In this document: one piece after another, positions 1-64,000 of the stretch | How positions within the stretch are numbered: the first letter of the stretch is position 1 | Layout: each line of letters starts with the position of its first letter | Sequence record: PV467749.1 | Reading direction: 5' to 3' (one strand) | Origin: a phage | DNA: 64,000 nt | The notes under the pieces: generated by a model | The model's input: only the letters and a program-made list of their open reading frames with translations | Databases searched by the model: none | What the model was told of the DNA's origin: nothing | Made by a program: the position numbers and the translations under genes

Positions 1-939
1 GAAGATAACAGTAGTGATTGTCAATTGTATGAAGAGAAAGGTACTGGAAAAGTTTTTATCACTGGTAACACGAAGGCATTCACTGGTGTAACTGATAGAA
101 AAACTTTGTGGACGGACTGTACTACGTGGATAACATCAAGTGGTATTAATGTTTCTGATATAAAATACATGAGTAGTTTTTATGATATGAAGGTGAATTT
201 GATAACAAACGATGGTACATTGTATTGTTGTGGAGCTAACAATATATCGAACATATCATCATTTGGTGATGGCACAAACATTAATTCTTTTAACACATTC
301 AAAAGAGTAGATACTATAACTTCGGTTAAAAAGGCTGTTGGTAACATTTATTTGCGAGAAGATAATACTTTATGGGGTTGTGGTTTTAACTATTACTACC
401 AGTTGGGCACGGGTAATCAAACTTCTATTACTGGGGTGACGATGATTTCTTCGGATGTTATAGATTTTAATGTAAGTTATCAGAGTACATTTTTTATCAA
501 ATCGGATAATAATTTGTACGCTTGTGGTAAACAGTTCGGTGCACAATATGGGAACGAATTTGGTACAGGTGGTACTTCCTCTTCTACTGATATACAATAT
601 AAAACTCCGACATTATTGAGTTCAGGAGTTTATACTCTATATACTTGTGTTGGTAACATGGCATCACATATTGTCAAAGCAGATGAAGTTCTATATGCTT
701 CTGGATCGAATAGGTTTGGGCAATTAGGTGTTGGTAATAATAATAATCAGTACTCCTATACTCCTTCATATACTTCGTTTAATACTTCGTGTAATTTGGT
801 ACGCACTCCATCTGGTTCACTTATACTTACTGACACTTCGAAGTTATATTATTCGGGTGCTTCATTTGTAGTAATGGGTGGTGGTGCTGGACAGAACGTT
901 CTTAATTATACCGAAGTCGATATGTCATTTGTGCAGTAA
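1..939 (+). CDS. RCC1-like beta-propeller repeat protein, array member 1 (5' end outside window)
   Basis: Frame is open from nt 1 (no stop upstream of ORF 25..939); RCC1-type blades YQLGTGNQ, RFGQLGVGNN. Confidence 0.8.
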   Translation, partial: EDNSSDCQLYEEKGTGKVFITGNTKAFTGVTDRKTLWTDCTTWITSSGINVSDIKYMSSFYDMKVNLITNDGTLYCCGANNISNISSFGDGTNINSFNTFKRVDTITSVKKAVGNIYLREDNTLWGCGFNYYYQLGTGNQTSITGVTMISSDVIDFNVSYQSTFFIKSDNNLYACGKQFGAQYGNEFGTGGTSSSTDIQYKTPTLLSSGVYTLYTCVGNMASHIVKADEVLYASGSNRFGQLGVGNNNNQYSYTPSYTSFNTSCNLVRTPSGSLILTDTSKLYYSGASFVVMGGGAGQNVLNYTEVDMSFVQ

Positions 940-1012
940 ATTAATATGCCAGTACTTGAGTACTGGCTTTTCTTTTTGTATTAAATATAGTATAATGAAT
1001 AAGGGAGGAAAT
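940..1012 (+). promoter_or_regulatory. array cassette: terminator hairpin + TAAATA-N3-TATAAT + SD
   Basis: gccagtac-ttga-gtactggc 948-967 then T-run; ttaaatatagtataat; aagggagg before ATG 1013. Confidence 0.7.
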
Positions 1013-2122
1013 ATGTTACCTTTTGTAAGAATGGTTAAGTACGGGAATATTGCACCAGTACCGAAAAAAATAAAGAAAGTTATAGCAGGATATGATAATT
1101 TATATGTACTATATGGTGATGGTTCGCTATATGGTTGTGGAATCAATAACTATCAACAGTTAAATATTGATGGAACTGCTACACAAAATAATTGGGTACT
1201 AATTACCAATGGTGTTAGTAATGCATGGGCTGGTGGATACAATATTTTATATTTGAAAGAAGATAAATTTATAATGCACGGAACTAATGTCTCATTAGGT
1301 TTAGGAAATACTACAATTCCATTAGGTGGAGTAGATGTAACTTCTTCATTCCCAGATATCTCTAATATTAAAATGATATCCATTGGTTTTGATTCAATGC
1401 ACTATGTTAGTGCTGATGGTACAACTGTATATGGAAGAGGTATGAACACAAATGGTTCTGTTGGTTCAGGTAGTACTTACTCACAGAGTACTTTCACTTC
1501 AGTACTGAATAATGGAACTAATCAGGTTATTGATATATTTGGTAACGTTAATAATACAGTGCTTCTAACATCGAATGGTGAGCTTCGAGCATGTGGGACA
1601 AGTGCTTATGGTTCTATAGGAAATGAAACTGGTAAGTGGACATCGTTTGGTTTAAAATTATCTGGCACTAAAATAATGGGTGGTAATGGGTATAGTACGC
1701 TTGCATATACAAATTCGGGAATGTACCACTCAGGGTGGCAGTTAAATGGGGAACTAGGAAATGGTTTAAATACTAACGTACAGGTATATCCATTTCAATT
1801 TAACTCTAAAACGATAGATAGCAAGATAGATAAAATTGCCAAATCATCATCTGGGTCATATGTTAACATGTACTCAACAACAGAAGGAAAGATATATACG
1901 ACAGGTTCGTTTGGTAAAAACGGGTCAACTACTGCATTGAATTTGTTCACCAATACATTAACACTTATAAATTACAATCCAGATACCGCCTCGTTGTATA
2001 CGTGCACAAACTTCAGTGTTGTGTATGATGGTAATGAAACTATTGCTGTAAGTGGTAGTCCTACATATGTACCAGGGGGCGTTGCCGCTAATAGATGGAC
2101 TACAATTCCATTACCCAAGTAA
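1013..2122 (+). CDS. RCC1-like repeat protein, array member 2 (VKYGN subtype)
   Basis: Starts MLPFVRMVKYGNIAPVP at ATG 1013 after SD. ORF-track start 878 reads through the cassette and was rejected. Motif WQLNGELGNG; C-term WTTIPLPK. Confidence 0.85.
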   Translation: MLPFVRMVKYGNIAPVPKKIKKVIAGYDNLYVLYGDGSLYGCGINNYQQLNIDGTATQNNWVLITNGVSNAWAGGYNILYLKEDKFIMHGTNVSLGLGNTTIPLGGVDVTSSFPDISNIKMISIGFDSMHYVSADGTTVYGRGMNTNGSVGSGSTYSQSTFTSVLNNGTNQVIDIFGNVNNTVLLTSNGELRACGTSAYGSIGNETGKWTSFGLKLSGTKIMGGNGYSTLAYTNSGMYHSGWQLNGELGNGLNTNVQVYPFQFNSKTIDSKIDKIAKSSSGSYVNMYSTTEGKIYTTGSFGKNGSTTALNLFTNTLTLINYNPDTASLYTCTNFSVVYDGNETIAVSGSPTYVPGGVAANRWTTIPLPK

Positions 2123-2190
2123 TACTATGCCAGTACTTGATACTGGCTTTTTTTTGATTAAATATAGTATAATGAATAAAGGAGGGAATT
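2123..2190 (+). promoter_or_regulatory. array cassette: terminator + promoter + SD
   Basis: gccagta-cttga-tactggc 2129-2147 + T8; TAAATA 2159-2164, TATAAT 2168-2173, aaaggaggg 2178-2186. Confidence 0.7.
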
Positions 2191-3318
2191 ATGTTACCTT
2201 TTGTTAGAATGTTTGATTATGGGAATATAATCGAAGTTAATAATATAAAGAAAAGTGTTGTTAGTTACACTCTTGAAATGTTTCTAATGCAAGATGGCAC
2301 TGTATATGCACACGGTGAAGATTCAAACTATAATGCGGGTTTAAGTACACAGTTTGTATCGTTAGGAGCAGTTCAACAAATCACAACTGAAGTTGATGAC
2401 TTATGGTTAGGATCGTTTTCCGTTGTTATTAAAGGTGATAAAATATATGGTTCAGGTTCAACATATGCATTCACGAATTCTAATACTTTCCAACAAGGAT
2501 ATACTGACTGGGCTGTGTATTTCACTGGTATAGATGTTACCCAAATTAAAAAAATGTTATGTGGTTATACAGCATTTATATTAATGAAAGACGGAACACT
2601 TTATGGAAGAGGATGGAATCGAAGTGGTGCATTAGGTTTAGGACATAAAAATTATGTTTCAGCGTGGACTGTACTTGACACTAATGTGGATAATATATTT
2701 GGCGGTTACCTTGGCGATACATTGTTTAAGATTAAAAACGATGGAACTGTATATGGTTCAGGTTCAAATAACAGCTTTCAAGTTAAAGCAACATCGGGTG
2801 ATGCAACCACATTTGTTCCATTGTTTGATGATATATCTTATGATATAAAATGCAGTTTTGTTTCTGGTGTTGGTTTTGTAATGATAACATCTGATAATAA
2901 AATATATACAACTGGAACTACTTTTGCTGGTAGTGGTGCACATAGTAAAGTTTTTGATGTTGGTTTTACTATAGGTGATATGAGTAATATATATCATCCT
3001 GATTCGTTGGACTATTCGACTAGTGTTGTATTTTTAATTAATGCAGATACAAACAAACTAATAGCAACTGGGCATACCCCATTTACGGGAAGTAGTTCAA
3101 GTTCCCTTCCATATTTTACAGCATTTCAAGAATTCAATTTTACATCGTTCAATTCGAATACACGATATAGTGGGTCTTTATACTGGAATACATTTTACGA
3201 AGGTAATAATGTATGGATGAATGGATATAATCCTGAAAATACGGGTGGAAAGAATTTCTCATTGTGTTCAATACCGTTAGATACTATTATTACTAAGCAA
3301 ATTGATTTACCTTTTTGA
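2191..3318 (+). CDS. RCC1-like repeat protein, array member 3 (FDYGN subtype)
   Basis: MLPFVRMFDYGN start; GWNRSGALGLGHKN; C-term QIDLPF. Confidence 0.85.
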   Translation: MLPFVRMFDYGNIIEVNNIKKSVVSYTLEMFLMQDGTVYAHGEDSNYNAGLSTQFVSLGAVQQITTEVDDLWLGSFSVVIKGDKIYGSGSTYAFTNSNTFQQGYTDWAVYFTGIDVTQIKKMLCGYTAFILMKDGTLYGRGWNRSGALGLGHKNYVSAWTVLDTNVDNIFGGYLGDTLFKIKNDGTVYGSGSNNSFQVKATSGDATTFVPLFDDISYDIKCSFVSGVGFVMITSDNKIYTTGTTFAGSGAHSKVFDVGFTIGDMSNIYHPDSLDYSTSVVFLINADTNKLIATGHTPFTGSSSSSLPYFTAFQEFNFTSFNSNTRYSGSLYWNTFYEGNNVWMNGYNPENTGGKNFSLCSIPLDTIITKQIDLPF

Positions 3319-3388
3319 ATACTATGCCAGTACTTGATACTGGCTTTTTTTTTGATTAAATATAGTATAATGAATAAAGGAGGGAATT
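3319..3388 (+). promoter_or_regulatory. array cassette: terminator + promoter + SD
   Basis: gccagtacttgatactggc 3326-3344 + T-run; gattaaatatagtataatgaataaaggaggg. Confidence 0.7.
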
Positions 3389-4510
3389 ATGTTACCTTTT
3401 GTTAGAATGTTTGATTATGGAAATGAAGTACCTGATCCTAGTTCGGGATTTCGAATAATAAGTACAGGAGACGCATTACTATTAATTACTAAGAGTGGTG
3501 ATTTGTGGGTGCGTGGTTATAACCGTTATGGTAAGTTAGGTATAGGTAATAACACCACTACCTATGTACTTGATTGGACGAAGGTTAGAAGTGATGTAAA
3601 GTTTGCGTGTGGTAGTGGATTGGTAACAGTTATCTTTACTAAGGATAATCGCATATTGTACTGTGGTGACAAATGGTTTGAAACGGGTGGTGTTGGTAGT
3701 GCACAGATTTTCACATGGACAGATGTTACGCATCAATTTGGGGTAGTAGATTTGAGTACTGTAAGGGATATGAAAATATCTTATTACGCGATTGGGTTAG
3801 TTACTACTAATAATCAATTATACGCTAAGGGATTTGATAATAACCTATCATTTGGTGGGGTTACTAATAAGGCGACTGCTGTGTTTATTGCGAATAATGT
3901 ACAAGAGTTGTATACGAGTTTAGTTAGTACTATCTACGTTGATACAAGTGGTATATTACATCGTTGTGGCATGAGTGATAACGGTTCGTTGGGTAATAAT
4001 GGTAGTTTAACTTCGTATCTAAGTTATTCACAGACTGGTATGACGATTAAGGACATTGGAATGATGACTACGAACACTGGGTTATTATATACTGATTCTA
4101 GTGCACGCACGAGATATTTTATTGCTGGACAGAACTTGAATAAACAGATGGGTAATGCGGCGGGTGCGAGTGCCATTACGAGTACTTACACAGAGCTTTC
4201 TGGTAGTGTTGATAAGTTTTCTTCTTTATGGGAGAATGATGGGATATTGATGACATTTGCTGTGGGTAAGAACACTAATCAGTTATTTTATGCTGGGATG
4301 AATACTTTTCATGCGAGTGGTGGTGAATCTTCATATGCGGATACATATGAGTTAGTCCCGATGGTGTTTAATGACATACAGGAAGTGTTATGTGCACAGC
4401 GTTTATCGGTGGTACATGATTCTACGAAGTGGTATTACTGTGGTGATGCTAATTCAATGTATGGTTTACCGGACGTAAGTACTTTTACTGAGTTACCGTT
4501 GCCCTTTTAA
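3389..4510 (+). CDS. RCC1-like repeat protein, array member 4
   Basis: MLPFVRMFDYGN start; GYNRYGKLGIGNNT; C-term FTELPLPF. Confidence 0.85.
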   Translation: MLPFVRMFDYGNEVPDPSSGFRIISTGDALLLITKSGDLWVRGYNRYGKLGIGNNTTTYVLDWTKVRSDVKFACGSGLVTVIFTKDNRILYCGDKWFETGGVGSAQIFTWTDVTHQFGVVDLSTVRDMKISYYAIGLVTTNNQLYAKGFDNNLSFGGVTNKATAVFIANNVQELYTSLVSTIYVDTSGILHRCGMSDNGSLGNNGSLTSYLSYSQTGMTIKDIGMMTTNTGLLYTDSSARTRYFIAGQNLNKQMGNAAGASAITSTYTELSGSVDKFSSLWENDGILMTFAVGKNTNQLFYAGMNTFHASGGESSYADTYELVPMVFNDIQEVLCAQRLSVVHDSTKWYYCGDANSMYGLPDVSTFTELPLPF

Positions 4511-4581
4511 TAATAGGTCAGTACTCAAGTACTGGCTTTTCTTTTTGATTAAATATAGTATAATGAATAAAGGAGGGAATT
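4511..4581 (+). promoter_or_regulatory. array cassette: terminator + promoter + SD
   Basis: gtcagtactcaagtactggc 4517-4536 + T-run; same promoter/SD string. Confidence 0.7.
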
Positions 4582-5763
4582 ATGTTACCTTTTGTTAGAA
4601 TGTTTGATTATGGGAACGTCGTTGAGCCACCTGTGGGTACACGTTATACCTGTAGTGACTATAGTGCGACTTATAGTTTAATAAAGGATGGTGTGTTATA
4701 TGTATCTGGGATGAATAACTATTATCAGTTAGGTAATAACACTAACGTAACACGTTACAACGAGTGGTTAAAAGTTCCAGAGACTGATAGTGTTAAGTTT
4801 TGTAGTACTGGTTATAGTCAGACAATGTATCTGACTAACAATGGTAGGATAATGATAGCAGGTGAAGATCCTACTTCCAGTGCGACTTCGGTAAGTGTAA
4901 AGGTTTGGACGGATATAACTTCTAGATTTCGTGCAGTTGATACTAAAAAGATTGTTTATATTTCAATAGAACGCTTTGGTGTAATGATGATCATGGAAGA
5001 TGGTTCAGTATGGGCGTGTGGTGTTGATAATACTGGTTGGAGTGGACAAGGGAGTAAGACTGTTGGTTTCTTTACTTTCAGACAAATATACACCGGAAGT
5101 GCAGGAAGTGCAGTTGCTTGTACTGCTGGTACTGGTACTGCGAGAATTCTGTTAGCTAATGGAACAATCTTGTCCTCTGGTACTAATACATATCATCAAT
5201 GTAATGCTAGTACTAATCCGGCTGTTCTAACATTCACTGAATCATTCCCTGGGGTTGATCCTTCATTGATATATCAAATCAAGATGTGTAATAACAACTG
5301 TATTATATTTTTGAGTGATAAGAGATATTACGGTACTGGCTGGGGAAGTTTTGGTGCATTGGGTGATGGTGATATTACGGGTTCGAATAATAAATTCTAT
5401 GCAGGTACATTGTCAGTTGCTCCTAAAAACATGCGTGCTTATATGTCGTATCTATGTAGTTCTTCTGGGGATTCTAGTATGTACATAGGCGATGATAATT
5501 TCATATACACCTGCGGTTATCGTGGGAGGAACTTAATAAATGCCACTACAGATATTGGTACGTTCACGAAATGCATTCAAAGTGCACAAGGATACAAGAA
5601 TGGACTTATATATAGTGGGAATTATTGTGCTGTAGTTTTTGATCCAGATTTGGGTTCAGGAATGTCATATGCGGTTTCATCACCAAAATTGAATTCTCCA
5701 GCACCACAGGCTAGTGTTCCAGCATTGGGTATGAGTTCGTTACAATCTATCATTTTACCATAA
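4582..5763 (+). CDS. RCC1-like repeat protein, array member 5
   Basis: MLPFVRMFDYGN start; MNNYYQLGNNTN, GWGSFGALGDGD. Confidence 0.85.
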   Translation: MLPFVRMFDYGNVVEPPVGTRYTCSDYSATYSLIKDGVLYVSGMNNYYQLGNNTNVTRYNEWLKVPETDSVKFCSTGYSQTMYLTNNGRIMIAGEDPTSSATSVSVKVWTDITSRFRAVDTKKIVYISIERFGVMMIMEDGSVWACGVDNTGWSGQGSKTVGFFTFRQIYTGSAGSAVACTAGTGTARILLANGTILSSGTNTYHQCNASTNPAVLTFTESFPGVDPSLIYQIKMCNNNCIIFLSDKRYYGTGWGSFGALGDGDITGSNNKFYAGTLSVAPKNMRAYMSYLCSSSGDSSMYIGDDNFIYTCGYRGRNLINATTDIGTFTKCIQSAQGYKNGLIYSGNYCAVVFDPDLGSGMSYAVSSPKLNSPAPQASVPALGMSSLQSIILP

Positions 5764-5837
5764 ATGATACCAGTACTGAAATACGTACTGGTATTTTTTT
5801 GTAAATACATTATAATTATTATATGGAGATTTTAGTT
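5764..5837 (+). promoter_or_regulatory. variant array cassette: terminator + promoter + SD
   Basis: accagtac-tgaaatac-gtactggt 5769-5792 + T7; gtaaatacattataat; ggag before ATG 5838. Confidence 0.65.
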
Positions 5838-6968
5838 ATGTTACCTTTTGTTAGAATGTTTGATTATGGGAATACAGTGGCTGCTCCCACTGGTATAAAG
5901 GATTTCCAAGCAAATGGAAGCCACTGTATGGCACTAACATATAGTGGTGAGATGTGGGCTTATGGTACAAGTACAAGTGGATCAATGGGAACCGGATTCA
6001 CGGTGGGTGCTGCTGATAAGGGTTGGTACAAGTCTAACATTAGTAATGTTAAATCATTCAGTTCTAATATGCAGACTAGCACAGTGGCTTTGACAAATGA
6101 TGATAGAGTGCTAGTTTGTGGCTCAACTAGATTTGACAAATTCAGTACTCCAGATATTGCATCATCTAACCTTGATTGGTTGGATGTTACTGATCATATT
6201 CCACAGGAAGTTATTGATGCTGGGATGAAGCAAGTTATTAACCACGCATATTATGTTGCCATTTTTACTGAAAACAATCTATTATATAGTGTGGCATTAT
6301 CTTTGGGTAATACTAGTACTATAATAGATAGAACATGGCGAAGAAATACATTTGGTGATATACAAGTTGAACGTGTTGTTTCGTTGACACAAACCCCAAG
6401 TGGTCCTTTGTGTATAGTTCAAGATGCTGCCGGATACCAGTATGGTATTGGATATAATGGTAATAAGATTATTGATAATACTTCCACTAATTCATATTCT
6501 GTATATACCAAAATGGGTACACTTCCTTACAATGAATTTGCCATATCGAATAGCGGGAAATTCAGTTCAGCGGTATTATCAGATGGGAGAAGTGTTTATA
6601 GTGGTACATTTCCAAAGTCATTCAATGATAGTTTTGGTTCATTTTTGAAAGTTGGTGCGGTATCAAATACTGTGTTTGGTTTAGATGCAAAAAATATGCG
6701 TGGTCAATATGGTCAAAATCAATTACCAATTGCGTCGGCTGATAACAATGCAAGTAATGGCGTTGTGAGCCTTCGTAATGTTCCAGCGGGAACACAAACG
6801 AAAGACATTCGATTTATATGCGGAAATGATGTAAAGAACGTTTATATCATATACACAAATGAAGACGGCATTAGTTCATTTTATGGATTGGGACCAAACT
6901 TTGATCAAAATTCCTCAGCATATGCACAATTCGTCAAAGTGGATTTGCCAGGGGCATTACTAAATTAA
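5838..6968 (+). CDS. divergent propeller-repeat protein, array member 6
   Basis: MLPFVRMFDYGN at internal Met of ORF 5823; weaker repeats (GTSTSGSMGTG); C-term FVKVDLPG. Confidence 0.8.
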   Translation: MLPFVRMFDYGNTVAAPTGIKDFQANGSHCMALTYSGEMWAYGTSTSGSMGTGFTVGAADKGWYKSNISNVKSFSSNMQTSTVALTNDDRVLVCGSTRFDKFSTPDIASSNLDWLDVTDHIPQEVIDAGMKQVINHAYYVAIFTENNLLYSVALSLGNTSTIIDRTWRRNTFGDIQVERVVSLTQTPSGPLCIVQDAAGYQYGIGYNGNKIIDNTSTNSYSVYTKMGTLPYNEFAISNSGKFSSAVLSDGRSVYSGTFPKSFNDSFGSFLKVGAVSNTVFGLDAKNMRGQYGQNQLPIASADNNASNGVVSLRNVPAGTQTKDIRFICGNDVKNVYIIYTNEDGISSFYGLGPNFDQNSSAYAQFVKVDLPGALLN

Positions 6969-6978
6969 GGAGAGAAAT

Positions 6979-8181
6979 ATGTTACCTTTTGCGAGGATGG
7001 TTAAGTTCGGGAATATTGCACCAGGGCCAGAACCAATAGAGTTCTCAAATGTTTTACAACAACATTATACAAACTGTATGTATCTACATAGCCCAACTAA
7101 TACTTTATATGGTTATGGTAGTAATAACTTTTATCAATTTGGTCTTGGGAATTCAGCAGCAGTTGCGTCATTTACAGTACTTGCAACGCGATGTGCAGCC
7201 TTTTGGCTTGGTGTTCAAGGTTCATTGATGATTGATTTGGATAATAAAATATACTACACTGGGTCGGTTGGTGCATTTTCTGATTATGGAGATGCAACAC
7301 CTGTTAATGGTTATTTGAGAACATGGACTGATGTTACTGCTTCATTTAATAAAATTGGTGTTATGGCTAATATGATCAAGAGTGTATATATAGGTGAAAG
7401 TACTAGAATATTATTAACCGATGGTAGAGTAATTGCGTGTGGAAGAAATACCAATGGTGAATGTGGGTCTGGTAATCGAAATTCCATACCTACACTAACA
7501 GTTATGACTAATATGGGTGAAGTTACACATATGGCATGTTCATTACAAGGAACGCACTATATTAAATCAAATAAAAAGGCATGGTTTTGTGGTAAGGATA
7601 ACTTCGGTGAAAGTGGTTGTGGTGCTAGTTCTATGATATATTTGAACAAATATGTGATGAGTGATGTCGAACATATTAGTACTACATACGATGTTACTTG
7701 GTGGTTTACTACTGGTGGGCCTGTATATTATAGCGGGGCTAACAGTACTGGACAAGCTGGTAATGGTACGACTACATCGGTAAATCAGCTAACACCAATT
7801 AGGAACACATCGGTCACGGTTGATGTAAGTAAGTACAGTACTTTTATTTGTCCAAGTAATATGGGAAATGCATCAATTGGTGCACCTATGGCACAATACG
7901 CACCATATGTTAGAAGTAGTGGTGCTAACGGATACGGTCAAGAAGGTAATGGAACTAATACATTAGTTAGGACTTGGAATATTTTTAATCTTAATGCAAT
8001 AAGTGGTGGTTATGACAATGTTCTTATGGCATCTAAAGATTGGAGCAGAACCATAATAATTACTAAAGATTATAAATTATATGCATGTGGTGGCTGGAAT
8101 GGTAATGGTGGTAGATTGCCTGATGGCACTTATAGTATTACTACACTAACATTAATGCCAACGCAGTTATGGCAACAATAG
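6979..8181 (+). CDS. RCC1-like repeat protein, array member 7 (VKFGN subtype)
   Basis: MLPFARMVKFGNIAPGP. SD aaggagag lies 10 nt after the stop of member 6, with no cassette. GSNNFYQFGLGN, GRNTNGECGSGN, GANGYGQEGNG. Confidence 0.85.
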   Translation: MLPFARMVKFGNIAPGPEPIEFSNVLQQHYTNCMYLHSPTNTLYGYGSNNFYQFGLGNSAAVASFTVLATRCAAFWLGVQGSLMIDLDNKIYYTGSVGAFSDYGDATPVNGYLRTWTDVTASFNKIGVMANMIKSVYIGESTRILLTDGRVIACGRNTNGECGSGNRNSIPTLTVMTNMGEVTHMACSLQGTHYIKSNKKAWFCGKDNFGESGCGASSMIYLNKYVMSDVEHISTTYDVTWWFTTGGPVYYSGANSTGQAGNGTTTSVNQLTPIRNTSVTVDVSKYSTFICPSNMGNASIGAPMAQYAPYVRSSGANGYGQEGNGTNTLVRTWNIFNLNAISGGYDNVLMASKDWSRTIIITKDYKLYACGGWNGNGGRLPDGTYSITTLTLMPTQLWQQ

Positions 8182-8189
8182 GAGGAATT

Positions 8190-9299
8190 ATGTTACCTTT
8201 TGTAAGACTATTTGATTATGGGAATATTACCTCTGGTCCTAAAAATATAATTAAAGTTGGTGCTTCTACTCAAGGTCAATTCGTATTGACTGATTCACAT
8301 GAATTGTATTACATAGGCAGAAATCAAGGTGGTGAATCTGGAAATGGTAATAAAAACACGGTATCTTCTTGGACATTAGTAAGTGCAGATGTTTCTAATT
8401 TTTTCACTGGAGGACGAACACTTGTTATTATTAAAAATGACAATACGATATGGACATCAGGTGAAACATTTTGGTTCACATCATCATCAACAACTTCTTA
8501 CAGTACTACATTAGTTGATAGAACGGAGTGGTTTACAAATACAATTCCTGTGAATCAAATTGCTAATATTGTATGCAATGGTGGTGTAATATTTGTACTC
8601 AGTTCAAGTTCAGTACTCTATGGTGCTGGGGCTAATGGATACCGTGGTGTATTGGGGATTGGTTCTTCATCAATATATACATTAACACTATGTGCTTCTA
8701 ATGTGCGTAAAGTTATGTCTACTCCTAATGATAGTATGTATATTAGCATAGATAATAAGTTATATAGTTCAGGGTGGAATGACCGTGGATTACATGGCAC
8801 AGGGAACAGAACACAAGTTAACATTTGGGGACTGCGTAGTTCTGGTGTAATAGATGCAGCTATTGGTGGACATACACTCAATTACTATAATGGTACATCA
8901 TATTTCACATGTGGTACAACTCCAAACTTTCTTAGTTCAGATTCAACTACATTCAAAGCAGTTCCTGTAAGTACTTTACCTAATAATTCACCTTTGTTTA
9001 TGACAAATTCAGAGGCAACAAGCACGGCTACGCAAATTATATTAACTAGTGCATATCAGAAAGGTATTGGGGGAAACCGTGGTTTGGGATTAAACAATTC
9101 TCAAACGGGTGCTATCTATAGTGCTGCTAATTTACAATTACCTGTAGAAGTTAGTGAGATTAGTGATGTTGCTTTTAGTGACGGATTAACATCATTATTA
9201 ACCAAAGACGGGAATGTATATAGTACTGGATCGTATTACGCCATTCCAGGTGCAAGTGCAGATGTTGCAGTCTTTACTAAAATTGATTTACCAAAATAA
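8190..9299 (+). CDS. RCC1-like repeat protein, array member 8
   Basis: MLPFVRLFDYGN at ATG 8190 after taggagg; no cassette upstream; GRNQGGESGNGNKN, GWNDRGLHGTGN; C-term FTKIDLPK. Confidence 0.85.
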   Translation: MLPFVRLFDYGNITSGPKNIIKVGASTQGQFVLTDSHELYYIGRNQGGESGNGNKNTVSSWTLVSADVSNFFTGGRTLVIIKNDNTIWTSGETFWFTSSSTTSYSTTLVDRTEWFTNTIPVNQIANIVCNGGVIFVLSSSSVLYGAGANGYRGVLGIGSSSIYTLTLCASNVRKVMSTPNDSMYISIDNKLYSSGWNDRGLHGTGNRTQVNIWGLRSSGVIDAAIGGHTLNYYNGTSYFTCGTTPNFLSSDSTTFKAVPVSTLPNNSPLFMTNSEATSTATQIILTSAYQKGIGGNRGLGLNNSQTGAIYSAANLQLPVEVSEISDVAFSDGLTSLLTKDGNVYSTGSYYAIPGASADVAVFTKIDLPK

Positions 9300-9369
9300 C
9301 ATAATGCCAGTACAGAGTACTGGCTTTTCTTTTTGGTTAAATATAGTATAATGAATAAAGGAGGGAATT
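9300..9369 (+). promoter_or_regulatory. array cassette: terminator + promoter + SD
   Basis: gccagtacagagtactggc 9306-9324 + T-run; ggttaaatatagtataatgaataaaggaggg. Confidence 0.7.
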
Positions 9370-10539
9370 ATGTTACCTTTTGCAAGAATGGTTAAGTACG
9401 GGAATATTGCACCTGTTCGCCCTGAAATAAAGAAATTGGATGGTAGTCAATCACATGTCGGATTACTATATAGTACTGGTAATATGTATATGCGTGGTTC
9501 TGGTTCGAACTACCAGTTAGGTACAGGTGATGCTAGTGATGTATTAGATGGTTGGGTACATGTACCCTATGAAGTTGATGATTTTTGGGCGTGTGTGTTC
9601 GGTACATTAATAAAGACTAAAGACAATAAGTTATATTGTGCAGGACTATCAATGGGTGGATATTTTGGTGCTAGTGGTTCATATGTTAACTGGACTGAAG
9701 TAACTTCATTATTTGTGGGTATTAACGTCTCACAAATAAAGAATATAGAATTTACATCAGCGAATACTTCCGGTAGTACACTAATATTGATGTTAGATGG
9801 TAGTTTATATGGGTTCGGCATGAACAGTAGATCAGAGTTAGGTGTTACAAACAAAGTCGTATCTCCTATTCTTATAGATACTGGGGTAAGTTCAATAGGA
9901 GCACATAAATTAGGTGGTTCATCGTTCCATTATATAAAAGACGGTAAGTACTACAGATGTGGAACATCGGTTGGTCGTAATATTGGGATTTCTTCTTTGA
10001 CTACTTTTACTGAATTGAGTATTCCTGATAACGTTATATCTATGCAAATATTATATGACAACGTACAGTTATTATGTTTAGGAAGTTCTGGATATAGTAT
10101 CTATATGGCTGGTTCGAATAATTATGGTGGAAGAGGTGTTGATGGTAGTACTATTTACTCTACATTCAGGAAAATAGATCTTACTGGATTTGGTGTTGTT
10201 CCCAGTGAAATACTATTTGAAAATGCAGGGAATGGTTATGTTAATATATCAACTGATAGTACTGGCATATATACATGTGGTGGTGGTGCTGGTGTTAATG
10301 GTTTAGGTAGACCGAGTAATGTGATATCAAGTTCACAGTTGGGTTTGATTGAGTTCAGTACAGGATTATACCCAGCAAATATAAGTCGTGTATTTTCACA
10401 GAGTTCATCTTCTGTTATATATTGTATAGTTAATAATGAATTGTACTGGGCTGGGAGTAATTCATATTTTACTGATCAAACTACAAATACTGGTACACAA
10501 TTTTCATTTATTAAGATGAAGGATATGCCTTCTGCTTAG
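9370..10539 (+). CDS. RCC1-like repeat protein, array member 9 (VKYGN subtype)
   Basis: MLPFARMVKYGNIAPVRP; GSGSNYQLGTGD, GMNSRSELGV. Confidence 0.85.
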   Translation: MLPFARMVKYGNIAPVRPEIKKLDGSQSHVGLLYSTGNMYMRGSGSNYQLGTGDASDVLDGWVHVPYEVDDFWACVFGTLIKTKDNKLYCAGLSMGGYFGASGSYVNWTEVTSLFVGINVSQIKNIEFTSANTSGSTLILMLDGSLYGFGMNSRSELGVTNKVVSPILIDTGVSSIGAHKLGGSSFHYIKDGKYYRCGTSVGRNIGISSLTTFTELSIPDNVISMQILYDNVQLLCLGSSGYSIYMAGSNNYGGRGVDGSTIYSTFRKIDLTGFGVVPSEILFENAGNGYVNISTDSTGIYTCGGGAGVNGLGRPSNVISSSQLGLIEFSTGLYPANISRVFSQSSSSVIYCIVNNELYWAGSNSYFTDQTTNTGTQFSFIKMKDMPSA

Positions 10540-10612
10540 ATTTTATGCCAGTACTTGATACTGGCTTTTCTTTTTTGTATTAAATATAGTATAATGAATA
10601 AAGGAGGGAATT
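10540..10612 (+). promoter_or_regulatory. array cassette: terminator + promoter + SD
   Basis: gccagtacttgatactggc 10547-10565 + T-run; canonical promoter/SD string. Confidence 0.7.
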
Positions 10613-11792
10613 ATGTTACCTTTTGTTAGATTATTTGATTATGGGAATATTGCCCCTGTCAAAGATACTGTTGTTAAAATTAATAGTGATGAAAATTCAA
10701 TAAGCGTATTATACAGTGATGGGTCATTATATATGCGTGGACGGAAACCAATCAGCAAAAATGGGAGTTACTGGTTCATCTTTTTTGGATAGATGGGTTT
10801 TATGTCCTTATAGTGTTGATGATTTCTGGAGTTCTCTATATTGTACTATAATTAGAACAAAACAAGGGGAATTGTACTATAGTGGGACTAACTCAGTTTT
10901 TGGTATATCATCTTCGGTTTCAACATGGACTCGTTGTGAATCATATTTTGGATCTATTTCTCCGAGTTCAATAAAAGATATAAAAATAACATCATCAACC
11001 GGAACTAACAATTCCATGTTAATACTAACAAGTGACGGGCAGTTATATGGTATAGGCATGAATGGTGCAAGTGAATTGGGTACAGCAACTGCACCAATTA
11101 CATCTCCACTCTTAATTGACACTAGTGTATCTGCAATTGCATCTAGTGAAATGAGCAGAAACTTTCACTATATAAAAGATGGTATATATTATCGTTGTGG
11201 TGAGAATACTTTTTATCAATTAGGAACCGGTGATAATAAGCCTATTACTAGTTTTACTGCATTGAATCTTGGTAGTTCTCATGTAATTGCAGTACAAGCT
11301 ACACGATGGGTAACACGTTTGATTGTTCAAAGTAGTACATCTGCTTTGTCTTTAATGGCGGCTGGTTGGAACACACAGTTGACTATAGGTGGTTCTGAAA
11401 ATACTGGTATAATAAGGTCATCATTTACTACCAATCCCTATACCGATATAACAGCAAATTCATTCGATAAACTTTCACCAGTATCCTATGTTAATGCAAT
11501 AAAATCCAGTACTAACATTATTAATACGAATGGTAAGGGATATAATTCTAATGGTGCTGGTTTAGGCCGCAACGCAGTCTCTGGGAATTATGGTTCAATA
11601 TTACCAATAGAATTCTTTGATGATAGTGTTGACTTATCACATGTTGAGTGGTTTGGTACGATTGGTAATGGTTCAGTATCGGTAGTTAGTATAGGTGAGG
11701 ATTTATACTGGACTGGAAACCCTGGGTATTTTACTGAACAAGGTGAGACTGGATATATATATAAATTCAAAAAGTGCGTTCCTTTTAGATAA
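10613..11792 (+). pseudogene. RCC1-like array member 10, frame disrupted near nt 10739-10743
   Basis: ATG 10613 gives MLPFVRLFDYGNIAPVKD...SLYMRG and then hits a stop at 10790. The homologous continuation (GNQSAKMGVTGSSFLDRWVLCPYSVDDFW, compare member 9) is in the +1 frame, i.e. ORF 10716..11792. Confidence 0.7.
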
Positions 11793-11863
11793 ACACAATG
11801 CCAGTACTTGAGTACTGGCATTCTTTTTGATTAAATATAGTATAATGAATAAAGGAGGGAAAT
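11793..11863 (+). promoter_or_regulatory. array cassette: terminator + promoter + SD
   Basis: gccagtacttgagtactggc 11800-11819 + T-run; canonical string. Confidence 0.7.
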
Positions 11864-13042
11864 ATGTTACCTTTTGTTAGAATGTTTGATTATGGAAATA
11901 TTACACCTGGTGTACCAACACCAAAAGATTTCTTTTTGGATGTATCATCTGGCAAACCTACTATGTTGATGCTTTTGGATAACGGCGAAGTATGGGGTTG
12001 TAGTAATGATGGACAACTATTAGGTTTAAACACTACCGCGTCAGCATACGGTAAGCCATACTTTGTTATGGAAAATGTTAAGTTAATGTTCGCGTCAGTG
12101 TGGGGGACATTACTTATCACTAACGATAATAAAGTGAAGTACACTGGCAGACAAACCATGTTTAATGGTTCATCAAATTATTGGAGTACTTTTCAAGATT
12201 TTACAACGAAGTACACTGCTGTTGGTATTGACATAAGTACTATAGAAAAAGTTGGATTCAATACTGGTACATTATTCCTACGCACAACTAATGGTGATTT
12301 ATGGGGTCATGGAAATAACGCTAATGGTTATTTCGGAAAAGGAAATACCGTGGCGAATTACACACCAACCAAGATCAAGACTAATACATTAGATTTTTGG
12401 TTAACTAATGGGAATGCAATTGTACAAACTGGCACTAAAGAATTCTATGCTACTGGTGATAATTATTATTATCAAATGGGTGTTACGACTACTGGTAATA
12501 TAACAACATGGACACAGATTTTTAAGGACGCTACTGATGATCCTGAGTTTGAATATAATGCAATGCGAACAAGTCAAGCAACATTAATACTTTACGGTAA
12601 AGGAACTACATTCTACGCAAGTGGGAGAAACTATATGAGTTCATGGGGTGTATCTGGAGCACCAGTGGATGTTAATACTACACTATATAAAGGTACGTTA
12701 CCATTTGTACCCGGTGATTTAACATATTTTTATGCTGGTCGAGAACAAGCATATTGGACTAACTTAATCATTGATACTAATGGAGTTCTGTACATATCTG
12801 GAACAAAAGATGGGGGTGGTGGTTCAAATGCACCTATATTTGAAGTATTACCGACCCCAAGTAGTGCAGTTGGGTTCAAATGTGGCACAGCAACACGTTC
12901 TTATGCTATAATGGATTGTACTGGCAATCAATTTATGTACGCACGTGGTACAGCTTTGTCAGACCCTGCTGGCTTTACACCAATGAGTACACCATTAAAT
13001 CATACATGGACACACATAACAGATTTTAAATTTAACCGATAA
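11864..13042 (+). CDS. RCC1-like repeat protein, array member 11
   Basis: MLPFVRMFDYGN; GNNANGYFGKGN, GDNYYYQMGV. Confidence 0.85.
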   Translation: MLPFVRMFDYGNITPGVPTPKDFFLDVSSGKPTMLMLLDNGEVWGCSNDGQLLGLNTTASAYGKPYFVMENVKLMFASVWGTLLITNDNKVKYTGRQTMFNGSSNYWSTFQDFTTKYTAVGIDISTIEKVGFNTGTLFLRTTNGDLWGHGNNANGYFGKGNTVANYTPTKIKTNTLDFWLTNGNAIVQTGTKEFYATGDNYYYQMGVTTTGNITTWTQIFKDATDDPEFEYNAMRTSQATLILYGKGTTFYASGRNYMSSWGVSGAPVDVNTTLYKGTLPFVPGDLTYFYAGREQAYWTNLIIDTNGVLYISGTKDGGGGSNAPIFEVLPTPSSAVGFKCGTATRSYAIMDCTGNQFMYARGTALSDPAGFTPMSTPLNHTWTHITDFKFNR

Positions 13043-13112
13043 TATTATGCCAGTACTTGATACTGGCATTTCTTTTTGTATTAAATATAGTATAATGAAT
13101 AAAGGAGGAAAT
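13043..13112 (+). promoter_or_regulatory. array cassette: terminator + promoter + SD
   Basis: gccagtacttgatactggc 13049-13067 + T-run; canonical string. Confidence 0.7.
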
Positions 13113-14288
13113 ATGTTACCTTTTGCAAGAATGGTTAAGTACGGAAACAGAGTTCCAGCACCTTCAGGTGTTATGAAGATAAGTACATCTCCATCACATA
13201 TGGGTATGTTATTTGATAGTGGTAACTTATATCTACGTGGAAATGGTGCACACTATATGCTAGGAAATAATAGCACTGCGTATGTGCAAAATGGGTGGGT
13301 ACAGTGTCCATATAAAGTTTCTAATGTTTGGTGCTTCTTTGCAGCAACAATTATACTTACGACTGACGGAGAATTTTACTTAGCTGGTCAAATGGGTTAT
13401 GTCGGTGTATCTGCATCACCAGTTCCTGGATGGACTAATATCACATCTTTATTGTCTACAATACCAGCACTTACTACAGTAGTAGATATAGCTGCTACTG
13501 AAACTACTGCATCAAATGGTGCGTTATTGATTTTGTTAAGTAATGGGGACTTATATGGGATTGGGCGTAATACAGGAGGTGCATTGGGTGTTACTGGTAG
13601 AAAAACAACGCCAATTCAGATTGCTACTGGGGTTACTATAATTGCGGGAACAACGGCTGGGGATGCTTTCCATTATGTTAAAAATAATCAATACTACAGA
13701 TGTGGGAATAACGCAAGTTACAACTTAGGATCAGGTTCTTCTAACCTTTCGACATTTACGGTAAGTACTGATATATCGGGAACAGTTATTGGTATTTCAT
13801 GTACTACATTAACGACTTCAGTACTTACATCTAATAGAAATAATATTAATGTATATACGGCTGGAAAAAACACTGATTATTGTTTAGGAATAGGGTATGG
13901 CGACACTACTAGTATCATGAGTCCATTTAGTGCCACTCCCGCAATTAGTGGTATTATACCAGATGCTGGGTCGATGAACAATCACAGTTTGAATTATTTT
14001 ATAATGGCAATGACACAGAATGGTAAACTTTATACATGTGGTAGTGGTGTTCCTCTTGGTTGGCCTGTTACTACTGCATCAGAAAGATCTTATTACCACC
14101 AGGTACAATATGAGGATATGGATGTTGCACCAGATGTTAATGCATTTTCAGTTCAAGGTGGTTCTGGTGTGTTATACGCGTTAGTGGGGACTAATGAGGT
14201 GTACTGGTGTGGTAACGGGTCTATGTTTCAGGAACAGAGTCCAGGTACACAACAAGTTAAAATGAAGAAAATGATTTTACCAGAATAA
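13113..14288 (+). CDS. RCC1-like repeat protein, array member 12 (VKYGN subtype)
   Basis: MLPFARMVKYGNRVPAP at Met23 of ORF 13047; GRNTGGALGV, GNNASYNLGSG; C-term KKMILPE. Confidence 0.85.
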   Translation: MLPFARMVKYGNRVPAPSGVMKISTSPSHMGMLFDSGNLYLRGNGAHYMLGNNSTAYVQNGWVQCPYKVSNVWCFFAATIILTTDGEFYLAGQMGYVGVSASPVPGWTNITSLLSTIPALTTVVDIAATETTASNGALLILLSNGDLYGIGRNTGGALGVTGRKTTPIQIATGVTIIAGTTAGDAFHYVKNNQYYRCGNNASYNLGSGSSNLSTFTVSTDISGTVIGISCTTLTTSVLTSNRNNINVYTAGKNTDYCLGIGYGDTTSIMSPFSATPAISGIIPDAGSMNNHSLNYFIMAMTQNGKLYTCGSGVPLGWPVTTASERSYYHQVQYEDMDVAPDVNAFSVQGGSGVLYALVGTNEVYWCGNGSMFQEQSPGTQQVKMKKMILPE

Positions 14289-14367
14289 AATGTGAAATAC
14301 AATGCATGTACTCAGTACTGGCTTTTCTTTTTTATTAAATATAGTATAATGAATAAAGGAGGGAAAT
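14289..14367 (+). promoter_or_regulatory. array cassette with degenerate hairpin
   Basis: gcatgtactcagtactggc 14303-14321 (two mismatches in the stem) + T-run; canonical promoter/SD. Confidence 0.55.
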
Positions 14368-15717
14368 ATGTTACCTTTTGTTAGAATGTTTGATTATGGG
14401 AATACAGTAGATGTTCCAACTGTAAAGAAATTCGACTCCATTGGTATGGGTCATGATAGGAATGGTGGTGGTAATTGGTTTGGTGCAATATTAGCATCAA
14501 ATGGAAATTTATATGGTATTGGTCAAACAAAATATGTTTCTTTTGGTATAACACCAACCAATGGTACAGGAATTGAATTAGTACGAAAAAATGTAAACAA
14601 TTTTTGGCTACTATCAAATGGAATAATAGTTAAAGATAATGATGGTTCATATCATTTTTGTGGTGTATATGCAAATGGAATATTCACACATTCAAGTATA
14701 ACTACAGCACCTTTTATAACAAATGGTTTTATAAATGTATCTTCTTATTTTTCTAACGTAGGTGAAGTTGTGGAAATGGTATTCTGTGGTGGATATGATA
14801 AAGGTCCAGCAACATCATTAACCCCAGCATACACTTCAAAATATAGTTGTATTTTGGCAGCATTGAACACTAATGGTGAAATCTGGTATATGGGTTTGTC
14901 GATACAAGGTTTAATAAACAACTCCACATCAGATTACTACTTTACTTCTTTTACTAAAGATAATCAATTGACACAAAAAGCAGTTTCATTAAGATGCACA
15001 ATAGACATGTCACATAATAATGTGTATTTTGTTGGTAATAGACCTGTACTTTATGCCAAATTAGAAGATGGTACAATCGTAGGCAAGGGATATAATATAC
15101 GATATGGTATACAAAAACCAGCTAGTACAAACCAAGTGATTAAAACGTGGACTACAGTGGCTGTAATCGGAACAGCAGATGATTTTGATGCAACAAACGA
15201 AGGCATGATGTACTGCTCAAATTCACAACTATATCGCTGTGGTAATGGTGGTGGTTTTTCTTTCTGGAATGGTACAAGTAGTGTGTATTATATGGGCTAC
15301 AACGTTGGTATGTTTCTAATCGGTGCGAATGACGTCAACCGTGTAGCGGGTGGTTTTAACGTCCTAACTACAGGGATTAAAGATGATGTAGGTATAAATG
15401 TACCAACTTCATCCAGTACCAAAATACGAATGAACTACTGTGGAACTGTAATTTTTGAACCCGGAACAACATCAATATATAAAGCACATGGTGTTTATAG
15501 TGATTACTATGCTAGTCCTTCATGGCAAGCGGGAGCAGTCGCTTCATTTACATATGAAGACATTGGTATTAAAATCAAAGATGCTATGTATGTTGGTGGT
15601 ACTCTTGGGTTTACAACATATGGATTATTAGTGGTTAGTACTGAAGGTAAGGTATATTGGAGAGGTGTGTACAACGGTGTAACATATAAAACACTCACAG
15701 AAATACATTTGTTGTAA
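14368..15717 (+). CDS. divergent propeller-like protein, array member 13 (449 aa)
   Basis: MLPFVRMFDYGN start. The body is poorly RCC1-like; membership rests on the N-terminus and the cassette. Confidence 0.75.
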   Translation: MLPFVRMFDYGNTVDVPTVKKFDSIGMGHDRNGGGNWFGAILASNGNLYGIGQTKYVSFGITPTNGTGIELVRKNVNNFWLLSNGIIVKDNDGSYHFCGVYANGIFTHSSITTAPFITNGFINVSSYFSNVGEVVEMVFCGGYDKGPATSLTPAYTSKYSCILAALNTNGEIWYMGLSIQGLINNSTSDYYFTSFTKDNQLTQKAVSLRCTIDMSHNNVYFVGNRPVLYAKLEDGTIVGKGYNIRYGIQKPASTNQVIKTWTTVAVIGTADDFDATNEGMMYCSNSQLYRCGNGGGFSFWNGTSSVYYMGYNVGMFLIGANDVNRVAGGFNVLTTGIKDDVGINVPTSSSTKIRMNYCGTVIFEPGTTSIYKAHGVYSDYYASPSWQAGAVASFTYEDIGIKIKDAMYVGGTLGFTTYGLLVVSTEGKVYWRGVYNGVTYKTLTEIHLL

Positions 15718-15787
15718 TATAGTGCCAGTACTCTGTACTGGCTTTTCTTTTTGTATTAAATATAGTATAATGAATAAAGGAGGAATT
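15718..15787 (+). promoter_or_regulatory. array cassette: terminator + promoter + SD
   Basis: gccagtactctgtactggc 15723-15741 + T-run; canonical string. Confidence 0.7.
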
Positions 15788-16939
15788 ATGTTACCTTTTG
15801 CAAGAATGGTTAAGTACGGGAATATTTCACCTGTTCCTGCAACACCAACTATAAAAGATTTTAAGATTGGTTTTACCCATGAAGTGTTATTGGACAGTGC
15901 AGGTGATGTGTGGGGTATTGGATATAATACCGCTGGACAGTTGGGATTTCTGGATGCTAACACAAATTCAATAGGAATGTGGTCTAAGATACATGAGAAT
16001 GTTAGATTAATTGGCGTTACTGCCAAATATACTGTAGTTGTTACAAATGATAATAGAATACTTTACGCCGGAAATAACTTAATTTCTAGTACTACAACGC
16101 TTGGGTGGAACGATATAACGTCCAGTATGGGAGAGGTTGCAGTGGATAGTATAGATACATTATATTGCACAGATGGAATGATGCATATTAAAACTGCTGA
16201 TGGCTCTTTATATGCATATGGACGTAATATGAACGCGAACGCTGGAGTTACAGGCGTTTCTGGCGTTATTAGTGTTGCAACTAAAGTTAATGGTTTACCA
16301 TCGGCAGTGAAGGATATACGATATACGTTTAGTTATGGTTCAGTACTATGCCAATTTGATACCACTTCGGTATATGGATGGGGAAGAAATGTCAATGGTG
16401 AATTAGGTCAGGGGAATGCAGCCGCAGTTCCTGCCCCATACCTATTGGCGGGAGCTTCTATTGTTATAGGTACTTCTTATAATGCTACTGCCATTGTTTC
16501 TGGTACTGGAACGTTAGTTACATGTGGTGGACAAAATAATGGTCAGTTAGGTAATGGTATTACTACTGCTGGTAATGTATACATATATGGTGCTAGGTCA
16601 TACCCTGGCGATCTTAATAATATAAGAAGTCCAGTAGATTGTAGTACAACTTATACTTCCGCATTTATGAGTACAGATGGTATATATTACACGGGTTCGA
16701 ACCGAAGTGTTTTTGGTGGTGCGAGTGGTTCTGCTACTGTTGCATTATATACTAAATGTAGTGATTTGCCAATATTATATTCCAATATAACTCAGTGGGG
16801 TAGTGGTACTATTGGTGGGGCGATATGTAGCAGAACTGAATTATATCAGTGTGGTACAGGTAGATACATTGCCGGAGATGGACAGAACGCAACTAGGTAT
16901 GGGTTTAGAAAGACACCATTACCTTGGGATGTTTATTGA
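15788..16939 (+). CDS. RCC1-like repeat protein, array member 14 (VKYGN subtype)
   Basis: MLPFARMVKYGNISPVP at ATG 15788; GRNVNGELGQGN, GQNNGQLGNG (best RCC1 match in the array). Confidence 0.9.
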   Translation: MLPFARMVKYGNISPVPATPTIKDFKIGFTHEVLLDSAGDVWGIGYNTAGQLGFLDANTNSIGMWSKIHENVRLIGVTAKYTVVVTNDNRILYAGNNLISSTTTLGWNDITSSMGEVAVDSIDTLYCTDGMMHIKTADGSLYAYGRNMNANAGVTGVSGVISVATKVNGLPSAVKDIRYTFSYGSVLCQFDTTSVYGWGRNVNGELGQGNAAAVPAPYLLAGASIVIGTSYNATAIVSGTGTLVTCGGQNNGQLGNGITTAGNVYIYGARSYPGDLNNIRSPVDCSTTYTSAFMSTDGIYYTGSNRSVFGGASGSATVALYTKCSDLPILYSNITQWGSGTIGGAICSRTELYQCGTGRYIAGDGQNATRYGFRKTPLPWDVY

Positions 16940-16945
16940 AATAAT

Positions 16946-16965
16946 GCCAGTACTCAAGTACTGGC
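16946..16965. terminator. bidirectional hairpin between convergent genes
   Basis: gccagtac-tcaa-gtactggc, A-rich before and T-run after. Confidence 0.7.
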
Positions 16966-16972
16966 ATTTCTT

Positions 16973-17623
16973 TTACATATTATATAATGTGAATGCAGTC
17001 ACTTTACCAGTTGTTGTTAGTTCATTATAAAGATACTCCAAGATTCTCGCACACTCTAAGTATATCTCGATATCATCATGAATAAGTGAGTACTGAAATA
17101 GCTGTTCTTCAGGTAATTTGTATTGACTTCCTTTTAATGAATTGAGAATATCTTTCACATCATCAAGTACTGGGTAAAGTACGAAATCTTCATCATATTT
17201 TGAAGCAATAAATTCAAATCCACCACCATCAGTACTAGATATACCAATCAGTACTTTATCAATCAAGTTAATGTTTATATAACGGTTGTGATTTGGGTGA
17301 ATTGAAATCTCAAACATACGAGTACTGTTACAATCAACATCAATATACAAATATACATCATTGAATTTATAAGTTAAACAACCGTACTCAAGAAAATCAG
17401 AACAAATAATTGATGAGTTTTTTCTTGTCTCTGCGTAATGCATCTTGATATTCTTTTCACGCATAAGTAATTCGAACTTTGCACTAAACTTGCCACCAGC
17501 AAGATAGTTAGTATTAGGACGTTTGTAACTTGCAACTGGTCGGTGGGATGATGTAAAGTATTTTTTTGTGAATCGTTTCTGTTTAGTGAAATATTCTTGA
17601 TAGAACTTACTTCTTTTATTCAT
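16973..17623 (-). CDS. hypothetical protein, EE-x-FQ family member inserted in the array on the opposite strand
   Basis: 216 aa ORF; C-terminal PEEQLFQYSLIHDD motif shared with 10 other ORFs in the window. Confidence 0.75.
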   Translation of the reverse strand: MNKRSKFYQEYFTKQKRFTKKYFTSSHRPVASYKRPNTNYLAGGKFSAKFELLMREKNIKMHYAETRKNSSIICSDFLEYGCLTYKFNDVYLYIDVDCNSTRMFEISIHPNHNRYININLIDKVLIGISSTDGGGFEFIASKYDEDFVLYPVLDDVKDILNSLKGSQYKLPEEQLFQYSLIHDDIEIYLECARILEYLYNELTTTGKVTAFTLYNM

Positions 17624-17700
17624 GAGTACCTCAATTAAATCGCTGTAAAATTGTACATTATAAAATGATTAAATAAAGTATAACACAAGGAGATTTTATC
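17624..17700. promoter_or_regulatory. divergent promoter region
   Basis: The + side has gattaaataaagtataac + aaggag before ATG 17701. The minus side has ttttataat upstream of ATG 17623. Confidence 0.5.
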
Positions 17701-18825
17701 ATGTTACCTTTCGTATTGTTATTTGATTATGGGAACGAAAAACAAGAAAGTTCTTATGATGTTAGTGTATATGGAAACAATAACTACATTTTAAATAAAC
17801 AAACTGGAAACCTTTTTGCATCCGGTGCTGCGGCATTCATGGGTGATAACACAGTTAAGTATTATATTACCCAAATAGAATCAAATGTTCATAGCTGTGA
17901 GATAGGTTTCCTATCATCATGGATAATTAAGAAGGACAAAACTGTTTTCATTTTAGGAAACAAAAGCAGTATAGGATTAACTGGTTCGACAACATCATGG
18001 TTCGAAATTACAAATTTATTTTCTGCTGTTCCTGAAATATGGGACAACCTATTTGAATGTAAAGTTCAATTGGGATATAACTGTATACGTGTTATGACAC
18101 CACTAGGATCAATCTATGCGATTGGTACAAACACTTATGGTGCATTGGGTACTGGTACTACATCCTCATCAACTTCGTTCGTTAAAAGTGGTGCTGTGGA
18201 TGCTGTACGCATGGAATCAACAGAACGTTCAGTGTTCTATCAAAACAGTTCTGGACAATGGTTTGGATGTGGTGATAACACATATGGTATACTAGGTCTA
18301 GGAACTACCGCGAGTCGTGTAAACTCATACACCGCACCAGTATGGACTAATGCAGAAGCTGTTAGCTTCTCTAACCGTGGGATCATATACAGCCTCAATG
18401 GTACTCTATACTCATGTGGTGACAAAGTTAATGGTCAGCTAGGGGATGGATATACACAAAGCATAGACGCTGCCAGGAGCACACCATACACCATAGGAAC
18501 CGCATTCCAAATTGGTAAGGCAATAACATCAGCTACACAAGCATCAGCCAACGTATTCATTGGTAAAGATAATAAGTTCTATGGTACTGGTAGTATTGCT
18601 GCTGGTATAAATGGTAGTACTAGTGCTGCATTAAGTAAAGTTACTGCGTTATCAGCAGCACTACCACCTGACATTACATACAATGATATTATAACATTTA
18701 ATACAGGGACCGTAACTTTTATTCAAGCAAAAGGACAACTATATTATGTTGGTAGAAGAACTTACATAGATAATAGTTCAGACGTTACCACACAGTTCAG
18801 TGTAATTGGTGGCTTAGATAATTAA
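17701..18825 (+). CDS. RCC1-like repeat protein, array member 15/16 (last)
   Basis: MLPFVLLFDYGN; GTNTYGALGTGT, GDNTYGILGLGT, GDKVNGQLGDG. Confidence 0.85.
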   Translation: MLPFVLLFDYGNEKQESSYDVSVYGNNNYILNKQTGNLFASGAAAFMGDNTVKYYITQIESNVHSCEIGFLSSWIIKKDKTVFILGNKSSIGLTGSTTSWFEITNLFSAVPEIWDNLFECKVQLGYNCIRVMTPLGSIYAIGTNTYGALGTGTTSSSTSFVKSGAVDAVRMESTERSVFYQNSSGQWFGCGDNTYGILGLGTTASRVNSYTAPVWTNAEAVSFSNRGIIYSLNGTLYSCGDKVNGQLGDGYTQSIDAARSTPYTIGTAFQIGKAITSATQASANVFIGKDNKFYGTGSIAAGINGSTSAALSKVTALSAALPPDITYNDIITFNTGTVTFIQAKGQLYYVGRRTYIDNSSDVTTQFSVIGGLDN

Positions 18826-18830
18826 AATTA

Positions 18831-18855
18831 ATCCAGTACTATTATAGTACTGGAT
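18831..18855. terminator. bidirectional hairpin between convergent genes
   Basis: atccagtact-attat-agtactggat followed by T6. Confidence 0.7.
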
Positions 18856-18861
18856 TTTTTA

Positions 18862-19233
18862 TTATAACATACGTTTTTTACGAATAGTATTGTGGATATT
18901 TTTTAAGTAGTTCACACCTTTACACAACCCATAAAATACACCAGCACATACACCAAATGCAGGTATCATACATGCAAACATCGTTATCAATTCCCACATC
19001 TCCATGCCATCTTGATTCGGTCCAAGGTCAAAGATAACAACCGAAACCAAACCTGTGATACTTAGCATATAATATGCCATGAAGATAATAAAAGAAACAA
19101 TACCAACATCAGAGCGAACTGAATTTAGCATATTATATACTGGGGTTACACAGAAGTAATACAATAACCAAATCAAAGAACCTAAACTAAACACAATAAT
19201 AGTAATGATCGAAAATATTTCACGATAACTCAT
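18862..19233 (-). CDS. small multi-TM protein, family A member
   Basis: 123 aa, 3-4 hydrophobic segments, basic tail IRKKRML; first (3'-most) of 7 abutting paralogs. Confidence 0.7.
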   Translation of the reverse strand: MSYREIFSIITIIVFSLGSLIWLLYYFCVTPVYNMLNSVRSDVGIVSFIIFMAYYMLSITGLVSVVIFDLGPNQDGMEMWELITMFACMIPAFGVCAGVFYGLCKGVNYLKNIHNTIRKKRML

Positions 19234-19234
19234 T

Positions 19235-19597
19235 TTAGTTCCTCTTACCTAAACGCTCATGGATTTCGGAAATCTTATTATACATCCATGCCAGCAACTC
19301 AACGGATGCACAGAGAATAACCACACACAGTGTTAGTGAACATACCATAATACCAAATGTTATAAAATTCGAACTCGATGTTAATAATGCAACCAGCATT
19401 AGAATAAAACCAAAATTGAATGCTGTACTCAACACAGTATATGCTGGACTATATCTCCTTTGTATTACATCATATATATTTGATAATGGTCGCTTATGGA
19501 AGTACTTCCCAATGCACACGAATGCATTCAGTGAGAAGATAAATGTATACGCCATTACCATTAATTGACCAATAAAAGATAATTCAATATTATTCAT
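19235..19597 (-). CDS. small multi-TM protein, family A member
   Basis: 120 aa; GKYFHKRPLSNIYD after TM1; tail RLGKRN; 1-nt gap to neighbours. Confidence 0.7.
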   Translation of the reverse strand: MNNIELSFIGQLMVMAYTFIFSLNAFVCIGKYFHKRPLSNIYDVIQRRYSPAYTVLSTAFNFGFILMLVALLTSSSNFITFGIMVCSLTLCVVILCASVELLAWMYNKISEIHERLGKRN

Positions 19598-19598
19598 G

Positions 19599-19970
19599 TT
19601 ATCCTCGTTTGCGGTATTTGATGCTTTGGTGCATTCTCTGAAAATGTGGAACTAATACATATTGTACGGTTTGCCAAATTACCATCAGATTATGGACAGC
19701 ACCACCGAGTAGACCAAACACTACACAGATAATTGCCAGTACTGGATCACCATCTACCATACCCCATTTGAATATATGTAAAATCCATACAGTGATAAGT
19801 AGTAATAAACTAATCCAATACGTAGTAAAAAATCCTGCATGTAATTCATAGTCATCAGCAATTTCATCGTATACGGTTTCCAAGAAGGATACACAGAAGA
19901 ACTTGCCAATAATAATAATTGTACTAATAAACAACATAGCAGTTAATATAATAAGTGCAATTTCCATCAC
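19599..19970 (-). CDS. small multi-TM protein, family A member
   Basis: 123 aa; GKFFCVSFLETVYDE; tail KYRKRG. Confidence 0.7.
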   Translation of the reverse strand: MMEIALIILTAMLFISTIIIIGKFFCVSFLETVYDEIADDYELHAGFFTTYWISLLLLITVWILHIFKWGMVDGDPVLAIICVVFGLLGGAVHNLMVIWQTVQYVLVPHFQRMHQSIKYRKRG

Positions 19971-20281
19971 ATCCCTCGTTTACGCTTTTGATTGCGTCTA
20001 AATTCGGTTAGCCCACGACTAATCGGTGGCATCAGACTACATAAAAAAATAACAGTTGTTGGTAATAACATGAAGTCAATCATTGCTGTATTAACAGGTG
20101 GATCACATACCAAATAATACAAACAAGTAATACTAATTATGGTTGACCCAATAAAAGGAATACAAAATTCTTTTATCTGTTTTTCAACATAATCAAACAT
20201 CTTCAATACAAATAAAAATCCAACCCAACACATAATAAAATAGAATGAATAAAGCGTGTAAATCAATGTTACGATATCCAT
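19967..20281 (-). CDS. small multi-TM protein, family A member
   Basis: 104 aa; ATGA overlap; tail NQKRKRGM. Confidence 0.7.
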   Translation of the reverse strand: MDIVTLIYTLYSFYFIMCWVGFLFVLKMFDYVEKQIKEFCIPFIGSTIISITCLYYLVCDPPVNTAMIDFMLLPTTVIFLCSLMPPISRGLTEFRRNQKRKRGM

Positions 20282-20619
20282 TAGTACCTCGCATCAGGAA
20301 CTTTAGCACGTAATTTATGAACGACTGGGAACAACAACAAACTTACATATGCAATAGTTGAACCCCAATAGAATACTAATATAATTGGTTCACCATTGGA
20401 ACGGAACCCTCTACTAATCATTGAGTAGTGAATAATAGGCATGAACATCGCCATACCAAACCATGCGTGTAATTTTAATTGCAGCATGTTATCAGAGATG
20501 AATACTGAAATTGGTCGTTTGAAGAACCACATCAGAAAGTAGAATCCAGCACTAAGGATATAGTACATAGTACTAACTTTCATATACCACGGCAGTAAGT
20601 GTAAAAAATATTCCATCAT
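20281..20619 (-). CDS. small multi-TM protein, family A member
   Basis: 112 aa; WFFKRPISVF; tail LRAKVPDARY. Confidence 0.7.
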   Translation of the reverse strand: MMEYFLHLLPWYMKVSTMYYILSAGFYFLMWFFKRPISVFISDNMLQLKLHAWFGMAMFMPIIHYSMISRGFRSNGEPIILVFYWGSTIAYVSLLLFPVVHKLRAKVPDARY

Positions 20620-20963
20620 TCCTCCGGTATCTTGTTTCGAAGTTCAATCATAACACAACAAAGTTTAATGGTCAAGTAAAAAACTACACATATCATACCC
20701 AATGTACCGTAAACTGCGGAGAATGCTGGCAGTACCTTTCCTGTGAGTGTTGCTACAATACATGCTATCAATGTTGATGCAAACAACGATTGATTAATGA
20801 AAGAATTCATAAAATCTTCACCATTACGCTTATAGAATTGTCGTTTAAAATACCATCCTAGAAACATAACTACCCAAAATGTTACATAACCTGTTAGAAT
20901 AATCCCTGCAATTGAATGTGCAACAGAACTACTCTTTAAAAACTCAAGATAAGATTCAAACAT
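20616..20963 (-). CDS. small multi-TM protein, family A member
   Basis: 115 aa; WYFKRQFYKRNG; tail LRNKIPEE. Confidence 0.7.
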   Translation of the reverse strand: MFESYLEFLKSSSVAHSIAGIILTGYVTFWVVMFLGWYFKRQFYKRNGEDFMNSFINQSLFASTLIACIVATLTGKVLPAFSAVYGTLGMICVVFYLTIKLCCVMIELRNKIPEE

Positions 20964-21301
20964 TAGAAGTCCCCACGAATTTTTGCTCTACCATTAATGA
21001 TGAGATTAAACAAGTATATCAGCACCCAAATTAGTAATCCAAGGAATACAATATATTGTGATATTGAGTTCAACTGTGGATTAGCACAATAAATTAAGTG
21101 TGCGATAAGACCAACAATTGCAAACATACCTTGGATAATAGTGAAAAGAAGTAGTGAAATGTTTCCATCTGGATACAGTTTGAAAACGATTTTCTTTTTA
21201 AAATACCATAGTACTACAACTAGTGCATGATAAAAGAAAAAACCAAACAGATAAATCAAAGTAATACTAAGCATTGTATCTGAATTAAAAAACTCAAGCA
21301 T
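20963..21301 (-). CDS. small multi-TM protein, family A member
   Basis: 112 aa; WYFKKKIVFKLYPDG; tail GRAKIRGDF. Confidence 0.7.
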   Translation of the reverse strand: MLEFFNSDTMLSITLIYLFGFFFYHALVVVLWYFKKKIVFKLYPDGNISLLLFTIIQGMFAIVGLIAHLIYCANPQLNSISQYIVFLGLLIWVLIYLFNLIINGRAKIRGDF

Positions 21302-21368
21302 ATCGTATCTCCGGTGGTGAATATTAAGTTATAGTACTACACTATGGTAGTACTGTCAATACATGTAA

Positions 21369-22142
21369 TTAAATTTTCTCAAGGAACATGTTTTCTGCCA
21401 TTGACTCCCAATCATATGGAAATTTATTATACAGACCAGCGATCAGTACTGGCATACGCAGAGAAGGTGAACGCAGCTTTTCTTCGTTGTTCAGCATCCA
21501 GTTTAAGATAGCTTTACAACCATTTTTATTAACCCCATTGTTCTCAAGAATATTAGTCTTGTTCATGATGTTCTCAATGTGAATCATAACTTCTTCGTTA
21601 GTGAACAGTTGAAGATCAACAAAGATACTACGAGTAATCAGTGCATCAATGTGTGGTGCTAAACTGCTTTTACCTTTAGCAATCTGTGACAGGTTTTTGT
21701 TCGTCAGGAAGATTACCTTCCCACGGAATTCAAACTGCTTAGGAATACCCTGCTGTTCCAGGTACTTCCCAGAAGTTGCATAAGATACAACCCGCTTCTC
21801 TGAAGTATCCAGTACTGCTTTGAGCAAGTCAATGTTGGTTTCATCGCTGAAGATATCAACGTCATCAAGTAACAGTACTGAAGCGGCATGACGTGAACGA
21901 TACAGTGCTTCGTACAAACCCATAGTGGTTACTTTACCGCTGATCTTTTTGTAGTCGATTTCAAAGTTATCATCAGCTTTCTGTAAACGCTGGTCAACGT
22001 TGTAAGTTTTACCAACACCACCTTTACCAGATACAATCAGGGAATTGATTGAATTAGCTTGGGTATCAAGTAAACATTCCAAAGCTGCCATCATGCTGTT
22101 GAAGTTCTTTTCGATTTGGATTGCTTTCTCTGTACGGGTCAT
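21369..22142 (-). CDS. P-loop / AAA-like ATPase
   Basis: Walker A SGKGGVGKT; Walker B LLLDDVD; FLTN sensor-like. Confidence 0.7.
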   Translation of the reverse strand: MTRTEKAIQIEKNFNSMMAALECLLDTQANSINSLIVSGKGGVGKTYNVDQRLQKADDNFEIDYKKISGKVTTMGLYEALYRSRHAASVLLLDDVDIFSDETNIDLLKAVLDTSEKRVVSYATSGKYLEQQGIPKQFEFRGKVIFLTNKNLSQIAKGKSSLAPHIDALITRSIFVDLQLFTNEEVMIHIENIMNKTNILENNGVNKNGCKAILNWMLNNEEKLRSPSLRMPVLIAGLYNKFPYDWESMAENMFLEKI

Positions 22143-22170
22143 GTATTCATCCTCTCGTCTTGATGAAATA

Positions 22171-22203
22171 ATTATAGCAAAAAGGGCTGACCGAAGTCAA
22201 CCC
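22171..22203 (-). terminator. fused terminator/promoter module copy 1
   Basis: gggctgaccgaagtcaaccc 22184-22203 (minus sense GGGTTGAC-UUCG-GTCAGCCC + T5). TTGACT lies in the stem, then an 18-nt spacer and TATAAT (22171-22176). Confidence 0.7.
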
Positions 22204-22610
22204 TTTTTTCTTTCAATCAAACATAGTCTACCAGAATGTACCATGCGATGGTGATTAGAACAAAGAATCATACACTTTCGAATTTCATCTTTGATAGCAT
22301 CTCGACTTTTACTGAACATAGAACTTGGTGTATGTTCTTTGGTATTAGGGTCAAGATGGTGAAAGTCTAAACATTCTGGATACTTCATCATACAAACACT
22401 ACAACCATAAAATGATTTAACTCTGGTCATGAAATCTTTATTTTTTCTTTTGATTTCTTCAAGTTTTTTGACATCAGTTTTTTTATTTCTGGTTTTCTTA
22501 CTGGTAATATTACTACAACCTTTGCATGTATTTCTATGTTTCCCAGTATCACTTCTTATACCAAATTCACTAATGTCTTTTTCAATATTACACGTGATAC
22601 ACTTCTTCAT
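22197..22610 (-). CDS. HNH endonuclease
   Basis: Cys-rich N-terminus; LDFHHLDPNTK...ILCSNHHRMVH. Confidence 0.75.
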   Translation of the reverse strand: MKKCITCNIEKDISEFGIRSDTGKHRNTCKGCSNITSKKTRNKKTDVKKLEEIKRKNKDFMTRVKSFYGCSVCMMKYPECLDFHHLDPNTKEHTPSSMFSKSRDAIKDEIRKCMILCSNHHRMVHSGRLCLIERKKG

Positions 22611-22894
22611 TGTTTAATCCATTTATTCAACAATGCACCCAACTTCACAATCTCATACCCATCCAGATAGCCATAGGAACACTCAGGTGTTTCATAAGTT
22701 GAACCATCATGGATACCTTGGCATTGGCTTTTGGAACGTTCAAGCAATCGTTGCAGTACTGATACGTCATCAAGAACGTAATACAAGTTAGCATATGGGT
22801 CCGTCACAATACAGTACTTAAACATACCAAATGTATCAATCGATTTTTCAACCTTAGCAAATTGTTTCTTTTCTTTATTATACAGTGCGTACAT
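22607..22894 (-). CDS. hypothetical protein
   Basis: Start moved to ATG 22894 (ggag SD; TAATATG junction with the upstream stop). Confidence 0.6.
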   Translation of the reverse strand: MYALYNKEKKQFAKVEKSIDTFGMFKYCIVTDPYANLYYVLDDVSVLQRLLERSKSQCQGIHDGSTYETPECSYGYLDGYEIVKLGALLNKWIKQ

Positions 22895-22895
22895 A

Positions 22896-23267
22896 TTAAT
22901 CTCCACAATCAAGTTTAACTAACTTACCACCCAGATACCCAAAGTTTTCTGGCTTCGCATCTGAATAGAAGAAGTCAGTACTCAACTCTGAATCCAATGC
23001 TAAAGCACACAACTCCACCCAAAATAAACCCCTATGTTGTACTGGCTTACAACGTTTCTGTACAGTTACTAGTCCAGTACATGATGACCACAACGTAGGG
23101 CAGATACCACTATCACTACGCTTGGAGTACTGCATCCAAGAACGTTCATTGAGGTTAGCTATCATCCCTGTTAAGAATAGCTTCCAACTTTTAAAGGTTG
23201 GAATCTTGATAGCATATTCCCCAATGAGTATGACAGTTCGGGTTGCACCTTTCAAATCTATATTCAT
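22896..23267 (-). CDS. minimal protein-kinase-like ORF (tentative)
   Basis: YAIKIP (beta3 Lys-like), SDAKPENFG (catalytic-loop-like D-x-K-x-x-N), C-terminal KLDCGD (DFG-like); only 123 aa. Confidence 0.35.
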   Translation of the reverse strand: MNIDLKGATRTVILIGEYAIKIPTFKSWKLFLTGMIANLNERSWMQYSKRSDSGICPTLWSSCTGLVTVQKRCKPVQHRGLFWVELCALALDSELSTDFFYSDAKPENFGYLGGKLVKLDCGD

Positions 23268-23276
23268 ATTTTTTAA

Positions 23277-23528
23277 TTAGAAGAACACAAACCAAGTCCA
23301 GAATAAATTCCACACTACAAATAAAGACATAGTGGTTTTATGTACAATATCAGCAGTACTGGTCCATCCTCCACCGTGTCCTATTCCATTTATGAATAGA
23401 ACTAAGAACAAGATACCATTTACTACAATAGTACATAGTAAGTACACAAACACATTCCATGCAAGTTCAGGGGATACTAACGTAAATGGTAAAACAATTA
23501 GTAGTATTAGAACTAATAAAATTTTCAT
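23277..23528 (-). CDS. small membrane protein
   Basis: 83 aa, three hydrophobic segments. Confidence 0.6.
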   Translation of the reverse strand: MKILLVLILLIVLPFTLVSPELAWNVFVYLLCTIVVNGILFLVLFINGIGHGGGWTSTADIVHKTTMSLFVVWNLFWTWFVFF

Positions 23529-23556
23529 TTATCGCCTCACTTAATTAACGTGACAA

Positions 23557-23733
23557 TTAGTACGAATCAGATTCCCAGTACTCGATTGCTTCTTTCAGCA
23601 ATTCTTTAGCACGTTGTTTTGCAATGCGAGCGGGTAACAGATATGTGTACATTAACTGACGCTTCACTTCATTCAGTGAAAGCTGTTCATGGTACAGTGC
23701 ATCCATCAGTCGATTACGAGTACGTAGTTTCAT
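23557..23733 (-). CDS. small hypothetical protein (58 aa, below ORF-track cutoff)
   Basis: Hand translation MKLRTRNRLMDALYHEQLSLNEVKRQL...EYWESDSY fills an otherwise empty 200-nt gap. Confidence 0.5.
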   Translation of the reverse strand: MKLRTRNRLMDALYHEQLSLNEVKRQLMYTYLLPARIAKQRAKELLKEAIEYWESDSY

Positions 23734-23744
23734 ATAAGTTATCC

Positions 23745-24299
23745 TTATTTCAAAGAATCATAGTAAGCAGTGTCAAAGATTGGAGTCATAATAACATAGT
23801 CAATACGGTCAATGTAAGTTGAACTCCACATTTCTGGTTTGTCATAAAATTGACGCTCGCGTTCATTCATACGAGTCAGTACTTCTTCCAATTTACTACG
23901 TGAAGCCATCAATGTATTACGCGATCCATAAGTGAAGTACTCAGTCCATTGATATTCATATTCAGTACTGATAGATTGAATAGTACCATCTTTGAAATGA
24001 GCTAAGGCATATCCTTTCTCTACAAAGTTATCAGGTGGAAGAACACTATCTGGATTAGTTTTCAATGCTTTGGTTAACTTTTCTTTAATTTCAGTTAACG
24101 TGCATACTGAACGAATGTTCTTCAGGTTTGATACTTGAAAATCACTGTACTTTCCAAAGAAAAATACACGCCAATCTTTAGGTTCATTATCAGATACGGT
24201 AATATTCGGATGATGGGCGAGTAAACGAAGAAGGCCAGCTTTGTGACCGTTAATGTAGATCTCATGGATGTGGTTAGCAGTTTTCTTAAAAGTAATCAT
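23745..24299 (-). CDS. hypothetical protein
   Basis: Start moved to MITFKK (ATG 24299, SD gaggaa), downstream of promoter 24346-24373. Confidence 0.65.
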   Translation of the reverse strand: MITFKKTANHIHEIYINGHKAGLLRLLAHHPNITVSDNEPKDWRVFFFGKYSDFQVSNLKNIRSVCTLTEIKEKLTKALKTNPDSVLPPDNFVEKGYALAHFKDGTIQSISTEYEYQWTEYFTYGSRNTLMASRSKLEEVLTRMNERERQFYDKPEMWSSTYIDRIDYVIMTPIFDTAYYDSLK

Positions 24300-24345
24300 G
24301 ACAATTCCTCGATTGTGGGATGAGAAGTTCATCCCCTTGATAAAC

Positions 24346-24373
24346 ATTATACAGTACTGAATGAGTTTGTCAA
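24346..24373 (-). promoter_or_regulatory. sigma70-type promoter
   Basis: Minus sense TTGACA-aactcattcagtactg-TATAAT (16-nt spacer). Confidence 0.7.
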
Positions 24374-24374
24374 C

Positions 24375-24755
24375 TCAAAATAAATTCATTTCATGTGCGT
24401 ATTGTGGTTCAAGATGCGATAAGTTTTTGAAGCTTTCTTTCAACTCAGCATCATCTACATACACCGTGCCTGGTACATTCCCCATAGTGAAACCTACCCA
24501 CACAGTCATGTCACCAGTCCCTAAGCGTGGCATTGATAGCGAACCATCAGGTGAAACATCAAACGCTACACTGAAGTCATCAGTAACAACGTCAGAACCA
24601 TTTTCGAGAATAATACATCCACTATCTTTAAGCTTCTGAATGTGGATAGCAGCCTCTACAGCACGTTTGAAGTTATAGTAAGACTCTTTATCCTCAAACA
24701 TTGATTGTTTAATCAGACGCTTGTTTAGCTCGGTTACTTTGTGCATTTGACGCAT
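24375..24755 (-). CDS. hypothetical protein
   Basis: 126 aa ORF on the minus coding strand. Confidence 0.6.
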   Translation of the reverse strand: MRQMHKVTELNKRLIKQSMFEDKESYYNFKRAVEAAIHIQKLKDSGCIILENGSDVVTDDFSVAFDVSPDGSLSMPRLGTGDMTVWVGFTMGNVPGTVYVDDAELKESFKNLSHLEPQYAHEMNLF

Positions 24756-25012
24756 TACTTATCCATCTCCCACAGTTGTAGAATTTCATAAGAGCCTGGT
24801 GGTGCTGGATTCCTGATCTCAGGGAATTGAGTACTTTTAGGATTTCCACCAGCATTAAATTCGTCAAGTAATGATTCCAGTTCGCGACGATCCTGAACAA
24901 CATAAACACAATCACCTGAACCTTCTTCGAGAATCATTTCACTTCCTGCACAATCCCATACTGTTGAGATACATAGAATCTCTTTTGTATTTTTATTACG
25001 CAATGCAAACAT
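24755..25012 (-). CDS. hypothetical protein
   Basis: 85 aa; 1-nt overlap with the downstream gene. Confidence 0.6.
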   Translation of the reverse strand: MFALRNKNTKEILCISTVWDCAGSEMILEEGSGDCVYVVQDRRELESLLDEFNAGGNPKSTQFPEIRNPAPPGSYEILQLWEMDK

Positions 25013-25020
25013 AGCACCCC

Positions 25021-25365
25021 CTATCGATTTGGCATTTTATCTCGTAATCTAATGAGATAATCAACCACAGACCATGTTGAAATGAAAGTGATATAAGTAC
25101 CGAAGAATCCTACCAGAATAAAGGCAACAAGTGTACTCCCATTTGGATCTTCAGCTTTAATACCGATGATACCATCAAATACAGTGAAAAATGTAGACAT
25201 ACACGTTAAACAGATGTACATCACCAATAAGAATTCATGTTTCAATGATGGATATAAACGGTCAAAGAGTTTATAAAATTTAAAGTACAGTAGGAGTATA
25301 CCAACAAAGACATAGAAAGTAAACAGTGTTGTTATGATATATGATATTAAATTTAAATTATACAT
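25021..25365 (-). CDS. small multi-TM protein, family A member
   Basis: LYFKFYKLFDRLYPSLK; tail RLRDKMPNR; start moved to ATG 25365 (ggag SD). Confidence 0.7.
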   Translation of the reverse strand: MYNLNLISYIITTLFTFYVFVGILLLYFKFYKLFDRLYPSLKHEFLLVMYICLTCMSTFFTVFDGIIGIKAEDPNGSTLVAFILVGFFGTYITFISTWSVVDYLIRLRDKMPNR

Positions 25366-25366
25366 C

Positions 25367-25708
25367 TCAACGCTCCGGTAGATTATCACGTAATGTTTTG
25401 ATTCGATTATACAATTTCATTGCTACATTTCCAAATAAACCAAAACCCATTACTAAAATGTATGCGATGATCATAGTAATAATTACAATAGTACCTAGAC
25501 TGTAATGTACTGCACTGATACCCATTATTGTTTCTACAATGATGTGAGCAACAGAAATAATCAAAAGTACTACTACAATTGGATGATTTGGATACATTCG
25601 GTTAAACAATGTTTTGTACTTAAAGAAGTACAGTACTCCACCAAATAAGAAGTACACAATGTAGATTGATGCAACTGCATAAGCAAACGCATTAGTGTAA
25701 AAAATCAT
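25367..25708 (-). CDS. small multi-TM protein, family A member
   Basis: LYFFKYKTLFNRMYPNH; tail LRDNLPER. Confidence 0.7.
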   Translation of the reverse strand: MIFYTNAFAYAVASIYIVYFLFGGVLYFFKYKTLFNRMYPNHPIVVVLLIISVAHIIVETIMGISAVHYSLGTIVIITMIIAYILVMGFGLFGNVAMKLYNRIKTLRDNLPER

Positions 25709-25717
25709 TATCAATCC

Positions 25718-26056
25718 TTACTTTTCAGGGATTTTATTACGCCACTCATCGATGCGATGAAGCAGTTTAAAGAGCAAAAATATCGGAACAGTAGCTATCA
25801 TAGTAGCAATTGTTAGTAATGTCAACACCGATACGAGATTTAATTCGTCAGTACTATATCCACATACCAGTGCTTCAATTATCCCCCACGTACATACACT
25901 GAACATCAAAAATGAAATTGGTGCATCGTAGTATATGCGTTGATACAAGGTCGTGTATCGGAAGAATGCAATAATGTAACAAAACATGTAATACACCCAA
26001 ATTAACGATACTACATAAAATGATACCTTATTAATTAATTCAAAATGATGTTCCAT
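25718..26056 (-). CDS. small multi-TM protein, family A member
   Basis: AFFRYTTLYQRIYYDAP; tail WRNKIPEK. Confidence 0.7.
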   Translation of the reverse strand: MEHHFELINKVSFYVVSLIWVYYMFCYIIAFFRYTTLYQRIYYDAPISFLMFSVCTWGIIEALVCGYSTDELNLVSVLTLLTIATMIATVPIFLLFKLLHRIDEWRNKIPEK

Positions 26057-26065
26057 TTTTACCCC

Positions 26066-26341
26066 CTACATATATTCTAAGAATAATGTATTAGCTTCGT
26101 CTATGTTCTTAAGATAATACATGTAATACAGATTTGGTTGTCCGTCTTTTGAACTCAAATCAAAGTACTTTAAACTATGCACCTTCATGACAAAAACAAA
26201 TAATGACTTAAAACCAATCTCACCGTACTTAATAAACAGTTCATCTAAATGAATGTAACTCTTAGTTTCAGATAATTCCTTCACATCATCTTCAATTTCT
26301 TGTAAGCGAAGTTTACCGATTAAGTTTTCAAATGAACGCAT
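26066..26341 (-). CDS. hypothetical protein
   Basis: Start moved to MRSFENL (aaggaac SD); avoids overlap with the upstream stop. Confidence 0.6.
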   Translation of the reverse strand: MRSFENLIGKLRLQEIEDDVKELSETKSYIHLDELFIKYGEIGFKSLFVFVMKVHSLKYFDLSSKDGQPNLYYMYYLKNIDEANTLFLEYM

Positions 26342-26352
26342 GATGTTGTTCC

Positions 26353-26766
26353 TTATGCTGGTACACAATTTTTTATAATGAATACACGTTTCATGAATGA
26401 ACTTTCATATACGTACTTCAGTTTACCATTTTCACGCATACGATGAAACACATCTTTACCGCTAGTACTCCATGTTGAACCAGTCTCTGCATCAACATTG
26501 TTCATTACACCAGATGTTACATTCACCCCGTACTTGAAGCTAAAGGTACTACCTTCTTCTACTAGAGGGATTGGTGTACTACGTTCATGTTCCAGTACAA
26601 GTTTACTGCCGATGATGTTGTACGAAGTTAGCTTGCATTTTAAAACACCCATCTCTTGTGCAGTTGGGTAATTCTTCTCAAATAAATCAGATACTTCATT
26701 TGCATAACAAACTGAACTAATCATAAGAAGTAATGAACTGATAGAACGGAAAATAACTTTTAACAT
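26353..26766 (-). CDS. secreted small protein (signal peptide, two-Cys family)
   Basis: N-terminus MLKVIFRSISSLLLMISSVCYA; Cys near the mature N-terminus region and at KNCVPA. Confidence 0.65.
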   Translation of the reverse strand: MLKVIFRSISSLLLMISSVCYANEVSDLFEKNYPTAQEMGVLKCKLTSYNIIGSKLVLEHERSTPIPLVEEGSTFSFKYGVNVTSGVMNNVDAETGSTWSTSGKDVFHRMRENGKLKYVYESSFMKRVFIIKNCVPA

Positions 26767-26792
26767 GTTTGCCTCCAGTAGTTGATGAAATG

Positions 26793-26825
26793 ATTATAGC
26801 AAAAAGGGCCGACCGAAGTCAACCC
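26793..26825 (-). terminator. fused terminator/promoter module copy 2
   Basis: gggccgaccgaagtcaaccc 26806-26825; gattatagc (TATAAT on the minus strand) 18 nt from the stem TTGACT. Confidence 0.7.
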
Positions 26826-26832
26826 TTTTCTT

Positions 26833-27207
26833 TTATATTTTACATGTCATGTCTGGTTTTGGCTTTTCATTCTTTGGCTTTTCAAATGGATTTGGCTTAG
26901 GGGACTTTTTATCTTTGTCATCTTTAGCTTTCTTTTTGTTTTCTTTTTTATCCGATTTGTCAGCTTTGTCTTTCTTATCTTTTGAATCTTTGTCAGCTTT
27001 AGATTGTGGTTCCTCACATACAGCAGTTTTTGGCTCCGGCATATCACATGAGTTATCCACTGGTTTAATGAACTCTTTACAGTTGTAGAAGTATAAACTT
27101 TCATTGGTAGTAAGATTGTGGAATCTAAAGGTATTTTCACCATTAGTATATACTTTCTTAGTACTCTCAATATCATTACACATTGCAACTGTGTCACCGG
27201 AATTCAT
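26833..27207 (-). CDS. hypothetical protein with K/D-rich low-complexity tail
   Basis: KADKDSKDKKDKADKSDKKENKKKAKDDKDKK... Two other ORFs in this stretch are alternative frames of the repeat. Confidence 0.55.
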   Translation of the reverse strand: MNSGDTVAMCNDIESTKKVYTNGENTFRFHNLTTNESLYFYNCKEFIKPVDNSCDMPEPKTAVCEEPQSKADKDSKDKKDKADKSDKKENKKKAKDDKDKKSPKPNPFEKPKNEKPKPDMTCKI

Positions 27208-27445
27208 GCTCGATACCTATTACATCCGACTTACGTTCAGATAGTATTCCAGACGTATATCGATCTTTGTTATCAAATGCATTGAACCCTATAGTTTTAT
27301 TATTGTCATGTACCAATCCTCTAGTGTAAGACTTGGTATAGAACTCACCGTTTCTAAACTCCTGTCTAGCAATGGAGCACTGGTATTCAGTACTATAAAC
27401 TATATCAGTAAACAATACAAGTGAAAATAAAACATATTTAAACAT
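27194..27445 (-). CDS. secreted small protein (signal peptide)
   Basis: MFKYVLFSLVLFTDIVYS then TEYQC. Confidence 0.6.
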   Translation of the reverse strand: MFKYVLFSLVLFTDIVYSTEYQCSIARQEFRNGEFYTKSYTRGLVHDNNKTIGFNAFDNKDRYTSGILSERKSDVIGIEHEFR

Positions 27446-27488
27446 TGCATTACCTCTTATAAAACCCTCTACAATATTTACAAAAAAA

Positions 27489-27506
27489 GGTTGACCGAAG
27501 TCAACC
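27489..27506 (-). terminator. fused terminator/promoter module copy 3
   Basis: ggttgaccgaagtcaacc flanked by A7 / T4. Confidence 0.65.
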
Positions 27507-27516
27507 TTTTAAATGT

Positions 27517-29028
27517 TTATTTTTTATCCTTTCCAACACCACGGTCGTACTCTTTGAATGAGTTATCAAGTGTAGTTAGTGCATACTCATATGCTTCTGG
27601 TGATTCAATGTCAACATCATCTGCACCATTTACTAAATCAGCCCAAGCCTTTTGAAGTTTACGAGCATTGTTACCAACATTATCTTTAATCCAACTAATA
27701 TTTTTGTTGATACTTTTACTATCAGCACCTGCTTTTTTACCAATCTCGGATATCCACATCATTAACTTTTGAAGTTCATGAATTGATTTATCAGTCATTT
27801 CAAGATGTTCTTCTTCCATACCGTCAGAATCAGATGAACCAACGTCAATTCCATGTTTAGCTAATAGTTTACCAAGTTCAAAGAATGCAGCTTCAGCAGG
27901 GAAGTCATAACCTTTGTCTTTGTAGTTATTCCATGCACTATCAAACTCGTCAACAAAACGGTTAGCATAATCTGGATTTTTAACTAATGCTTTATATACT
28001 GCCATTGCATGTTCAAAACCTTCTTTATCTGACCCAAACTCTTCCATCTCAGGACGATGAATATATCCATCCATATCAACGGTATCAGGTAGATCTTCTT
28101 GTTCAGGTTCTACATCTTTCTGTTCAACTGCACCTTCTTCATCTGCACGCTTTAGATAACCATCTGGTGTTACCTTCTCACCATGTTCTGCTTCATACTT
28201 TTTCATAGTGTTGAATGCAGCATCCATAGCTGTTACGAAGCGACTTTTCTCACCTTGTACATAAGATTTAAGTGCACTGTTAACTGCATCTGATACGAGC
28301 TTAACCTTATCGTCTTTACCTTCTAAACGGTTTTCAAGTTTAGCCAGTACATTCTTGATTTGCTGGGCATTAGCACGGTCTGCTTTACCAATACTATCAA
28401 AAGTTTTAAGAATACCATCAAGACTTGCTTCACCCTGTTCAGGTTCTTTCGAATCTTCTTTGTGTGTACCTTCAAGTGCACGCATGATAGTACTGAATAC
28501 TTCAGTGGGTTCAGTACTCTTATTACCTTTCATTGCATCAAGTACAGCTTGTGCTTTACCTTTGAGTTCTTCTTTAGGAACTGCCTGTAGTGCTTTGACA
28601 ATACCCTGAATCAACTGTGGTTTGTTAGCAAAGATCTTACCTAAGTTATCAGATAACTCTTTAACAGGGTTAGCTGCTTTAGGAGCTTCTGGTTTTGGTT
28701 CTTCTTTAGGAACTGCTTGTTCTTTCTCAGCACGTTCCATATCAGCAAGGCGTTGTTTCTGTGTTGCGTTAAGAAGACCTAATGAGTTAACATAACGTAG
28801 CTTTTCTAGCTCAGTCATGTTCTCAGTACTCTTAACTTCACCTGCTTCTGCGTTTGCCTTACCAGCTAAACCTGTCCCTTGATTACGTGAACCACGTGAC
28901 CCCTGTCCTGCTTGGTAGCTATTTTGACGACGATTGCGTTCACTCCATTTATCAGAGTGACCTGCCATGTTCCCGCCATTTTTATCAGTAAATTGACCTG
29001 GCATTTGATTTCTCTCCATAGATTTCAT
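27517..29028 (-). CDS. large acidic/K-E-rich hypothetical protein (503 aa)
   Basis: Longest ORF of the early block; segments LRYVNSLGLLNATQ and ...IVKALQAVPKEELKGKA are paralogous to ORF 29861-30259. Confidence 0.7.
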   Translation of the reverse strand: MKSMERNQMPGQFTDKNGGNMAGHSDKWSERNRRQNSYQAGQGSRGSRNQGTGLAGKANAEAGEVKSTENMTELEKLRYVNSLGLLNATQKQRLADMERAEKEQAVPKEEPKPEAPKAANPVKELSDNLGKIFANKPQLIQGIVKALQAVPKEELKGKAQAVLDAMKGNKSTEPTEVFSTIMRALEGTHKEDSKEPEQGEASLDGILKTFDSIGKADRANAQQIKNVLAKLENRLEGKDDKVKLVSDAVNSALKSYVQGEKSRFVTAMDAAFNTMKKYEAEHGEKVTPDGYLKRADEEGAVEQKDVEPEQEDLPDTVDMDGYIHRPEMEEFGSDKEGFEHAMAVYKALVKNPDYANRFVDEFDSAWNNYKDKGYDFPAEAAFFELGKLLAKHGIDVGSSDSDGMEEEHLEMTDKSIHELQKLMMWISEIGKKAGADSKSINKNISWIKDNVGNNARKLQKAWADLVNGADDVDIESPEAYEYALTTLDNSFKEYDRGVGKDKK

Positions 29029-29069
29029 ATTGTTTATTCTCTATGACTATATTTATAGTATAAAGAAAA

Positions 29070-29088
29070 GGTTGACCGAAGTCAACCC
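29070..29088 (-). terminator. fused terminator/promoter module copy 4
   Basis: ggttgaccgaagtcaaccc; tatact -10-like element 18 nt downstream in the minus sense. Confidence 0.65.
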
Positions 29089-29109
29089 TATTTTCACTGT
29101 ACTATACCA

Positions 29110-29406
29110 TTAGTAGTTACAGTCAGCTTTCGCTGTGAATGTTTTACTTTCACCTCGTTGTGTGGTGATTCGTCCGAGTAAAGTAGTTTTGTCAATAGTC
29201 ATTGTAGTTAGTACTGGAACATTACCTTCAAAGTCAATAGCTTTGAAATTGTAGGTGGTTTCATTCTCCACTACACTTGGACCAAAGAGTTCATATGTGT
29301 TGATTTCAAGTGTGTCACCATCTGAACGCAACAGTGTGCAGTCCAGATTAGGAGTAGCCAGTACTGGGAAAGCCAAACACATCATCATTACAATAATTAA
29401 TTTCAT
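29110..29406 (-). CDS. secreted small protein (two-Cys family)
   Basis: Start moved to MKLIIVMMMCLAFPVLA (aggag SD); mature form ATPNLDC...KADCNY. Confidence 0.65.
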   Translation of the reverse strand: MKLIIVMMMCLAFPVLATPNLDCTLLRSDGDTLEINTYELFGPSVVENETTYNFKAIDFEGNVPVLTTMTIDKTTLLGRITTQRGESKTFTAKADCNY

Positions 29407-29407
29407 T

Positions 29408-29665
29408 TCACTTCTCCTGTTTTTTCTTAGGATCAACCAATGACCAAATGAAGAATCCGAGAATTACAAGTACCCACAGAATCATGATAAAGAAAGCAAA
29501 CAGTACAATAGTATTTGTCAAAAAGAAATACAATAGAATGTTCGACCCAATACTACATACAATCAATGCAGCTTCATGTTTAACAACACGAATGGCTGTA
29601 ATGAGTGCGGGAAGAAATCCGACAAATAACAGTACTAATGCATATAGTGATAATGTTTCAGCCAT
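29408..29665 (-). CDS. small membrane protein
   Basis: 85 aa, three hydrophobic segments. Confidence 0.6.
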   Translation of the reverse strand: MAETLSLYALVLLFVGFLPALITAIRVVKHEAALIVCSIGSNILLYFFLTNTIVLFAFFIMILWVLVILGFFIWSLVDPKKKQEK

Positions 29666-29673
29666 GATATCCC

Positions 29674-29787
29674 TTATTTGGTTTGTTCAACACTAGGTGT
29701 ATTGATATAGGTGTCAATTGAATAACATACTGTACCCACTACAACAGCAGCGATTAGGGCAGTGATGATGAATTTAGTACCTTGCAT
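29674..29787 (-). CDS. 37-aa single-TM peptide (below ORF-track cutoff)
   Basis: Hand translation MQGTKFIITALIAAVVVGTVCYSIDTYINTPSVEQTK; gaggt SD. Confidence 0.45.
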   Translation of the reverse strand: MQGTKFIITALIAAVVVGTVCYSIDTYINTPSVEQTK

Positions 29788-29847
29788 AATTTAATACCTC
29801 ACGTTGTTTGTATTTTGTATCACTTGATGAAAATATTATACGACAAA

Positions 29848-29868
29848 GGGCTGACTGAAGTCAACCCC
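29848..29868 (-). terminator. fused terminator/promoter module copy 5 (variant loop)
   Basis: gggctgactgaagtcaacccc; cgtataat on the minus strand downstream. Confidence 0.6.
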
Positions 29869-30259
29869 TTTTAATTATTTTTTTAAACTTATGTTTTTCG
29901 CCTTCAATAGAGTTCACGATGTCATCATGAATCTTGCGAAGGTTATGAGTTTTCTTTAGTGCTTCATGTAGTGCACGGAATGCTGCGTGTACTGTTGCCT
30001 TGAAGTGCTCTTTAGGAGTCACTTTAAGTTTCTCAATGATATCACGTACATAAATTGGATGATCTTCAAATACACGATTCAATTCATGGCCTAGTGATTC
30101 TAGACTGAAAGCTTTTTCACGTGAAGGACGATCATGTGCAAGACTTTGGTCAGGCTTTAGTAGACCTAGTGAATCAAGATACTTATGCTTATGTGCATTA
30201 TCAATTCCAGAAATATCCACATCATGCGATGGATCTTTCTTATTCCATTTATCAACCAT
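29861..30259 (-). CDS. hypothetical protein, short paralog of ORF 27517-29028
   Basis: KYLDSLGLLKPDQ and IIEKLKVTPKEHFKATV align to the 503-aa protein; aaggag SD. Confidence 0.65.
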   Translation of the reverse strand: MVDKWNKKDPSHDVDISGIDNAHKHKYLDSLGLLKPDQSLAHDRPSREKAFSLESLGHELNRVFEDHPIYVRDIIEKLKVTPKEHFKATVHAAFRALHEALKKTHNLRKIHDDIVNSIEGEKHKFKKIIKRG

Positions 30260-30370
30260 TTCATACTCCTTAAAGAGATAAATTACTTTAATATTTATAC
30301 TTCATGTGCTGTTTATTTCAACAGACACTTAAGATTATATCACATATGAAATGGTTGTTCCAACGTCAAA

Positions 30371-30814
30371 TCAGTACTGTTTAAGTTCTGAACTGAAGAT
30401 AAAGGAATCCATATCTTCTAGTGTTAACTTCAAGTTCGGTGTGTACTTTAATATCACACATTCAGGTTTCTTAATGGCAGCTTGATAGGCAGCAATTGCC
30501 AACTGTTGAAGCTGCTCTGGTGTGTAGTTCATGCGTTCTGCATTGAATACGATGTTCTTAATATCACCACCTGGCAGCTTCTCAAACTCACGCATAACAG
30601 CAGCCATCACATCATCAGATGTATTCTTATAAGCCCAATGAGGTAGTTGCATAACGTCATAAATCTCGCCATTGTCGTTCATAAGAGAGATCCATTTTTT
30701 ACCGTCCGATGAACTAAACAGACGACCTTTAATAGCAATGTTCTCTACCAAATTAACAAAGGCAAATATGTCTTGCTCATTTAGCTCAATGCTATTAACG
30801 TTAATCCAACCCAT
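30371..30814 (-). CDS. hypothetical protein
   Basis: 147 aa; ggag SD. Confidence 0.6.
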   Translation of the reverse strand: MGWINVNSIELNEQDIFAFVNLVENIAIKGRLFSSSDGKKWISLMNDNGEIYDVMQLPHWAYKNTSDDVMAAVMREFEKLPGGDIKNIVFNAERMNYTPEQLQQLAIAAYQAAIKKPECVILKYTPNLKLTLEDMDSFIFSSELKQY

Positions 30815-30827
30815 ACTTCATCTCCAG

Positions 30828-31400
30828 TTATAAATCACGAACGACATTCATTAAACACAATTTGGGCTTTATCGCATTCAAAACCCATATGCATTCTTTG
30901 TAAGTTGCTATTATAGCATCTAAATGCTCAGTTACAATGCTTTCTTGAAAATATTCTTCTTCATTGAGCTTTGCTAAATTAGTTACATCACATGTAGGTA
31001 CTATAGGTCTGGATTGTACACCCATTCCATTATTGATATTGGTAAAATGTAAAAAATTGTACTTCACCACACCTTTATCTACATTTATGATACATGACAA
31101 ATGTTCCAACTCAGTTAGTTCTGTATTACAAGTGACATTAATGAATCCAGCATTATAGGCTCTATAATCATCTACTGATATCTCAAAATCATTACGTTCA
31201 AATATAAGTGAAATGAGTTTGTCTTGTGGTTTAACCTTCTGAAATTTTACCGAATTTACGTATGATACGTTAATCTTAGATGAAATTATCTTTTTACTAA
31301 GTGCAGTTAATTCTTCTTTAGCCTTAAAAGTTAAAGTTATAGGTCTAAATCTAGAACTTTTGTTCTTCTTTGATACTTTGAACTTACCTTTTCTATTCAT
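30828..31400 (-). CDS. hypothetical protein, EE-x-FQ family
   Basis: NEEEYFQESIV motif near the C-terminus. Confidence 0.65.
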   Translation of the reverse strand: MNRKGKFKVSKKNKSSRFRPITLTFKAKEELTALSKKIISSKINVSYVNSVKFQKVKPQDKLISLIFERNDFEISVDDYRAYNAGFINVTCNTELTELEHLSCIINVDKGVVKYNFLHFTNINNGMGVQSRPIVPTCDVTNLAKLNEEEYFQESIVTEHLDAIIATYKECIWVLNAIKPKLCLMNVVRDL

Positions 31401-31454
31401 TAATTAAACCCCACATAAAGTAAAAGGGATGGCATATTACCAACCCTATATCTT

Positions 31455-31691
31455 TTATTTTTTAATAGATTCATAAAGCAGAAACAACCAAATAAACATT
31501 GATGAACAAACTACTACTGGGATTAATGTAAATTCAGTAAAGAATAAAAGTATTCCATAAGTTAGTATGCAACATAAGTTTACGTACATAATTGCTTCTG
31601 CATTTTTATTTTTCATTTTATATGCAATGAATGTTGGTGACCACATTACCAAAAATGCAAACAACGCACATATGATGATTATAGTTTCCAT
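31455..31691 (-). CDS. small membrane protein
   Basis: 78 aa, two or three TM segments. Confidence 0.6.
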   Translation of the reverse strand: METIIIICALFAFLVMWSPTFIAYKMKNKNAEAIMYVNLCCILTYGILLFFTEFTLIPVVVCSSMFIWLFLLYESIKK

Positions 31692-31761
31692 ATTACACCT
31701 CCGTAAAATAATGTTCTGTACTGCTATTATTTACAGAGAATATCTGAAAAATTGATCTAGA

Positions 31762-31986
31762 TCAATTTTTAGTCACTTTACAATTTGAATCTTTTTTGTA
31801 CTGAACAATCACATTGTTCTTAAGGAAGATGATGGTCCCATAGGAACCTTGGGCTGCAACTTCAACAATATGGTTCTTATATGTTTCAGTATACCCTTCC
31901 ATCTCGTTGATACACACTACATGATACTTTGGTTTAGCACATACAACAGTACTCAAGAATAGCAGTACTAGTACTAGATATTTCAT
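31762..31986 (-). CDS. secreted small protein (two-Cys family)
   Basis: MKYLVLVLLFLSTVVCA; HVVC...SNCKVTKN. Confidence 0.65.
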   Translation of the reverse strand: MKYLVLVLLFLSTVVCAKPKYHVVCINEMEGYTETYKNHIVEVAAQGSYGTIIFLKNNVIVQYKKDSNCKVTKN

Positions 31987-32036
31987 TTTATTACCTTATA
32001 AACAAGAACAGGAATCCTTTTACGGATTCCTATAAT

Positions 32037-32330
32037 TTAGTCCTTTAATGTACCATTGTGTAAACGATTATACACATCATTGCGACGCAATTCAACAATA
32101 TCTTCAGCGTACTTCATTGTAAACGCCCATGCTTTTGGATGCACATTAAGCTTCATACGAATGCGATTCTTCATCAATTCACCGCTTAGGCGAACAAACT
32201 CATGAACACCACGACTTCCGTACTCTGAAATCAAATCATTGATGTACATGTTGCGAAGGGTTTCGTCTGTACATTCTTTAACCATTTCTACGTCTGCCAC
32301 GATGCTTGCATTTACTGAAGTACTGATCAT
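32037..32330 (-). CDS. hypothetical protein
   Basis: 97 aa; followed by hairpin ggaatcc-ttttac-ggattcc (32011-32030). Confidence 0.6.
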   Translation of the reverse strand: MISTSVNASIVADVEMVKECTDETLRNMYINDLISEYGSRGVHEFVRLSGELMKNRIRMKLNVHPKAWAFTMKYAEDIVELRRNDVYNRLHNGTLKD

Positions 32331-32341
32331 TTTAAGTTACC

Positions 32342-32608
32342 TTATTTGAATTGGACTGTAATTTTATCACCTTCAACTACGAACTTACAGTCGTAGCGAC
32401 GGGCCATATCCATATACATATGCTCAGAATACCACGGAACATCAATAACTGGATGCTCTGCGTATTGTAGCACTTCACGGTCACCAACAGTAGTGATGAC
32501 GAAAGGAATGTTCATCTCTCGCAAAAACAACTCAGCACCTGGTGAACGATTGACAAACTCAGTGTCGTTACGCAAAGTAAAACCATTGTATTGTAATTTA
32601 AGCTTCAT
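32342..32608 (-). CDS. hypothetical protein
   Basis: 88 aa ORF. Confidence 0.6.
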   Translation of the reverse strand: MKLKLQYNGFTLRNDTEFVNRSPGAELFLREMNIPFVITTVGDREVLQYAEHPVIDVPWYSEHMYMDMARRYDCKFVVEGDKITVQFK

Positions 32609-32622
32609 GATTATCCTCTAAG

Positions 32623-32967
32623 TTAATACCATTCTTTTAAACCATCAAGTTCGGCTATGTGAGTAATTATAACACAGATAACACTCAGGTCAAGCATTAT
32701 TTGCTCATAATTTAATTTTATTCTATCATCATTGTATGCTCGAAAAACAACATCAAAGTCAAAGTAGTTATCGTTTTCATCATTCATTGGAATGATTCTA
32801 TATCTACGTCTACCATCATCATTGAATACAGTCAAACACTGTTTGAATTTCTTCATTAACTGTGTAGTCAATGCATTGTAATATGCAACATCATATTGTG
32901 TACAACGTGGGTCATTGGGTAGATAAAACGATACAAATTTTTTTAATTCTATTTGAGTCTTATCCAT
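32623..32967 (-). CDS. hypothetical protein
   Basis: Start moved to MDKTQIEL (gagg SD; ATGGATAA overlap with the upstream stop). Confidence 0.6.
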   Translation of the reverse strand: MDKTQIELKKFVSFYLPNDPRCTQYDVAYYNALTTQLMKKFKQCLTVFNDDGRRRYRIIPMNDENDNYFDFDVVFRAYNDDRIKLNYEQIMLDLSVICVIITHIAELDGLKEWY

Positions 32968-33400
32968 ATACAGCCTCATGTATTACTCTTTTACTTTGGC
33001 GGTACTCATCCTTTGCTTCTCTCACTGACATGATACGAACCAGATTGGCACTACCACAATAGTACTGAACCTGACTACGACCAATGTCAACATGATTATC
33101 AGGAACTTCATATACTGATACAGCAAACCCTGCACGATGTAATTTACCCAAGTCCATAGTAAAGAACTTAAACAAATCATTCAAACTCTGACAGCCAAAT
33201 GCCCAGCCACGTTTGATTGAATAGATTCCATCTTCAGTTGGTTCTGGTTGGAATTGCGAAGGCGTGGTCATGCACAAACGGTCAAATCCATTTTTAGTAC
33301 TGTATCGTGAAGAGTACCGTGCGAACGGACCTACTGTTTTTGCTGGATCTAAGTTAGGTTCAATATAACTGAATTTAAGTTCAAAACGATATACGTACAT
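32960..33400 (-). CDS. hypothetical protein
   Basis: 146 aa ORF. Confidence 0.6.
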   Translation of the reverse strand: MYVYRFELKFSYIEPNLDPAKTVGPFARYSSRYSTKNGFDRLCMTTPSQFQPEPTEDGIYSIKRGWAFGCQSLNDLFKFFTMDLGKLHRAGFAVSVYEVPDNHVDIGRSQVQYYCGSANLVRIMSVREAKDEYRQSKRVIHEAVYG

Positions 33401-33427
33401 AATTAAAATCCCCAGTATTTGATGAAA

Positions 33428-33461
33428 TAATTATAACAAAAAAGGCTGACCGAAGTCAACC
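33428..33461 (-). terminator. fused terminator/promoter module copy 6
   Basis: ggctgaccgaagtcaacc 33444-33461; aattataac (TTATAAT on the minus strand). Confidence 0.65.
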
Positions 33462-33647
33462 TTTATTTTGAAGTTCTTGAACTAATTGTCGTACTTCTTT
33501 GATGTTATGACACTGCTTTACAGTGAAGTAATCATACTTACGACCATAGGTTCTTGGGTCATCACCTTCCATATACTGCTGCACATCAAAGATTTGTAAG
33601 TAGGGATGCTGCATAACACGAATGTTATCACATTGGTAAATCAACAT
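33456..33647 (-). CDS. hypothetical protein
   Basis: Start moved to MLIYQCDN (gagga SD). Confidence 0.55.
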   Translation of the reverse strand: MLIYQCDNIRVMQHPYLQIFDVQQYMEGDDPRTYGRKYDYFTVKQCHNIKEVRQLVQELQNKG

Positions 33648-33651
33648 ATGT

Positions 33652-34002
33652 TTAGTCCTCATATTTACACAAGCCACCGAATGTTGCCTGTTTTGCTGCC
33701 TTACGCATCATCACAAGTTTAACATACTGTTCACCATTACTTTCTTCATATACATCAACTTGAAGAAATGCAAGCATATTGGGATCAGTATCATTCGAGT
33801 ACTGCGTAAAACTAATGTCACCTACAGTATGTTCTTTAACAAAATTATACACTTCACCATCGATATAAACGATAGTATGGTCATCGCTATCACCTTGGTA
33901 AATGTGTTTAATATCACCTTCAGTACAGACTAGTCCAGGTAATGGTTCTGCATAAGACATACCACATATAATCATACAAACAAAAAACAAAATTACTTTC
34001 AT
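33652..34002 (-). CDS. secreted small protein (two-Cys family)
   Basis: MKVILFFVCMIICGMSYA; GLVC...GGLCKYED; IVYIDGEVYNFVKE aligns to ORF 34393. Confidence 0.65.
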   Translation of the reverse strand: MKVILFFVCMIICGMSYAEPLPGLVCTEGDIKHIYQGDSDDHTIVYIDGEVYNFVKEHTVGDISFTQYSNDTDPNMLAFLQVDVYEESNGEQYVKLVMMRKAAKQATFGGLCKYED

Positions 34003-34382
34003 GATTTGTTTCCTTTGGATAAAATGGATTTCTTCACTTTGTACTGCTTGTAGTTATTATACCAAACATCGATTACATAAATCAAGTACCAAAGTGATGG
34101 ATATAATGATAGACCAATAAAAACTGAAAAAATACTTGTATTAATAAAACCAATACAGTGCAGTGTAAATGCAACGATTAGAATACCAATCGTAATCATA
34201 CTAGCTGAATATGGTACACTATCAGATGCGAACCATGAATCAACCTTACTAATTAAAGTATACTTCCCAGTACTAACAGCATAAACAATTGCTACTATAC
34301 CAAATAATGCCATTGAAATAGTTATTACTGAGTTAATAAGAATCGGAGTAATTAATACATAAAGCATTACATCGTTTATCAT
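33999..34382 (-). CDS. membrane protein
   Basis: 127 aa, four hydrophobic segments. Confidence 0.6.
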   Translation of the reverse strand: MINDVMLYVLITPILINSVITISMALFGIVAIVYAVSTGKYTLISKVDSWFASDSVPYSASMITIGILIVAFTLHCIGFINTSIFSVFIGLSLYPSLWYLIYVIDVWYNNYKQYKVKKSILSKGNKS

Positions 34383-34392
34383 TTGTTATACC

Positions 34393-34758
34393 TTAAAGTT
34401 CACAATGAATATTCAATTTATCAATATCCTGATCTCGTTTGTTCGACGAATCTTGATAAATGACTATGTAAATATCCCCATCCTTTGTCTTGGGGTCCAC
34501 TATCAATATTACATTTGCTATTATACCAGCATCTGATTTATATGTCGATACCTTTTTATTCCCAATCAAACTCTCGGCCCTGAAACGGTAAACCTCATTA
34601 TCTACGACAATATTGTTTCCATTTTGTGGGTCATTAGAAAGTACATGCCATGTTCCATCGTTTCCCATACAATCAAGGTAAGCAGGTACGGCTGTACTGA
34701 ACCTTGAATAAAGCATGAATACTACAAACACCATTATCATTCTTATATATTTTTTCAT
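34393..34758 (-). CDS. secreted small protein (two-Cys family)
   Basis: Start moved to MKKYIRMIMVFVVFML (gaggt SD); YLDC...NIHCEL. Confidence 0.65.
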   Translation of the reverse strand: MKKYIRMIMVFVVFMLYSRFSTAVPAYLDCMGNDGTWHVLSNDPQNGNNIVVDNEVYRFRAESLIGNKKVSTYKSDAGIIANVILIVDPKTKDGDIYIVIYQDSSNKRDQDIDKLNIHCEL

Positions 34759-34836
34759 TATAACCTCTAACGAGCAATACTTCTGCACATATTATTTGTA
34801 CAGAAGTATTTAATACTATTAGAGACTTTTTGAACG

Positions 34837-35163
34837 TTACTTCTTACTAGTTAGTTTATCTTTCAAGATATCAAACCAAATGGAAACTTTACCAGCAAAC
34901 AATGCATTAGTAAACCACACAATACCAACAATATTCTCAACTAAATTCATAATTGAAACAAATGGTCCAATTGGTAATACAAAACTTACTAACCATGACA
35001 GTACTGAAATAAGTACTACAACGAAGAAGATTCGTGCAATGGGTGAGTCTAACATAAACAACTCACGAAACTCATCACGCTCGGTTTCGTCTTTAATGAA
35101 GAATTCGAAAACCATAACCCATAAAAGAATTAGAGCAGGAATTGAAATTAGAACTGATAACAT
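34837..35163 (-). CDS. membrane protein
   Basis: 108 aa, three TM segments. Confidence 0.6.
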   Translation of the reverse strand: MLSVLISIPALILLWVMVFEFFIKDETERDEFRELFMLDSPIARIFFVVVLISVLSWLVSFVLPIGPFVSIMNLVENIVGIVWFTNALFAGKVSIWFDILKDKLTSKK

Positions 35164-35210
35164 GTTTTATATCCTCAAGTTTAAGTATTAAGTTTCAGAC
35201 TACAAGAACC

Positions 35211-35238
35211 ATTATACAGTACTACAAACGTTTGTCAA
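35211..35238 (-). promoter_or_regulatory. sigma70-type promoter
   Basis: Minus sense TTGACA-aacgtttgtagtactg-TATAAT. Confidence 0.65.
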
Positions 35239-35464
35239 CAGGTTTTTCTTCAATAAGCATAAGATAACTGAAGACGAATAGTAATACAGATGCCATATCA
35301 ATAACCGTAAAGCTCACGGGAATGATAATAGACACTAGAACGAGTGCCACGTTTAGCAAGAATACAGTAGTGATATCCACCAGCTTTCGTTTAGTGGCTA
35401 CTGCTACTAGTGTAGGGTAGAACATAAACAATAATGCAACTACAAAACTCAATACTAGATACAT
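35222..35464 (-). CDS. small membrane protein
   Basis: 80 aa, two or three TM segments. Confidence 0.6.
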   Translation of the reverse strand: MYLVLSFVVALLFMFYPTLVAVATKRKLVDITTVFLLNVALVLVSIIIPVSFTVIDMASVLLFVFSYLMLIEEKPVDKRL

Positions 35465-36117
35465 TTCTTTTTCACCTTAAGAAAATTATAACATAAAACA
35501 ACCTCAACATCTGGCTCATCATACAAGTACTCAAAGCGTTCTTTACTACGCTTAGTACCGATGTACTCACCATTCTTATGCCAACGCCACCCACCACTCT
35601 CTGGTTGGTCAGACTTCAGTACTGGATGATAGCACATGACAATTTCTTCTGGACCTTCAATAAGGTTCTTGTACTTCGTCAAAATCTGTTCAAGCGTATC
35701 TGCTACACCATAAGACGGGTGCATAAGATAAGACTCAGGGCGTGGACGACCACTTGGTAGAATGTCATCAGTACTATTAAAGATAGCACGGAAGTCTTCT
35801 GACGTGTATAAACTTCCATCTTCATGGATCATTGGATACTCATCTACTACATCATAATCAGTGAAGTGTTCAATCGCATGTCCTGGTCTGTAACCTGCGA
35901 GGATACCTGTATGTTTCGTCTGTACAATAGTCATAACAGATGTACTATTGTTTACATTAGGATCATGAATTTCAGCCCAAAAAGGATGATGAGGATCAAA
36001 TTTAGCATTAACTAAAGTACAATCACCAATGTAGTCGAAATTAGTTTCTTTAAAGTTCAAAGAAACACCACGCAATGCCCAATCAGGAGAAGTGATGAAA
36101 TTAAGATTAACTAACAT
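35455..36117 (-). CDS. hypothetical protein
   Basis: 220 aa; gagga SD. Confidence 0.65.
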   Translation of the reverse strand: MLVNLNFITSPDWALRGVSLNFKETNFDYIGDCTLVNAKFDPHHPFWAEIHDPNVNNSTSVMTIVQTKHTGILAGYRPGHAIEHFTDYDVVDEYPMIHEDGSLYTSEDFRAIFNSTDDILPSGRPRPESYLMHPSYGVADTLEQILTKYKNLIEGPEEIVMCYHPVLKSDQPESGGWRWHKNGEYIGTKRSKERFEYLYDEPDVEVVLCYNFLKVKKKCI

Positions 36118-36150
36118 AGTATCCTCAGTTGCAGTTGTTTTTTGATGTAG

Positions 36151-36366
36151 TTATTGTATCAAAGACGTGTCAATTTGTACAACATTTATTGTAACTATTT
36201 CGTACATATATTCAATTGCATTGAACTCTGCATACCACTCTACAATCTCACAAGCAGCATCAACTTGGGTTTTCGCATTAACACGTCTGGCATAGGTACT
36301 GCTCATTTTGAATCTACCATATTCATAGACATTGTAGACACCATGACACCACCACATCTTAGTCAT
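36151..36366 (-). CDS. hypothetical protein
   Basis: Start moved to MTKMWWCHG (ATGACTAA overlap with the upstream stop). Confidence 0.5.
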   Translation of the reverse strand: MTKMWWCHGVYNVYEYGRFKMSSTYARRVNAKTQVDAACEIVEWYAEFNAIEYMYEIVTINVVQIDTSLIQ

Positions 36367-36577
36367 TAATGCTAGGCCATACAGTGAATTGTAAGTCTTG
36401 GTATTCAAATTTACCAATATCATTCTTCTTACGGAATGATTCTTCAACCTGAATTTCTGCGTCGTACTGACCATCGGCCTTTACTACGTACTTAAAATAT
36501 TCTACATGTGAAAAACGATACCCTTCTCCGTCTTGCTTGGATACTTGTACTGACCCTTCAACTAGATATAAATTCAT
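36359..36577 (-). CDS. hypothetical protein
   Basis: 72 aa. Confidence 0.55.
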   Translation of the reverse strand: MNLYLVEGSVQVSKQDGEGYRFSHVEYFKYVVKADGQYDAEIQVEESFRKKNDIGKFEYQDLQFTVWPSIND

Positions 36578-36580
36578 TTG

Positions 36581-36802
36581 TCATTCTCCATCATATTCAG
36601 TGAGTATTACACTATGTACGGTTTCAATATAGCGTTGTGTTTTTGATGTGTTGTACTTAGTTACTTCATCAAACAATTTAAATAGTGCATGTGTTGGACT
36701 TAATGCACGAACAAATACATCAATCTTCTGTACTTCTTTCTTATAACCACGTACATTATTAAACTCAGATACATGCTCATACACAATGTAGTAACGATTC
36801 AT
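36581..36802 (-). CDS. hypothetical protein
   Basis: 73 aa. Confidence 0.55.
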   Translation of the reverse strand: MNRYYIVYEHVSEFNNVRGYKKEVQKIDVFVRALSPTHALFKLFDEVTKYNTSKTQRYIETVHSVILTEYDGE

Positions 36803-37314
36803 ATATTAAGTAGTTCCATAAATTCATCGATCAAGGAAGTTCTAATGCACATAACAAATTCAAAATCAACATCGATAGTATCGAGTAGTTTGAACAACTT
36901 TGGTACATTTGGATCATTCAACTGGAAGTTATGAATCAAGCTCTGTTGAAACACACTTTCTTCAGTACTGTAATCAATAACAAAATATTCAGCTACACCT
37001 GGAGGTGAATAAACATCATATAATATCTGACGTTTATTGTGTGTTTCTGAACCAGGACAATATATAAGTTCTATTTCATATGAACCTGCCGAGGATCTAT
37101 CATAAAACACAATTTCAGTACTGATTATTTCACTACCATCACTTCGTTCATGAAAACATACATCGGCATATCGTTTGCCATTTGGCTTCAAAATCTCATG
37201 AGTTGTTTTACCATAACATTTATCAGTTTCAATGTGAATTTTGTCTTGATATTCAGAACGTCTTACATCATTTCCACGATTAAACAATAAGATCAACAAC
37301 TCATTAATATCCAT
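36799..37314 (-). CDS. hypothetical protein
   Basis: 171 aa; ATGA overlap. Confidence 0.6.
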   Translation of the reverse strand: MDINELLILLFNRGNDVRRSEYQDKIHIETDKCYGKTTHEILKPNGKRYADVCFHERSDGSEIISTEIVFYDRSSAGSYEIELIYCPGSETHNKRQILYDVYSPPGVAEYFVIDYSTEESVFQQSLIHNFQLNDPNVPKLFKLLDTIDVDFEFVMCIRTSLIDEFMELLNI

Positions 37315-37514
37315 TATTTCGCCTCGATAACCTTAAGGTTAACAAAATCACCTTTTACTTTCATGCATTTGAATTCAGTGCGAGTTTCATCCCCACTATC
37401 GCGAGGCCAATGAGTAGCAGAGTAGCACTGGTCTGGTGTTTTATATACACCTTCACCAATAGTACGAGTGATTTCACCATTGGTGAGAACTACTGCGAGA
37501 TATAAAGTAAACAT
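37314..37514 (-). CDS. hypothetical protein
   Basis: Start moved to MFTLYLAV so that it does not overlap the 50-aa ORF upstream. Confidence 0.5.
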   Translation of the reverse strand: MFTLYLAVVLTNGEITRTIGEGVYKTPDQCYSATHWPRDSGDETRTEFKCMKVKGDFVNLKVIEAK

Positions 37515-37518
37515 GATA

Positions 37519-37671
37519 TTCGCCTTAGAATAATTTATTAATAATAATAGCACCCAACGCAAGAACTGCAATAATTACAGATACCCACATTACTGCATTC
37601 ACTGTACCAGTTAGTTCTTTATCAAACTCCCTGCACTTCTTACGGTACTCTTCCCACTCTTTGTTATTCAC
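37519..37671 (-). CDS. 50-aa C-terminally anchored TM peptide (below cutoff)
   Basis: Hand translation (GTG)NNKEWEEYRKKCREFDKELTGTVNAVMWVSVIIAVLALGAIIINKLF; GTGA overlap with the upstream stop. Confidence 0.4.
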
Positions 37672-37883
37672 ACTGCCGCTCCTAATAGGTCGGTAGCTTT
37701 CTTCAGTACTACGTCAATTGTTTCCAGTACTGCACCTTTGTGTTCAATTGATACAATATTATTATAAGTATCAAGGTCCAAGTACTCCATGTATTCAGTT
37801 TTGAATACACGAACATCAGTACTAGTGATTTTAATATCACAACCTTTATCCCAAATAACCTGCATCATTTCATTGGTAGTCAT
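37668..37883 (-). CDS. hypothetical protein
   Basis: 71 aa. Confidence 0.55.
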   Translation of the reverse strand: MTTNEMMQVIWDKGCDIKITSTDVRVFKTEYMEYLDLDTYNNIVSIEHKGAVLETIDVVLKKATDLLGAAV

Positions 37884-38158
37884 TATTCAACCTTATCATA
37901 AACAAGTTTGTGTGTGCTTAGTACTTTGTTGAGATGTCCAGGGCATTCATATACATACAATCTCTCCTGACGTTTTTCCCAACCACCACAGATACGACCT
38001 GATTGTGTACATACCTCATACTCGTTAATAAAAGACTTACCTGTGAATGTACAATCCTGACGAACTAAGTCTTTTGCACTAAACCTGCCGTCATCATTAC
38101 ATGCTGTAAGAAACATTGTACAGAATACAAAGACAACTGTCAATAGTTTTTTAATCAT
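37883..38158 (-). CDS. putative lipoprotein
   Basis: MIKKLLTVVFVFCTMFLTAC: signal peptide plus lipobox L-T-A-C. Confidence 0.7.
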   Translation of the reverse strand: MIKKLLTVVFVFCTMFLTACNDDGRFSAKDLVRQDCTFTGKSFINEYEVCTQSGRICGGWEKRQERLYVYECPGHLNKVLSTHKLVYDKVE

Positions 38159-38523
38159 TGAACATCACCCCAACGGAAACCTTTCATATAATTCAAATTC
38201 ACCTCAACGAGTTCATGTGTTTTTGTGCACCAAATGGAGAGAGTTTTTGTAACATCACCAGGTTCAGATTCATAATTCACACAATAACCTTCAATGCGTA
38301 GAGTTTTGTTAGTCCAATGTTCCCACTCAATCCAAATTTCATTTGGATAATAAACCATATCTTCTTTGAACGTATGGAATTGATCCATTGGTAAATGACC
38401 TTTAACTTCAATTACTTCAGCACTTCGAGCCAGTTTTTCAAGCTTGTACTTTATTTCAGCAAGATATTCTTCATCATTCAGACGAGTTAATAAATCTGTT
38501 GCACGGGTTGTATCAAGGCTCAT
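38155..38523 (-). CDS. hypothetical protein
   Basis: 122 aa. Confidence 0.6.
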   Translation of the reverse strand: MSLDTTRATDLLTRLNDEEYLAEIKYKLEKLARSAEVIEVKGHLPMDQFHTFKEDMVYYPNEIWIEWEHWTNKTLRIEGYCVNYESEPGDVTKTLSIWCTKTHELVEVNLNYMKGFRWGDVQ

Positions 38524-38771
38524 TGTTGTACTCCATTAATCACTGAAGTATTGATTCGTGTTTTACCGCTGCTGTATCCAGTACTGGTATTTGCATTAGG
38601 GCAATAAACTGTATACAAGGTTACACCAGCACCGTCCTTTTGCATACGATAAATCTTACATCCTGCTTCTTGTAATTCAATAGGGAGAATAAAATCACTT
38701 GTGCGTTCTTTTGTTGAAGCGTCACATGCAGTGAGTAAAAATGCAACGAGTACTGCTACGATATATTTCAT
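38520..38771 (-). CDS. putative lipoprotein
   Basis: MKYIVAVLVAFLLTAC: lipobox L-T-A-C. Confidence 0.7.
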   Translation of the reverse strand: MKYIVAVLVAFLLTACDASTKERTSDFILPIELQEAGCKIYRMQKDGAGVTLYTVYCPNANTSTGYSSGKTRINTSVINGVQQ

Positions 38772-39079
38772 TAACGAACCTCCACTTCTTGAGAAAGAGC
38801 ATGAGTCAGTGCATTTGAATTCGAACTATTCATTTCACGCTGACATACAAACATAATGGCATCTTGTACTGAACCTGCGATTTCATACTCACGACCTTCT
38901 GGATCAGTTACCAGATGTTCAACGATACAACCACCACGCAGTACAGAAGCACCAGTACTTACACTAATCCTGTAACCTAAAAAATCAAACTGCATACATG
39001 CGTCAGTAGGTTTCATCCAATAACCGCTGTTTTGATTCAAATCGATGATTACAAAACCTTGAGTGTTAGTTTGAAACAT
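38771..39079 (-). CDS. hypothetical protein
   Basis: 102 aa. Confidence 0.6.
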   Translation of the reverse strand: MFQTNTQGFVIIDLNQNSGYWMKPTDACMQFDFLGYRISVSTGASVLRGGCIVEHLVTDPEGREYEIAGSVQDAIMFVCQREMNSSNSNALTHALSQEVEVR

Positions 39080-39172
39080 AGTTAATTCCTCATTTAATTT
39101 AAAAGGGTGGAAACGCAGTGACGAGTACGATTATGCTGTCTTTCCTTTCACTGCATTCCCTTTGATATAAAC

Positions 39173-39200
39173 ATTATACAGTACTGATATCTTATGTCAA
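39173..39200 (-). promoter_or_regulatory. sigma70-type promoter
   Basis: Minus sense TTGACA-taagatatcagtactg-TATAAT. Confidence 0.7.
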
Positions 39201-39203
39201 GTA

Positions 39204-39287
39204 TTAATCACCAAAAATCATCAGATACCCAAACCAACCCACACAGACGACTAAGCTAACAATACCAAAGACAATCTCTAAAGTCAT
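39204..39287 (-). CDS. 27-aa hydrophobic peptide (below cutoff)
   Basis: Hand translation MTLEIVFGIVSLVVCVGWFGYLMIFGD; aagga SD. Confidence 0.35.
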   Translation of the reverse strand: MTLEIVFGIVSLVVCVGWFGYLMIFGD

Positions 39288-39296
39288 GTTGCATCC

Positions 39297-39497
39297 TTAA
39301 TCAATGATTTTATATTCACGATGACCATAGAATCCAGCCTCAAGGATGCGATTACCATCAGCATCTTCCAAATCCCACCCACGGGATGTTTCGGCAATAA
39401 TAGTCATGATGTGACCTCTTGGGAAAATTCCACTCATGGTGGATACATCTTCAAGTAATTGAACCTTCTTACCAACATTTGTATTTGATTTAAACAT
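39297..39497 (-). CDS. hypothetical protein
   Basis: 66 aa. Confidence 0.55.
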   Translation of the reverse strand: MFKSNTNVGKKVQLLEDVSTMSGIFPRGHIMTIIAETSRGWDLEDADGNRILEAGFYGHREYKIID

Positions 39498-39506
39498 ACT
39501 TTACCC

Positions 39507-39689
39507 TTATTCGTTGATTACGTCAAGTACTTTGTCCAGTTTCTTACCAATACTATCCTTTGGTTTCTCACCATTCTGGAATACATTAGTACTGCAATAC
39601 TCAGGACGGGTATTAGGGAACTTCTCGTTCATCCAGGAGTGACCATATACACCAAGAATGATACCTACGATAAGAATGATGATTTGCAT
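39507..39689 (-). CDS. small N-terminally anchored membrane protein
   Basis: MQIIILIVGIILGVYG. Confidence 0.55.
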   Translation of the reverse strand: MQIIILIVGIILGVYGHSWMNEKFPNTRPEYCSTNVFQNGEKPKDSIGKKLDKVLDVINE

Positions 39690-39703
39690 GATATATCCTC
39701 TAA

Positions 39704-40498
39704 TTAAATTACATATGGTTTATAGTAATGAATCTCGTTTGATATTGCAGCGAAGACTTTGTTATTAAATCTTTCACCATAATCACGAAGAGATTCACCT
39801 TCTTCGCTTTCAATAAAGTAATTATATACTGGTAGACGTGCGGTGTCAACACCTATAAATGATTTCATGTAAATTTGTACTAAACGATTCATTCCTTCAT
39901 TTAAGCATTGCACCTCAAAGTGCTTGATACCTTTGTCTAAATGTTTGAATGCATTAATGATACCACGTTTAAAATCACGCTGCATAGTACTGAATAGATT
40001 CTCAGGGAACACTGTAATAGGTGACATTGATTTAAGAATGTATGTATCTTTAGCATTCTTAATATACTCAATGAAGCAGTAGTTAACGTCAGGCTCGATA
40101 GAACGATCAGCGTTATGATACCAGTACTTAAACTCACTGTACTCAGCAAACTTATGCTGGCGTAATGCGTTACAATCCTCACACAGTGCAGTCATGTTCT
40201 CTTTATCATTGCCACCCTGGAGACAGTCCAGTACATTATGGTCTAACGTCATGCGTACAAGGCGTTTACCTTTAAGTACATAAGGTCTGAATTTATAACG
40301 GTCTTTAGTACTGTGCTTATGTAAAGTGAATACCACATTGGATTCACCACAACAATCACATTTAAAGCCATCGCGTGACATTACATGAATGAGTTTTCGA
40401 GTATTTGGGCCGAACTCAGATTTAGTAATGTTGCCAACAATTTCTGATGGGTCGTAGTATTTTGAATTCCGGCGAATCAATTCATCTATAGTGCTCAT
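39704..40498 (-). CDS. HNH endonuclease
   Basis: CDCCGESN...TLDHNVLDCLQGGNDKENMTALCEDCNALRQHKF; start moved to MSTIDEL (ggag SD). Confidence 0.7.
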   Translation of the reverse strand: MSTIDELIRRNSKYYDPSEIVGNITKSEFGPNTRKLIHVMSRDGFKCDCCGESNVVFTLHKHSTKDRYKFRPYVLKGKRLVRMTLDHNVLDCLQGGNDKENMTALCEDCNALRQHKFAEYSEFKYWYHNADRSIEPDVNYCFIEYIKNAKDTYILKSMSPITVFPENLFSTMQRDFKRGIINAFKHLDKGIKHFEVQCLNEGMNRLVQIYMKSFIGVDTARLPVYNYFIESEEGESLRDYGERFNNKVFAAISNEIHYYKPYVI

Positions 40499-40499
40499 T

Positions 40500-40727
40500 T
40501 TATATTTCTCCAGCAAGACACTCAAAAGTGACTTTTTTAACTTCGATAACTCGTACCAAATAGTATCCATGAAAGAAATTAAAACCAATCATTTGTGATA
40601 ATGCATCTGCTTCAGATTTTGCACGGATACATGATAGATATAGTTCTCGTATATCGCCATCCAACGATGCTTGTTTCTCGTCATTGATAACAATAGAACG
40701 AATCTCAAAACGAACACCATAACTCAT
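40500..40727 (-). CDS. hypothetical protein
   Basis: 75 aa. Confidence 0.55.
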   Translation of the reverse strand: MSYGVRFEIRSIVINDEKQASLDGDIRELYLSCIRAKSEADALSQMIGFNFFHGYYLVRVIEVKKVTFECLAGEI

Positions 40728-40933
40728 TCTGTTTGTCCAACAATTAGTTTCTCTTTAGTATTACTATTATAACACCACATTAATTCTTCACCAACTGTTC
40801 TAAGTGAAACGCTGTTTACTTGTTCATATGTACTGTCACGTACTGCAATACATTGATTCATTGAATTCATTGGGGTGATTTGTACACCAGATTGTGGTGA
40901 AAGAGCAATAATTAAAAAGATTACTGAATTCAT
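40724..40933 (-). CDS. small secreted/membrane protein
   Basis: Hydrophobic N-terminus MNSVIFLIIALSP. Confidence 0.55.
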   Translation of the reverse strand: MNSVIFLIIALSPQSGVQITPMNSMNQCIAVRDSTYEQVNSVSLRTVGEELMWCYNSNTKEKLIVGQTE

Positions 40934-41566
40934 TAGATATTCCTCGATGGTTAATCATCCATCTCTTCGAGATGTCTGTTCGCTTCTAATACTACGTATT
41001 CTACGCGAATGAATCATAACTGTCAAGGACTTTTAATATTGACGGGATTTGAGGAAGGGATTTTTCTTCCCCCCGCACGGAGGGAAATTTGACGCTGATG
41101 GTATCAGAGCTATTGCATTGAAGATTACTCATAACGAGTGCGAAAGCGGGTCATCCTGTTTCTCTCTACTTCAGTTTCATATGACGGTCTACACTTTTAA
41201 ACATAGTGTATCTTCATTAAGTATCTATGCAATCAAATACTTAATGTGAGTACTCAAATTTTGGACGCAACTTTCCTGTACAAAATTCGATAACTCTCCC
41301 TTAGATAATTCGTAAGGTGTTATCCTTATATGTCTATCGAGGAACCACCAGCTATCCTAACGTGGTTCTTTATACAGCCGCATTGCCGTGAGGGGTTCAA
41401 ACTATGCCCACATCTAACGGGTTTCTTTTGCTGTTCGCTACAATGAAAAGCTCATCTATCCTTTACATTTTCAAGTGAAGTAGGGGAAGATTGTCAGTAC
41501 CAGTACTGTCATTGTGATTGTACATAGATCATTGTATCACCATTAATAAATTTGTCCCATAAAAAA
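40934..41566. other. long non-coding, hairpin-rich region (candidate structured RNA or cis element)
   Basis: About 630 nt with no credible ORF on either strand and local GC enrichment. Stems include cattaagtat/atacttaatg (10 bp), gaaccac/gtggttc, tacac/gtgta and a GAAA-loop hairpin. Confidence 0.4.
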
Positions 41567-41567
41567 A

Positions 41568-41586
41568 GGCTGACCGAAGTCAACCC
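41568..41586 (-). terminator. fused terminator module copy 7
   Basis: ggctgaccgaagtcaaccc flanked by A7 / T3, directly after the sigma gene stop. Confidence 0.7.
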
Positions 41587-41593
41587 TTTAATC

Positions 41594-42559
41594 TTAAAAA
41601 TCTTCGAACTCATAACCTTTTGTCTTAACCATCTTACGCAGTCGTTCCATTGCTTCAGAGTACTTACGGTGCAATGAAGAACGAGCAGTCATGACCTTAC
41701 CCTTCTCATCTTCAAAACCACTCTCAATGATTTCTCGTAGCGTTTCTGGTTCAGAATAAGAACCAATACCATGTACACGTTCAATCAATTCACGGTCTTT
41801 GGCAGATAGGTTACTCATCATTTCTGCAATACTTTGTACCAGTGGGGTACTGACAGTTTCTACGCCTAAGTTGTAATCAGGTTCAACTGAAGTAACAATG
41901 TCAGATAATGTACTTTCTGAATCATTACTCATTTTCATATTCAATGCTACATAAGTGTTATTGTAAGTTAGACAATTCTTAACGTGTTGAATCTCAATAC
42001 CAGTCTCTTTTGACACCATCTCAGGAGTTGGGTATTTACCATGTTTCCTTTGATACTCTTCTACACAACGTTTCACATAAATGTTATTAACACTCATATA
42101 ACGTGGGAAATGCACTAGATAATTAGCATCCGCACTTTCGTTATAGATTGTCATGTACACAGTTGTTGTTGCATATGTAATGAACTTAACATTTTTGGTA
42201 GTGTCGAACGTATGAATTGCTCGCATTAAACCTTCAACACCATAAGAAATCTTATCTTCAAATGGGATAAAACATGTACACTTACGTGCAACACTTACTA
42301 CCATTGGATAGTTGTAGCGAACCAAAAGGTCAATGTTCTTTTCAACGTCAATACCATCACGCACTGCTTGGATGAGCATTTCATTCGTTATCCCTTTAGG
42401 GCGAGTTAAGCTGATACCTGTTTTTGGTTTCTCAAACTTGTGACCGTCATGTTCTTCTTCTTCGACGGAATCAAGAGCCTCTAATACGTTGACTTCTTCA
42501 CTAGCAAAACACTCATCCAGTACTTCTTCAGAAATTGCATTTAAATCAAGCTTTTTCAC
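41594..42559 (-). CDS. sigma70-family RNA polymerase sigma factor
   Basis: Region 2-like YGVEGLMRAIHTFDTTKNVKFITYATTTVYMTIYN; region 4-like LSAKDRELIERVHGIG...TLREI...ARSSLHRKYSEAMERLRKM; GTG start with ggag SD. Confidence 0.75.
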   Translation of the reverse strand: MKKLDLNAISEEVLDECFASEEVNVLEALDSVEEEEHDGHKFEKPKTGISLTRPKGITNEMLIQAVRDGIDVEKNIDLLVRYNYPMVVSVARKCTCFIPFEDKISYGVEGLMRAIHTFDTTKNVKFITYATTTVYMTIYNESADANYLVHFPRYMSVNNIYVKRCVEEYQRKHGKYPTPEMVSKETGIEIQHVKNCLTYNNTYVALNMKMSNDSESTLSDIVTSVEPDYNLGVETVSTPLVQSIAEMMSNLSAKDRELIERVHGIGSYSEPETLREIIESGFEDEKGKVMTARSSLHRKYSEAMERLRKMVKTKGYEFEDF

Positions 42560-42581
42560 TTACTTCTCCTAATGAATGAAA

Positions 42582-43079
42582 TCAAAAACGGTATACATTA
42601 ATATTATCATCGGTATAGATATCATGGTTATGAACATCCATGAAGGTATCAAATACCTTATCAAGAAGAGTATTATACTCTTCATGTACTGCTGCATCAA
42701 GCATGTATTCACCACCACTACCCATAAAGAATGTATAATCATTATGGAGATAATCAATCTTCTTGGTAAACTTACCCTTATTAACGATTAAGTGAATGAT
42801 GTAATCTTTTGACACAAGAACACAGTGACAACTCGCCTTGCGGTCTGGTATCACAGTCTCTTGTGAAATCAAGTATCTCAGTACTTTGTTAATTTCACTA
42901 ACTTCACCGCAAGCACTAAACAGTCGGTCGTGTACATACAATGTTTTTTGTGAAACTACACCATAACTAAGTTTTGGTTTCAACGGGAATAGGTTCAAAA
43001 ATGAACGTTGCTCAGTTGATGTCACTTTTGAATCAGTAAGTAATACTCCCAAGCGTTTATCAATATAAACAGTCGTCAT
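42582..43079 (-). CDS. HslV/proteasome-beta-like Ntn peptidase candidate
   Basis: MTTVYIDKRLGVLLTDS (compare HslV MTTIVSV...GDG), FMGSGGEYMLDAAV (compare HslV IGSGG.YA.AAA), 165 aa. Confidence 0.5.
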   Translation of the reverse strand: MTTVYIDKRLGVLLTDSKVTSTEQRSFLNLFPLKPKLSYGVVSQKTLYVHDRLFSACGEVSEINKVLRYLISQETVIPDRKASCHCVLVSKDYIIHLIVNKGKFTKKIDYLHNDYTFFMGSGGEYMLDAAVHEEYNTLLDKVFDTFMDVHNHDIYTDDNINVYRF

Positions 43080-43080
43080 A

Positions 43081-43500
43081 TTAAACCTTATCTAAAAATT
43101 TATCATAGATATAAAATTCTTTATCGTTGAATACATTAATTCTAGTATCGAAGCGTTGTAGTGTATTCATGTATAATGTTCTTTTTAAATAAAAATACAA
43201 TGCAACAAATTCAGATATATGCATATTCTTTTTATTATTACATAAATTCTTTAGCATTTCAATGCTATCAAAATCATCTTTATCATACCTATACTGGTAA
43301 AAATTATATCTATTGAACTGACACTCATAGATACGAAGTGCCATTATGTCAATACATGCTTTAGATTTACAGTACTTATTCAATACGTCATAATCACCCA
43401 CACATAATGCTACGAAGATTTTATGTGCAAGTGTTGCTTTGCCTTCAATCGTATAATAGCCAAAAAATTTAATGATTAAGTAATGTATAAATCTAAGCAT
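43081..43500 (-). CDS. hypothetical protein
   Basis: 139 aa. Confidence 0.6.
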   Translation of the reverse strand: MLRFIHYLIIKFFGYYTIEGKATLAHKIFVALCVGDYDVLNKYCKSKACIDIMALRIYECQFNRYNFYQYRYDKDDFDSIEMLKNLCNNKKNMHISEFVALYFYLKRTLYMNTLQRFDTRINVFNDKEFYIYDKFLDKV

Positions 43501-43505
43501 TGGAT

Positions 43506-43766
43506 TTAGAATTTCTCCGAAATTACAAGTGTATCATCATAGTCATCAGCAACGGAGTTCAGTACTTCCAAATTACTTTCACCAGAAATACTTTGTACTT
43601 CGTTCAAAAGATAGTTTAGATCAACTTTAGTTACTTTTTCTGAATCAAACACACAGAAAGTCAATTCAGCGTTTGGACAGATCTTCTTCAGATTATCAGC
43701 AACAACTTGTTTGAAGTTAAAAGATGGGGAAGCAACCAGGTTAACTGCAACGAGAATAGATTTCAT
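43506..43766 (-). CDS. hypothetical protein
   Basis: 86 aa. Confidence 0.6.
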   Translation of the reverse strand: MKSILVAVNLVASPSFNFKQVVADNLKKICPNAELTFCVFDSEKVTKVDLNYLLNEVQSISGESNLEVLNSVADDYDDTLVISEKF

Positions 43767-43840
43767 AATGTTTTCCTTTTTAGCTGATAATTAAATTAGG
43801 AGCACATTGTACTCCATGTTATTGGTTAAGTCAAATACTT

Positions 43841-44092
43841 TTAGATACCGAGTACTGAATTCAATTCTTTACGCTTGTTATATGAATCAGATTCAAACTT
43901 ACTTTTCTTATTGAAAAGGGATTCGATATCCTTATAGATAGCTTCGATGGATTTAGTTACAACCCATTCGGATTCCTGAAGCATAGCTTGAAGACGTGCG
44001 TACTCAACTTTGATAGTACTGCGAAGTTCTTCACAAGCTTCTTCGTTCTTAATTAGTGCTTCACTAAGTTCTTTGACCTTATCGATGTTCAT
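43841..44092 (-). CDS. hypothetical coiled-coil-like protein
   Basis: 83 aa, E/K-rich heptad-like. Confidence 0.55.
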   Translation of the reverse strand: MNIDKVKELSEALIKNEEACEELRSTIKVEYARLQAMLQESEWVVTKSIEAIYKDIESLFNKKSKFESDSYNKRKELNSVLGI

Positions 44093-44151
44093 AAGTTCCT
44101 TACCATTTCCCAGTTTTGATGTAATAATTATATATGACTCAATAACTCACG

Positions 44152-44577
44152 TCAACTGTTTTCCGTACCTTTCTCTGCCATTTTGGTGATGTGCCATTTG
44201 AGTACTGATTTGTGTACCATAAAAAATGTGAATGCAAAGACTGTAATGGCTGCTGAAGTAACACTATTAGATAAAGACCCAAGTTGGATGTTAGTACCTA
44301 AAATAACAATAAATGGATACAACACAATCAATCTACTGTAAGGTTCGTCTCCAGTATCACGGATAAATCCCAGCCTTTCATGATCAGTATCCATAGTGAC
44401 AATTGGACAGAACATAAGTGCAGACATAACAGCAATACCAATTTGTGCTACATTGGCAATTGTAAACCACAAAGGATTTAAACCATATGAAATGTTGTTT
44501 TCAGTACAGTAATATCCAAATGTATTGATTGCACAAACTAAAAATACAAAAATACAAATCTTATTGTATCCCCTCAT
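44152..44577 (-). CDS. membrane protein
   Basis: 141 aa, four TM segments. Confidence 0.6.
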   Translation of the reverse strand: MRGYNKICIFVFLVCAINTFGYYCTENNISYGLNPLWFTIANVAQIGIAVMSALMFCPIVTMDTDHERLGFIRDTGDEPYSRLIVLYPFIVILGTNIQLGSLSNSVTSAAITVFAFTFFMVHKSVLKWHITKMAEKGTENS

Positions 44578-44996
44578 TTGTTTAGCTCCGTTAATTTTCG
44601 TTTAACTTCAAGATCATAATACTCATCAGCATATGAGTTTTGAACAGTTCTTGTATATTCCAACATAACAAACATAGAACCACACACCCACAGATAAGTA
44701 TAGTAATCAAATACAAAAGCATAGATAATACATGGTATTAAAATAAATGTAAACACAAAACTATATCTCTTAGTACCGAATACTTTAACAAAAAGCTGAC
44801 GGCGGCAATCACGTGCAAATGTATGAATACATATAGAAAATATAATCAATGAATACCATGAAATGCCCTGGATTACACCTGAAACATTTACAAGTTTATG
44901 TCCGTCTGGAAACCCCAGTGCATTAAGCACTGGAGCCATCACCCAACCAATAATAGCAATAAGAAATAGATACTTTGCATTGCTAAGTGTGAACAT
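44574..44996 (-). CDS. membrane protein
   Basis: Start moved to MFTLSNAKY (TAATG junction). Confidence 0.6.
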   Translation of the reverse strand: MFTLSNAKYLFLIAIIGWVMAPVLNALGFPDGHKLVNVSGVIQGISWYSLIIFSICIHTFARDCRRQLFVKVFGTKRYSFVFTFILIPCIIYAFVFDYYTYLWVCGSMFVMLEYTRTVQNSYADEYYDLEVKRKLTELNK

Positions 44997-45454
44997 TATT
45001 TCAGTCCCCATGCCTTTTTAATAGCATCCACTGCGTTCTGGTCTACGACTTCCTGTTTAGTAGCACTGGTTTGTAGTTTATCAATTACATAGTTCTTAGC
45101 ATCTTTTTCAATCATAAACTTACCATCAACTAAACACCCAAATACTTTAGAGTTACGTGCTGGGTATGTCCCGATTTCATCAAGAGTACGAACTTTCTTA
45201 TCAACTACAATTGCTTTGATGTAACCAGTTTCCAGTACTGTAGTGATGACAGTCATTTCGATTGCAATTGGTGACTCTTCCCAGAATGCAATCCACTTGG
45301 TGAAGCTGCGGTCCGGTGAATCTTTTGTTGGCTTCAGTTTAATTGCACTGTTGAAAATGTACTGCTTGAATCCATCTTCAACCACTTCACTGATACTTAG
45401 GTAACCTTCGCGTTCTTCTGCGTTGCGTTTGAATTGAGTAGCTAATACGTCCAT
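44996..45454 (-). CDS. hypothetical protein
   Basis: 152 aa. Confidence 0.6.
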   Translation of the reverse strand: MDVLATQFKRNAEEREGYLSISEVVEDGFKQYIFNSAIKLKPTKDSPDRSFTKWIAFWEESPIAIEMTVITTVLETGYIKAIVVDKKVRTLDEIGTYPARNSKVFGCLVDGKFMIEKDAKNYVIDKLQTSATKQEVVDQNAVDAIKKAWGLK

Positions 45455-45507
45455 CGTTAATTCCTCTTGTCAGTTATTGCGGTACGAAGCTATTATACTG
45501 CCATTTA

Positions 45508-45951
45508 CTATTTGGAGTCAACACATTTCAACAAGTATTTTTCTATGTATCTTATATGTGATGGTGGTAACAGTAAGTTTTCGTATCTAACCCTGTACAC
45601 ACTACAATCGCCTAGATGAAAGTGACTGGTAGGATACAAGTCAGTTCTAATACTAACACGTTTACGATTATCAGTAAAGTTAATTAATGATTTTGGATTG
45701 TTATTAGCATGAGTTCTTACAAAGTATTCAATTTCATTGAGTGCTTTTTCGTCGTATACATACTTGTCAAACACACCTAGTGTAAAGTACCTTGGATGGT
45801 ACATATATGAGAATAACAATGCAGGAATATACTTCTTTATCCCTTCGTGTTTTGCAATAGCTGAAGCATATGCAAAATGTGATGCATCAGAGAAGATGTT
45901 AAGAAAAATGAAATATGACACTAATAAACCTAGAATCAGCAAAAGTGTCAT
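45508..45951 (-). CDS. hypothetical protein with N-terminal TM
   Basis: 147 aa. Confidence 0.6.
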   Translation of the reverse strand: MTLLLILGLLVSYFIFLNIFSDASHFAYASAIAKHEGIKKYIPALLFSYMYHPRYFTLGVFDKYVYDEKALNEIEYFVRTHANNNPKSLINFTDNRKRVSIRTDLYPTSHFHLGDCSVYRVRYENLLLPPSHIRYIEKYLLKCVDSK

Positions 45952-46406
45952 TCAAAACCTCTGTATTTTTCATATACTTCAACACATTCCATGATCTTGT
46001 CATCATCGGTCATGTCATAACCCTGAAGAAATTCTTCTTTATCAACCTTAGCAGCCATCATGTCATCATCCGAGATCCTCGAATCATAGAATGTGTACAT
46101 ATCTTTATAGTACTGCTTGTTGTGCTGTTCATCCTTAACCTTAGCATACCCAGCACAAAACGATGGCGATTTGACTACATTCCATTTATGCTTTTTGATA
46201 GGCTTATCATTAGCATGTTTTTCACGGTATTGCTGGCGGTAACGTTCACGCATCTCAGGCATGTATTCTTCAGCAGTACGTTTTGGTTGGGCTTTCCCTG
46301 TTCCAATCGTCTTGATTGTTTGACGCTGGTCTTCCGCATGTACTGGTGCAACAAAGCAGGAAGTACTGAATACAACAGCAGTGATTACTAGAAAGTGTTT
46401 AAACAT
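45948..46406 (-). CDS. secreted protein (signal peptide)
   Basis: MFKHFLVITAVVFSTSCFVAPVHA-ED. Confidence 0.6.
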   Translation of the reverse strand: MFKHFLVITAVVFSTSCFVAPVHAEDQRQTIKTIGTGKAQPKRTAEEYMPEMRERYRQQYREKHANDKPIKKHKWNVVKSPSFCAGYAKVKDEQHNKQYYKDMYTFYDSRISDDDMMAAKVDKEEFLQGYDMTDDDKIMECVEVYEKYRGFE

Positions 46407-46408
46407 AA

Positions 46409-46636
46409 TCAAACCTCTTTTACAATAATGTCGATTTGCACAGGAATAGCAATCTCACTGTTGCATGAATAAACATCTGCACAGTACTCAATATCTAGTA
46501 CTTCATAGTATTTTTCAAAGCCACAGATTGTAAGATTCAACGTAGCACCAATAGCTGGCAATACGGGAAAGGATAAAAATGCAATTTTAGAATTAAATTC
46601 TTCATTAATATCTTGATATACAGTGGCAGTAATCAT
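46409..46636 (-). CDS. hypothetical protein
   Basis: 75 aa. Confidence 0.55.
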   Translation of the reverse strand: MITATVYQDINEEFNSKIAFLSFPVLPAIGATLNLTICGFEKYYEVLDIEYCADVYSCNSEIAIPVQIDIIVKEV

Positions 46637-47217
46637 AATGGTAACTCCTGAAGTGGTTTAATAATACTCAGTACTGGGTGATTTTCAATCATTGGTCGCC
46701 CTGGTACACCTGTTAGCACAACTGGAATCGAACTAATGTCTTTTACATAGTTGAATCCCTCAAATGTGAATTCTTGCTTTTTCTCATTATACAATACCCA
46801 CAGAATAACGTCAGCTTTTTTCTGTATATTTTTTAACTGTCGAGTACTAACACATGGACCAAAGTCTGTCCACGATTTGTACTTGATGCCTTTCACTTCA
46901 ATTCTTAAGTTGTTTACTTTGATATCACATTCACCATCACGACCATCACTTTGGAACGCTGGATCGATGTTAAGTGCAATACCTGAATAGTTTTCAATTT
47001 CATTAAAAAGTACAAATGAAGCATGTTCACATACCATACCAACAAAATGACTGTGAGCGTGATTAAACCCATACGGCGATTTACTTGCAGGTGCAAGAAT
47101 TTTATATCGTTCGGATTTCTCAATTGCTTTAGCCATAAAAGAATCAGCTTCATCTTTGTATAGCTTAACAGTCATTTTACCATTTTTCAGTACTAAACGT
47201 TTTTCTACAACACTCAT
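46633..47217 (-). CDS. PD-(D/E)XK nuclease-fold candidate
   Basis: GECDIKVNNLRIEVKG = D-x10-E-x-K spacing. Confidence 0.45.
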   Translation of the reverse strand: MSVVEKRLVLKNGKMTVKLYKDEADSFMAKAIEKSERYKILAPASKSPYGFNHAHSHFVGMVCEHASFVLFNEIENYSGIALNIDPAFQSDGRDGECDIKVNNLRIEVKGIKYKSWTDFGPCVSTRQLKNIQKKADVILWVLYNEKKQEFTFEGFNYVKDISSIPVVLTGVPGRPMIENHPVLSIIKPLQELPL

Positions 47218-47333
47218 AAAATCCCCTTATTGATATTCCATTTAAGTATACGTCAAAAACACAACTCAGTCAAGGTGCTTTTTTACCTATCTAGAATAAA
47301 TACGTTATAATAATTATACCAATGGAGGGATGA

Positions 47334-48491
47334 ATGTCAAGATCGATTGCTGCTGCTGGACAATATAAGTTCGGTGAATGTGGATATGTAGTCGATGGTG
47401 CAATTCTCAACGATGGGACTAAACTCAAAAATGTTCGAATCTATCGTCAGAGAAGCCATAGATTATATGATTTACTTGATCCTGTAAGTAATGTAATTTA
47501 TCGTAAAGTACAAATTACAACAAAGGATATACAAGGATATCAATTAAACTACAACAAAACTAATGACCAAATCCTAAGTGAAATAAGAAAGAACTCTTTT
47601 TTCGTAAGAGGATACTCAGATGCTAAACTTGAATCAGATCCTACTGGGTTTGTTTATAAGTTTCTTTTGCACAAAACAATTCTAGGTAGTTCACAAACAC
47701 TATATAATATGTACACCCCTGAATGCGGGATTATAGATAGAGATATAGACAACATCCTTATGTTCCCAACGTTCGTAGGTGATGATTTGGTAGGTGGTCG
47801 CCTATTCAACGCAGGTTCAGCCATTGATACAACTGGAATGCGTATTACCGTTATACTTCCTGACGGAACCGAGTACTTCACAACTGAAATAATTGATGAT
47901 GTTTTTAGTATTCCAGTTGATCCAATTACTCAATCCGGTAAAGGAGCCATCATACTCACATCTGACATATATAATACCAAAACTATTGAATTTGATATAC
48001 TAGAAAGCGGCGAAGATATTGACTTCGTTACTTCAGTACTTCTATCTCAGTTTGAGTACACGTCCGATGGTATGTACATGGCAACTGTACCAGCTACTGT
48101 GCATGAGCGTGGTGAGTATCTTGCTCTACAAGCATACAGTGGTGATTTATTCCAAATTGGAGTAGACCTCATTGTAGATCCTAGCGGTAATATTACTGTG
48201 TACCAAACTGATGATGCTCCAATCTCATTGAGTATTATTGGTAAAACCTTACACACCACTCCATATCACAACACGTATACTGATAGTGATTGGGTAGATG
48301 ATGGTGATTCTATGTACACACTGTCCATTCCTGCCAGTGAACATGGTAAAATCCTCCCACAAGTTCAAGTCTATGCTGAAGACAATCACGTTGTACTAAG
48401 TGAAGTTGAACTCGATGCAGATGATAATGTTGTATTAAAAGTTGTTGAACCATTTGGCTGTACTGTAGTCATTGTTGGTTATAACGCATAA
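47334..48491 (+). CDS. hypothetical protein with internal duplicated beta-rich module (possible virion protein)
   Basis: The only + strand gene outside the array. Upstream aataaatacgttataat + ggaggg resembles the array promoter. DGMYMATVPATVHERGEYLALQAY and DSMYTLSIPASEHGKILPQVQVY form an internal repeat. Confidence 0.7.
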   Translation: MSRSIAAAGQYKFGECGYVVDGAILNDGTKLKNVRIYRQRSHRLYDLLDPVSNVIYRKVQITTKDIQGYQLNYNKTNDQILSEIRKNSFFVRGYSDAKLESDPTGFVYKFLLHKTILGSSQTLYNMYTPECGIIDRDIDNILMFPTFVGDDLVGGRLFNAGSAIDTTGMRITVILPDGTEYFTTEIIDDVFSIPVDPITQSGKGAIILTSDIYNTKTIEFDILESGEDIDFVTSVLLSQFEYTSDGMYMATVPATVHERGEYLALQAYSGDLFQIGVDLIVDPSGNITVYQTDDAPISLSIIGKTLHTTPYHNTYTDSDWVDDGDSMYTLSIPASEHGKILPQVQVYAEDNHVVLSEVELDADDNVVLKVVEPFGCTVVIVGYNA

Positions 48492-48498
48492 CAAAAAA

Positions 48499-48517
48499 GC
48501 CACTACATTGTAGTGGC
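48499..48517. terminator. bidirectional terminator
   Basis: gccactac-att-gtagtggc flanked by A6 / T-run between convergent genes. Confidence 0.75.
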
Positions 48518-48535
48518 TTTTCTTTTATCTATATC

Positions 48536-49351
48536 TTATTTGAAGTTTTTACGTAGAACTTCTTCCAGTGTTTGTTCTGGATTAGCAATTGCAACAGTGT
48601 AAATCAAATCTTTGAATGCCTGTACTGCTTGCTCAGTTGCTTCTTTGCCGAAGTTTGCTGAAATACTGCTAAACATATTTTCAGCACGTTCAGAACTAAT
48701 TAGTTCATTAACAAAGGTATCAATCTCTTTTTTGAGTTGACCAGTGGTCATGTCACCAATTAGCATTTCATCAACTTCTGGCTTTTCATCAGTACTAACA
48801 CGTACATTTGTAAAACCAAATACATCATCCAGTGAACCAAAACTATGTTTAACTTTAGTAACAATAGATGGCTTGGTGCGTTCTACTGGTTCTTCTTGTT
48901 TCTCTTCAGAATCAGTACTTGATTCATATGGCTTGGTGAACATATGAGTGAGAACGTCATCAATGTTTTTAATCATACCTTCAACACGTTCTTCAGTTTT
49001 CTTAGTAACTTCTTTGAATGCTTGCTCAAGTAGACGATCTTGAACTGTAGTGCGTACATCACCAACAACACCACGTAATTTTTCATTACACTGGTCTAGA
49101 ATTGATAATAGTTCACCACTTTTAATTTTGTCAACCAATAAATCAAGGTCAGATTTAACTTCAGGTTTCTTCTCAATACCATTTAGTAAGCTGTTAAGCT
49201 CTTGAGCACCCTCAATCGCTTCTTGATGACTGGTAAATTGAACAGGCACATCAACACCATCTAGAACGATATTGAGTACTTTACCATCTACATAAGCGTA
49301 AGAGTAAGATTCTTTTTTGAAGGAAATGGTTTTGAAGAAAATGTTGCTCAT
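48536..49351 (-). CDS. hypothetical acidic protein
   Basis: 271 aa. Confidence 0.65.
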   Translation of the reverse strand: MSNIFFKTISFKKESYSYAYVDGKVLNIVLDGVDVPVQFTSHQEAIEGAQELNSLLNGIEKKPEVKSDLDLLVDKIKSGELLSILDQCNEKLRGVVGDVRTTVQDRLLEQAFKEVTKKTEERVEGMIKNIDDVLTHMFTKPYESSTDSEEKQEEPVERTKPSIVTKVKHSFGSLDDVFGFTNVRVSTDEKPEVDEMLIGDMTTGQLKKEIDTFVNELISSERAENMFSSISANFGKEATEQAVQAFKDLIYTVAIANPEQTLEEVLRKNFK

Positions 49352-49362
49352 ATTGTTACTCC

Positions 49363-49704
49363 TTATTTCCCAGATGCTGGGTATGTTTTAAACATATAGT
49401 GACATTGTACTAAATCATTGAATTTCAATCCAAAATCTTTAGTACCCATCAGTGTGTGATAAAAATAATGTGAAATCTCATTGGTTTCTGCATCTTTAAT
49501 ATAGATACCGAACTCGGTACAGCAGAACTGAACGACTTCATTATAACCTACTAATTTCGAAACAACAAGTACTTGATCATAAGAATTTGCATCAAAACGA
49601 ATGATATACATATCTTCAGTTTCAGGATGCACAATCATACCACCACGTGAAATGATTTTGACAAAATTCTCGCTCAAGTACTGAATTGTTGAACTCATGT
49701 CCAT
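49363..49704 (-). CDS. hypothetical protein
   Basis: 113 aa. Confidence 0.6.
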   Translation of the reverse strand: MDMSSTIQYLSENFVKIISRGGMIVHPETEDMYIIRFDANSYDQVLVVSKLVGYNEVVQFCCTEFGIYIKDAETNEISHYFYHTLMGTKDFGLKFNDLVQCHYMFKTYPASGK

Positions 49705-49914
49705 CTACGACTCCTTGCGTATAACACGTCCTGTTAAGTGCTCGTCTGCACAGAACTTCATTATAAATGCCTTAAGATAGAAGTTGTCTAAGATGCGATA
49801 TGCTTGCTTCTTCATAACAACTTCCTTCTTTTCTACATCTATAATTATATCATGTTCTTCATGAAGTTCCTGGATCATTTTGTAAGTTTGGAAATTTAGT
49901 ACGCTCATAACCAC
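49705..49914 (-). CDS. hypothetical protein
   Basis: GTG start 7 nt after ggagg. Confidence 0.5.
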   Translation of the reverse strand: MVMSVLNFQTYKMIQELHEEHDIIIDVEKKEVVMKKQAYRILDNFYLKAFIMKFCADEHLTGRVIRKES

Positions 49915-50224
49915 CTATATCCTCCATTTCCCATAAAATTCCAATCGCAACTGAAAGATCATAGTGAATTTGAAAATAGCCATTTGCAGCAGTGTGGATA
50001 TAACCATGCTTGGTTATTGCATAACCCCACTTCTTACTCACCGAATGCATCTCACGCTTCAATGCATATGGTGAGCGGGGTAGCTTCTCTGGCTCTGGCT
50101 CACGGTTTTCGTTGTAAATCTCTTGTTCGATTCTCAACGCTTTATGATATGAGTATACATGAATTAGACGACAAAGTACAATAGTAATGCAACAAATAAT
50201 TGTAAAATATATCAGATTAATCAT
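49859..50224 (-). CDS. hypothetical protein with N-terminal TM
   Basis: 121 aa. Confidence 0.6.
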   Translation of the reverse strand: MINLIYFTIICCITIVLCRLIHVYSYHKALRIEQEIYNENREPEPEKLPRSPYALKREMHSVSKKWGYAITKHGYIHTAANGYFQIHYDLSVAIGILWEMEDIGGYERTKFPNLQNDPGTS

Positions 50225-50640
50225 TTCAACCTCTGCATAGAAACGTACTCGTTGATTGCATCAACTAAATCATATCCAGACATCACCGTATCATTGATGG
50301 TCACATTGTACTTTTTACTAACTTGTGTACCATCTGTTTTACTGTATAGTGATCCATCTGGTTGAATTGCTAAAGTATTGTTTAGAATAAAATCAAACAT
50401 TTCTTCTTTTGATAGATTTACAGTACAGGTGTCAATATGATCAGTACTTACCAATTCACGAGTATGTTTAACACCGTACTCGGTGTGTTCACCTACACTA
50501 CGATGCAATACCTTTAACTGCTCCGCTGCTGTCTCTTCGTCATAGACATGAATAGTTTCAGTACTGTATAAAATATCTTGAATATTACCAGTACTTACTT
50601 CTGTCCACGTGTCTTTGAAATGTGTTTTGATTGTTTTCAT
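50221..50640 (-). CDS. hypothetical protein
   Basis: 139 aa. Confidence 0.6.
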   Translation of the reverse strand: MKTIKTHFKDTWTEVSTGNIQDILYSTETIHVYDEETAAEQLKVLHRSVGEHTEYGVKHTRELVSTDHIDTCTVNLSKEEMFDFILNNTLAIQPDGSLYSKTDGTQVSKKYNVTINDTVMSGYDLVDAINEYVSMQRLK

Positions 50641-50651
50641 AGAAGCTCGTA

Positions 50652-51098
50652 TTAGTTATATGAAGTGAATAGATCGATACTTTCATCATCTACACTGATT
50701 AATTTACCAGTTGAACTAACAAACACAATATTACCACCAGGGGTGAGTTGAACACGCTGATTTACTGAATATTGATCACTAAGGTTATAATTAGCCCATT
50801 CAACTACATAACGCTGTTCAACACCATTAGTATCATAAAGATAAACGTGTGTAACATCACGCATTTTTAAACGTTCTAGCAGTGTTGAGTTATCCATGAA
50901 ATCAGATGGTGTGTCACTACGTAATGCGATACCAAACTCACCAATACCAGTACTAATAGTTAGACCGTTGGAAAAACGACTACAAAGAGTTTTCTCGTCA
51001 GCAATATGCATCCATAAAACATTCTTTACATCAATCTCAATGAACTCACAATTTTCAAACACTAACCCTACTTTAGAAACCTTACCATTAAATTGCAT
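50652..51098 (-). CDS. hypothetical protein
   Basis: Several possible starts (ttg atg atg) after ggag. Confidence 0.6.
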   Translation of the reverse strand: MQFNGKVSKVGLVFENCEFIEIDVKNVLWMHIADEKTLCSRFSNGLTISTGIGEFGIALRSDTPSDFMDNSTLLERLKMRDVTHVYLYDTNGVEQRYVVEWANYNLSDQYSVNQRVQLTPGGNIVFVSSTGKLISVDDESIDLFTSYN

Positions 51099-51495
51099 CA
51101 TCAACTCCTATTTTTTTGTATTTTAAAATAAAATCTCTTGCTGCTTTCATAAGTTTAAATGGAATAGCTAATTCTTTGACAGTACTATCCATGAAATGTT
51201 CTTCTTCTGTATCATAGAATGTTGACGTGTAGTGTTCACAATCATCAATTCTATCCCAGATACTTGGCGTGTCAGCAATAACAGTGATTTGTTTATCAGT
51301 TTTGGTATGTGCCGCATGGACCGTAAATCCAATATCACCCGTTTCAACACGAATTACAAACGATTTATCAGATATATAGCTCAACCAGCAATCTTTACCG
51401 AAGTATACAGTACTGTGTTTCTTCTCAAATGTATTACTGTTTTCAAGTACATCAATGACAATATCAACCTCATTATCACTTAAAATTTTATTCAT
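51088..51495 (-). CDS. hypothetical protein
   Basis: Start moved to MNKILSDNE (gaggaag SD). Confidence 0.6.
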   Translation of the reverse strand: MNKILSDNEVDIVIDVLENSNTFEKKHSTVYFGKDCWLSYISDKSFVIRVETGDIGFTVHAAHTKTDKQITVIADTPSIWDRIDDCEHYTSTFYDTEEEHFMDSTVKELAIPFKLMKAARDFILKYKKIGVDDAI

Positions 51496-51496
51496 A

Positions 51497-51901
51497 TCAT
51501 CTTCCTCGTAGGTTTCTGGCAATTTCAAAGATACCATTTATGTTGTCAACTGACAATCCACACATATCGTATAATGTAGATAGCTGAAAGAACATATCTT
51601 CATCTATAGTAACATGTTCAATCTGCATTTGCAAGAGCACTTCACCAAGAAAATGATCGTATGTTTGTATCTTAAAAGAATCATAATATATATCAATGAA
51701 GAATTTTGGCACACCATAGAACGAAACGACAAGTACAATGTTGTCAGAAGCTTCACATGGAACACTCAATGTATTTTTAAATGAACGGTATTCAAATGTG
51801 TACGGGTCTACGTCACATGTATAGAATGAACTACACCCTTCAGAAAATATTACACCATTTTCAATTAGCATAGATAGTGTATGTGGTGGAATTTTCAACA
51901 T
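51497..51901 (-). CDS. hypothetical protein, EE-x-FQ family
   Basis: DEDMFFQLSTLYD. Confidence 0.65.
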   Translation of the reverse strand: MLKIPPHTLSMLIENGVIFSEGCSSFYTCDVDPYTFEYRSFKNTLSVPCEASDNIVLVVSFYGVPKFFIDIYYDSFKIQTYDHFLGEVLLQMQIEHVTIDEDMFFQLSTLYDMCGLSVDNINGIFEIARNLRGR

Positions 51902-51909
51902 TTAAATGT

Positions 51910-52326
51910 TTATCCTTTATTTTGTTGTACGTTTTTATGTAGTACACCACAAATATAAAATAATTTACTTAGATTAGAATAACTTATGTTAGTTAGATCG
52001 TATACGAAATTTAGTTGCATGTACATATCTTCAGTTAAATCATACAACGATTCATCCACATCAATTACGATTTTGTGCGTGGTATCAATCTCTACTTTAT
52101 TAGGCCACATATCAATAACATAATCATTACCATGTTTTTCAGATATGGAAATGAACACATTATCGCTTTGTTCTAAAAACTCCATGTATCCGTTAAGAAA
52201 TGATCCAGTTATTATCTCATATTCACCAGAATAATACGTTGTTCTGGACTCAAATGCATTAAAAAATATAAAACGATATGTTTGGTTGATATACTCATCC
52301 ATTAAACTAATAACTTCTTTATTCAT
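51910..52326 (-). CDS. hypothetical protein, EE-x-FQ family (diverged)
   Basis: TEDMYMQLNFVYD. Start moved to MNKEVISL because the 5' extension reads through a terminator hairpin (aggctgattca-taa-tgaatcggcct + T6). Confidence 0.6.
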   Translation of the reverse strand: MNKEVISLMDEYINQTYRFIFFNAFESRTTYYSGEYEIITGSFLNGYMEFLEQSDNVFISISEKHGNDYVIDMWPNKVEIDTTHKIVIDVDESLYDLTEDMYMQLNFVYDLTNISYSNLSKLFYICGVLHKNVQQNKG

Positions 52327-52566
52327 TACATTAATCCCCACAAGAAAAAAGGCCGATTCATTATGAATCAGCCTTAAGTATAACACAGTAGAAGTAAAAA
52401 TGTCAACTTCTAAAATACAGTATCAAAGAGGAATAAAAAAGATACTGTTAGAGGGTAACGAATATAATGAACCATGAGGGTGATATCATTATACTTTAAA
52501 AGAGTGATAGCTTCTAGACAAAAGGAGGAATTCAGTACCGACTAGAAGCTATCCGGTTAAACGATT

Positions 52567-52851
52567 TCAGTACTGAATGTTTAGTTTAGGATGAGTATGT
52601 CCATCTTCGATTTGCTTTAGAATCGAGTCGCGGATCTCCACTGCACCCTGATAACTGTATTTATCGTTCGGAACTACCCATGTATATTCACCATCAGTGG
52701 TTTTAAAATCAATACATGGATTGTCTCTGTATTCAGATGCAATGATTGAAATAACATGCAATGAATTCAATGAATGATTTATATAAGGATAATTGTTATT
52801 GTCTCGGAACGTGAATGTTTTTAGTTCATCAGGTGCAACAATAAATTCCAT
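52567..52851 (-). CDS. hypothetical protein
   Basis: 94 aa. Confidence 0.6.
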   Translation of the reverse strand: MEFIVAPDELKTFTFRDNNNYPYINHSLNSLHVISIIASEYRDNPCIDFKTTDGEYTWVVPNDKYSYQGAVEIRDSILKQIEDGHTHPKLNIQY

Positions 52852-53042
52852 TATTCATCCTCGTACTTCTTGAATGGTTGAACATCTCCATTGAAGTCTT
52901 TGCACATCTTAGTTACACGAACTTCAGTGTTGTTGTGGTAATTTTTCTTAAATTCATAAGAAACATAATTACGAATACCAGGTGTATGAATAATAGCAAG
53001 AACCAATGTACGACCAAATAAGCATAACAAATTCAAAAACAT
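52851..53042 (-). CDS. hypothetical protein
   Basis: 63 aa. Confidence 0.5.
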   Translation of the reverse strand: MFLNLLCLFGRTLVLAIIHTPGIRNYVSYEFKKNYHNNTEVRVTKMCKDFNGDVQPFKKYEDE

Positions 53043-53055
53043 ATTAAGCTCCGAG

Positions 53056-53415
53056 TTATGGATTAATCAAACGACACATACCAACTATAACATTTATCTC
53101 TTCTAATGTCAAGTCACCAATGTCATTTATCATTGAGTACTGGAATAATGACTCTTCTGTGTACTCAAAATCATGTACTGCTATAAAAAATGGCTCCTTA
53201 GAAACATCTAATGTTATCTTAGCCATTGTACTATATAAATCAAATTGATACAAAATATTAGGAGAAGTATATGCTATGTATATATTATTAGATTCTGATG
53301 GGTGTACCAGTGTGAATACATCATAACATAATATTTTTATGTTAGGATCATCAAAATTACCAGTATAAAGATTCTTACGAACATCTTGCATTATACGAGT
53401 TATTAAACTAGTCAT
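53056..53415 (-). CDS. hypothetical protein, EE-x-FQ family
   Basis: TEESLFQYSMINDIGDLTLEEI. Confidence 0.65.
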   Translation of the reverse strand: MTSLITRIMQDVRKNLYTGNFDDPNIKILCYDVFTLVHPSESNNIYIAYTSPNILYQFDLYSTMAKITLDVSKEPFFIAVHDFEYTEESLFQYSMINDIGDLTLEEINVIVGMCRLINP

Positions 53416-53824
53416 TAAACGGATTTGTAACCTCTTCTGGAATCAATCTTTTAACTTTAAGGATAGCACTAATGTCCTCAAATGTCAATCCATTTAGATC
53501 GTTTACGAGACAGTACTGAAAGAATTTTTCTTCAGTATCAATATCGTCAAAATTCAATTCAATCCTAGTGTCATAATAATCACTATTTACATTAGCAATT
53601 CTGATTTTAACTCGTTCAAAATACACATCAAATGAATAAAAATGATTATTGATTTCATAACCAAGAAAAATATTAAAACATTTACTCAAATCAGTGGTTT
53701 CGTTCAAATCGTCATCATAGCAAAAAACTCTAACTTCACCAATATCTTCTAATTGTACATCATGCAGTGACCATGCGTTGTTTTTTAATACGTAGTTCAC
53801 CATTTTAACAATGTTGTATGTCAT
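53408..53824 (-). CDS. hypothetical protein, EE-x-FQ family
   Basis: TEEKFFQYCLVNDLNGLTFEDI. Confidence 0.65.
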   Translation of the reverse strand: MTYNIVKMVNYVLKNNAWSLHDVQLEDIGEVRVFCYDDDLNETTDLSKCFNIFLGYEINNHFYSFDVYFERVKIRIANVNSDYYDTRIELNFDDIDTEEKFFQYCLVNDLNGLTFEDISAILKVKRLIPEEVTNPFND

Positions 53825-53840
53825 ATTGTACCTTAAAAAA

Positions 53841-54236
53841 TTATTTACGATTCCTTGCGGAGTTCTTGTTCCTTGCTCTGAATGTTGGTGTCATCGAATG
53901 ACAATTAGGGCAAAGGATTTTTAAATTTGGTAGGTCATTATTTGTAGCATCACCATCAATGTGCTCAACTTCTGTCAGTACTGCACCATCTATTGGATGA
54001 CGTTTATCCCATCCACACTCTTCACATGCAGTTCCGCGTGTTTCATGTAGATATCTTCTCACAAATGGACATAACTGTATAGTAATACCTTTATATCCTG
54101 GATGTTCACCGTTAAGCCATTTATCAACTTTCTGTTGATATTGTAGCTCTTGTTGACATGCAACACTACAATATTTTGTTTGACCCTTTCGAACCAATTC
54201 AATTTTACAACATGCACAATAACGTTTTTCTTTCAT
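53841..54236 (-). CDS. HNH endonuclease
   Basis: EVEHIDGDATNNDLPNLKILCPNCHS; start moved to MKEKRY (ggag SD) because ORF-track start 54308 overlaps tRNA-Thr. Confidence 0.75.
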   Translation of the reverse strand: MKEKRYCACCKIELVRKGQTKYCSVACQQELQYQQKVDKWLNGEHPGYKGITIQLCPFVRRYLHETRGTACEECGWDKRHPIDGAVLTEVEHIDGDATNNDLPNLKILCPNCHSMTPTFRARNKNSARNRK

Positions 54237-54301
54237 ATAGTTCTCCATATAGTATGGAGTATTTATTTTCAAGAAAAATGTTATTTCTAAGAATATATTT
54301 G

Positions 54302-54372
54302 TGGTCAATATTAGAATCGAACTAATGACTCAGACTTACAAGATCCGTGTTATACCATTTAACTAATCAACC
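54302..54372 (-). tRNA. tRNA-Thr (UGU)
   Basis: Hand-folded 71-nt cloverleaf: GGTTGAT/ATTGACC acceptor, GTTA/TAAC D stem, CGGAT-CTTGTAA-GTCTG, ATTAG-TTCGATT-CTAAT. Confidence 0.85.
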
Positions 54373-54376
54373 AGAT

Positions 54377-54424
<48 letters not shown>

Positions 54425-54425
54425 C

Positions 54426-54756
<331 letters not shown>

Positions 54757-54775
54757 GCATACTCGAAGTACCTCT

Positions 54776-54813
<38 letters not shown>

Positions 54814-54832
54814 AACTGAATACTTACATCCC

Positions 54833-54867
<35 letters not shown>

Positions 54868-54912
54868 ATAGGCACACACGGAACTGCTTTATAAGCTACT
54901 GAATCGGGAATC

Positions 54913-55180
<268 letters not shown>

Positions 55181-55189
55181 TAATACCCG

Positions 55190-55591
55190 CTAGTAGTTTA
55201 AGTCTGCGGCGTTGAAGACACCAAGTGAAGTCTTACCACGTAGTTTAGGTGAAATGACATATTTTGTCAATTTCTTTTTACCGTACCAGTGATTGAATTC
55301 GTCTTCAGTAACATGTGGGTTCTGGAAATCGTATTCACGTTTCTTATGAAGTTTTTTAGCTTGTTCTGCAATCTTAGTTCGTTGATCTTCTGGAATGTCG
55401 AATGTATTGTTACGTTTGCACCATTCGTGCACTAATGCTTCCAGAAGGAACTGTTCAGTTTCTTTGACTAGAGTGATTTTAGTCAAGCCTTTTTCGATGT
55501 TCATATAATCATCGACATATCCATTCCAAATAACAATCTCTGGATTGCCGTCAATCTCTTGAAGCATTTTGATCAAGTCATTCTTTTTCAT
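55190..55591 (-). CDS. hypothetical protein
   Basis: 133 aa. Confidence 0.6.
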   Translation of the reverse strand: MKKNDLIKMLQEIDGNPEIVIWNGYVDDYMNIEKGLTKITLVKETEQFLLEALVHEWCKRNNTFDIPEDQRTKIAEQAKKLHKKREYDFQNPHVTEDEFNHWYGKKKLTKYVISPKLRGKTSLGVFNAADLNY

Positions 55592-55599
55592 TTAAATTC

Positions 55600-55857
<258 letters not shown>

Positions 55858-55866
55858 ATTTGTTTC

Positions 55867-56052
55867 CTATGAAATGAATGTAGCGTCAATTCCCATTATA
55901 AATGCAAATATACCAAACAATATCAACCCGATTGGTACAAAGATCATAGATCTATTTCCATGTTTCGATAAAAATCGCTCAACTGTAATTAAACGTATTG
56001 ATATCGGAACCATTATGATAATATACAATATTGAAAGAATTAAAAGTTGCAT
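55867..56052 (-). CDS. small membrane protein
   Basis: 61 aa, two TM segments. Confidence 0.55.
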   Translation of the reverse strand: MQLLILSILYIIIMVPISIRLITVERFLSKHGNRSMIFVPIGLILFGIFAFIMGIDATFIS

Positions 56053-56080
56053 TTTAATTTCCTATTGTAATTTCGTTTTG

Positions 56081-56153
56081 CGACTCTGGAGGAACTCGAA
56101 TCCCCAACCAATTAATTAACAGTTAATCGCACCACCTATTGTGCTACAGAGTC
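56081..56153 (-). tRNA. tRNA-Asn (GUU)
   Basis: 73-nt cloverleaf: GACTCTG/CAGAGTC, GCAC/GTGC, ATTAA-CTGTTAA-TTAAT, GGGGA-TTCGAGT-TCCTC. Confidence 0.85.
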
Positions 56154-56161
56154 ATAATTAT

Positions 56162-56368
56162 TTATAAGCCATGTCTTTTCAAAAATCTAGCAAACACATT
56201 TTTGGAAGCACCATAACTTTCATATATACTAACTTTTTTCTCACCATTATTCAAACGTTTTTTGATATCTTCTATGTTATCTTCTAAACGTTTTACGTTT
56301 GCAAATTTCTTAGATGGTATATTATTTTTGGTTCTATAATTCAGTACTGAACCTGAACTAATATTCAT
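56162..56368 (-). CDS. small basic protein, possible HTH DNA-binding
   Basis: 68 aa; VSIYESYGASKNVFARFLKRHGL helix-turn-helix-like; sits between tRNA genes. Confidence 0.45.
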   Translation of the reverse strand: MNISSGSVLNYRTKNNIPSKKFANVKRLEDNIEDIKKRLNNGEKKVSIYESYGASKNVFARFLKRHGL

Positions 56369-56386
56369 TATTTTATTTCAAAGTTT

Positions 56387-56691
56387 GTGAGCCATCTGTG
56401 AGTCGAACACAGTACCTAACGATTCGTATAATCTATAGTTTTCACTATAGTACGGACTATATCATCATCCCATAGGGATGCCGGACGCTAATGATGTATT
56501 ACACAGTAAGATCGTACTGTACCATCTAGTCTCTGCACCTTCCCAATACGCTTATTGGGCTTGGCTCAGGATTGTCATCACCATTACGTGTTAAGATTTC
56601 CCTGAATTCATCCAGTTTTTCAATCACCATTACTGATGAAAGTCACCATTGTCGATGAGTCGTTTGCTCTAACCACCGTGAGCTAATGGCC
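56387..56691 (-). tRNA. tRNA (anticodon CAU; Met or Ile2) interrupted by a group I intron
   Basis: 5' exon 56654-56691 GGGCCATTAGCTCACGGTGGTTAGAGCAAACGACTCAT. 3' exon 56387-56423 AATCGTTAGGTACTGTGTTCGACTCACAGATGGCTCA. The joined 75-nt sequence folds as a canonical cloverleaf. Confidence 0.85.
56424..56653 (-). ncRNA. group I intron (IC3-like, no ORF) in the tRNA anticodon loop
   Basis: 230 nt inserted after CAU. The 5' exon ends in U and the intron ends in G. Core elements GGTGCAGAGACTAGATGG (R) and GATGATATAGTCCG (S), plus GAGCCAAGC, as in bacterial tRNA introns. Confidence 0.8.
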
Positions 56692-56699
56692 CGATTTAG

Positions 56700-56936
<237 letters not shown>

Positions 56937-56961
56937 AAATTAATTATATCAGTACTTAATC

Positions 56962-57339
<378 letters not shown>

Positions 57340-57701
57340 ATCACCAACTTTAATTAAAAAAATGGATGGTGACGCTTTTAAACGCCGCTGTTAATTCAGC
57401 TTTATAACCACCCGTTTTAACTTGCCTTTCGGCTACCTTGACGTGGGGCGTACAGGCTACTAAAAGCAACTACTGTAAACATATTTCCACGCCTTACCCT
57501 TTTAAATAAAAGTCCATCCGGTTTTCCAGTTTGGTGAAGGATAGTCACCTCTAGTTTAAACCTGCTAGTCAAGTAATAATTGCCTATCGTCCAATTATCA
57601 AACCCGTCTAGGTTAACATTCACCACTTCCTAGAGTACCAGAGATCTTGTTCTGGATTGCATCGACGTAGCTTACACCATATACGTCTGATTGTGGAATT
57701 C
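57340..57701. other. non-coding GC-enriched region (candidate structured RNA)
   Basis: About 360 nt between two family genes. The only ORF (57417-57626) has an atypical composition. GNRA hairpin agcc-gaaa-ggca; ends accatccattttttt in the minus sense. Confidence 0.35.
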
Positions 57702-57726
57702 ATTATATCAGTACTGAACTATTTAG

Positions 57727-57730
<4 letters not shown>
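57702..57730 (-). promoter_or_regulatory. sigma70-type promoter
   Basis: Minus sense TTGACT-aaatagttcagtactga-TATAAT; near-identical copy at 58124-58151. Confidence 0.7.
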
Positions 57731-58152
<422 letters not shown>

Positions 58153-58160
58153 CTTTTTAT

Positions 58161-58321
<161 letters not shown>

Positions 58322-58325
<4 letters not shown>

Positions 58326-58482
58326 ATTCGTACCAGTAGTTCAATTAAGTACATTTCATATGCTGGATCGTTGATAAGTTTATCATACAGATGTGGCTCT
58401 GAAATGAATTCCCAATGATACTTTAGCCATTTACCGATACCCGAATATCTAAAATTAATATCATTCATCCATTCTTCATGTG

Positions 58483-58486
<4 letters not shown>
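58322..58486 (-). CDS. 54-aa MTHEEW-family protein
   Basis: MTHEEWMNDINFRYSGIGKWLKYHWEFISEPHLYDKLINDPAYEMYLIELLVRI; ATGA overlaps at both ends. Confidence 0.6.
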
Positions 58487-58647
<161 letters not shown>

Positions 58648-58649
58648 GG

Positions 58650-58750
<101 letters not shown>

Positions 58751-58754
58751 ATTT

Positions 58755-58870
<116 letters not shown>

Positions 58871-58887
58871 ATAGTCTGTTCCAATAT

Positions 58888-59160
58888 TTATGATTCGGTT
58901 TCGGGATTAAATTTTATAAATTCATCTTTATGTTCATCTTCAATTGCAATATCTTCTACGTCTTCAGGCCAGATTGTGGTGTCCCCTTGGTAGAAGCGAT
59001 AGTTATCGAATTCTGCACTACGTGTTCTTCCCTGTTCCCAACCAATAGTACAGTCATGATATACATCACCACTACGTGTACGAATGCTTATTGAGTCTTG
59101 TGTTTCATAAAGAACGTCAATGCGTGTGTTACGATTTGTATTGAATTTTTCAAAATGCAT
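58888..59160 (-). CDS. hypothetical protein
   Basis: Start moved to MHFEKFNT (gggga SD). Confidence 0.6.
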   Translation of the reverse strand: MHFEKFNTNRNTRIDVLYETQDSISIRTRSGDVYHDCTIGWEQGRTRSAEFDNYRFYQGDTTIWPEDVEDIAIEDEHKDEFIKFNPETES

Positions 59161-59181
59161 AGTAATCCCCAATAACAATTG

Positions 59182-59400
59182 TTATTCTTGTGGTTTAGTT
59201 ACACCAACACCAATAATACTTTTAATATCAATATGGATATTAGCAAGTTCATTACTGTCAAACGGGTTAGTTTCAGTTACAACAACAGTGGTGTCATTAA
59301 CTAAAACTACTGAACCTTTTACACGGTATCCCTGAAGGAGTACTTGTACATTGTCACCAGCGTTTAATGAGTTAATAACTTCTAATAGAGTAGATTCCAT
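59182..59400 (-). CDS. hypothetical protein
   Basis: 72 aa. Confidence 0.55.
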   Translation of the reverse strand: MESTLLEVINSLNAGDNVQVLLQGYRVKGSVVLVNDTTVVVTETNPFDSNELANIHIDIKSIIGVGVTKPQE

Positions 59401-59410
59401 TTTATTTTCC

Positions 59411-59608
59411 TTACGGTTTACTATTTTTACGTTTTTCTGATTCGGGTACAGTTTTCATTTCACCAATACATAGTTCCATGATGAGTACACCTTTGTCATT
59501 ATAACGTACTACATCTTCAATGTCAAAATGTCTCGCACTATGAACAACTTCAATACATGCATCATCGGGATATGATTCCAATAATGCTACAAGTTCTGCT
59601 TTAGTCAC
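59411..59608 (-). CDS. hypothetical protein
   Basis: GTG start after gaggaa; 65 aa. Confidence 0.55.
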   Translation of the reverse strand: MTKAELVALLESYPDDACIEVVHSARHFDIEDVVRYNDKGVLIMELCIGEMKTVPESEKRKNSKP

Positions 59609-59621
59609 TTTGGATTCCTCG

Positions 59622-59970
<349 letters not shown>

Positions 59971-59980
59971 ACTATATCTT

Positions 59981-60151
59981 CTATTTCCTAATTGCAAGCT
60001 CATAGATGAACCAGTGATTACTATCCTCATCAAGTACAAATGATTTGAAAAGTTGTTTATCTTTTAACACATCATAATGACCTTGGCGTATACCAAAACC
60101 AAAAGGATTATGTTTAAATTTTAGTTCATCTAACCATTCTTTGTGTGTCAT
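59981..60151 (-). CDS. 56-aa MTHEEW-family protein (below cutoff)
   Basis: MTHKEWLDELKFKHNPFGFGIRQGHYDVLKDKQLFKSFVLDEDSNHWFIYELAIRK; ATGA overlap with the upstream stop. Confidence 0.55.
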   Translation of the reverse strand: MTHKEWLDELKFKHNPFGFGIRQGHYDVLKDKQLFKSFVLDEDSNHWFIYELAIRK

Positions 60152-60333
60152 CTTATTTTGTCCATGACTGCTATACTAAAATATGTACCAAAATCATCAC
60201 AATTGATGATGTTGTTATAGTACTCGATTGGGTTACGCAATGATATATACAATTCAAGCTTAAAATAGTATATATCTGCTGCATTTATATTATAGTGTAG
60301 ATTAAACCACTCATCAAATGTCTTAGGCTGCAT
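60148..60333 (-). CDS. hypothetical small protein (possibly a distant MTHEEW relative)
   Basis: MQPKTFDEWFNLHYN... Confidence 0.5.
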   Translation of the reverse strand: MQPKTFDEWFNLHYNINAADIYYFKLELYISLRNPIEYYNNIINCDDFGTYFSIAVMDKIR

Positions 60334-60727
60334 TATATTTATCTTTATAAAAATCCATGATTTTAGTCAACAGTACTGCAATCGTATAATCTAAATCAGG
60401 ATAAAGTAAATTGTACTGAAATTCTTCCTCTACACTATAGTTTGTGGTGCAGTACTGATAGTCTTTATAACCAATGGAAAAATGGTTAGGATACAATGTA
60501 CAACGAAAACGATATGCTTCATCTGTCATATAATCATTGTATTCAACACAGAAGTATAGTGATTTGGCATTTAATTCAATAAGCTCAACGAAACCATCAG
60601 GTAATGAATGGTTATAAATTACTGAATCTTCATTAAACCATTCATAGTATTTTTCCAAAAAATCACTAATGGATACATCCAGACTTTGTATAGGTGGAGT
60701 AATGACAATTTGAACTTCGTTATTCAT
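60323..60727 (-). CDS. hypothetical protein, EE-x-FQ family
   Basis: SVEEEFQYNLLYPD. Confidence 0.65.
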   Translation of the reverse strand: MNNEVQIVITPPIQSLDVSISDFLEKYYEWFNEDSVIYNHSLPDGFVELIELNAKSLYFCVEYNDYMTDEAYRFRCTLYPNHFSIGYKDYQYCTTNYSVEEEFQYNLLYPDLDYTIAVLLTKIMDFYKDKYNAA

Positions 60728-61212
60728 TTCGACCCCTTACTATATTTCACGTATGGGCTATCATACAGATCATAACTTTTTTGTGCACGTTCTTTTCGGC
60801 GTTCATACATGATTCTATCATACTCTTTAGCTTTCTGATTTGCTTCATTATACAATTTTAAAATTAGCAAAAATGCATCAAGATCGGGATAGTTTGCTGG
60901 ATTGATAGTACTCAGCATAAATCGTTCTTCTTCAGTTCTAGCTAAGTCAAATTCATACTTAATAGTTTTATACCCACTCCATTTATATATATGCGTTACT
61001 TTATTAGTAAGTACATTATATTCAACGAAGTCAGTACTACCATCAAGTACACGAGTAATCTTAATAGATGTACCAATGACAATCTGTACAGAACTCATTT
61101 CTGAAGTTTTAAAGTAAAAAATGTTATTACGGCGAAGATTAACTTCTCGATCTCCAATGCGAACATGCTTAATAACTTCCATTAATGGTTCTGGGACACC
61201 ACGAATCGGCAT
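60724..61212 (-). CDS. hypothetical protein, EE-x-FQ family
   Basis: RTEEERFMLSTINP; start moved to MPIRGVP (gagga SD). Confidence 0.6.
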   Translation of the reverse strand: MPIRGVPEPLMEVIKHVRIGDREVNLRRNNIFYFKTSEMSSVQIVIGTSIKITRVLDGSTDFVEYNVLTNKVTHIYKWSGYKTIKYEFDLARTEEERFMLSTINPANYPDLDAFLLILKLYNEANQKAKEYDRIMYERRKERAQKSYDLYDSPYVKYSKGSK

Positions 61213-61213
61213 G

Positions 61214-61783
61214 TTAGTATTCCTCAACAACGGTTAGGAATCTATCCCAACCAGTATAAGTGAAATGATCAAAGTATTGTTTTTCGCCACCTACCATATA
61301 TACTTCAATTAAACCGTGGTCGAAATAATTTTTTGGTTTTTTAACTTCAGTTACAATTGCTTTATGTCTGAAACCATTATAATCAGTATATGTTACAATA
61401 TCGTGAATTTTGATATTATCAGGTGTATAAGTGTTGGCGTTATTATTGAGAACATGAAGATGATGGTCTACGATTTCTTTACTGGAAATTACCCCAAATA
61501 TGTTACCAGAAAATACTTTATTACCATTACAGGTCAATGCCCAGCCATCACCAACTTCAATAGATTCAAATACATAATGTGTGCAAATTTTAGATACATC
61601 TGACGTATCCCAGTAATCACCATCAAGATTGGTGAATTTATAAACAGTTTTGAGTTTTTCGCCATCAAATGAAAGCAATGATACTCCGATAACAACCGTT
61701 CCGTCTTTAAGAATAATATTAAATTTATTATTTGTATTAAAGTATGCTTCTGACTCAGATGAGTTGAATTTAATAAAGTTCAT
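61214..61783 (-). CDS. hypothetical protein
   Basis: 189 aa. Confidence 0.65.
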   Translation of the reverse strand: MNFIKFNSSESEAYFNTNNKFNIILKDGTVVIGVSLLSFDGEKLKTVYKFTNLDGDYWDTSDVSKICTHYVFESIEVGDGWALTCNGNKVFSGNIFGVISSKEIVDHHLHVLNNNANTYTPDNIKIHDIVTYTDYNGFRHKAIVTEVKKPKNYFDHGLIEVYMVGGEKQYFDHFTYTGWDRFLTVVEEY

Positions 61784-61830
61784 ATGTTCTCCTTAGTAAG
61801 TCATAGTATTATATCAGAGTTTCATTGCAC

Positions 61831-62223
61831 TTACCAGCATGTTTTCATAACTTCTGTGATGTAAATCATTTTATCTTTTAGTTCATAAGGGATGCAAATT
61901 TCACCTGGGCTTAACGTTGTGTTCTTTTGAAACTCATCCTCTTCGGAATCAGCCAGGTAAAATGGGTGCGTCACAAAGTTATCATCAACTGGACGATTAT
62001 GTGGTTTCATTAATGCATCATGATTGACAAAATAATAAGCATCAATATCAGGACGGAAATACAAACAATCAACCTTAATGCACGGGTGTAACCATAAGGA
62101 CAAAGAATATGTTATTTGGTTACCAATTTGTCTTGGACCAGATGCAATTGTATTGATGTTATTTTTATCTTGTACCATTTCATAAATGAAATCTATCATT
62201 TTACGTAGTTCAGATTCAGTCAT
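61831..62223 (-). CDS. hypothetical protein, EE-x-FQ family
   Basis: DSEEDEFQKNTTLSP. Confidence 0.65.
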   Translation of the reverse strand: MTESELRKMIDFIYEMVQDKNNINTIASGPRQIGNQITYSLSLWLHPCIKVDCLYFRPDIDAYYFVNHDALMKPHNRPVDDNFVTHPFYLADSEEDEFQKNTTLSPGEICIPYELKDKMIYITEVMKTCW

Positions 62224-62273
62224 TTTATTTCCTTAAAAAAATACCCAGTACTAGACTGGGTATAAAGTAATGT

Positions 62274-62423
62274 TCAATCAGATTTCTTTTCGTAATCTGC
62301 AAAAACAGTCAGGATTGTTGCACACAGTGAATCAACTGCTGCTGCACGTTTTTCATCAAGGGATTTCGCTAGTTCTTGAATCTCTTGAAGTTTTACTACT
62401 AAGTCAATTTTTTGATTACTCAT
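62274..62423 (-). CDS. small hypothetical protein
   Basis: Start moved to MSNQKIDL (aggag SD); followed by terminator acccagt-actag-actgggt (62244-62262). Confidence 0.5.
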   Translation of the reverse strand: MSNQKIDLVVKLQEIQELAKSLDEKRAAAVDSLCATILTVFADYEKKSD

Positions 62424-62445
62424 TACTTCTCCTATTGAATGTATT

Positions 62446-62751
62446 TTAGATGTTAATTTTGATACCAGATAGATCCAGTACTTTACGTATAGTAGGTTCT
62501 GGTTCAGGCTGAACAACCTCTTCAGGCTCTTGTACTGGAATCTTTGTGTTAATATTTAGACCATCTTGAAGAATTTCAGGGATAATTCCATGCTGCACAT
62601 CATTGTACATAGACACAACAGTTTCTGCACAAGATAACATTTCACGAACTTTAAACTGATATCCTTGTGGTAAATCTTTGATGATTTCCATAACATCTAA
62701 TAACTTCGTTTGTACATCAATAAGAATACTGTTTGATTTATCTGCGTCCAT
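62446..62751 (-). CDS. hypothetical protein
   Basis: 101 aa. Confidence 0.6.
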   Translation of the reverse strand: MDADKSNSILIDVQTKLLDVMEIIKDLPQGYQFKVREMLSCAETVVSMYNDVQHGIIPEILQDGLNINTKIPVQEPEEVVQPEPEPTIRKVLDLSGIKINI

Positions 62752-63257
62752 TAATCCAACTCCACTACGTTATTTTTTTTCTTTGTATTTACTACAGTGG
62801 GTGAATCATTTTTTGTCACATCACCTCGTAATTTCTTTTCTAGTGCGATGATACGCTTTAATGTCTTAATTGACGGTCGTTTCTTTGTTAGCTCGGCTTT
62901 TGCTTCAGTATAATACTTTCGGATATATCCATATGCATAATACTTAGAACCAATAAAAATTTCAGCAACGGCTGGCTGGTTACTCATTTCGGCCCCATCA
63001 AGATCCACTGGTGATGCATAAAATACAATATTTGTATTACACGAAGAAATTTTAGCAACCAGTAAGTTAGCTTCAAGTTTATTCAAAATCAACGTAGTGG
63101 TTTCTTCTGCCTCGTCACTGTACTGCATTGCTGACATTAGAAGTTGAAATGACTTGAAGTAATTACTACCACTGATTACCGTATTGAAGATTAAGCCCAA
63201 TGTAATCAGTACTAGTGTACCAAGACATATAAACAAAAACCAATATTCAACACTCAT
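62751..63257 (-). CDS. hypothetical protein with N-terminal TM anchor
   Basis: 168 aa; WFLFICLGTLVLITLGLIF. Confidence 0.6.
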   Translation of the reverse strand: MSVEYWFLFICLGTLVLITLGLIFNTVISGSNYFKSFQLLMSAMQYSDEAEETTTLILNKLEANLLVAKISSCNTNIVFYASPVDLDGAEMSNQPAVAEIFIGSKYYAYGYIRKYYTEAKAELTKKRPSIKTLKRIIALEKKLRGDVTKNDSPTVVNTKKKNNVVELD

Positions 63258-63322
63258 TAATATATCCTCAGTTTGTATTTTATTAAAAAAGCCCCATCAA
63301 CATTGATGAGGCGGGAAATCAA

Positions 63323-63532
63323 TTACTTACGGTTTGCTTTACGCAGTTCAGAAAGTTCTTCTTGTAGACTTTTCTTCCATGCAATTAGATGAGCAAAACG
63401 GATTGGCCTTGCACCAGTACCGTGGAATACTGCGAGAGCTTCTTCAGCTTGATGAATCTGGAACTGAATGTAGTTCACAGTGCGGTCGAAGTCGGTGATA
63501 TCTAGTACTTGTGCGTTAGTTTCTTTAGCCAT
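63323..63532 (-). CDS. hypothetical protein
   Basis: 69 aa; downstream hairpin cctcatca-atgt-tgatgggg + T6 (minus sense). Confidence 0.6.
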   Translation of the reverse strand: MAKETNAQVLDITDFDRTVNYIQFQIHQAEEALAVFHGTGARPIRFAHLIAWKKSLQEELSELRKANRK

Positions 63533-63649
63533 TTTTAATACCCTTTTATTTCTTTTTTATGAAAAACCCTCATCATTGAGGAATGGTTTGCATTTTTACA
63601 TCTGCCGATAATATACATTATATCATGCTTTTCAGCGTTGTCCCAAAAA

Positions 63650-63946
63650 TTAATTATTTTTTAGAACAAATTTCACAACTGGTAACTCTGTTTCGTTTGA
63701 TTCGGATTCATTATATCCGTTCTTCGTGAGAACGTCAATAACTTTTTTAGAATCGATTGTAAATTTATCAAGTTCAGTATAACGATAATAACCAATGGTC
63801 TGACTGAACTCATACTCACCTGGACGCTGACGGCAACATGTTTGTGTTTCTGACATAATTGCATTGATTAGATAATAAGATTCAGTACTATCATTGTTTG
63901 GTACATAAATCTTACCATCAAAATGAATCACTTCATGCTTATTCAT
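63650..63946 (-). CDS. hypothetical protein
   Basis: 98 aa; downstream hairpin cctca-atga-tgagg + T5 (minus sense). Confidence 0.6.
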   Translation of the reverse strand: MNKHEVIHFDGKIYVPNNDSTESYYLINAIMSETQTCCRQRPGEYEFSQTIGYYRYTELDKFTIDSKKVIDVLTKNGYNESESNETELPVVKFVLKNN

Positions 63947-64000
63947 ACAGTGAGTTAATCTCCGATTGAAGAATTGAAATAATTTCCTTTTGAAGACCTG

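Follow-up and report, generated by a model that had tools for sequence, protein, structure and literature searches.

A TAAATA-centred motif ahead of RCC1-like genes of a jumbo coliphage is probably a local form of a T4-type late promoter

The 64,000-nt stretch of phage DNA analysed here (sequence record PV467749.1, hereafter the window) carries at 2159-2173 a promoter-like 15-mer, TAAATA-N3-TATAAT (TAAATANNNTATAAT), ahead of a gene for an RCC1-like repeat protein. The locus raises the question of which form of RNA polymerase would initiate at a site that contains a perfect TATAAT, and which half of the motif is the signal. Over bases 40000-48000 the window shares 99.1% identity with Escherichia phage fEgEco12 (PP777464.1) and ∼84% with 121Q and PBECO4; by sequence the window phage is an Asteriusvirus-like E. 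coli jumbo phage, and the whole fEgEco12 genome (374,733 bp) served as a stand-in for the parts of the phage outside the window. The data presented below make it probable that the motif is a cassette-amplified local form of the phage's genome-wide T4-type late promoter, read by a gp55-family late sigma. In this comparison TAAATA is the defining half of the motif and TATAAT a local feature.

The window contains 12 exact matches to TAAATANNNTATAAT, all on the + strand, against an expectation from shuffled sequences of 0.14 and a shuffle maximum of 2. Ten of these matches are the identical 15-mer within one duplicated terminator-promoter-RBS cassette, a repeated junction of ∼80 nt that lies ahead of genes encoding RCC1-like virion proteins. 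The independent instances therefore number about three, namely the RCC1 family, its diverged members at 5802 and 17670, and the site at 47297. A thirteenth, variant copy (GATTAAATAAAGTATAAC / TAAATAAAGTATAAC) is the one at 17670, ahead of the gene at 17701. The order of elements in the junction is a hairpin of the GCCAGTACTTGAGTACTGGC type with its T-run, then GATTAAATATAGTATAATGAATAAAGGAGGGAATT, then the ATG and the conserved N-terminus MLPFVRMFDYGN. A terminator scan of the window found 25 terminators against 8.4 expected. The products of the cassette genes are RCC1-like repeat proteins, and the + strand genes that bear the motif encode RCC1-like or Ig-like proteins. No match in the window has a TTGACA-like hexamer 16-18 nt upstream; in the cassettes that position is filled, as the initial annotation had observed, by the T-run (GGCTTT or similar) of the preceding terminator. 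Neither does a TGn extended -10 element precede TATAAT at any window match, where the preceding bases are AG, AT or GT, and a sigma70 promoter scan of the window listed no cassette site.

As each cassette follows its own terminator, re-initiation would be needed at every junction, and read-through in place of initiation is unlikely given the strong hairpin and T-run directly before each promoter. Each RCC1-like gene would thus come as a self-contained unit, with a terminator, a late promoter and a Shine-Dalgarno sequence ahead of it, and we propose that each paralog is transcribed separately late in infection. Two parts of the array depart from this layout. Three RCC1-like genes within 5838-9299 (starts at 5838, 6979 and ∼8169/8190) lie behind one promoter; unlike in the other cassettes, no promoter or terminator was found between them, and they are probably co-transcribed as a three-gene operon. 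Behind the promoter at 10581 a 59-codon ORF opens at 10613 and the remaining RCC1-like frame is a separate ORF (10716-11792), which points to a frameshift in this paralog or to an error in the sequencing. The features of the window are listed in Table 1.

Table 1. Coordinates of the 2159 promoter, its predicted relatives and associated features in the window.
Feature	Position	Strand	Context
Intrinsic terminator hairpin GCCAGTACTTGATACTGGC and T-run of the preceding cassette gene	2129..2147	+	T-run fills the would-be -35 position; found by terminator scan
Studied promoter (predicted late)	2159..2173	+	TAAATA 2159-2164, TATAAT 2168-2173
RCC1-like repeat protein gene, N-terminus MLPFVRMFDYGN	2191..3318	+	AGGAGG Shine-Dalgarno at 2180-2185
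Predicted cassette late promoter ATTAAATATAGTATAAT	982..996	+	Ahead of gene starting 1013
Predicted cassette late promoter	3357..3371	+	Ahead of gene 3389-4510
Predicted cassette late promoter	4550..4564	+	Ahead of gene 4582-5763
Predicted late promoter, diverged variant GTAAATACATTATAAT	5802..5816	+	Ahead of gene at 5838
Predicted cassette late promoter	9338..9352	+	Ahead of gene 9370-10539
Predicted cassette late promoter	10581..10595	+	Ahead of ORF at 10613, apparently disrupted
Predicted cassette late promoter	11832..11846	+	Ahead of gene 11864-13042
Predicted cassette late promoter	13082..13096	+	Ahead of gene starting 13113
Predicted cassette late promoter	14336..14350	+	Ahead of gene 14368-15717
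Predicted cassette late promoter	15757..15771	+	Ahead of gene starting 15788
Predicted late promoter, variant TAAATAAAGTATAAC	17670..17684	+	Ahead of RCC1-like gene 17701-18825
Predicted late promoter, independent instance AATAAATACGTTATAAT	47297..47311	+	Ahead of structural (Ig-like) gene 47334-48491
Perfect T4-consensus TATAAATA	29050..29057	-	Ahead of ORF 27517-29028 (likely start 29004), ortholog of fEgEco12 g555 'virion structural protein'
Perfect TATAAATA	30292..30299	-	Ahead of ORF 29861-30259, ortholog of fEgEco12 g551 'virion structural protein'
Phage sigma70-family factor, early gene	41594..42559	-	Pfam regions 2 and 3; RpoD/RpoS alignment through region 4

The initial annotation had divided the promoters of the window into two classes, one without a -35 element ahead of + strand genes and one of textbook TTGACA promoters ahead of minus-strand genes. 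This division is borne out by the distribution of near-consensus (at least 11 of 12 positions) TTGACA-N16-18-TATAAT sites, all 27 of which lie on the minus strand, with shuffled sequences giving 4.5 for both strands together. The minus-strand genes behind the sigma70 consensus promoters are small ORFs, and their separation from the RCC1-like and Ig-like virion-type genes fits the suggested split into early and late temporal classes. The accompanying view that the -35-less class is restricted to the + strand is not tenable, as two perfect copies of the T4 late box TATAAATA lie on the minus strand ahead of virion genes (Table 1) and the late genes of fEgEco12 occupy both strands. On this evidence the strand pattern follows gene class, reflecting merely where virion and early genes lie in the window. 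Four of the early promoters, with minus-strand -35 hexamers starting at 22200, 26822, 29864 and 33459, share AAGGGTTGACTTCGGTCAGCCCTTTTTGCTATAAT, in which a GC-rich hairpin with a T-run after it contains the -35 TTGAC; terminator and following promoter thus make up a single unit.

The two classes meet at 47297-47340, where the predicted + strand late promoter TAAATACGTTATAAT faces, and overlaps, a minus-strand sigma70 consensus promoter (TTGACA 47340-47335, N16, TATAAT 47318-47313). This 44-nt face-to-face stretch is 100% conserved in 121Q while its flanks have diverged, and the opposed promoters could be an early/late switch that acts by promoter occlusion. A 37-nt block at 47297 that is 100% identical between the window and 121Q does not discriminate between the two motif halves, since it also contains the minus-strand sigma70 promoter and a ribosome binding site.

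The relative weight of the two halves emerges from the fEgEco12 genome. The full bipartite pattern occurs there 16 times, 13 of them within the RCC1 array; the other three sites belong to the Ig-like structural gene equivalent to the window gene at 47334, to a tail-tube gene and to the vicinity of the holin gene. In an independent ORF call, sense TAAATA was located 15-75 nt upstream of 76 called genes, compared with 15 for antisense TATTTA. The upstream sites (77) constitute 41% of all 186 occurrences of TAAATA in the genome, and are concentrated in the 98-265 kb interval and the RCC1 array. Outside the cassettes, (A/C)TAAATA is found 20-60 nt before the start codon of ∼47 genes, mostly virion genes and on both strands. 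Overall, nTAAATA precedes ∼60 distinct genes, and it stands before nearly all neck, sheath, tube, tail-fibre, baseplate, capsid-module and other structural genes, again on both strands. Alignment of the 47 non-cassette sites revealed A (30 sites) or C (13 sites) as the base before TAAATA, a purine as the sixth base after it in 41 sites, and an AT-rich region downstream. An exact TATAAT at the N3 spacing was present at only one of the 47 sites, and matches of at least 5/6 at N3 or N4 at eight. The alignment contains no conserved -35 element, upstream information being confined to a weak T-run, and the flanks upstream of the box have diverged both in 121Q and in an eight-phage alignment of tail-tube promoters. 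Perfect copies of TATAAATA are rare, with nine in the genome. Thus, of the proposal that the + strand genes share TAAATA-N3-TATAAT, the recurrence of the pattern stands, while the role of TATAAT as a defining part does not, the genome-wide core being TAAATA.

Where it does not precede genes, the core appears to be avoided. In fEgEco12 TAAATA ranks 1 of 1408 as the most depleted hexamer, with 185 copies where 786 would be expected, and reaches 0.48 of the Markov-4 expectation; in the window it occurs 45 times against 123 ± 12 expected. The genome-wide hexamer counts of fEgEco12 displayed no depletion of TATAAT. Avoidance of TAAATA suggests that the short box works as a signal on its own.

Other words of the fEgEco12 genome also deviate from expectation. 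The palindrome AGTACT is ∼8-fold over-represented (1115 sites against ∼127 expected), with examples in the window at 2131-2136, 24350-24373, 35215-35238, 39177-39200 and 58128-58151. It occurs in early promoters, either as AAAAGTACTTGCA-N17-TATAAT or as TTGACA...CAGTACTGTATAAT with AGTACTG abutting the -10 hexamer, and also in the stems of cassette terminators and in late-gene leaders (TTTCAGTAC); AGTACT may be a binding or modification site. The PstI site CTGCAG is absent (0 against ∼120 expected, Markov-4) and GACATC/GATGTC is depleted (33 against 112), a scarcity that looks like restriction-site avoidance.

Comparison across phages separates the two halves of the motif in the same manner. 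Upstream of the tail-tube ortholog in eight phages, which include members of Asteriusvirus, Alcyoneusvirus, Eneladusvirus and Mimasvirus, every sequence has GCTAAATA behind the terminator, whereas TATAAT occupies its position only in fEgEco12 and PBECO4 and is replaced by AATACT, GATAAA or TATACA in other genera. The fEgEco12 tail-tube promoter can be aligned with those of CBB and GAP32. One RCC1 gene of 121Q is preceded by CCTAAATATAATAACG (CCTAAATA kept), in which TAAATA is retained and TATAAT lost; a perfect TATAAT is also seen in 121Q. The unit of terminator hairpin, T-run and GCTAAATA sits between two tail-tube paralogs and has been kept in the eight phages of several genera, its terminator-then-late-promoter layout being that of the RCC1 cassettes. 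With respect to the cassette genes themselves, mass spectrometry of phAPEC6 virions identified several RCC1-like 'DNA condensation proteins' of ∼40 kDa, in support of these genes having a late, structural role.

These features resemble the late promoters of phage T4, which consist of a TATA box of 8 bp, placed roughly a helical turn ahead of the start site with its first T at -13, and an AT-rich segment just downstream, display no -35 conservation, occur in either polarity, and are read by gp55, a minimal sigma without a domain-4 equivalent (Geiduschek and Kassavetis, PMC2988020). The T4 box sequence was taken as TATAAATA, as quoted in PMC5259590, and hence spans -13 to -6. On this geometry the purine peak of the 47-site alignment falls exactly at +1. 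The working core, nTAAATA with A or C usually first, would correspond in TAAATA to the final six positions of the T4 late box, lying at about -11 to -6, and would be read by the host RNA polymerase core carrying a gp55-family late sigma, with no need for a -35 element. The TATAAT half would then lie at about -2 to +4, as an AT-rich melting segment that contains the start site rather than as a sigma70 -10 box, and transcription from the 2159 promoter is predicted to start at 2169-2171. The start-site position, the timing and the identity of the reading factor are what we infer from this correspondence. The two systems share an A/T-only box, the lack of a -35 element, the AT-rich downstream segment, a purine at the predicted +1 (41 of the 47 fEgEco12 sites), the presence of the box before virion genes on either strand, and a gp55 homolog encoded near gp47/gp46. 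They differ in that the phage core is shorter (TAAATA after A/C) and the perfect T4 box is rare.

The candidate for the reading factor is the fEgEco12 protein g336, which matches phrog_12791, 'sigma factor for late transcription', at 1.4e-152 and the T4 gp55 family phrog_234 at 1.5e-16. T4 gp55 in return matches phrog_234 at 2.9e-69 and phrog_12791 at 4.8e-7, and a direct BLASTP comparison of g336 with T4 gp55 gave 25% identity over 121 aa (E = 3e-4). By tblastn, 88 records contain a match that covers at least 80% of g336, and the closest genes outside its own clade are those for cyanophage gp55 (27-32% identity). The gene is directly upstream of the gp47/gp46 homologs, and gene 55 of T4 is likewise near gp47/gp46. 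The annotated start of g336 is probably too far upstream; Met34 (MTNRPKRKKYLNNADLLREIQKSK) is the more likely initiator and resembles the N-terminus of T4 gp55. Local phmmer searches with T4 gp33 and gp55 gave no matches, NCBIfam holds no model matching g336 or T4 gp55, and phmmer of g336 against PDB sequences retrieved no gp55 chain, its matches to PTS enzyme I being attributed to chance. Most likely, then, the reader is this gp55 homolog, encoded outside the window, and from its 99%-identical relatives the window phage would also possess it.

The candidate sigma is not a replica of its T4 counterpart, which acts together with the co-activator gp33 and the DNA-loaded sliding clamp gp45. An insertion of roughly 115 aa separates the gp55-like N-terminal segment of g336 from its sigma-domain-2-like core, and the protein has no obvious match to the C-terminal SLDFLYE segment of T4 gp55, which we take to be the clamp-binding site. 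T4-style activation by the clamp is thus unsupported for g336; a sliding clamp gene (g359) is annotated in fEgEco12. A homolog of gp33, a small and poorly conserved protein, was not detected when T4 gp33 was compared by BLASTP with the six-frame ORFs of fEgEco12 (best E = 0.066).

A late motif of this kind has precedent within the clade. In CBB and GAP32 an ATAAATA motif followed by A/T-rich sequence precedes structural genes and was likened to the T4 box, in addition to RpoD-like early promoters and a divergent class before DNA-synthesis genes; CBB encodes both a gp55-like sigma (CBB_244) and a separate sigma70-like factor in its early region, and no gp33 was found by its authors (Buttimer et al. 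2017, PMC5259590). The phages thus share clade, motif, A/T-rich downstream segment and association with structural genes with the window phage. The differences are that the earlier work concerns Mimasvirus phages and derived the motif solely with MEME, and that the cassette form, with T before TAAATA and TATAAT at N3, is undescribed there. The late motif has therefore already been proposed for CBB/GAP32, and the present analysis extends a known mechanism to another member of the clade. The genome papers on phAPEC6 and fEgEco12 do not discuss promoters, and the RNA-seq paper on PA5oct contains TATAATA/TTGAC motifs only and no late motif. Beyond the clade there is a likeness to the T4-like cyanophages in the relaxed first position of the box and in the similarity of g336 to cyanophage gp55, although hosts and phage lineage differ. 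The late promoter of T4-like cyanophages is NATAAATA.

The cassette promoters themselves are not typical of the genome-wide class. The base before TAAATA in them is T or G, in contrast to the A or C of 43 of the 47 non-cassette sites, and the base at the predicted +1 is T rather than a purine. The RCC1 family, the 47297 site and the tail-tube gene all have an exact TATAAT at the fixed N3 spacing, a frequency above the class average, and TATAAT in this subset may make up for a weak core or permit an additional start of the sigma70 type. It is conceivable, if unlikely, that the cassette promoters are a distinct reinforced or dual form of late promoter, in which a suboptimal core (T or G first) is combined with an exact TATAAT at 3-nt spacing; either the gp55-like sigma and the host sigma70 would both initiate, or the gp55 homolog, given its insertion of roughly 115 aa and the failure to detect a gp33 partner or a T4-like C-terminal segment, would make extra contacts and act clamp-free. 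If true, a dual or clamp-free form would depart from the T4 model of replication-coupled late transcription.

The reading in which TATAAT is a genuine host sigma70 -10 box and the cassettes are -35-less sigma70 promoters, alone or beside gp55 initiation, expressed outside the late period, is improbable. The perfection of TATAAT in all cassettes and in 121Q, its recurrence at fixed N3 in independent instances and the atypical base before the cassette TAAATA are consistent with such a role. Against it, the cassettes have neither a -35 nor a TGn extended -10 and were not listed by the sigma70 scan, whereas the sigma70-type promoters of the window are near-consensus in both hexamers. In addition, a sigma70-type start would give a leader of 11-12 nt that begins at the Shine-Dalgarno sequence. 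TATAAT is also not conserved at the tail-tube ortholog, is exact in the cassettes yet occurs at N3 in only one of the 47 other sites, and is not avoided in the genome. Extended -10 (TGnTATAAT) sigma70 promoters and the -35-less promoters of phage sigmas such as phiEco32 gp36 are recognised through the -10 region only and need no -35 element. The cassettes differ from these in having no TG at -15/-14 and in that TAAATA, not TATAAT, is conserved; furthermore, the sigma encoded in the window aligns through region 4.

It is that sigma, at 41594-42559, which the initial annotation had put forward as reader of the + strand class. The protein contains Sigma70_r2 and r3 (Pfam), belongs to phrog_351, and its gene lies in the midst of early genes that have sigma70 promoters. 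The alignment with RpoD_Cterm covers residues 78-296 and that with RpoS 79-319, each reaching the C-terminal end of the RpoD or RpoS sequence and hence running through region 4. This suggests promoters with a -35 element, so that a box without one would be a less natural target for the factor. As a true sigma70-family member located among early genes it could drive a later class, with TATAAT as its -10 hexamer and TAAATA as an upstream extension. Indeed, no distinct third promoter class that might employ it was found in fEgEco12: a k-mer search of upstream regions without sigma70-like or TAAATA signals yielded only TGnTATAAT and AGTACT-containing words, and the 'TGAAACG' -35 class of CBB, a possible target of the sigma70-family factor, had 1-2 matches and no support. 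Sigma region 3 reaches -17 to -13. With TATAAT as the -10 box, TAAATA would sit at -21 to -16, outside this reach. The genome-wide occurrence of TAAATA without TATAAT, the variability of TATAAT at the orthologous tail-tube promoter, and the existence of a dedicated gp55-family sigma whose T4 homolog reads such boxes likewise argue against this factor. Reading of the bipartite motif by the early-region sigma is quite improbable, and this protein is probably not the late-class reader.

Finally, the 15-mer might be no promoter signal itself, carried along in a recently duplicated or gene-converted cassette or acting as an RNA processing or translation element, as 10 of the 12 matches are copies of one junction and conservation at 47297 is confounded by the overlapping minus-strand promoter and ribosome binding site; this is highly improbable given that the TAAATA core precedes dozens of unrelated late genes with strong orientation (76 against 15), is avoided in the rest of the genome more than any other hexamer, and shows no variation at an orthologous promoter compared across eight phages, while its flanks vary.

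The reading of the motif as a T4-type late promoter would provide a concrete map of late transcription units for the Asteriusvirus jumbo coliphages, some of which have been considered for phage therapy. It would also correct a mis-assignment, in that the annotated early-region 'RNA polymerase sigma factor' is probably not the late factor, the diverged gp55 homolog being more likely to fulfil this role. That TAAATA is avoided to such an extreme degree suggests that the box is a potent signal by itself, which may be useful in phage engineering and in the design of late-expression cassettes.

Follow-up and report, generated by a model that had tools for sequence, protein, structure and literature searches.

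Several groups of very small membrane proteins are known from phages and their hosts. Class I holins, such as lambda S105, have about 105 aa, three transmembrane domains (TMDs), an N-out/C-in orientation and a basic, cytoplasmic C-terminal tail. T4 Imm, HK97 gp15 and P22 SieA are inner-membrane superinfection-exclusion proteins; T4 Imm is encoded by a single gene and has 83 aa and two transmembrane (TM) segments. On the bacterial side, AcrZ, SgrT, MgtS and KdpF are small one-TM regulators of the host's own membrane proteins. In jumbo phages of the RaK2/121Q group, which are considered for therapy, the function of hundreds of genes is unknown, and here we describe ten genes for small membrane proteins from a phage of this type.

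The window, a 64-kb stretch of sequence record PV467749.1, belongs to an Asteriusvirus-type jumbo coliphage (121Q/RaK2-like, E. coli) and is 98.5% identical to phage WPEC3. The original prediction for this DNA had described ten open reading frames (ORFs) of 104-123 aa, and all of them were found on the minus strand where it had placed them: seven (m1-m7) in array 1 (18862-21301) and three (m8-m10) in array 2 (25021-26056; Table 1). In WPEC3, all ten are annotated as "hypothetical protein". Neighbours of the arrays include an ATPase gene, an HNH endonuclease gene, denV (in relatives) and hypothetical early genes; the second array lies near the kinase locus, the kinase gene itself being absent from the window. 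The ATPase is 40% identical to T4 NrdC.10 (tblastn), a match present in 1310 phage records, has a weak Pfam AAA_16 match, and also stands directly upstream of array 1 in A4, Muenster, L008, L013 and L014. The array genes diverge more than most of their neighbours, m1 and m2 being only about 60% identical to relatives; the high divergence of these two is a matter of regional mosaicism, common to a neighbour outside the family (16973-17623). At the DNA level, nothing but positions 20516-20578, inside m5, can be aligned with RaK2.

Table 1. Genes and predicted regulatory elements of the two arrays (window positions; clades as defined in the text).
Feature	Position	Strand	Remarks
m1	18862..19233	-	123 aa, clade B; last gene of array 1
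m2	19235..19597	-	120 aa, clade B
m3	19599..19970	-	122-123 aa, clade B
m4	19967..20281	-	104 aa, own lineage, at boundary of A and B blocks
m5	20281..20619	-	111-112 aa, clade A; most conserved slot
m6	20616..20963	-	115 aa, clade A
m7	20963..21301	-	112 aa, clade A; first gene of array 1
m8	25021..25389	-	clade A; last gene of array 2
m9	25367..25714	-	clade A
m10	25718..26056	-	112 aa, clade A; first gene of array 2
NrdC.10-like P-loop ATPase gene	21369..22142	-	directly upstream of array 1
Bidirectional intrinsic terminator	18830..18856	.	closes array 1 and convergent RCC1-like gene
Sigma-70-like promoter	21331..21359	-	TTGACA-17-TACTAT, 10/12; ATPase-m7 spacer
Strong sigma-70-type promoter	22171..22200	-	TTGACT-18-TATAAT with TG, 11/12; upstream of ATPase and array 1
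Strong sigma-70-type promoter	26793..26822	-	11/12, TG-extended; two genes upstream of array 2
Second 11/12 sigma-70-type promoter	25797-25825	-	inside m10

For three genes the likely start is slightly different from that of the listed ORF. These are m3, with ATG at 19967 (122 aa; alternative GTG at 19970), for which WPEC3 annotates the 369-nt form; m8, with ATG at 25365 (114 aa), preceded by a Shine-Dalgarno (SD) GGAG; and m9, with ATG at 25708 (113 aa), P0031 beginning MIFYTN. Database orthologs of m8 begin MYNLNL and WPEC3 annotates 345 nt, while the 122-aa GTG form would overlap m9 by 23 nt. The junctions are those predicted, that is, 1-nt overlaps (TAATG), a 4-nt overlap (ATGA) and 1-nt gaps, to which a 9-nt gap between m10 and m9 is to be added. 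The genes are tightly coupled, and the SD site of the next gene sits within the last codons of the preceding one; the KIPEE codons of m6, for example, contain GGAGGA, the SD of m5. This coupling is not distinctive of the arrays, because unrelated neighbouring genes of the early region overlap too. The dN/dS ratio was 0.10-0.56 in 29 of 30 comparisons (0.84 in the other, at a dS of 0.04) and 0.12-0.26 for m1, which indicates that all ten are real genes under purifying selection.

Raw pairwise comparison by BLASTP gave significant similarity only among m8, m9 and m10 (1e-9 to 1e-12; m8 against m9, 2e-9; m9 against m10, 2e-13 with 29% identity over 109 aa) and a marginal one for m6-m7. When orthogroup HMMs were run against the 294 ORFs of the window, the best non-self match was another array member in every case except that of m4, for which no pairwise similarity to other array members was found. 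Ortholog-enriched profiles resolve clade A (m5-m10), clade B (m1-m3) and m4. The A and B super-profiles matched each other with an HH probability of 92% (E 7e-7, 108 columns), and the m4-group profile matched that of B at 88% and that of A at 79%; reversed controls reached 0.7-10% (0.7-2% for the m4-group comparisons) and nine unrelated small TM proteins at most 6%. Between smaller groups, hhalign linked m2 to the m3 group (74%), m5 to the P0043 group (96%) and to m6 (70%), m6 to the m8-10 group (90%) and to Muenster_554/555 and the P0043 group (95-96%), and m7 to the m8-10 group (96%). The three clade HMMs retrieve exactly the ten ORFs in the window and nothing else (clade-B HMM against m1, 8e-45).

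The single family of the original prediction therefore holds at the profile level, where profile-profile search links all members (79-92%) with clean controls (10% or less), but not at the level of BLASTP beyond m8-m10, and it splits into two clades plus m4. Shared architecture can inflate such scores among TM proteins, although the controls argue otherwise; the m4 link is the weakest of the profile-level links. It is well supported that the ten genes are members of a single multigene family, specific to the lineage of RaK2/121Q-like jumbo phages and encoding small proteins of the inner membrane. No known family was matched by sequence or fold, and in a set of 1.84 billion proteins the family has just 27 representatives, each 89-118 aa in length. 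The PHROG matches (phrog_19285, 19046, 19454, 27396, 33258, 26405 and 27618) are all of "unknown function"; eight of the ten members match one of them at 1e-46 to 1e-61, and m2 and m8 do so weakly (0.034 and 4e-4).

Hydropathy analysis revealed exactly three hydrophobic segments in each of the ten proteins, so the shared architecture stands, with always two further segments after TM1 where two or three had been proposed. Lysine and arginine are strongly biased, with 74 in loop 1 and the C-terminal tail against 8 in the N-terminus and loop 2 over all ten proteins (inside against outside: m1, 7 and 1; m2, 9 and 0; m3, 6 and 1; m4, 10 and 0), and an N-out/C-in topology is therefore predicted for all of them. 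In the record of Klebsiella phage Muenster, which has eight array genes, the annotators independently noted "TMHMM: 3 TMDs; N-out, C-in" for five. The remaining three, given as 2 TMDs N-in/C-in or 3 TMDs N-in/C-out, contradict the topology expected from charge bias: two genes of the clade-B region are annotated N-in/C-out, and the m4 ortholog has 2 TMDs. An AF2 model of m6 consists of three long helices (pLDDT 70).

Alignments and column conservation bear out the aromatic-basic turn that had been reported after TM1. It lies at the cytoplasmic end of this segment and reads [LW][WY]FFK in clade A (LWFFK) and GK[FY]F[CH] in clade B (GKFFCV), with a weaker form in the m4 lineage (LFxLK.FDY). The R-x-K-(I/V/M/L)-P ending, which had been described as frequent in the set, is confined to clade A, where m5, m6, m8 and m10 carry it (clade form LR.KIP) and m9 and m7 deviate (RDNLP and RAKIRGDF); m1-m4 end in [IF](H/R)..[IQ].(K/R)KR (clade B form IH..I.KKR). 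Because the last codons also contain the SD of the gene that follows, part of this apparent protein motif is an SD footprint, a constraint at the nucleotide level. With 21 non-redundant clade relatives compared, m10 shows six columns (N, Y, F, R, R, P) that are at least 80% conserved. Family-wide conservation is concentrated on the cytoplasmic face, and these motifs could be purely topogenic; little in TM2, loop 2 and TM3 is shared across the family, yet these parts are conserved within slots.

Each slot of array 1 has a one-to-one ortholog, in the same order, in phages of both Escherichia and Klebsiella, as seen in A4 and in Klebsiella phage Muenster. Orthologs are A4_234 (1e-28) and Muenster_560 (4e-27) for m1, A4_233 (2e-16) for m2, whose HMM also matches the m6 ortholog A4_229 (5e-6), A4_232 (2e-27) and Muenster_559 (2e-7) for m3, A4_231 (1e-19) and Muenster_558 (1e-11) for m4, A4_230 (7e-53) and Muenster_557 (4e-30) for m5, and A4_228 and Muenster_556 for m7. 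Array 1 runs from an A block through the m4 type to a B block, an order that recurs in metagenomic relatives, and in all five lineages a single gene of about 101-106 aa stands at the A/B boundary. Block size varies among the relatives scanned (A 3-7, B 2-4, array 1 totals 7-11), and array 2 holds only A-type genes. A close paralog of m7, 121Q gp224 ("m7b"), is found in some relatives and not in this phage, and comes and goes between near-identical phages. In 33 of the 40 phage records that matched, array 1 has been retained with a coverage of at least 80%. Such a distribution speaks against the "expansion" of the original prediction as a recent event, and indicates that array 1 is an ancient, ordered array.

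On the coding strand, 27 sigma-70 promoters close to consensus were detected, against about 1.5 expected; the other strand had none. These are hallmarks of an early, host-RNAP-dependent region, as had been proposed in calling the products early membrane proteins. Early transcription of array 1 by the sigma-70 RNA polymerase of the host is probable, as is coupled translation of its genes; the clade relative PA5oct relies on host RNAP (PMC7318152). In the promoter between the ATPase gene and m7, the hexamers are mostly conserved (TTGAC, TA[C/G]TAT) in WPEC3, phAPEC6, ph0011 and 121Q, and a weak AGTACT-core hairpin overlapping it is not significantly stable (z = -1.06). The terminator behind m1 has a 12-bp stem with a T-run on both strands and folds at -15.6 kcal/mol (z = -6.1; 0 of 200 shuffles as stable). 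Orthologs of the array proteins are missing from the phAPEC6 virion proteome (PMC7247149), which suggests that they are non-structural; virion mass spectrometry easily misses small hydrophobic proteins.

The most likely reading, to which we give a probability of roughly 40%, is that these are slot-specialised effectors in the host inner membrane, acting in host takeover and/or exclusion of other phages. The original prediction rightly noted that its own options, superinfection exclusion, interference with envelope or transport functions and anti-defence, are not to be read from the sequence. As effectors, the proteins would enter the membrane within minutes of infection. Their conserved residues (FFK at the TM1 exit, the Arg of loop 1, and R..P or H..I.KKR after TM3) would form a common base facing the cytoplasm that serves insertion, stability or a shared partner, and the parts specific to each slot (TM2, the periplasmic loop and TM3) would bind different conserved proteins of the host inner membrane, with channels, transporters or DNA-entry routes being shut as the outcome. 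Such targets, being conserved host proteins and not fast-evolving rivals, would explain per-slot orthology and purifying selection in Escherichia and Klebsiella phages. Here membrane insertion, early expression and the binding of host membrane proteins are what we infer.

A multi-subunit assembly would account no less well for the fixed order of A, m4 and B types, for the fact that the whole array is universally kept and for its tight coupling. In this main alternative, possible if on the unlikely side, the A-, m4- and B-type proteins would be the subunits of a single complex that the phage builds in the inner membrane (pore, channel or scaffold), with translational coupling keeping their proportions fixed, and may work with the adjacent NrdC.10-like ATPase. 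The conservation of block order across genera with a single boundary gene, the 33 relatives with the whole array, the stop-start overlaps and embedded SD sites, the constant place of the ATPase and the purifying selection on all slots are in keeping with this. However, block sizes and array totals vary, m7b is present in some and absent from others among near-identical phages, the separate second array has A-type genes only, and gene overlap is common throughout the early region; about 1300 T4-like genomes, moreover, have the ATPase but not the array, and the neighbours of the ATPase in T4 are unrelated. It is rather unlikely that the family would constitute a previously unknown heteromeric machine of A-, m4- and B-type subunits, specific to RaK2/121Q-like phages and installed early, in place of independent accessory proteins; such a machine might serve as a gated channel or as a membrane platform, maybe together with the ATPase.

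Improbable in our view is an anti-defence battery whose members neutralise abortive-infection or other host defences with a sensing or effector step at the inner membrane, for which T4 rII, which counters RexAB, provides an analogy. Early, non-structural, membrane-located and multi-copy proteins with slot-specific membrane-embedded parts would suit this role, as would the elevated divergence of the array genes, but that of m1 and m2 is regional, as described above, and the slots are stable and orthologous across phages of different host genera (dN/dS 0.1-0.4), whereas known counter-defence genes are usually patchy with rapid turnover; no PADLOC-related similarity was found. Lysis-timing proteins of the holin/antiholin kind are very improbable. 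Size, topology and basic tail agree with class I holins, these phages have an endolysin of the signal-anchor type, and no holin was named for them in the literature found (PMC5259590). Against this, the arrays comprise ten copies embedded in the sigma-70 early region and far from the endolysin gene (121Q gp532, PMC5259590, against gp207-232 for the array genes), no holin-family match was obtained in Pfam, NCBIfam or PHROGs, and the family profiles scored 0.5% against lambda S in hhalign.

The family is a core-like, early-region-encoded set, with 8-11 membrane proteins at each locus of the relatives scanned; it is now defined by size (100-130 aa), motifs, topology, two clades and array order, and forms a tractable unit for genetics. 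If DNA entry or host transport is indeed what the proteins block, this would account for exclusion and takeover in the phage group; if they form a complex, it would be a new phage membrane machine.

Compared with class I holins, the array proteins have the same three TMDs, N-out/C-in orientation and charged C-terminal tail. In contrast to holin genes, the arrays do not lie in or next to a lysis cassette (endolysin, spanins), their expression is predicted from the 27 consensus sigma-70 promoters to be early, not late, and ten ordered paralogs take the place of one gene or dual-start gene. With exclusion proteins of the T4 Imm type they would share small size, a non-structural nature, an inner-membrane location, early expression in a virulent phage and, as a proposed action, the blocking of events at the inner membrane; neither Imm nor any immunity or exclusion family was matched in Pfam or PHROGs at E<=1. 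Like AcrZ, SgrT, MgtS and KdpF they are short TM proteins without soluble domains, for which helix-level binding to larger membrane proteins would be the only plausible action; they differ in being three-TM, phage-encoded, organised in multigene arrays and without homology to these regulators. The closest counterparts are the PHROGs and the "hypothetical protein" or "putative membrane protein" entries of 121Q, PBECO4, RaK2 and Muenster, which are the same proteins. Existing resources hold them as seven unrelated-looking families, without a superfamily, the A/m4/B array order or the cross-genus conservation; here the seven PHROG families are merged into one superfamily and three start codons are corrected.

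Over 9 kb, the window is 98.5% identical to Escherichia phage WPEC3, and it also matches about 35 further 121Q/PBECO4-type (Asteriusvirus) jumbo coliphages of 350-385 kb. WPEC3 annotates every one of the ten small ORFs of the original prediction as 'hypothetical protein'. We found all ten present on the minus strand, transcribed from m7 to m1 in array 1 (18862-21301) and from m10 to m8 in array 2 (25021-26056), with abutting or overlapping junctions as described there. Start codons are probably better placed at ATG 19967 (m3), ATG 25365 (m8) and ATG 25708 (m9). Against three relatives, dN/dS of the array genes lies at 0.10-0.56, with a single exception of 0.84 at a dS of 0.04, so all ten are genuine genes under purifying selection.

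Exactly three hydrophobic segments occur in each protein (10/10). Once the TM segments are placed, loop 1 and the C-terminal tail hold 74 Lys and Arg residues over all members vs 8 in the N-terminus and loop 2; by the positive-inside rule, this indicates an N-out/C-in topology for every member. In the Klebsiella phage Muenster, five of the eight array genes carry the annotators' independent remark 'TMHMM: 3 TMDs; N-out, C-in'; of the remaining three, the m4 ortholog is given as 2 TMDs N-in/C-in and the others as 3 TMDs N-in/C-out. Modelled with AF2 at moderate confidence (pLDDT 70), m6 consists of three long helices. The action of proteins this small and without soluble domains is confined to the membrane interior or surface.

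Raw BLASTP was convincing for m8, m9 and m10 only (1e-9 to 1e-12; m9 and m10 are 29% identical over 109 aa) and marginal for m6-m7, and profiles from close orthologs alone brought little gain. Among the 294 ORFs of the window, with noise starting at E ~0.05, the best non-self match of every orthogroup HMM except that of m4 was another array member. The decisive enrichment came from divergent copies in A4 (a divergent Asteriusvirus), in Muenster (Alcyoneusvirus) and in metagenomic contigs, the last recovered by exhaustive hmmsearch. Clade A (m5, m6, m7 and m8-10) was joined at 82-98% HH probability, directly or via intermediate groups, and clade B (m1, m2 and m3) at 51-90%. Merged super-profiles aligned over their full length, A with B at 92% (E 7e-7, 108 columns), B with the m4 group at 88% and A with the m4 group at 79%, vs 0.7-10% for reversed-profile controls. 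Single array members scored 63-77% against profiles excluding them; eight other small TM proteins of the window and lambda S reached at most 6% against all three profiles. The three clade HMMs pick out exactly the ten array ORFs in 64 kb; in the relatives, their scan covered about 15-20 kb each. Descent of the ten proteins from one ancestor can thus be stated with high confidence within clade A, good confidence within clade B, and moderate confidence for the A-B link and m4.

Small TM ORFs at 23277-23528, 29408-29665, 31455-31691, 33999-34382, 34837-35163, 35222-35464, 44152-44577 and 44574-45011 were tested as members and rejected; the last two, an adjacent 3-TM pair, show no similarity (E = 1.3).

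Array 1 has the same order in every lineage examined: an A block comes first, then, at the m4 position, a single gene encoding about 101-106 aa, and last a B block, with a 255-257-aa NrdC.10-like P-loop ATPase upstream. Gene positions, or slots, are one-to-one and colinear between m7 to m1 and A4_228 to A4_234, and Muenster has orthologs of m7, m6 (two copies), m5, m4, m3 and m1. The A block varies in size, from three genes in the window to seven in the metagenomic contig L013. A recent m7 duplicate, m7b (121Q gp224; L002 6474-6815, L005 4378-4719), distinguishes otherwise near-identical phages: it is present in 121Q, ph0011, Sharanji, UB and G17, and absent from the window, WPEC3, phAPEC6 and PBECO4. 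A second, A-type-only array adjoining a T7-like kinase gene is also found in a 360-kb metagenomic phage. Of 40 phage records with a match, 33 keep array 1 (coverage at least 80%, identity 82-99%). The family is narrow, with 30 clusters at 90% identity among 5.8 billion, and 27 representatives among 1.84 billion, all of 89-118 aa.

Several records deserve mention. The 121Q m4 ortholog is split into two ORFs, gp229/gp228 (L005 3043-3358), by a frameshift or sequencing error. The m2 ortholog of phAPEC6 (L017 5204-5568) is intact and lacks an annotation, and at that of UE-S1 (L003 4407-4832) a short opposite-strand ORF, UES1_201, is annotated instead. The database entries of family members P0002, P0006 and P0010 belong to Escherichia coli genome assemblies, which presumably contain contigs of jumbo phages. 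A divergent relative (L014/L015) lies on contigs of about 360 kb from an NCBI/JGI metagenome (GCA_000227035.1; JGI 2029527005).

The R-x-K-(I/V/M/L)-P tail originally proposed for the family holds for clade A, whose members end in [LW]R.K[IVLM]P and have [LW][WY]FFK[RK] where TM1 reaches the cytoplasm. Clade B and m4 end otherwise: clade B, with GK[FY]F[CH]V, in [IF]H..[IL].[KR]KR, and the m4 type in F(H/R).(K/N)QK.KR. Most of the information common to the whole family sits on the side facing the cytoplasm, and TM2, TM3 and the periplasmic loop between them are specific to each slot. At junctions within 19233-20965 and at 25365-25370, the Shine-Dalgarno site of a downstream gene falls within the final 2-4 codons of the gene before it, as in KIPEE (AAG ATA CCG GAG GAA, GGAGGA), KRKRG (..CGA GGG, GAGGG), GKRN (AAG AGG AAC, AGAGGA) and GGAG within LPER. 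Residues following Pro, like the terminal K/R-G, are therefore dual-coded, which makes part of what looks like a C-terminal protein motif a nucleotide-level constraint. The R..K.P core and the basic tails are kept in m8, m10 and m1, which have no embedded site, and are thus protein-level features.

The arrays lie in a minus-strand block that is a long series of small genes, nearly all annotated hypothetical, with a phage sigma-factor gene, tRNAs and HNH endonucleases; no lysis genes were found in it. Between 16000 and 64000, the coding (minus) strand has 27 matches to a sigma-70 promoter (at least 11 of 12 to TTGACA-N16-18-TATAAT), including nine at a full 12 of 12, and the plus strand has none; chance would give about 1.5 per strand (maximum 4 in 40 simulations). 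Given this excess, the block has the look of a T4-style early region that host RNA polymerase would transcribe. PA5oct, of the same phage clade, requires host RNA polymerase (PMC7318152).

Candidate transcription signals around the two arrays
Feature	Coordinates	Strand	Remarks
Candidate promoter	22200-22171	minus	before the ATPase gene; would serve array 1
Weaker candidate promoter	21359-21331	minus	before m7; hexamers largely conserved among Asteriusviruses
Candidate promoter	26822-26793	minus	two genes before m10
Candidate promoter	25825-25797	minus	inside m10
Strong bidirectional terminator	18830-18856	both	z = -6.1; closes array 1

Intergenic hairpins at 16943-16968, 18830-18856 and 21330-21355 have an AGTACT core (CCAGTACT...AGTACTGG) in common, and two are terminator-like. 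The third, in the ATPase-m7 spacer, overlaps promoter-like hexamers and is not significantly stable (z = -1.06). The AGTACT-core hairpins may represent a motif for regulation or processing that is specific to the phage.

The plus-strand genes converging on array 1 (1-18825, e.g. 17701-18825) encode RCC1/WD40-repeat proteins annotated 'DNA condensation', and in L008 and L014, two metagenomic contigs, array 1 likewise ends against convergent genes of this type. The phAPEC6 homologs of the window's genes, gp003-gp010, were found in virions by mass spectrometry; the array orthologs gp012c-gp017c were not among the 62 virion proteins detected (PMC7247149). On the other side, the stretch from the ATPase to array 2 (21369-24300) is a mosaic hot spot in comparison with L001, ph0011 (L002), UE-S1 (L003) and 121Q (L005): relatives differ there in HNH endonucleases, denV, a DNA N6-adenine methyltransferase and a 1.5-kb endonuclease gene, and dS of adjacent genes ranges from 0.05 to >2. 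Upstream of array 2, the minus-strand genes 26353-26766 and 27194-27445 have N-terminal signal-peptide-like sequences (MLKVIFRSISSLLLMISSVCYA... and MFKYVLFSLVLFTDIVYS...), which, together with the arrays, suggests an early region rich in envelope-directed products. Directly after array 1, A4 has a lipoprotein gene (A4_235, L007 11465-12016; lipobox-like ...IMTGC) and Muenster another (Muenster_562, L006 11104-11691), followed by a ClpP-like protease gene. The window has neither lipoprotein nor protease gene, and the terminator comes after m1 instead.

For the ten proteins, Pfam, NCBIfam and PADLOC returned sub-threshold noise only, a profile search of PDB sequences gave no match at E <=10, and Foldseek with the AF2 model found nothing in BFVD at E <=0.001. 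PHROGs already holds array proteins, spread over seven families of unknown function. Notes reading 'Phi92_gp231/233/234' in the ph0011 record (on the ATPase, the m7 ortholog and another gene) hinted at phi92 relatives and proved spurious: the phi92 proteins so named (L019, phi92 140299-141613) are soluble-looking, of 71-121 aa, and unrelated at 0.1-0.2%. The T4 genes near nrdC.10 (nrdC.7-9, mobD.2a-5) are likewise unrelated (<=5%), and a preprint on a PhiKZ 'lipid compartment', which speaks of paralogs, deals with internal head proteins and has no bearing on the arrays. Judged by their sequences, the array proteins form a genuine and clearly delimited superfamily, not recognised before, whose array architecture is conserved within a single lineage of jumbo phages. 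They are a variant of a familiar theme, that of early phage membrane proteins with unknown function.

We tentatively favour, at a probability of about 40%, a battery of slot-specialised effectors, a reading that fits the deep orthology of the slots together with purifying selection and blocks of variable size. In such effectors, a variable TM2-loop-TM3 would bind different conserved host inner-membrane proteins, and a cytoplasm-facing base would be common to all members. Its main rival, a heteromeric A/m4/B assembly, is favoured by the constant order of the blocks and by the array being retained everywhere in full; however, copy number varies, a separate A-only array exists, and gene overlap is common throughout the region, and we consider such an assembly rather unlikely. 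Compared with slot-specialised effectors, an anti-defence role appears improbable, and a holin-like role would be very surprising.

Class I holins have the same architecture as the array proteins. The array genes differ from them in their early-region context and in lying about 300 genes from the endolysin, and their products have no holin profile match, lambda S scoring 0.5%; where they can be checked, the features that define a holin gene thus appear to be missing. To T4 Imm-type exclusion proteins, the likeness lies only in their being, as predicted, small, early inner-membrane proteins.

Follow-up and report, generated by a model that had tools for sequence, protein, structure and literature searches.

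The closest described systems are the promoter-early stem-loops (PeSLs) of T4-type phages, reported for RB49/phi1 (Arbiol et al. 2010, PMC2839356) and also for PST/T4 and nt-1/KVP40 (Comeau et al. 2014, PMC4122927). In one published PeSL subclass, the stem-loop overlaps the -35 hexamer; lacZ fusions of RB49/phi1 PeSLs showed a terminator strength close to that of rrnB T1 and very strong promoter activity, and mini-circle formation was demonstrated only for RB49/phi1 (PMC2839356). The nt-1 PeSLs follow the consensus A3-4 G3-loop-C3 T3-4 with TTGYVH-N17-TAWWAT (PMC4122927). In addition, CUUCGG hairpins of T4 are, according to the accounts cited here, common in intergenic regions, present in other phages as well, and assigned varied roles including mRNA stabilization (Tuerk et al. 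1988, cited in PMC8948821; PMC4371310).

Analysis of a 64,000-nt stretch of phage DNA (here called the window) assigned it to an Asteriusvirus (RaK2-like) jumbo coliphage with 99% identity to WPEC3, EC.P1, and fEgEco12. Searching the window for TTGACCGAAGTCAA with up to two mismatches revealed seven matches in one orientation, at 22187, 26809, 27491, 29072, 29851, 33446, and 41570 (modules 1 to 7). The chance expectation from shuffles was 0.40, and none of 100 shuffles reached seven. A profile generated from the seven copies detected no eighth copy within the window. All modules lie within the 22- to 42-kb interval and share the gene-sense (minus) strand, and the seven copies of the original prediction, with their coordinates, were matched by seven 20-nt hairpins (8+4+8) from 22184-22203 to 41567-41586 (Table 1). 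The modules are probably PeSL-type composite regulatory cassettes; judged by their sequence, they most likely terminate one early transcript and, in the majority of copies, initiate the following one.

Each module comprises about 70 to 75 bases in the order A-tract, hairpin, and U-run. In all seven copies, the A-tract (3 to 6 A) immediately precedes the stem on its 5' side, corresponding to the AT-rich stretch of PeSLs. The loop is UUCG in six copies and UUCA in one (29851). Three types were distinguished: four copies carry TTGACT-18 nt-TATAAT (22187, 26809, 29851, and 33446), one has TATACT at 17 nt (29072), and two lack a usable -10 hexamer (27491 and 41570). The predicted TATAAT 18 nt past TTGACT in at least four copies was therefore found in exactly four, and the common tail proposed for them, TATAATnnTTTCATCAA, occurs in exactly the same four. 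A GAGG-type Shine-Dalgarno sequence and ATG follow 20 to 45 nt past the -10, in keeping with the intergenic position of PeSLs. Several modules had also been predicted to flank genes for secreted proteins with two cysteines, a prediction that holds only in part. Three downstream ORFs (26353-26766, 27194-27445, and 29110-29436) do have signal-peptide-like N termini, as judged by eye, but they encode 3, 1, and 3 cysteines, respectively.

Table 1 Features of the seven modules (positions within the 64,000-nt window)
Module	Feature	Position	Strand	Details
1	Hairpin GGGUUGAC-UUCG-GUCAGCCC	22184..22203	-	-19.8 kcal/mol, z -4.5
1	A-tract	22204-22210	-
1	U-run	22176-22183	-
1	Fold by strand			Sense -12.7, antisense -7.5
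1	Upstream ORF	22197-22610		Stop is TGA within TTGACT
1	Predicted promoter	22171..22200	-	-35 TTGACT 22200-22195, 18-nt spacer, TGn, -10 TATAAT 22176-22171; 11/12 matches, TG present
1	ATPase-like gene	21369-22142		Putatively driven by the predicted promoter
2	Hairpin GGGUUGAC-UUCG-GUCGGCCC	26806..26825	-	Two U.G wobbles; -19.1 kcal/mol, z -4.8
2	Predicted promoter	26793..26822	-	TTGACT-18-TATAAT, TGn; upstream of ORF 26353-26766
3	Hairpin AGGUUGAC-UUCG-GUCAACCU, then U7	27488..27507	-	-15.6 kcal/mol, z -5.1
3	-10 region			No acceptable -10 (TAAATA at 18 nt); terminator-only type
4	Hairpin GGGUUGAC-UUCG-GUCAACCU, then UUUCUUU	29069..29088	-	-14.4 kcal/mol, z -3.4
4	Predicted promoter region	29050..29085	-	TTGACT-17-TATACT 29085-29057; 10/12 matches
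4	T4-type late box TATAAATA	29057-29050	-	Overlaps TATACT
4	Downstream gene	27517-29028		503-aa virion structural protein
5	Hairpin GGGUUGAC-UUCA-GUCAGCCC	29848..29867	-	Loop variant; -16.0 kcal/mol, z -5.5
5	U-run UUUGUCGU			Weak
5	Predicted promoter	29835..29864	-	TTGACT-18-TATAAT, without TGn
6	Hairpin AGGUUGAC-UUCG-GUCAGCCU, then U6	33443..33462	-	-14.1 kcal/mol, z -5.0
6	Upstream ORF	33456-33677		Stop is TGA within TTGACT
6	Predicted promoter	33430..33459	-	TTGACT-18-TATAAT, TGn; upstream of ORF 32960-33400
7	Hairpin GGGUUGAC-UUCG-GUCAGCCU, then U7	41567..41586	-	-13.9 kcal/mol, z -3.3; 8 nt past stop of sigma-factor gene
7	Phage sigma-factor gene	41594-42559
7	-10 region			No -10; terminator-only type

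The predicted reading of the modules as terminators agrees with a stable gene-sense hairpin and U-run that follow a stop codon by 0 to 25 nt, or contain it within the stem, and that are retained via wobble and compensatory changes. The predicted fold was obtained for all seven copies, with -13.9 to -19.8 kcal/mol in 45-nt pieces (z scores of -3.3 to -5.5), and the sense hairpin surpasses the antisense hairpin by 4 to 7 kcal/mol in five of the seven. A U-run is located directly 3' of every stem and contains 5 to 7 U in six copies. Located downstream of a gene and on its transcribed strand, this combination of a GC-rich hairpin and a U-run corresponds to an intrinsic terminator, with copy 29851 having the weak U-run. 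Terminators are annotated by ARNold at the homologous sites of G17, and the matches in GAP32 and Munch coincide with annotated terminators. As a caveat, two or three upstream ORFs stop at a TGA within the hairpin, where termination may drop because a ribosome at this codon could impede hairpin formation; such stop codons in the hairpin and -35 might conceivably tie termination to translation of the upstream ORF.

Hairpins of the cUUCGg type could instead mainly stabilize the upstream mRNA against 3' exonucleases or mark processing sites without stopping the polymerase, as the accounts of frequent CUUCGG hairpins between genes of T4 and other phages, with mRNA stabilization among their roles, would allow (PMC8948821; PMC4371310). 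Such protection could act alongside termination. As the main function it appears quite unlikely, since the U-run after every stem, a mark of intrinsic termination, would be superfluous for protection, ARNold gives -13.5 to -17 kcal/mol for the homologous G17 sites, and the UUCG loop is not conserved across relatives. In these, loops vary freely (UACG, UAAG, UUAG, ACUA, AUAA, and others), and the flipped loop (CGAA) is found as well; the UUCG loop is thus common but not required.

Stem variation was evaluated in 36 distinct module copies from ten phages. In this set, 97.5% of the stem cells pair, consistent with the stable stem-loop of PeSLs. The changes in the 3' arm are all wobble compatible (G.U; GUCAACC, GUCAGCC, GUCGGCC, and GUUGGCC), and compensatory changes occur at two stem pairs. 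The promoter-less copy of 121Q, the module 7 orthologue, has a compensatory A-U to G-C change; in 121Q and G17 this orthologue reads GGUUGGC-UUAU-GCCAACC, where the compensatory change drops the -35 and retains the stem. This variation fits a hairpin formed in gene-sense RNA. It bears on a further possibility, namely, that the 8-4-8 inverted repeat is a DNA operator at which a dimeric phage or host regulator silences early promoters, the RNA hairpin being a by-product. The palindrome centered on the -35 has the classical geometry of a repressor operator, and the copies are clustered in one early-gene block beside the phage sigma-factor gene. Nevertheless, an operator is very unlikely: T:G breaks the DNA palindrome in 30 of the 36 distinct copies and still forms U.G in the sense RNA, the 121Q copy retains pairing and not sequence, and the hairpin is kept in promoter-less copies. 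Neither the obligatory T-run nor the constant position past a stop codon would be needed by an operator, and the better sense fold in five of the seven copies argues in the same direction.

For the promoter, the prediction of TTGACT within the stem and TATAAT past an 18-nt spacer is consistent with the sequence, and an A-tract lies upstream. The -35 hexamer TTGACT lies within the 5' arm and the first loop base, and the 17- and 18-nt spacings fall within the 16 to 18 nt that separate the sigma-70 hexamers of PeSLs. TGn precedes the -10 in three of the four full-promoter copies. Among the 27 strongest promoters on the minus strand, a hairpin of -13 kcal/mol or lower was found only at module promoters. 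In IMG/VR viral contigs, hairpins in a terminator-like context have a -10-like hexamer 16 to 19 nt past TTGACT in 21/24 cases, compared to 8/84 for other matches to the same 16-mer (Fisher P = 5e-13). A point against this reading is that TTGACT differs from the consensus TTGACA at the last base.

The modules might be terminators only, the TTGAC of the stem being incidental and TATAAT belonging to no working promoter or to one with another -35. The two copies without -10 speak for this reading, being conserved in this state (the module 3 orthologues of WPEC3, WPEC5, 121Q, and G17 likewise have no -10), as do the GenBank records examined, which annotate terminators only at the module sites, and the 18-nt spacer, which is one base above the optimum. 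It is nevertheless unlikely. TTGAC is invariant in every copy with a -10, yet it is changed to TTGGC, with the other arm matched, in the promoter-less post-sigma copy of 121Q and G17; stem pairing does not require TTGAC, and so something else conserves it. The -10-like hexamers at 16 to 19 nt occur in unrelated viral contigs, TGn and an upstream A-tract are present, and PeSLs of the same design gave strong lacZ expression (PMC2839356).

Under the favored PeSL-type reading, GGGUUGAC-UUCG-GUCAGCCC would fold in upstream minus-strand transcripts and, with the U-run, act as an intrinsic terminator. The same bases in the DNA would form a host sigma-70 promoter, in which the A-tract and GGG would occupy the position of the proximal UP subsite, the 5' arm and first loop base would provide the -35, and the 3' arm and T-run would make up the spacer, often ending in TGn, ahead of TATAAT. 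Transcription would start about 7 nt past the -10; the new transcripts, which start past the hairpin and do not contain it, would escape their own terminator. The combined stop and start roles would let each cassette act as an insulator between successive small blocks of early genes. The analysis shows how the sequence is built, how it folds, how it is conserved and covaries, and that breakpoints lie at modules. The RNA 3' and 5' ends, their efficiency, and the UP-element role are what we infer here; literature searches found no transcript-end or reporter data for Asteriusvirus. The predicted fusion of transcript end and start in a single element would hold in full for four copies. In one copy, the hairpin is fused with a late-type TATAAATA box, a sequence with only 3 occurrences in the window compared to 11.5 expected, and the annotations of 121Q and WPEC3 list the 503-aa product of its downstream gene as structural; the remaining two copies would be terminators only.

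The repetition of a unit of about 75 bp in one orientation would also permit homologous recombination between copies, by which the intervening genes are deleted, inserted, or exchanged. In agreement with the modular gene cassettes of the original prediction, differences among relatives start and end at modules. In WPEC3, two module copies flank a 2.6-kb block where the window has a single hybrid copy, whose junction falls within a shared start-codon sequence, ATGAC. A different cassette occupies the space from module 4 to module 5 in 121Q, G17, and JP4, and TH47 and Turkey5 have a common breakpoint at module 5. In close relatives, 6 of 14 breakpoints lie at modules (P = 2e-6 by area and 0.003 by gene junction), so that the modules, as PeSLs do, mark indel boundaries of a variable region. 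Half-modules are present in 121Q and TH47, and in TH47, 10 of 11 copies lie within 24.5 kb of 350 kb. Homing-endonuclease genes adjoin modules (22197-22610 here and an HNH_3/NUMOD4 gene in EC.P1), and the breakpoint enrichment may for this reason partly reflect endonuclease-driven turnover rather than recombination between modules.

Near-identical units of A-tract, GGGTTGAC-loop-GTCAGCCC, T-tract, and -10 were found in RaK2-like jumbo, KVP40-like, and Aeromonas T4-type phages and in Cronobacter CR3-like phages with flanking genes that lack any shared nucleotide similarity. It is conceivable, if rather unlikely, that the modules bound a cassette-exchange system spanning unrelated large phages, in which the hairpin or cruciform is a preferred nuclease or recombinase target and promoter-equipped genes move between phage families. 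Such a target would be loosely comparable to integron attC sites. The homing-endonuclease genes immediately beside hairpins, the half-modules, and the flipped CGAA loop would be in keeping with this idea.

Rfam covariance models assigned no family at gathering score to any of the seven modules; around copy 41570, matches were limited to sRNA terminator ends at chance level (E values of 0.09 to 0.5). Similar sequence was absent from the 5,426 complete E. coli genomes searched. Directly downstream of copy 41570, an apparently undescribed structured RNA was observed.

No description of a PeSL-type element in RaK2-like jumbo phages was found in the searchable literature. This module design has already been published under the name PeSL, and the finding alters no principle; it extends the concept of terminating, promoting, and recombining in one short element from T4-type to RaK2-like jumbo phages. 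The modules offer a simple annotation rule that splits the early region of 350-kb genomes into transcription units, and they would explain why isolates with 99% identity differ in the gene content of the block bounded by the sigma-factor and ATPase-like genes. The natural variants display two codes in one sequence, with the -35 arm frozen and the opposite arm drifting via G.U wobble only. The module offers synthetic biology a compact insulator part that has been tested in nature.

Lambdoid "morons" and Neisseria Correia elements resemble the modules in being short repeats that supply adjacent genes with signals for transcription start and stop. Morons, however, are single genes without conserved flanking repeats, and Correia elements resemble transposons in having terminal inverted repeats and target duplications; neither of these features was seen at the modules. 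With canonical E. coli intrinsic terminators, the modules share a GC-rich stem of 7 to 8 bp (11 to 13 bp when the A/U extension is counted), a 4-nt loop, a U-run, and, through the upstream A-tract, the form of a bidirectional terminator; in contrast, the module stem is under the additional constraint of a second code, namely, the -35 hexamer. The T4 CUUCGG hairpins have in common with the modules the C(UUCG)G tetraloop, the location in phage intergenic RNA, exceptional stability, and fast folding. In the accounts cited above, they are described as RNA stability or structure elements and not as -35 carriers, and the module loop is replaceable in relatives.

PeSLs and modules are both intergenic composites of an AT-rich stretch, sigma-70-like -35 and -10 hexamers, a stable terminator stem-loop, a Shine-Dalgarno sequence, and a start codon, and both are dense in variable early regions rich in small ORFans, at the borders of indels or replacements. 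The two copies without -10 are comparable to the "degraded (1/2) PeSLs" described previously (PMC4122927). The KVP40-like phage ValKK3 has a copy, GGGTTGAC-TGCG-GTCAGCCC..TATTAT, that fits the nt-1 PeSL consensus, and the module geometry is also found in T4-type ValKK3 and Aeromonas phage 65 (Straboviridae) and in Vibrio phage D481 (253 kb, unclassified). The published PeSL carriers are all T4-type (Straboviridae), whereas the carrier here is a RaK2-like jumbo phage of 350 to 385 kb outside this family; carriage by Straboviridae is a matter of where PeSLs have been reported rather than of their mechanism. The modules differ from the RB49 PeSLs, which have five stem-loop positions, in having one geometry with the -35 in the 5' arm, almost one sequence, and an 18-nt spacer.

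Analysis of the minus strand of the window revealed a core motif that occurs seven times (0.4 expected), in one orientation throughout. Neither an nhmmer profile made from the seven copies nor a loose regular expression detected an eighth copy in the window. Read in the sense of the genes, each copy consists of an A-tract, the hairpin GGGUUGAC-UUCG-GUCAGCCC or a close variant, and a U-run. All seven copies were predicted to fold in this way, with free energies of -13.9 to -19.8 kcal/mol and z values of -3.3 to -5.5. The original prediction of seven fused modules is a real observation, and its interpretation as a terminator/promoter element is essentially right. TATAAT lies exactly 18 nt past TTGACT in the four copies at 22187, 26809, 29851, and 33446; these copies share TATAATnnTTTCATCAA, and three of the four carry TGn. 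The copy at 29072 has TATACT at 17 nt, which overlaps the late box TATAAATA (29057-29050). An acceptable -10 is missing from the copies at 27491 and 41570 and from their orthologues in relatives as well. No Rfam family attained threshold at the modules, and a search for a host origin gave zero matches among 5,426 complete E. coli genomes. The idea that several copies flank genes for secreted two-Cys proteins had to be abandoned because the cysteine counts of the ORFs disagree with it.

The position of the hairpin fits a terminator. It starts 0 to 25 nt past a stop codon in every copy, and for two or three copies this stop is the TGA of TTGACT. Six copies have 5 to 7 U immediately 3' of the stem; their U-runs are at about 22176-22183, 26798-26805, 27480-27487, 29061-29068, 33435-33442, and 41559-41566. 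ARNold terminators (-13.5 to -17 kcal/mol) are annotated at the homologous sites in the GenBank record of G17, and BLAST matches in GAP32 and Munch coincide with annotated terminators. Comparison of 29861-30259 (minus strand) with WPEC3 (L122, 15575-15958) revealed an A7/A6 homopolymer difference just ahead of module 29851. It moves the stop of a structural-protein ORF from a TAA ahead of the hairpin in WPEC3 to the TGA of the window's TTGACT and reflects either a genuine frameshift or an error in sequencing.

The proximal UP-subsite consensus was reportedly given as AAAAAARNR by Estrem et al. in 1999, and AAAAAAGGG, directly upstream of the -35, resembles it. Among the 27 strongest minus-strand promoters, a strong hairpin is confined to the module promoters, and the fusion is therefore a distinct subclass. 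The assumption that all early promoters are fused to hairpins was rejected; the remaining strong promoters (about 22) have weak hairpins only. A transcript beginning past the -10 would lack the hairpin, so the element would terminate incoming RNA only.

Covariation was analyzed in 36 distinct copies from the window, nine Asteriusvirus relatives, two T4-type phages, and Vibrio phage D481. Pairing was found at 97.5% of the stem positions and fell to about 61% once the partner was slid by one column. The 5' arm with TTGAC is invariant, and the 3' arm occurs only as GUCAACC, GUCAGCC, GUCGGCC, or GUUGGCC, which corresponds to changes from U-A to U.G. These changes keep pairing in the sense RNA and produce C.A mismatches in the antisense RNA, and for this reason the sense hairpin is 4 to 7 kcal/mol stronger than the antisense hairpin in five of the seven copies. 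The outermost pair is G-C in some copies and A-U in others. Most informative is the promoter-less copy that follows the sigma factor gene, which in 121Q and G17 reads GGUUGGC-UUAU-GCCAACC; a compensatory change from A-U to G-C has removed TTGAC and kept the stem. A reading of the repeat as a DNA operator fails, since it is contradicted by the wobble asymmetry, the obligatory T-run, and this compensatory change. A pure role in RNA stability, for which the U-run would be superfluous, may coexist with termination. Because the 121Q/G17 copy pairs without TTGAC, the stem has no need of this sequence; the absence of variation in TTGAC in all copies with a downstream -10 therefore indicates a second constraint, which would be the -35.

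The loop varies. UUCG is the commonest sequence, and UACG, UUCA, UAAG, UUAG, ACUA, AUAA, UAAC, UUUU, UUCU, UUAU, and a flipped CGAA also occur; ACUA is present in WPEC3. The cUUCGg tetraloop, part of the module as originally described, is helpful and not defining. The CGAA loop was found in Turkey5 (L131, about 15559) as GGGTTGAC-CGAA-GTCAACCC, with stem and orientation unchanged, and looks like an inversion of the loop inside a perfect palindrome.

The association between stem and promoter was also found in IMG/VR, where a scan gave 126 matches to a 16-mer. These comprise chance matches in GC-rich genes and matches in an A/T-tract context, and the 24 of the latter kind were retained as informative. 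A -10-like hexamer lies 16 to 19 nt past TTGACT in 21 of these 24 matches versus 8 of 84 matches in GC-rich genes (p = 5e-13). The scan was not accepted as proof of spread, since some two thirds of the 126 matches fall within GC-rich coding sequence and are chance-like. A terminator-only reading of the modules fails because it leaves the frozen TTGAC and the linked -10 unexplained.

The window region shares 99% identity with Escherichia phages WPEC3, WPEC5, BF17, fEgEco12, and EC.P1 and about 86% identity with 121Q, PBECO4, and G17. These relatives are Asteriusvirus jumbo phages of 350 to 385 kb from the RaK2-like group. Minus-strand genes extend from about 18 kb to 64 kb of the window. This region is of the early type, with small hypothetical genes, many near-consensus sigma-70 promoters, and a gene for a phage RpoD-like sigma factor. 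The T4-type late box TATAAATA is strongly avoided (3 in the window versus 11.5 expected from shuffles). Two boxes, including the one at module 29072, lie ahead of genes annotated as virion structural protein, inside the otherwise early region, and one precedes tRNA-Asn. A second family of early promoters includes an AGTACT palindrome.

Coordinates of features other than the modules in the window
Feature	Position	Strand	Description
Late box TATAAATA	29050-29057, 30292-30299, 56159-56166	(-)	T4-type box
Second promoter family	58151, 57730, 56971, 39200, 35238, 24373	(-)	TTGACn-N10-CAGTACTGTATAATG
Sigma factor gene	41594-42559		RpoD-like
Group I intron	56433-56747	(-)	Rfam RF00028, 99 bits, E 2e-24
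tRNA genes around the intron	Thr 54301, Asn 56080, Ser 56847, Ser 58755

A 58-nt module query matched 204 phage records. RaK2-like genera have 4 to 15 places per genome; KVP40-like Vibrio phages, T4-type phages of Aeromonas, and CR3-like phages of Cronobacter have a single or few places. The copy in ValKK3 reads GGGTTGAC-TGCG-GTCAGCCC-TTTTGTG-TATTAT, and the UUCG hairpin recurs unchanged in Aeromonas phage 65, together with TACTAT. Nine relatives carry 8 to 10 copies apiece at syntenic loci. In TH47, 10 of 11 copies lie on a single strand inside 24.5 kb of the 350 kb read; one copy outlies by 26 kb, and strict confinement to one locus was rejected. In several relatives (L055 [121Q], L072 [CBB], L013, L090, L094, L119, and TH47 at ~96,990), a conserved AACCCAYAGGGTGCA-like motif is found ~25 nt past some modules. 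The modules preceding it have TATTAT or TATACT as the -10, and the window is without it. This motif is possibly the start of another non-coding transcript.

Comparison of relatives revealed that gene content changes at the modules. In WPEC3, window positions 22135-22207 align twice, flanking a 2.6-kb block with denV, an endonuclease gene, and two small genes. Among the three sequences compared, the single module of the window at this locus corresponds to the denV-side copy as far as GAGGATGAATACATGAC and then joins the ATPase-like gene belonging to the other copy. Such a junction is the product expected of recombination between two direct module copies. The gene set between the copies at the 22187 locus differs in each of EC.P1, 121Q, WPEC5, JP4, and TH47, and half-modules cut in or just past the loop were found in 121Q/G17 and TH47. 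121Q, G17, and JP4 carry a replacement of the segment from module 29072 to module 29851, bounded by breakpoints at 29094 and 29824; the breakpoint in TH47 and Turkey5 is 29845. Of the 14 breakpoints in the four closest relatives, 6 lie at modules (p = 2e-6 on the basis of sequence area; p = 0.003 with every gene junction equally likely).

Turnover driven by endonucleases may contribute to these breakpoints, as free-standing endonuclease genes adjoin modules in the window and in EC.P1. The Cys-rich ORF at 22197-22610 (minus strand), annotated HNH in relatives, lies just upstream of module 22187 and is absent in 121Q and G17 and truncated in WPEC5. In EC.P1 (L129, 12597-13124), an HNH_3/NUMOD4 homing-endonuclease gene is inserted directly past the hairpin of module 29072. 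A 28-bp repeat (39152-39179), the -10 region of the CAGTACTGTATAATG promoter family, also bounds a 321-bp indel. It is duplicated around the insertion, a homologue of 121Q gene 173, in WPEC5, 121Q, G17, and JP4, and the window carries the collapsed arrangement. Recombination mediated by promoters is therefore a general feature of the region. Elevated gene conversion among copies was rejected: judged by eye, the difference between window and WPEC3 in the modules (~1.7%) is not clearly above the background (~1.1%).

Immediately downstream of module 41570, the ORF-free stretch at 41100-41500 (minus sense, about 400 nt) looks like an undescribed structured RNA. Its identity to the copies in the 121Q group is 96%, versus 84 to 87% for the flanking genes. 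Homologues were found in 62 records of RaK2-like jumbo phages, at 3 to 5 places per genome, and are unannotated or bear tiny hypothetical ORFs only; TH47 has four dispersed copies (about 49.7, 146.4, 262.3, and 345.9 kb). An alignment of eight sequences revealed long invariant blocks with variable helices between them, and RNAalifold predicted 70 pairs, of which 35 show compensatory changes. The window sequence and six homologues had no Rfam match at E<=1. A promoter with TGATACAAT likely lies at about 41519-41527. In PA5oct, a relative, four ncRNAs were defined by RNA-seq (PMC7318152). This candidate may merit more attention than the modules, which belong to a known class and are of modest interest.

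Knowledge of CUUCGG hairpins between phage genes dates back to Tuerk et al. 1988, as cited in PMC8948821 and PMC4371310. The papers on RaK2, CBB, PA5oct, and fEgEco12 treat RpoD-like promoters and ARNold terminators as separate elements, in no case fused, and do not describe stem-loop promoters; the literature search found no transcriptome papers for Asteriusvirus. Promoter-early stem-loops (PeSLs) were defined in RB49 and phi1 as a consensus sigma-70 promoter combined with an AT-rich stretch and a stem-loop that can take any of five positions, overlap with the -35 included (Arbiol et al. 2010, PMC2839356). They are located between a stop codon and the Shine-Dalgarno sequence and ATG that come next and are concentrated in hyperplastic regions. 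In the same study, stem-loop termination was about equal to that of rrnB T1, promoter activity was about 13,000 Miller units, and mini-circles were produced via recombination between PeSL copies. Comeau et al. 2014 (PMC4122927) added PeSLs from T4/PST and KVP40/nt-1, among them variants joined to middle promoters. Another PeSL-like geometry is predicted at 52349-52406 (minus strand), where the strong promoter TTGACA-18-TATACT (52406-52377) is immediately followed by the 12-bp terminator-like hairpin AAGGCUGAUUCAUAAUGAAUCGGCCUU and a U-run (52375-52349), i.e., a putative overlap of promoter and terminator in which the stem-loop lies downstream of the -10. The modules share every sequence-level defining feature of PeSLs and differ in their host lineage, RaK2-like jumbo phages, which is new. 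The element is assigned to the PeSL class.

Follow-up and report, generated by a model that had tools for sequence, protein, structure and literature searches.

Which promoters does the sigma factor encoded at positions 41594..42559 of phage record PV467749.1 serve, and does its gene form part of a transcriptional switch? The stretch of DNA analyzed here (64,000 nucleotides, hereafter the window) carries at this locus a 321-aa ORF on the minus strand, listed with a GTG start. An earlier note had read the ORF as a phage sigma70-family factor, placed it among genes driven by host-type promoters, and fitted it into a sigma-switch cascade together with a distinct promoter class, lacking a -35 element, said to precede all plus strand genes. 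That observation was the correct identification of an already annotated gene, and the cascade is plausible in outline, with its target promoters mis-assigned. We conclude that the factor probably retargets host RNA polymerase, most likely to a promoter class other than the one first proposed.

A full-length sigma factor with a divergent domain 4

ORF 41594..42559 is a full-length sigma-70-family protein with domains 2, 3, and 4, and is preceded by a Shine-Dalgarno sequence (AGGAG, 42566..42570, minus strand) located 6 nt 5' of the GTG. Matches in Pfam, PHROG, NCBIfam, and the PDB agree on this identity, and the region 2-like and region 4-like segments quoted in the earlier note are both present in the translation. 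The sole PHROG match at E <= 0.1 was PHROG 351, "RNA polymerase sigma factor" (E 3.8e-48). The nearest cellular relatives are group 1/2 sigmas, including the RpoD C-terminal domain (2.5e-27), Mtb SigB (2.6e-17), and RpoS (NCBIfam, PDB). However, the scores fall far under the NCBIfam equivalog/subfamily cut-offs (RpoD_Cterm, 96 bits versus 354; rpoS_proteo, 81.8 versus 378.7). Judged by its sequence, the protein is almost certainly a functional sigma.

Domain boundaries were drawn from a 16-member family alignment, Pfam, hhalign, and an AlphaFold model that took the 16-sequence alignment as input (mean pLDDT 66.6; 78-89 over most of regions 2-4). The alignment and pLDDT delimit an N-terminal region (aa 1-58; 42386..42559, minus strand) that is acidic, as first noted: residues 1-50 contain 15 Asp/Glu versus 5 Lys. 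The motif MKKLDLNxIxEEVLDECF is conserved there, with L6, L14, D15, and F18 invariant, and pLDDT is low except for a short helix at residues 11-18. Domain 2 (aa ~59-146; 42122..42385, minus strand) comprises a partial region 1.2 and regions 2.1-2.4, with modeled helices at 59-67, 72-93, 100-117, and 126-145; the Pfam region 1.2 family (PF00140) gave no match to the ORF. Sigma70_r2 (PF04542) matched residues 79-141 (E 2.6e-9, 37.2 bits versus a cut-off of 24) and Sigma70_r3 (PF04539) matched residues 162-224 (E 1.3e-11, 44.9 bits versus a cut-off of 25.3), so that significant sigma-domain hits, whose absence the earlier note had made its point of refutation, are indeed present. Domain 3 (aa ~153-224; 41888..42103, minus strand), defined by Pfam Sigma70_r3, the family alignment, and hhalign, carries the invariant motif PRYMSV where region 3.0 falls.

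The earlier note had proposed Pfam Sigma70_r2 and Sigma70_r4 as a check. Region 2 was recovered, whereas Sigma70_r4 (PF04545) gave no match to the ORF. Region 4 is nevertheless present in divergent form (aa ~240-313; 41621..41842, minus strand), since a profile of the last 86 residues, built from 11 family members, matches domain 4 of RpoS (6fi7, E 2.1e-5); in addition, full-length alignments to RpoS and Mtb SigB extend to the C-terminus. The model places helices at 253-263, 274-279, and 293-313, with pLDDT of 79-86 across residues 251-310. Between the two helices of the helix-turn-helix lies a conserved insertion of ~9 aa, G-F/Y-x-D-x-x-G-K, modeled as a small hairpin (pLDDT ~83). Residues G281, D284, G287, and H297 of region 4 are invariant in the family. 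Among PDB structures, the closest folds are those of sigmaS and SigA chains within holoenzymes, led by sigmaS 5ipl_F (Foldseek E 1.1e-11; 240-270 aligned columns); the TM-score of 0.36 is low, which reflects a domain arrangement in the free model unlike that in the holoenzyme.

A clade restricted to RaK2-like jumbo phages

At the DNA level, the window matches Escherichia phages WPEC5 and WPEC3 with 99.6% identity and fEgEco12 with 99.5%. These phages are Asteriusvirus-like jumbo myoviruses of 350-385 kb, and most records already annotate an "RNA polymerase sigma factor." By tblastn, full-length orthologues occur in 95 phage records spanning all RaK2-like genera (98-100% query coverage). Protein identity over the full length is 59% to the PBECO4/121Q type, even though the flanking DNA is ~96% identical, and drops to 39% for RaK2/K64-1, 37% for GAP32/CBB, 33-34% for BF/Yen9-04, and 31% for XaC1. 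Large protein collections hold few members (17 clusters at 90% identity), with ~19 full-length representatives before the continuum of cellular sigmas begins. The ORF shares the marks of this group, namely full-length similarity, the N-terminal MKKLDLN..LDECF motif, and the region 4 insertion. These comparisons place the sigma in a small clade that is confined to the RaK2-like jumbo phages.

Orthologues such as fEgEco12 Gp519, WPEC5 CDS0184, 121Q gp167, PBECO4 gp356, RaK2 ORF244, that of GAP32, and CBB_513 represent the same gene in the same early-region context, with no difference of substance apart from the divergence of the window's subgroup from PBECO4/121Q. The CBB paper describes CBB_513 as having regions 2-4 and lying inside the predicted early region (PMC5259590). 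Iyer et al. report that group 2 jumbo phages carry a "complete RpoD-like" sigma along with a minimal gp55-like sigma (PMC7824862), and the fEgEco12, Sharanji, and EJP2 papers merely mention the gene. A literature search found no experiment on the function of any orthologue. The sigma gene is already known and adds nothing new by its existence; the question of interest is what it recognizes.

Retained and replaced specificity residues

Alignment to E. coli RpoD by hhalign (probability 99%) places phage residues 78-277 onto sigma70 378-576, with region 2 aligned to RpoD 378-457; the alignment ends at residue 277, before the region 4 insertion. The pocket for -11A and its neighbors are kept (sigma70/phage: F419/F118, E420/D119, R423/K122, F427/F126, T429/T128, and Y430/Y129). 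Core-binding positions D403/D102, G408, G411, L412, and M413 are likewise kept, whereas Q406, E407, and N409 are changed. The W433/W434 dyad of region 2.3 is replaced by T132/T133, and these positions are S, T, A, or V across the clade. Other changed specificity positions are Q437M, T440Y, H455 (Y154), and E458 (V157). Recognition of TGnTATAAT by the phage sigma is not guaranteed, because other residues stand in place of W433/W434 and of H455/E458, which contact the extended -10 in sigma70.

For region 4, helix periodicity suggests that the recognition helix A-R-S-S-L-H-R-K-Y corresponds to sigma70 T583-E591. This mapping would imply that R584 is kept, while E585 becomes S, R588 becomes H, and Q589 becomes R; the H at the mapped R588 position is invariant in the 16-member alignment. 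Although cellular group 1/2 sigmas (the RpoD C-terminal half, RpoS, and Mtb SigB) match best in both sequence and fold across regions 2.1-4.2, the phage protein differs from them in its sub-cut-off scores, the WW to TT replacement, the missing Pfam region 1.2 and region 4 matches, the insertion within the helix-turn-helix, and a family-specific acidic N-terminus.

An early operon under host-type promoters

Short ORFs on the minus strand surround the sigma gene, and consensus host-type promoters are frequent in this block. The sequence TTGAC[AT]-N16-18-TA[TC]AAT occurs 17 times in the window, always on the minus strand, versus 0.70 expected, bearing out the earlier placement of the gene among host-type promoters. 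A looser consensus scan returned 59 sites in total versus 62.9 expected by chance, so near-perfect matches alone are informative. TH47, an unannotated 352-kb relative, was assembled and subjected to gene calling, and 250 of its upstream regions were surveyed. The same host-type pattern occurs there at 48 sites (3.1 expected), 47 of them on the minus strand.

Four packed ORFs run from 43766 to 41594 with gaps of at most 22 nt, and the sigma gene is the last. A Pfam search of the neighboring operon genes gave no match. The nearest host-type promoter 5' of this operon, TTGACT-17-TACAAT (43806..43834, minus strand), is the probable driver of all four genes. Directly 3' of the sigma stop codon is an intrinsic terminator consisting of the hairpin GGGTTGAC-TTCG-GTCAGCC followed by T7 (41561..41589, minus strand); the hairpin is repeated at least six more times within the window. 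Early expression of the sigma gene is suggested by the 17 host-type promoters, by the promoter at 43834-43806, and by the location of the CBB orthologue in a predicted early region.

Class II promoters and their covariation with the region 4 helix

Listing of upstream regions led to the recognition of a second promoter class in the window's lineage, which we term class II. Its consensus, TG(G/A)GACA-N13-TGnTA(T/C)AAT, combines a -35-type box with an extended -10 element. Class II sites number 17 in TH47 (0.1 expected), all on the minus strand and all in gene orientation. The window contains two exact sites versus 0.00 expected, plus two with one mismatch. The first exact site, GGGACA-N13-TGATACAAT (41531..41558, minus strand), is found 3' of the sigma gene terminator, and the second, GGGACA-N13-TGATATAAT, is at 63617..63644 (minus strand).

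A "divergent RpoD-like" class of equal spacing and architecture, with the box TG(A/G)AA(C/T)(G/A), is given for CBB in Table S6 of PMC5259590. The CBB form TGAAACG-N14-20-TATA had no match in the window, and TGAAACG alone occurred at chance frequency (7 versus 6.9). Judged by these counts, the window's lineage uses a class II box other than that of CBB. The gp55-like sigma gene (see below) is preceded by a class II site both in TH47 (268233-268206) and in CBB (Porf_244, PMC5259590).

The class II box, which sits at canonical -35 spacing, appears to vary with the sigma. Asteriusvirus and 7t3-like phages combine the region 4 helix R-x-S-L/I-H-R with the box G(G/A)GACA, while CBB, GAP32, BF, and Yen9-04 combine K-A-T-L-S-R with TG(A/G)AAC. 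This match is not mere phylogeny, because region 2 of the 7t3 sigma is nearer to CBB and BF than to Asteriusvirus. The covariation rests on about four lineages, and RaK2, a single example with a TTGAACA box and an R..H helix, fits the pairing poorly. Given that class II has a -35-type box, a full-length sigma with region 4 is better matched to this class. From these sequence relationships, the chance that the class II set constitutes the regulon of the window's sigma is about even.

A candidate structured RNA behind a class II promoter

The 660-bp gap 3' of the sigma gene contains a conserved non-coding element. The unit behind the class II promoter (41035..41524, minus strand; core from 41488 to 41038) is a candidate structured RNA of ~450 nt, with no ORF of 60 aa or more in the ORF list for that interval. 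TH47 has four paralogues, each with its own class II promoter, and every RaK2-like genus has three to five copies at ~70% nucleotide identity; the sigma protein is 34-37% identical across the same phages. In PBECO4 and RaK2, too, full-length copies directly follow the sigma gene.

RNAalifold analysis of an 11-sequence alignment yielded 65 pairs in 12 helices, of which 27 pairs show compensatory changes. In this alignment, 97.1% of cells are paired versus 41-49% in slid-partner controls, and the covariation score is 0.394 versus at most 0.119 in controls. For four of the five measures, the observed value was not attained in any of 500 shuffles. The non-coding stretch 3' of the sigma gene gave no match to Rfam 15 or in searches for tRNA and tmRNA, and a literature search found no description of the ~450-nt RNA.

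Copies also reside outside the phages. An E. coli chromosomal island holds a full-length copy behind a TGGGATG-N13-TGATATAAT promoter, and full-length copies occur at nine Enterobacterales genome loci. Where neighbors are shared among these loci, the RNA is located between a serine/tyrosine integrase and a CI-like repressor, and we read the nine loci as temperate prophages. Three of the nine copies carry a TGAAAC(A/G)-N13-TG(G/C)TATA(A/C)T promoter. No sigma homologue was found within 4 kb of the prophage copies (8-kb loci) or of the island copy.

Which sigma reads class II promoters

The class II -10 element is a near-consensus extended -10, and class II may not need the phage sigma because host sigma70 could use such an element without a -35 element. 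The TGRGACA box, if relevant, would then be the binding site of a different factor, encoded by phage or host, much like the MotA box of T4, and the phage sigma would have another or a narrow regulon. T4 middle promoters, with their MotA box, are laid out analogously to class II. The similar promoter form on prophage RNA copies that lack a nearby sigma homologue also favors this account, and AsiA homologues have been noted in some group 2 jumbo phages (PMC7824862). We nonetheless consider use by host sigma70 unlikely, in view of a box that is placed at the spacing typical of a -35 element and changes between lineages together with the region 4 helix of the sigma. Furthermore, the k-mer survey of 250 TH47 upstream regions yielded no other over-represented promoter-like motif.

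Alternatively, the phage protein could substitute for sigma70, reading the same TTGACA/TATAAT promoters and sustaining phage transcription once the host sigma has been inactivated or displaced by competition, with no new specificity. Its closest cellular relatives are group 1/2 sigmas, and the phage has many strong consensus promoters, as the TH47 count illustrates. The specificity positions differ, however (W433T, W434T, Q437M, T440Y, H455Y, and E458V), and the region 4 recognition helix and turn are remodeled around a conserved insertion. This helix varies between lineages whose early promoters all stay TTGACA-like, and we regard simple substitution as improbable.

The TAAATA late class and a gp55-like sigma

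The promoters singled out in the earlier note form a real class: TAAATA-N3-TATAAY occurs at 13 sites in the window, all on the plus strand, versus 0.17 expected. For example, one TAAATA-N3-TATAAT cassette promoter occupies 2159..2173 (plus strand), and the 12 others start at 982, 3357, 4550, 5802, 9338, 10581, 11832, 13082, 14336, 15757, 17670, and 47297 (plus strand). Every copy is preceded by a terminator hairpin and followed, at 16-31 nt, by an ATG. The class is not limited to the plus strand, because a TAAATA core (29050..29055, minus strand) precedes the minus strand gene 27517-29028, annotated as "virion structural protein" in WPEC5.

In TH47, the TAAATA core is present in 57 of 250 upstream regions versus 6.4 expected, a ~9-fold enrichment, mostly before large virion-type genes of the structural region. 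The k-mer survey of these regions identified TAAATA/ATAAATA as the genome-wide late motif, and in the late class TAAATA is followed by an AT-rich stretch; the element lies 15-60 nt 5' of the start codon and in many cases immediately follows a terminator. TATAAT is not conserved at these sites beyond recently duplicated cassettes. Two more elaborate candidates for the genome-wide motif were rejected: the bipartite TAAATA-N3-TATAAY has just 7 sites in the 352-kb TH47, and the exact T4 motif TATAAATA has just 11. We assign the cassette promoters to the TAAATA late class and read their additional identity as reflecting recent duplication of the RCC1-like cassette. An ATAAATA late class has been described for CBB and GAP32, where it was likened to the T4 late promoter TATAAATA (PMC5259590).

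A gp55-like late sigma is encoded outside the window at TH47 267309-268250. The ORF matches PHROG 12791 (E 5.9e-152), which is labeled "sigma factor for late transcription," and PHROG 234 (E 1.5e-16). The first pointer was a weak phmmer lead obtained with a T4 gp55 sequence (best E 0.072), which the PHROG matches confirmed independently. Two other gp55 leads, TH47 60177-60740 and 151641-152105, were rejected, having matched PHROGs of unknown function alone. The window's sigma does not match the gp55-type PHROGs 234 and 12791.

Although the cassette promoters hold a perfect TATAAT, are clearly distinct from the minus strand host-type promoters, and would meet a sigma that keeps the -11A pocket residues, it is unlikely that this sigma switches them on directly, given that the genome-wide shared element is TAAATA plus AT-rich sequence alone, that these promoters stand before virion genes and look like the T4 late promoter, that the lineage has its own gp55-like late sigma, and that a sigma with a conserved region 4 would find no partner element there. 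The sigma-switch cascade of the earlier note remains plausible, but its pairing with these promoters is unlikely because the late class has no -35 partner and has its own T4-like sigma.

A proposed three-sigma cascade

The combined evidence suggests the order host sigma70, window sigma, gp55-like sigma, an order favored because the box at -35 spacing tracks the region 4 helix. Host sigma70 holoenzyme would transcribe the sigma gene early, as the last gene of a short early-block operon. Its product would bind host core RNA polymerase, given that the phages encode no RNA polymerase themselves, and would redirect it to TG(G/A)GACA promoters with a 13-nt spacer and an extended -10 TGnTA(T/C)AAT. 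Class II would in turn drive scattered protein genes, the four paralogous ~450-nt RNAs, one of which is immediately 3' of the sigma gene, and the gp55-like sigma gene. The gp55-like sigma would then read TAAATA late promoters, including the plus strand promoters of the RCC1-like cassettes. For this account as a whole, in which the sigma retargets host polymerase to class II, we see the case for and against as balanced.

A broader reading is more tentative. The sigma may be the middle link of a three-sigma cascade whose remodeled region 4 reads a lineage-specific TG(G/A)GACA or TG(A/G)AAC box, with a regulon that includes uncatalogued ~450-nt RNAs present in three to five copies per jumbo genome and beside the integrase in temperate enterobacterial prophages; some chromosomal copies have the same promoter form, and infection by a jumbo phage could activate them. 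Taken jointly, these propositions are possible but rather doubtful.

Known phage systems offer parallels of role. In Bacillus phage SPO1, transcription proceeds from sigmaA through gp28, a sigma for middle genes, to gp33/34. As with gp28, the window's factor would be an early phage sigma, transcribed by the host holoenzyme, that turns host core polymerase to the class of genes expressed next, with a second phage sigma for late genes. The comparison with SPO1, a phage mentioned in PMC13401047, concerns role; the late sigma of the window's lineage is T4 gp55-like, and promoter classes are assigned here by inference. T4 gp55 is likewise a phage sigma that uses host core polymerase, and the TAAATA promoters of the window resemble its target TATAAATA. 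However, gp55-type proteins are minimal sigmas without regions 3 and 4, whereas the window's ORF belongs with PHROG 351. Among coliphages, phiEco32 / 7-11 phages encode gp36, a sigma70-family factor under which host core polymerase transcribes middle and late genes (PMC8948821 and PMC12276001). It comes from a small podovirus, and the comparison again concerns role.

Implications

Beyond the identity of the sigma gene, the analysis provides a testable three-class promoter model with coordinates, a second, gp55-like sigma, a hypothesis for box-to-helix pairing, and a neighboring RNA. This structured RNA may be the more novel object of the neighborhood. If confirmed, the cascade of RaK2-like phages would be a case in E. 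coli of successive sigmas in the manner of SPO1, and their sigmas would constitute a natural series of specificity variants linking sigma region 4 to the -35 box.

A structured RNA candidate adjoins the sigma gene

Directly 3' of the gene for the 321-aa sigma-70-family factor (window 41594-42559, minus strand), covariation and conservation delineated a structured RNA candidate of ~450 nt on the same strand (41035-41524, conserved core 41038-41488). The candidate is preceded by its own class II promoter, TG(G/A)GACA-N13-TGnTA(T/C)AAT. Compensatory changes were found in 27 of the 65 predicted pairs, and paired cells reached 97%, compared with 41-49% in slid controls. Searches against Rfam 15 and for tRNA and tmRNA returned no match to the RNA, and a literature search did not retrieve a description of it. 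RaK2-like jumbo phages carry three to five paralogues per genome. In the related 352-kb phage TH47, an additional 210-aa ORF (146553-147185, minus strand) separates the RNA from the class II promoter, at the position equivalent to window ~41525; this ORF is missing from the window and its closest relatives.

Full-length copies of the jumbo-phage RNA also occur in Enterobacterales chromosomes, including that of E. coli LR-29-1 (locus L022, 4888-5427) and nine loci on genome contigs (L026, L034, L040, L043, L045, L047, L050, L053, and L055). Where these loci share neighbors, a serine or tyrosine integrase is encoded on one side of the RNA and a CI-like repressor (S24 plus HTH) with an HTH_35 protein on the other, an arrangement suggesting that the loci are temperate prophages. 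Among the chromosomal copies, that of E. coli and three others have the class II promoter form of the jumbo phages; in the remaining copies, only TGGTATAAT is present. One locus, L053, is labeled Clostridium sp., which is probably the result of misbinning.

Repeated regulatory modules and the RCC1-like gene array

A terminator hairpin, GGTTGAC-TTCG-GTCAGCC followed by a T run, is repeated at window positions 22171-22200, 26793-26822, 29835-29864, 33430-33459, and 41561-41589. Embedded in this hairpin is a TTGACT -35 hexamer, with TGCTATAAT located 18 nt further downstream in most copies. By this arrangement of motifs, a single ~40-nt module acts as terminator and promoter in one.

The window further contains an array of ~15 paralogous RCC1/ATS1-like genes of ~375 aa on the plus strand (1-18825 and 47334-48491), annotated in the near-identical phage WPEC5 as "chromosome condensation regulator." A near-identical cassette of ~70 nt, composed of a terminator hairpin, the -35-less promoter TAAATA-N3-TATAAT, and AAGGAGG, separates most of these genes. 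Copy number and gene order differ from those in WPEC5 and TH47.

Divergence and genomic context of the sigma gene

The sigma protein of the window subgroup is only 59% identical to those of PBECO4 and 121Q, whereas the adjacent non-coding RNA region (40934-41593) shares ~96% identity with these phages. Such a disparity suggests either that the sigma allele has been exchanged or that the gene evolves much faster than its neighbor. The fEgEco12 paper lists Ecwhy_1 as lacking the sigma factor (Gp519); yet the Ecwhy_1 DNA at this gene (MH791411) is 99.4% identical to the window, and its annotation reads "similar to RNA polymerase sigma factor." The match in CMSTMSU (MH494197) is split into four pieces, with four "hypothetical protein" calls. 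Both the reported absence and the fragmentation look like annotation or frameshift artifacts.

Directly upstream, separated by 22 nt, lies an ORF (42582-43079, minus strand; protein start MTTV...) that is probably co-transcribed with the sigma gene. PHROG 1040, the family of the HslV peptidase, is a weak match (E 2.8e-6), and the annotation in fEgEco12 is HslV; a Pfam search gave no match.

Outside the window, TH47 (MT446416) encodes at 267309-268250 a gp55-like protein that matches "sigma factor for late transcription" (PHROG 12791, E 5.9e-152; PHROG 234, E 1.5e-16); a class II promoter (268233-268206) precedes the gene. Given this gene in addition to the 321-aa sigma factor, the lineage of the window has two phage sigmas.
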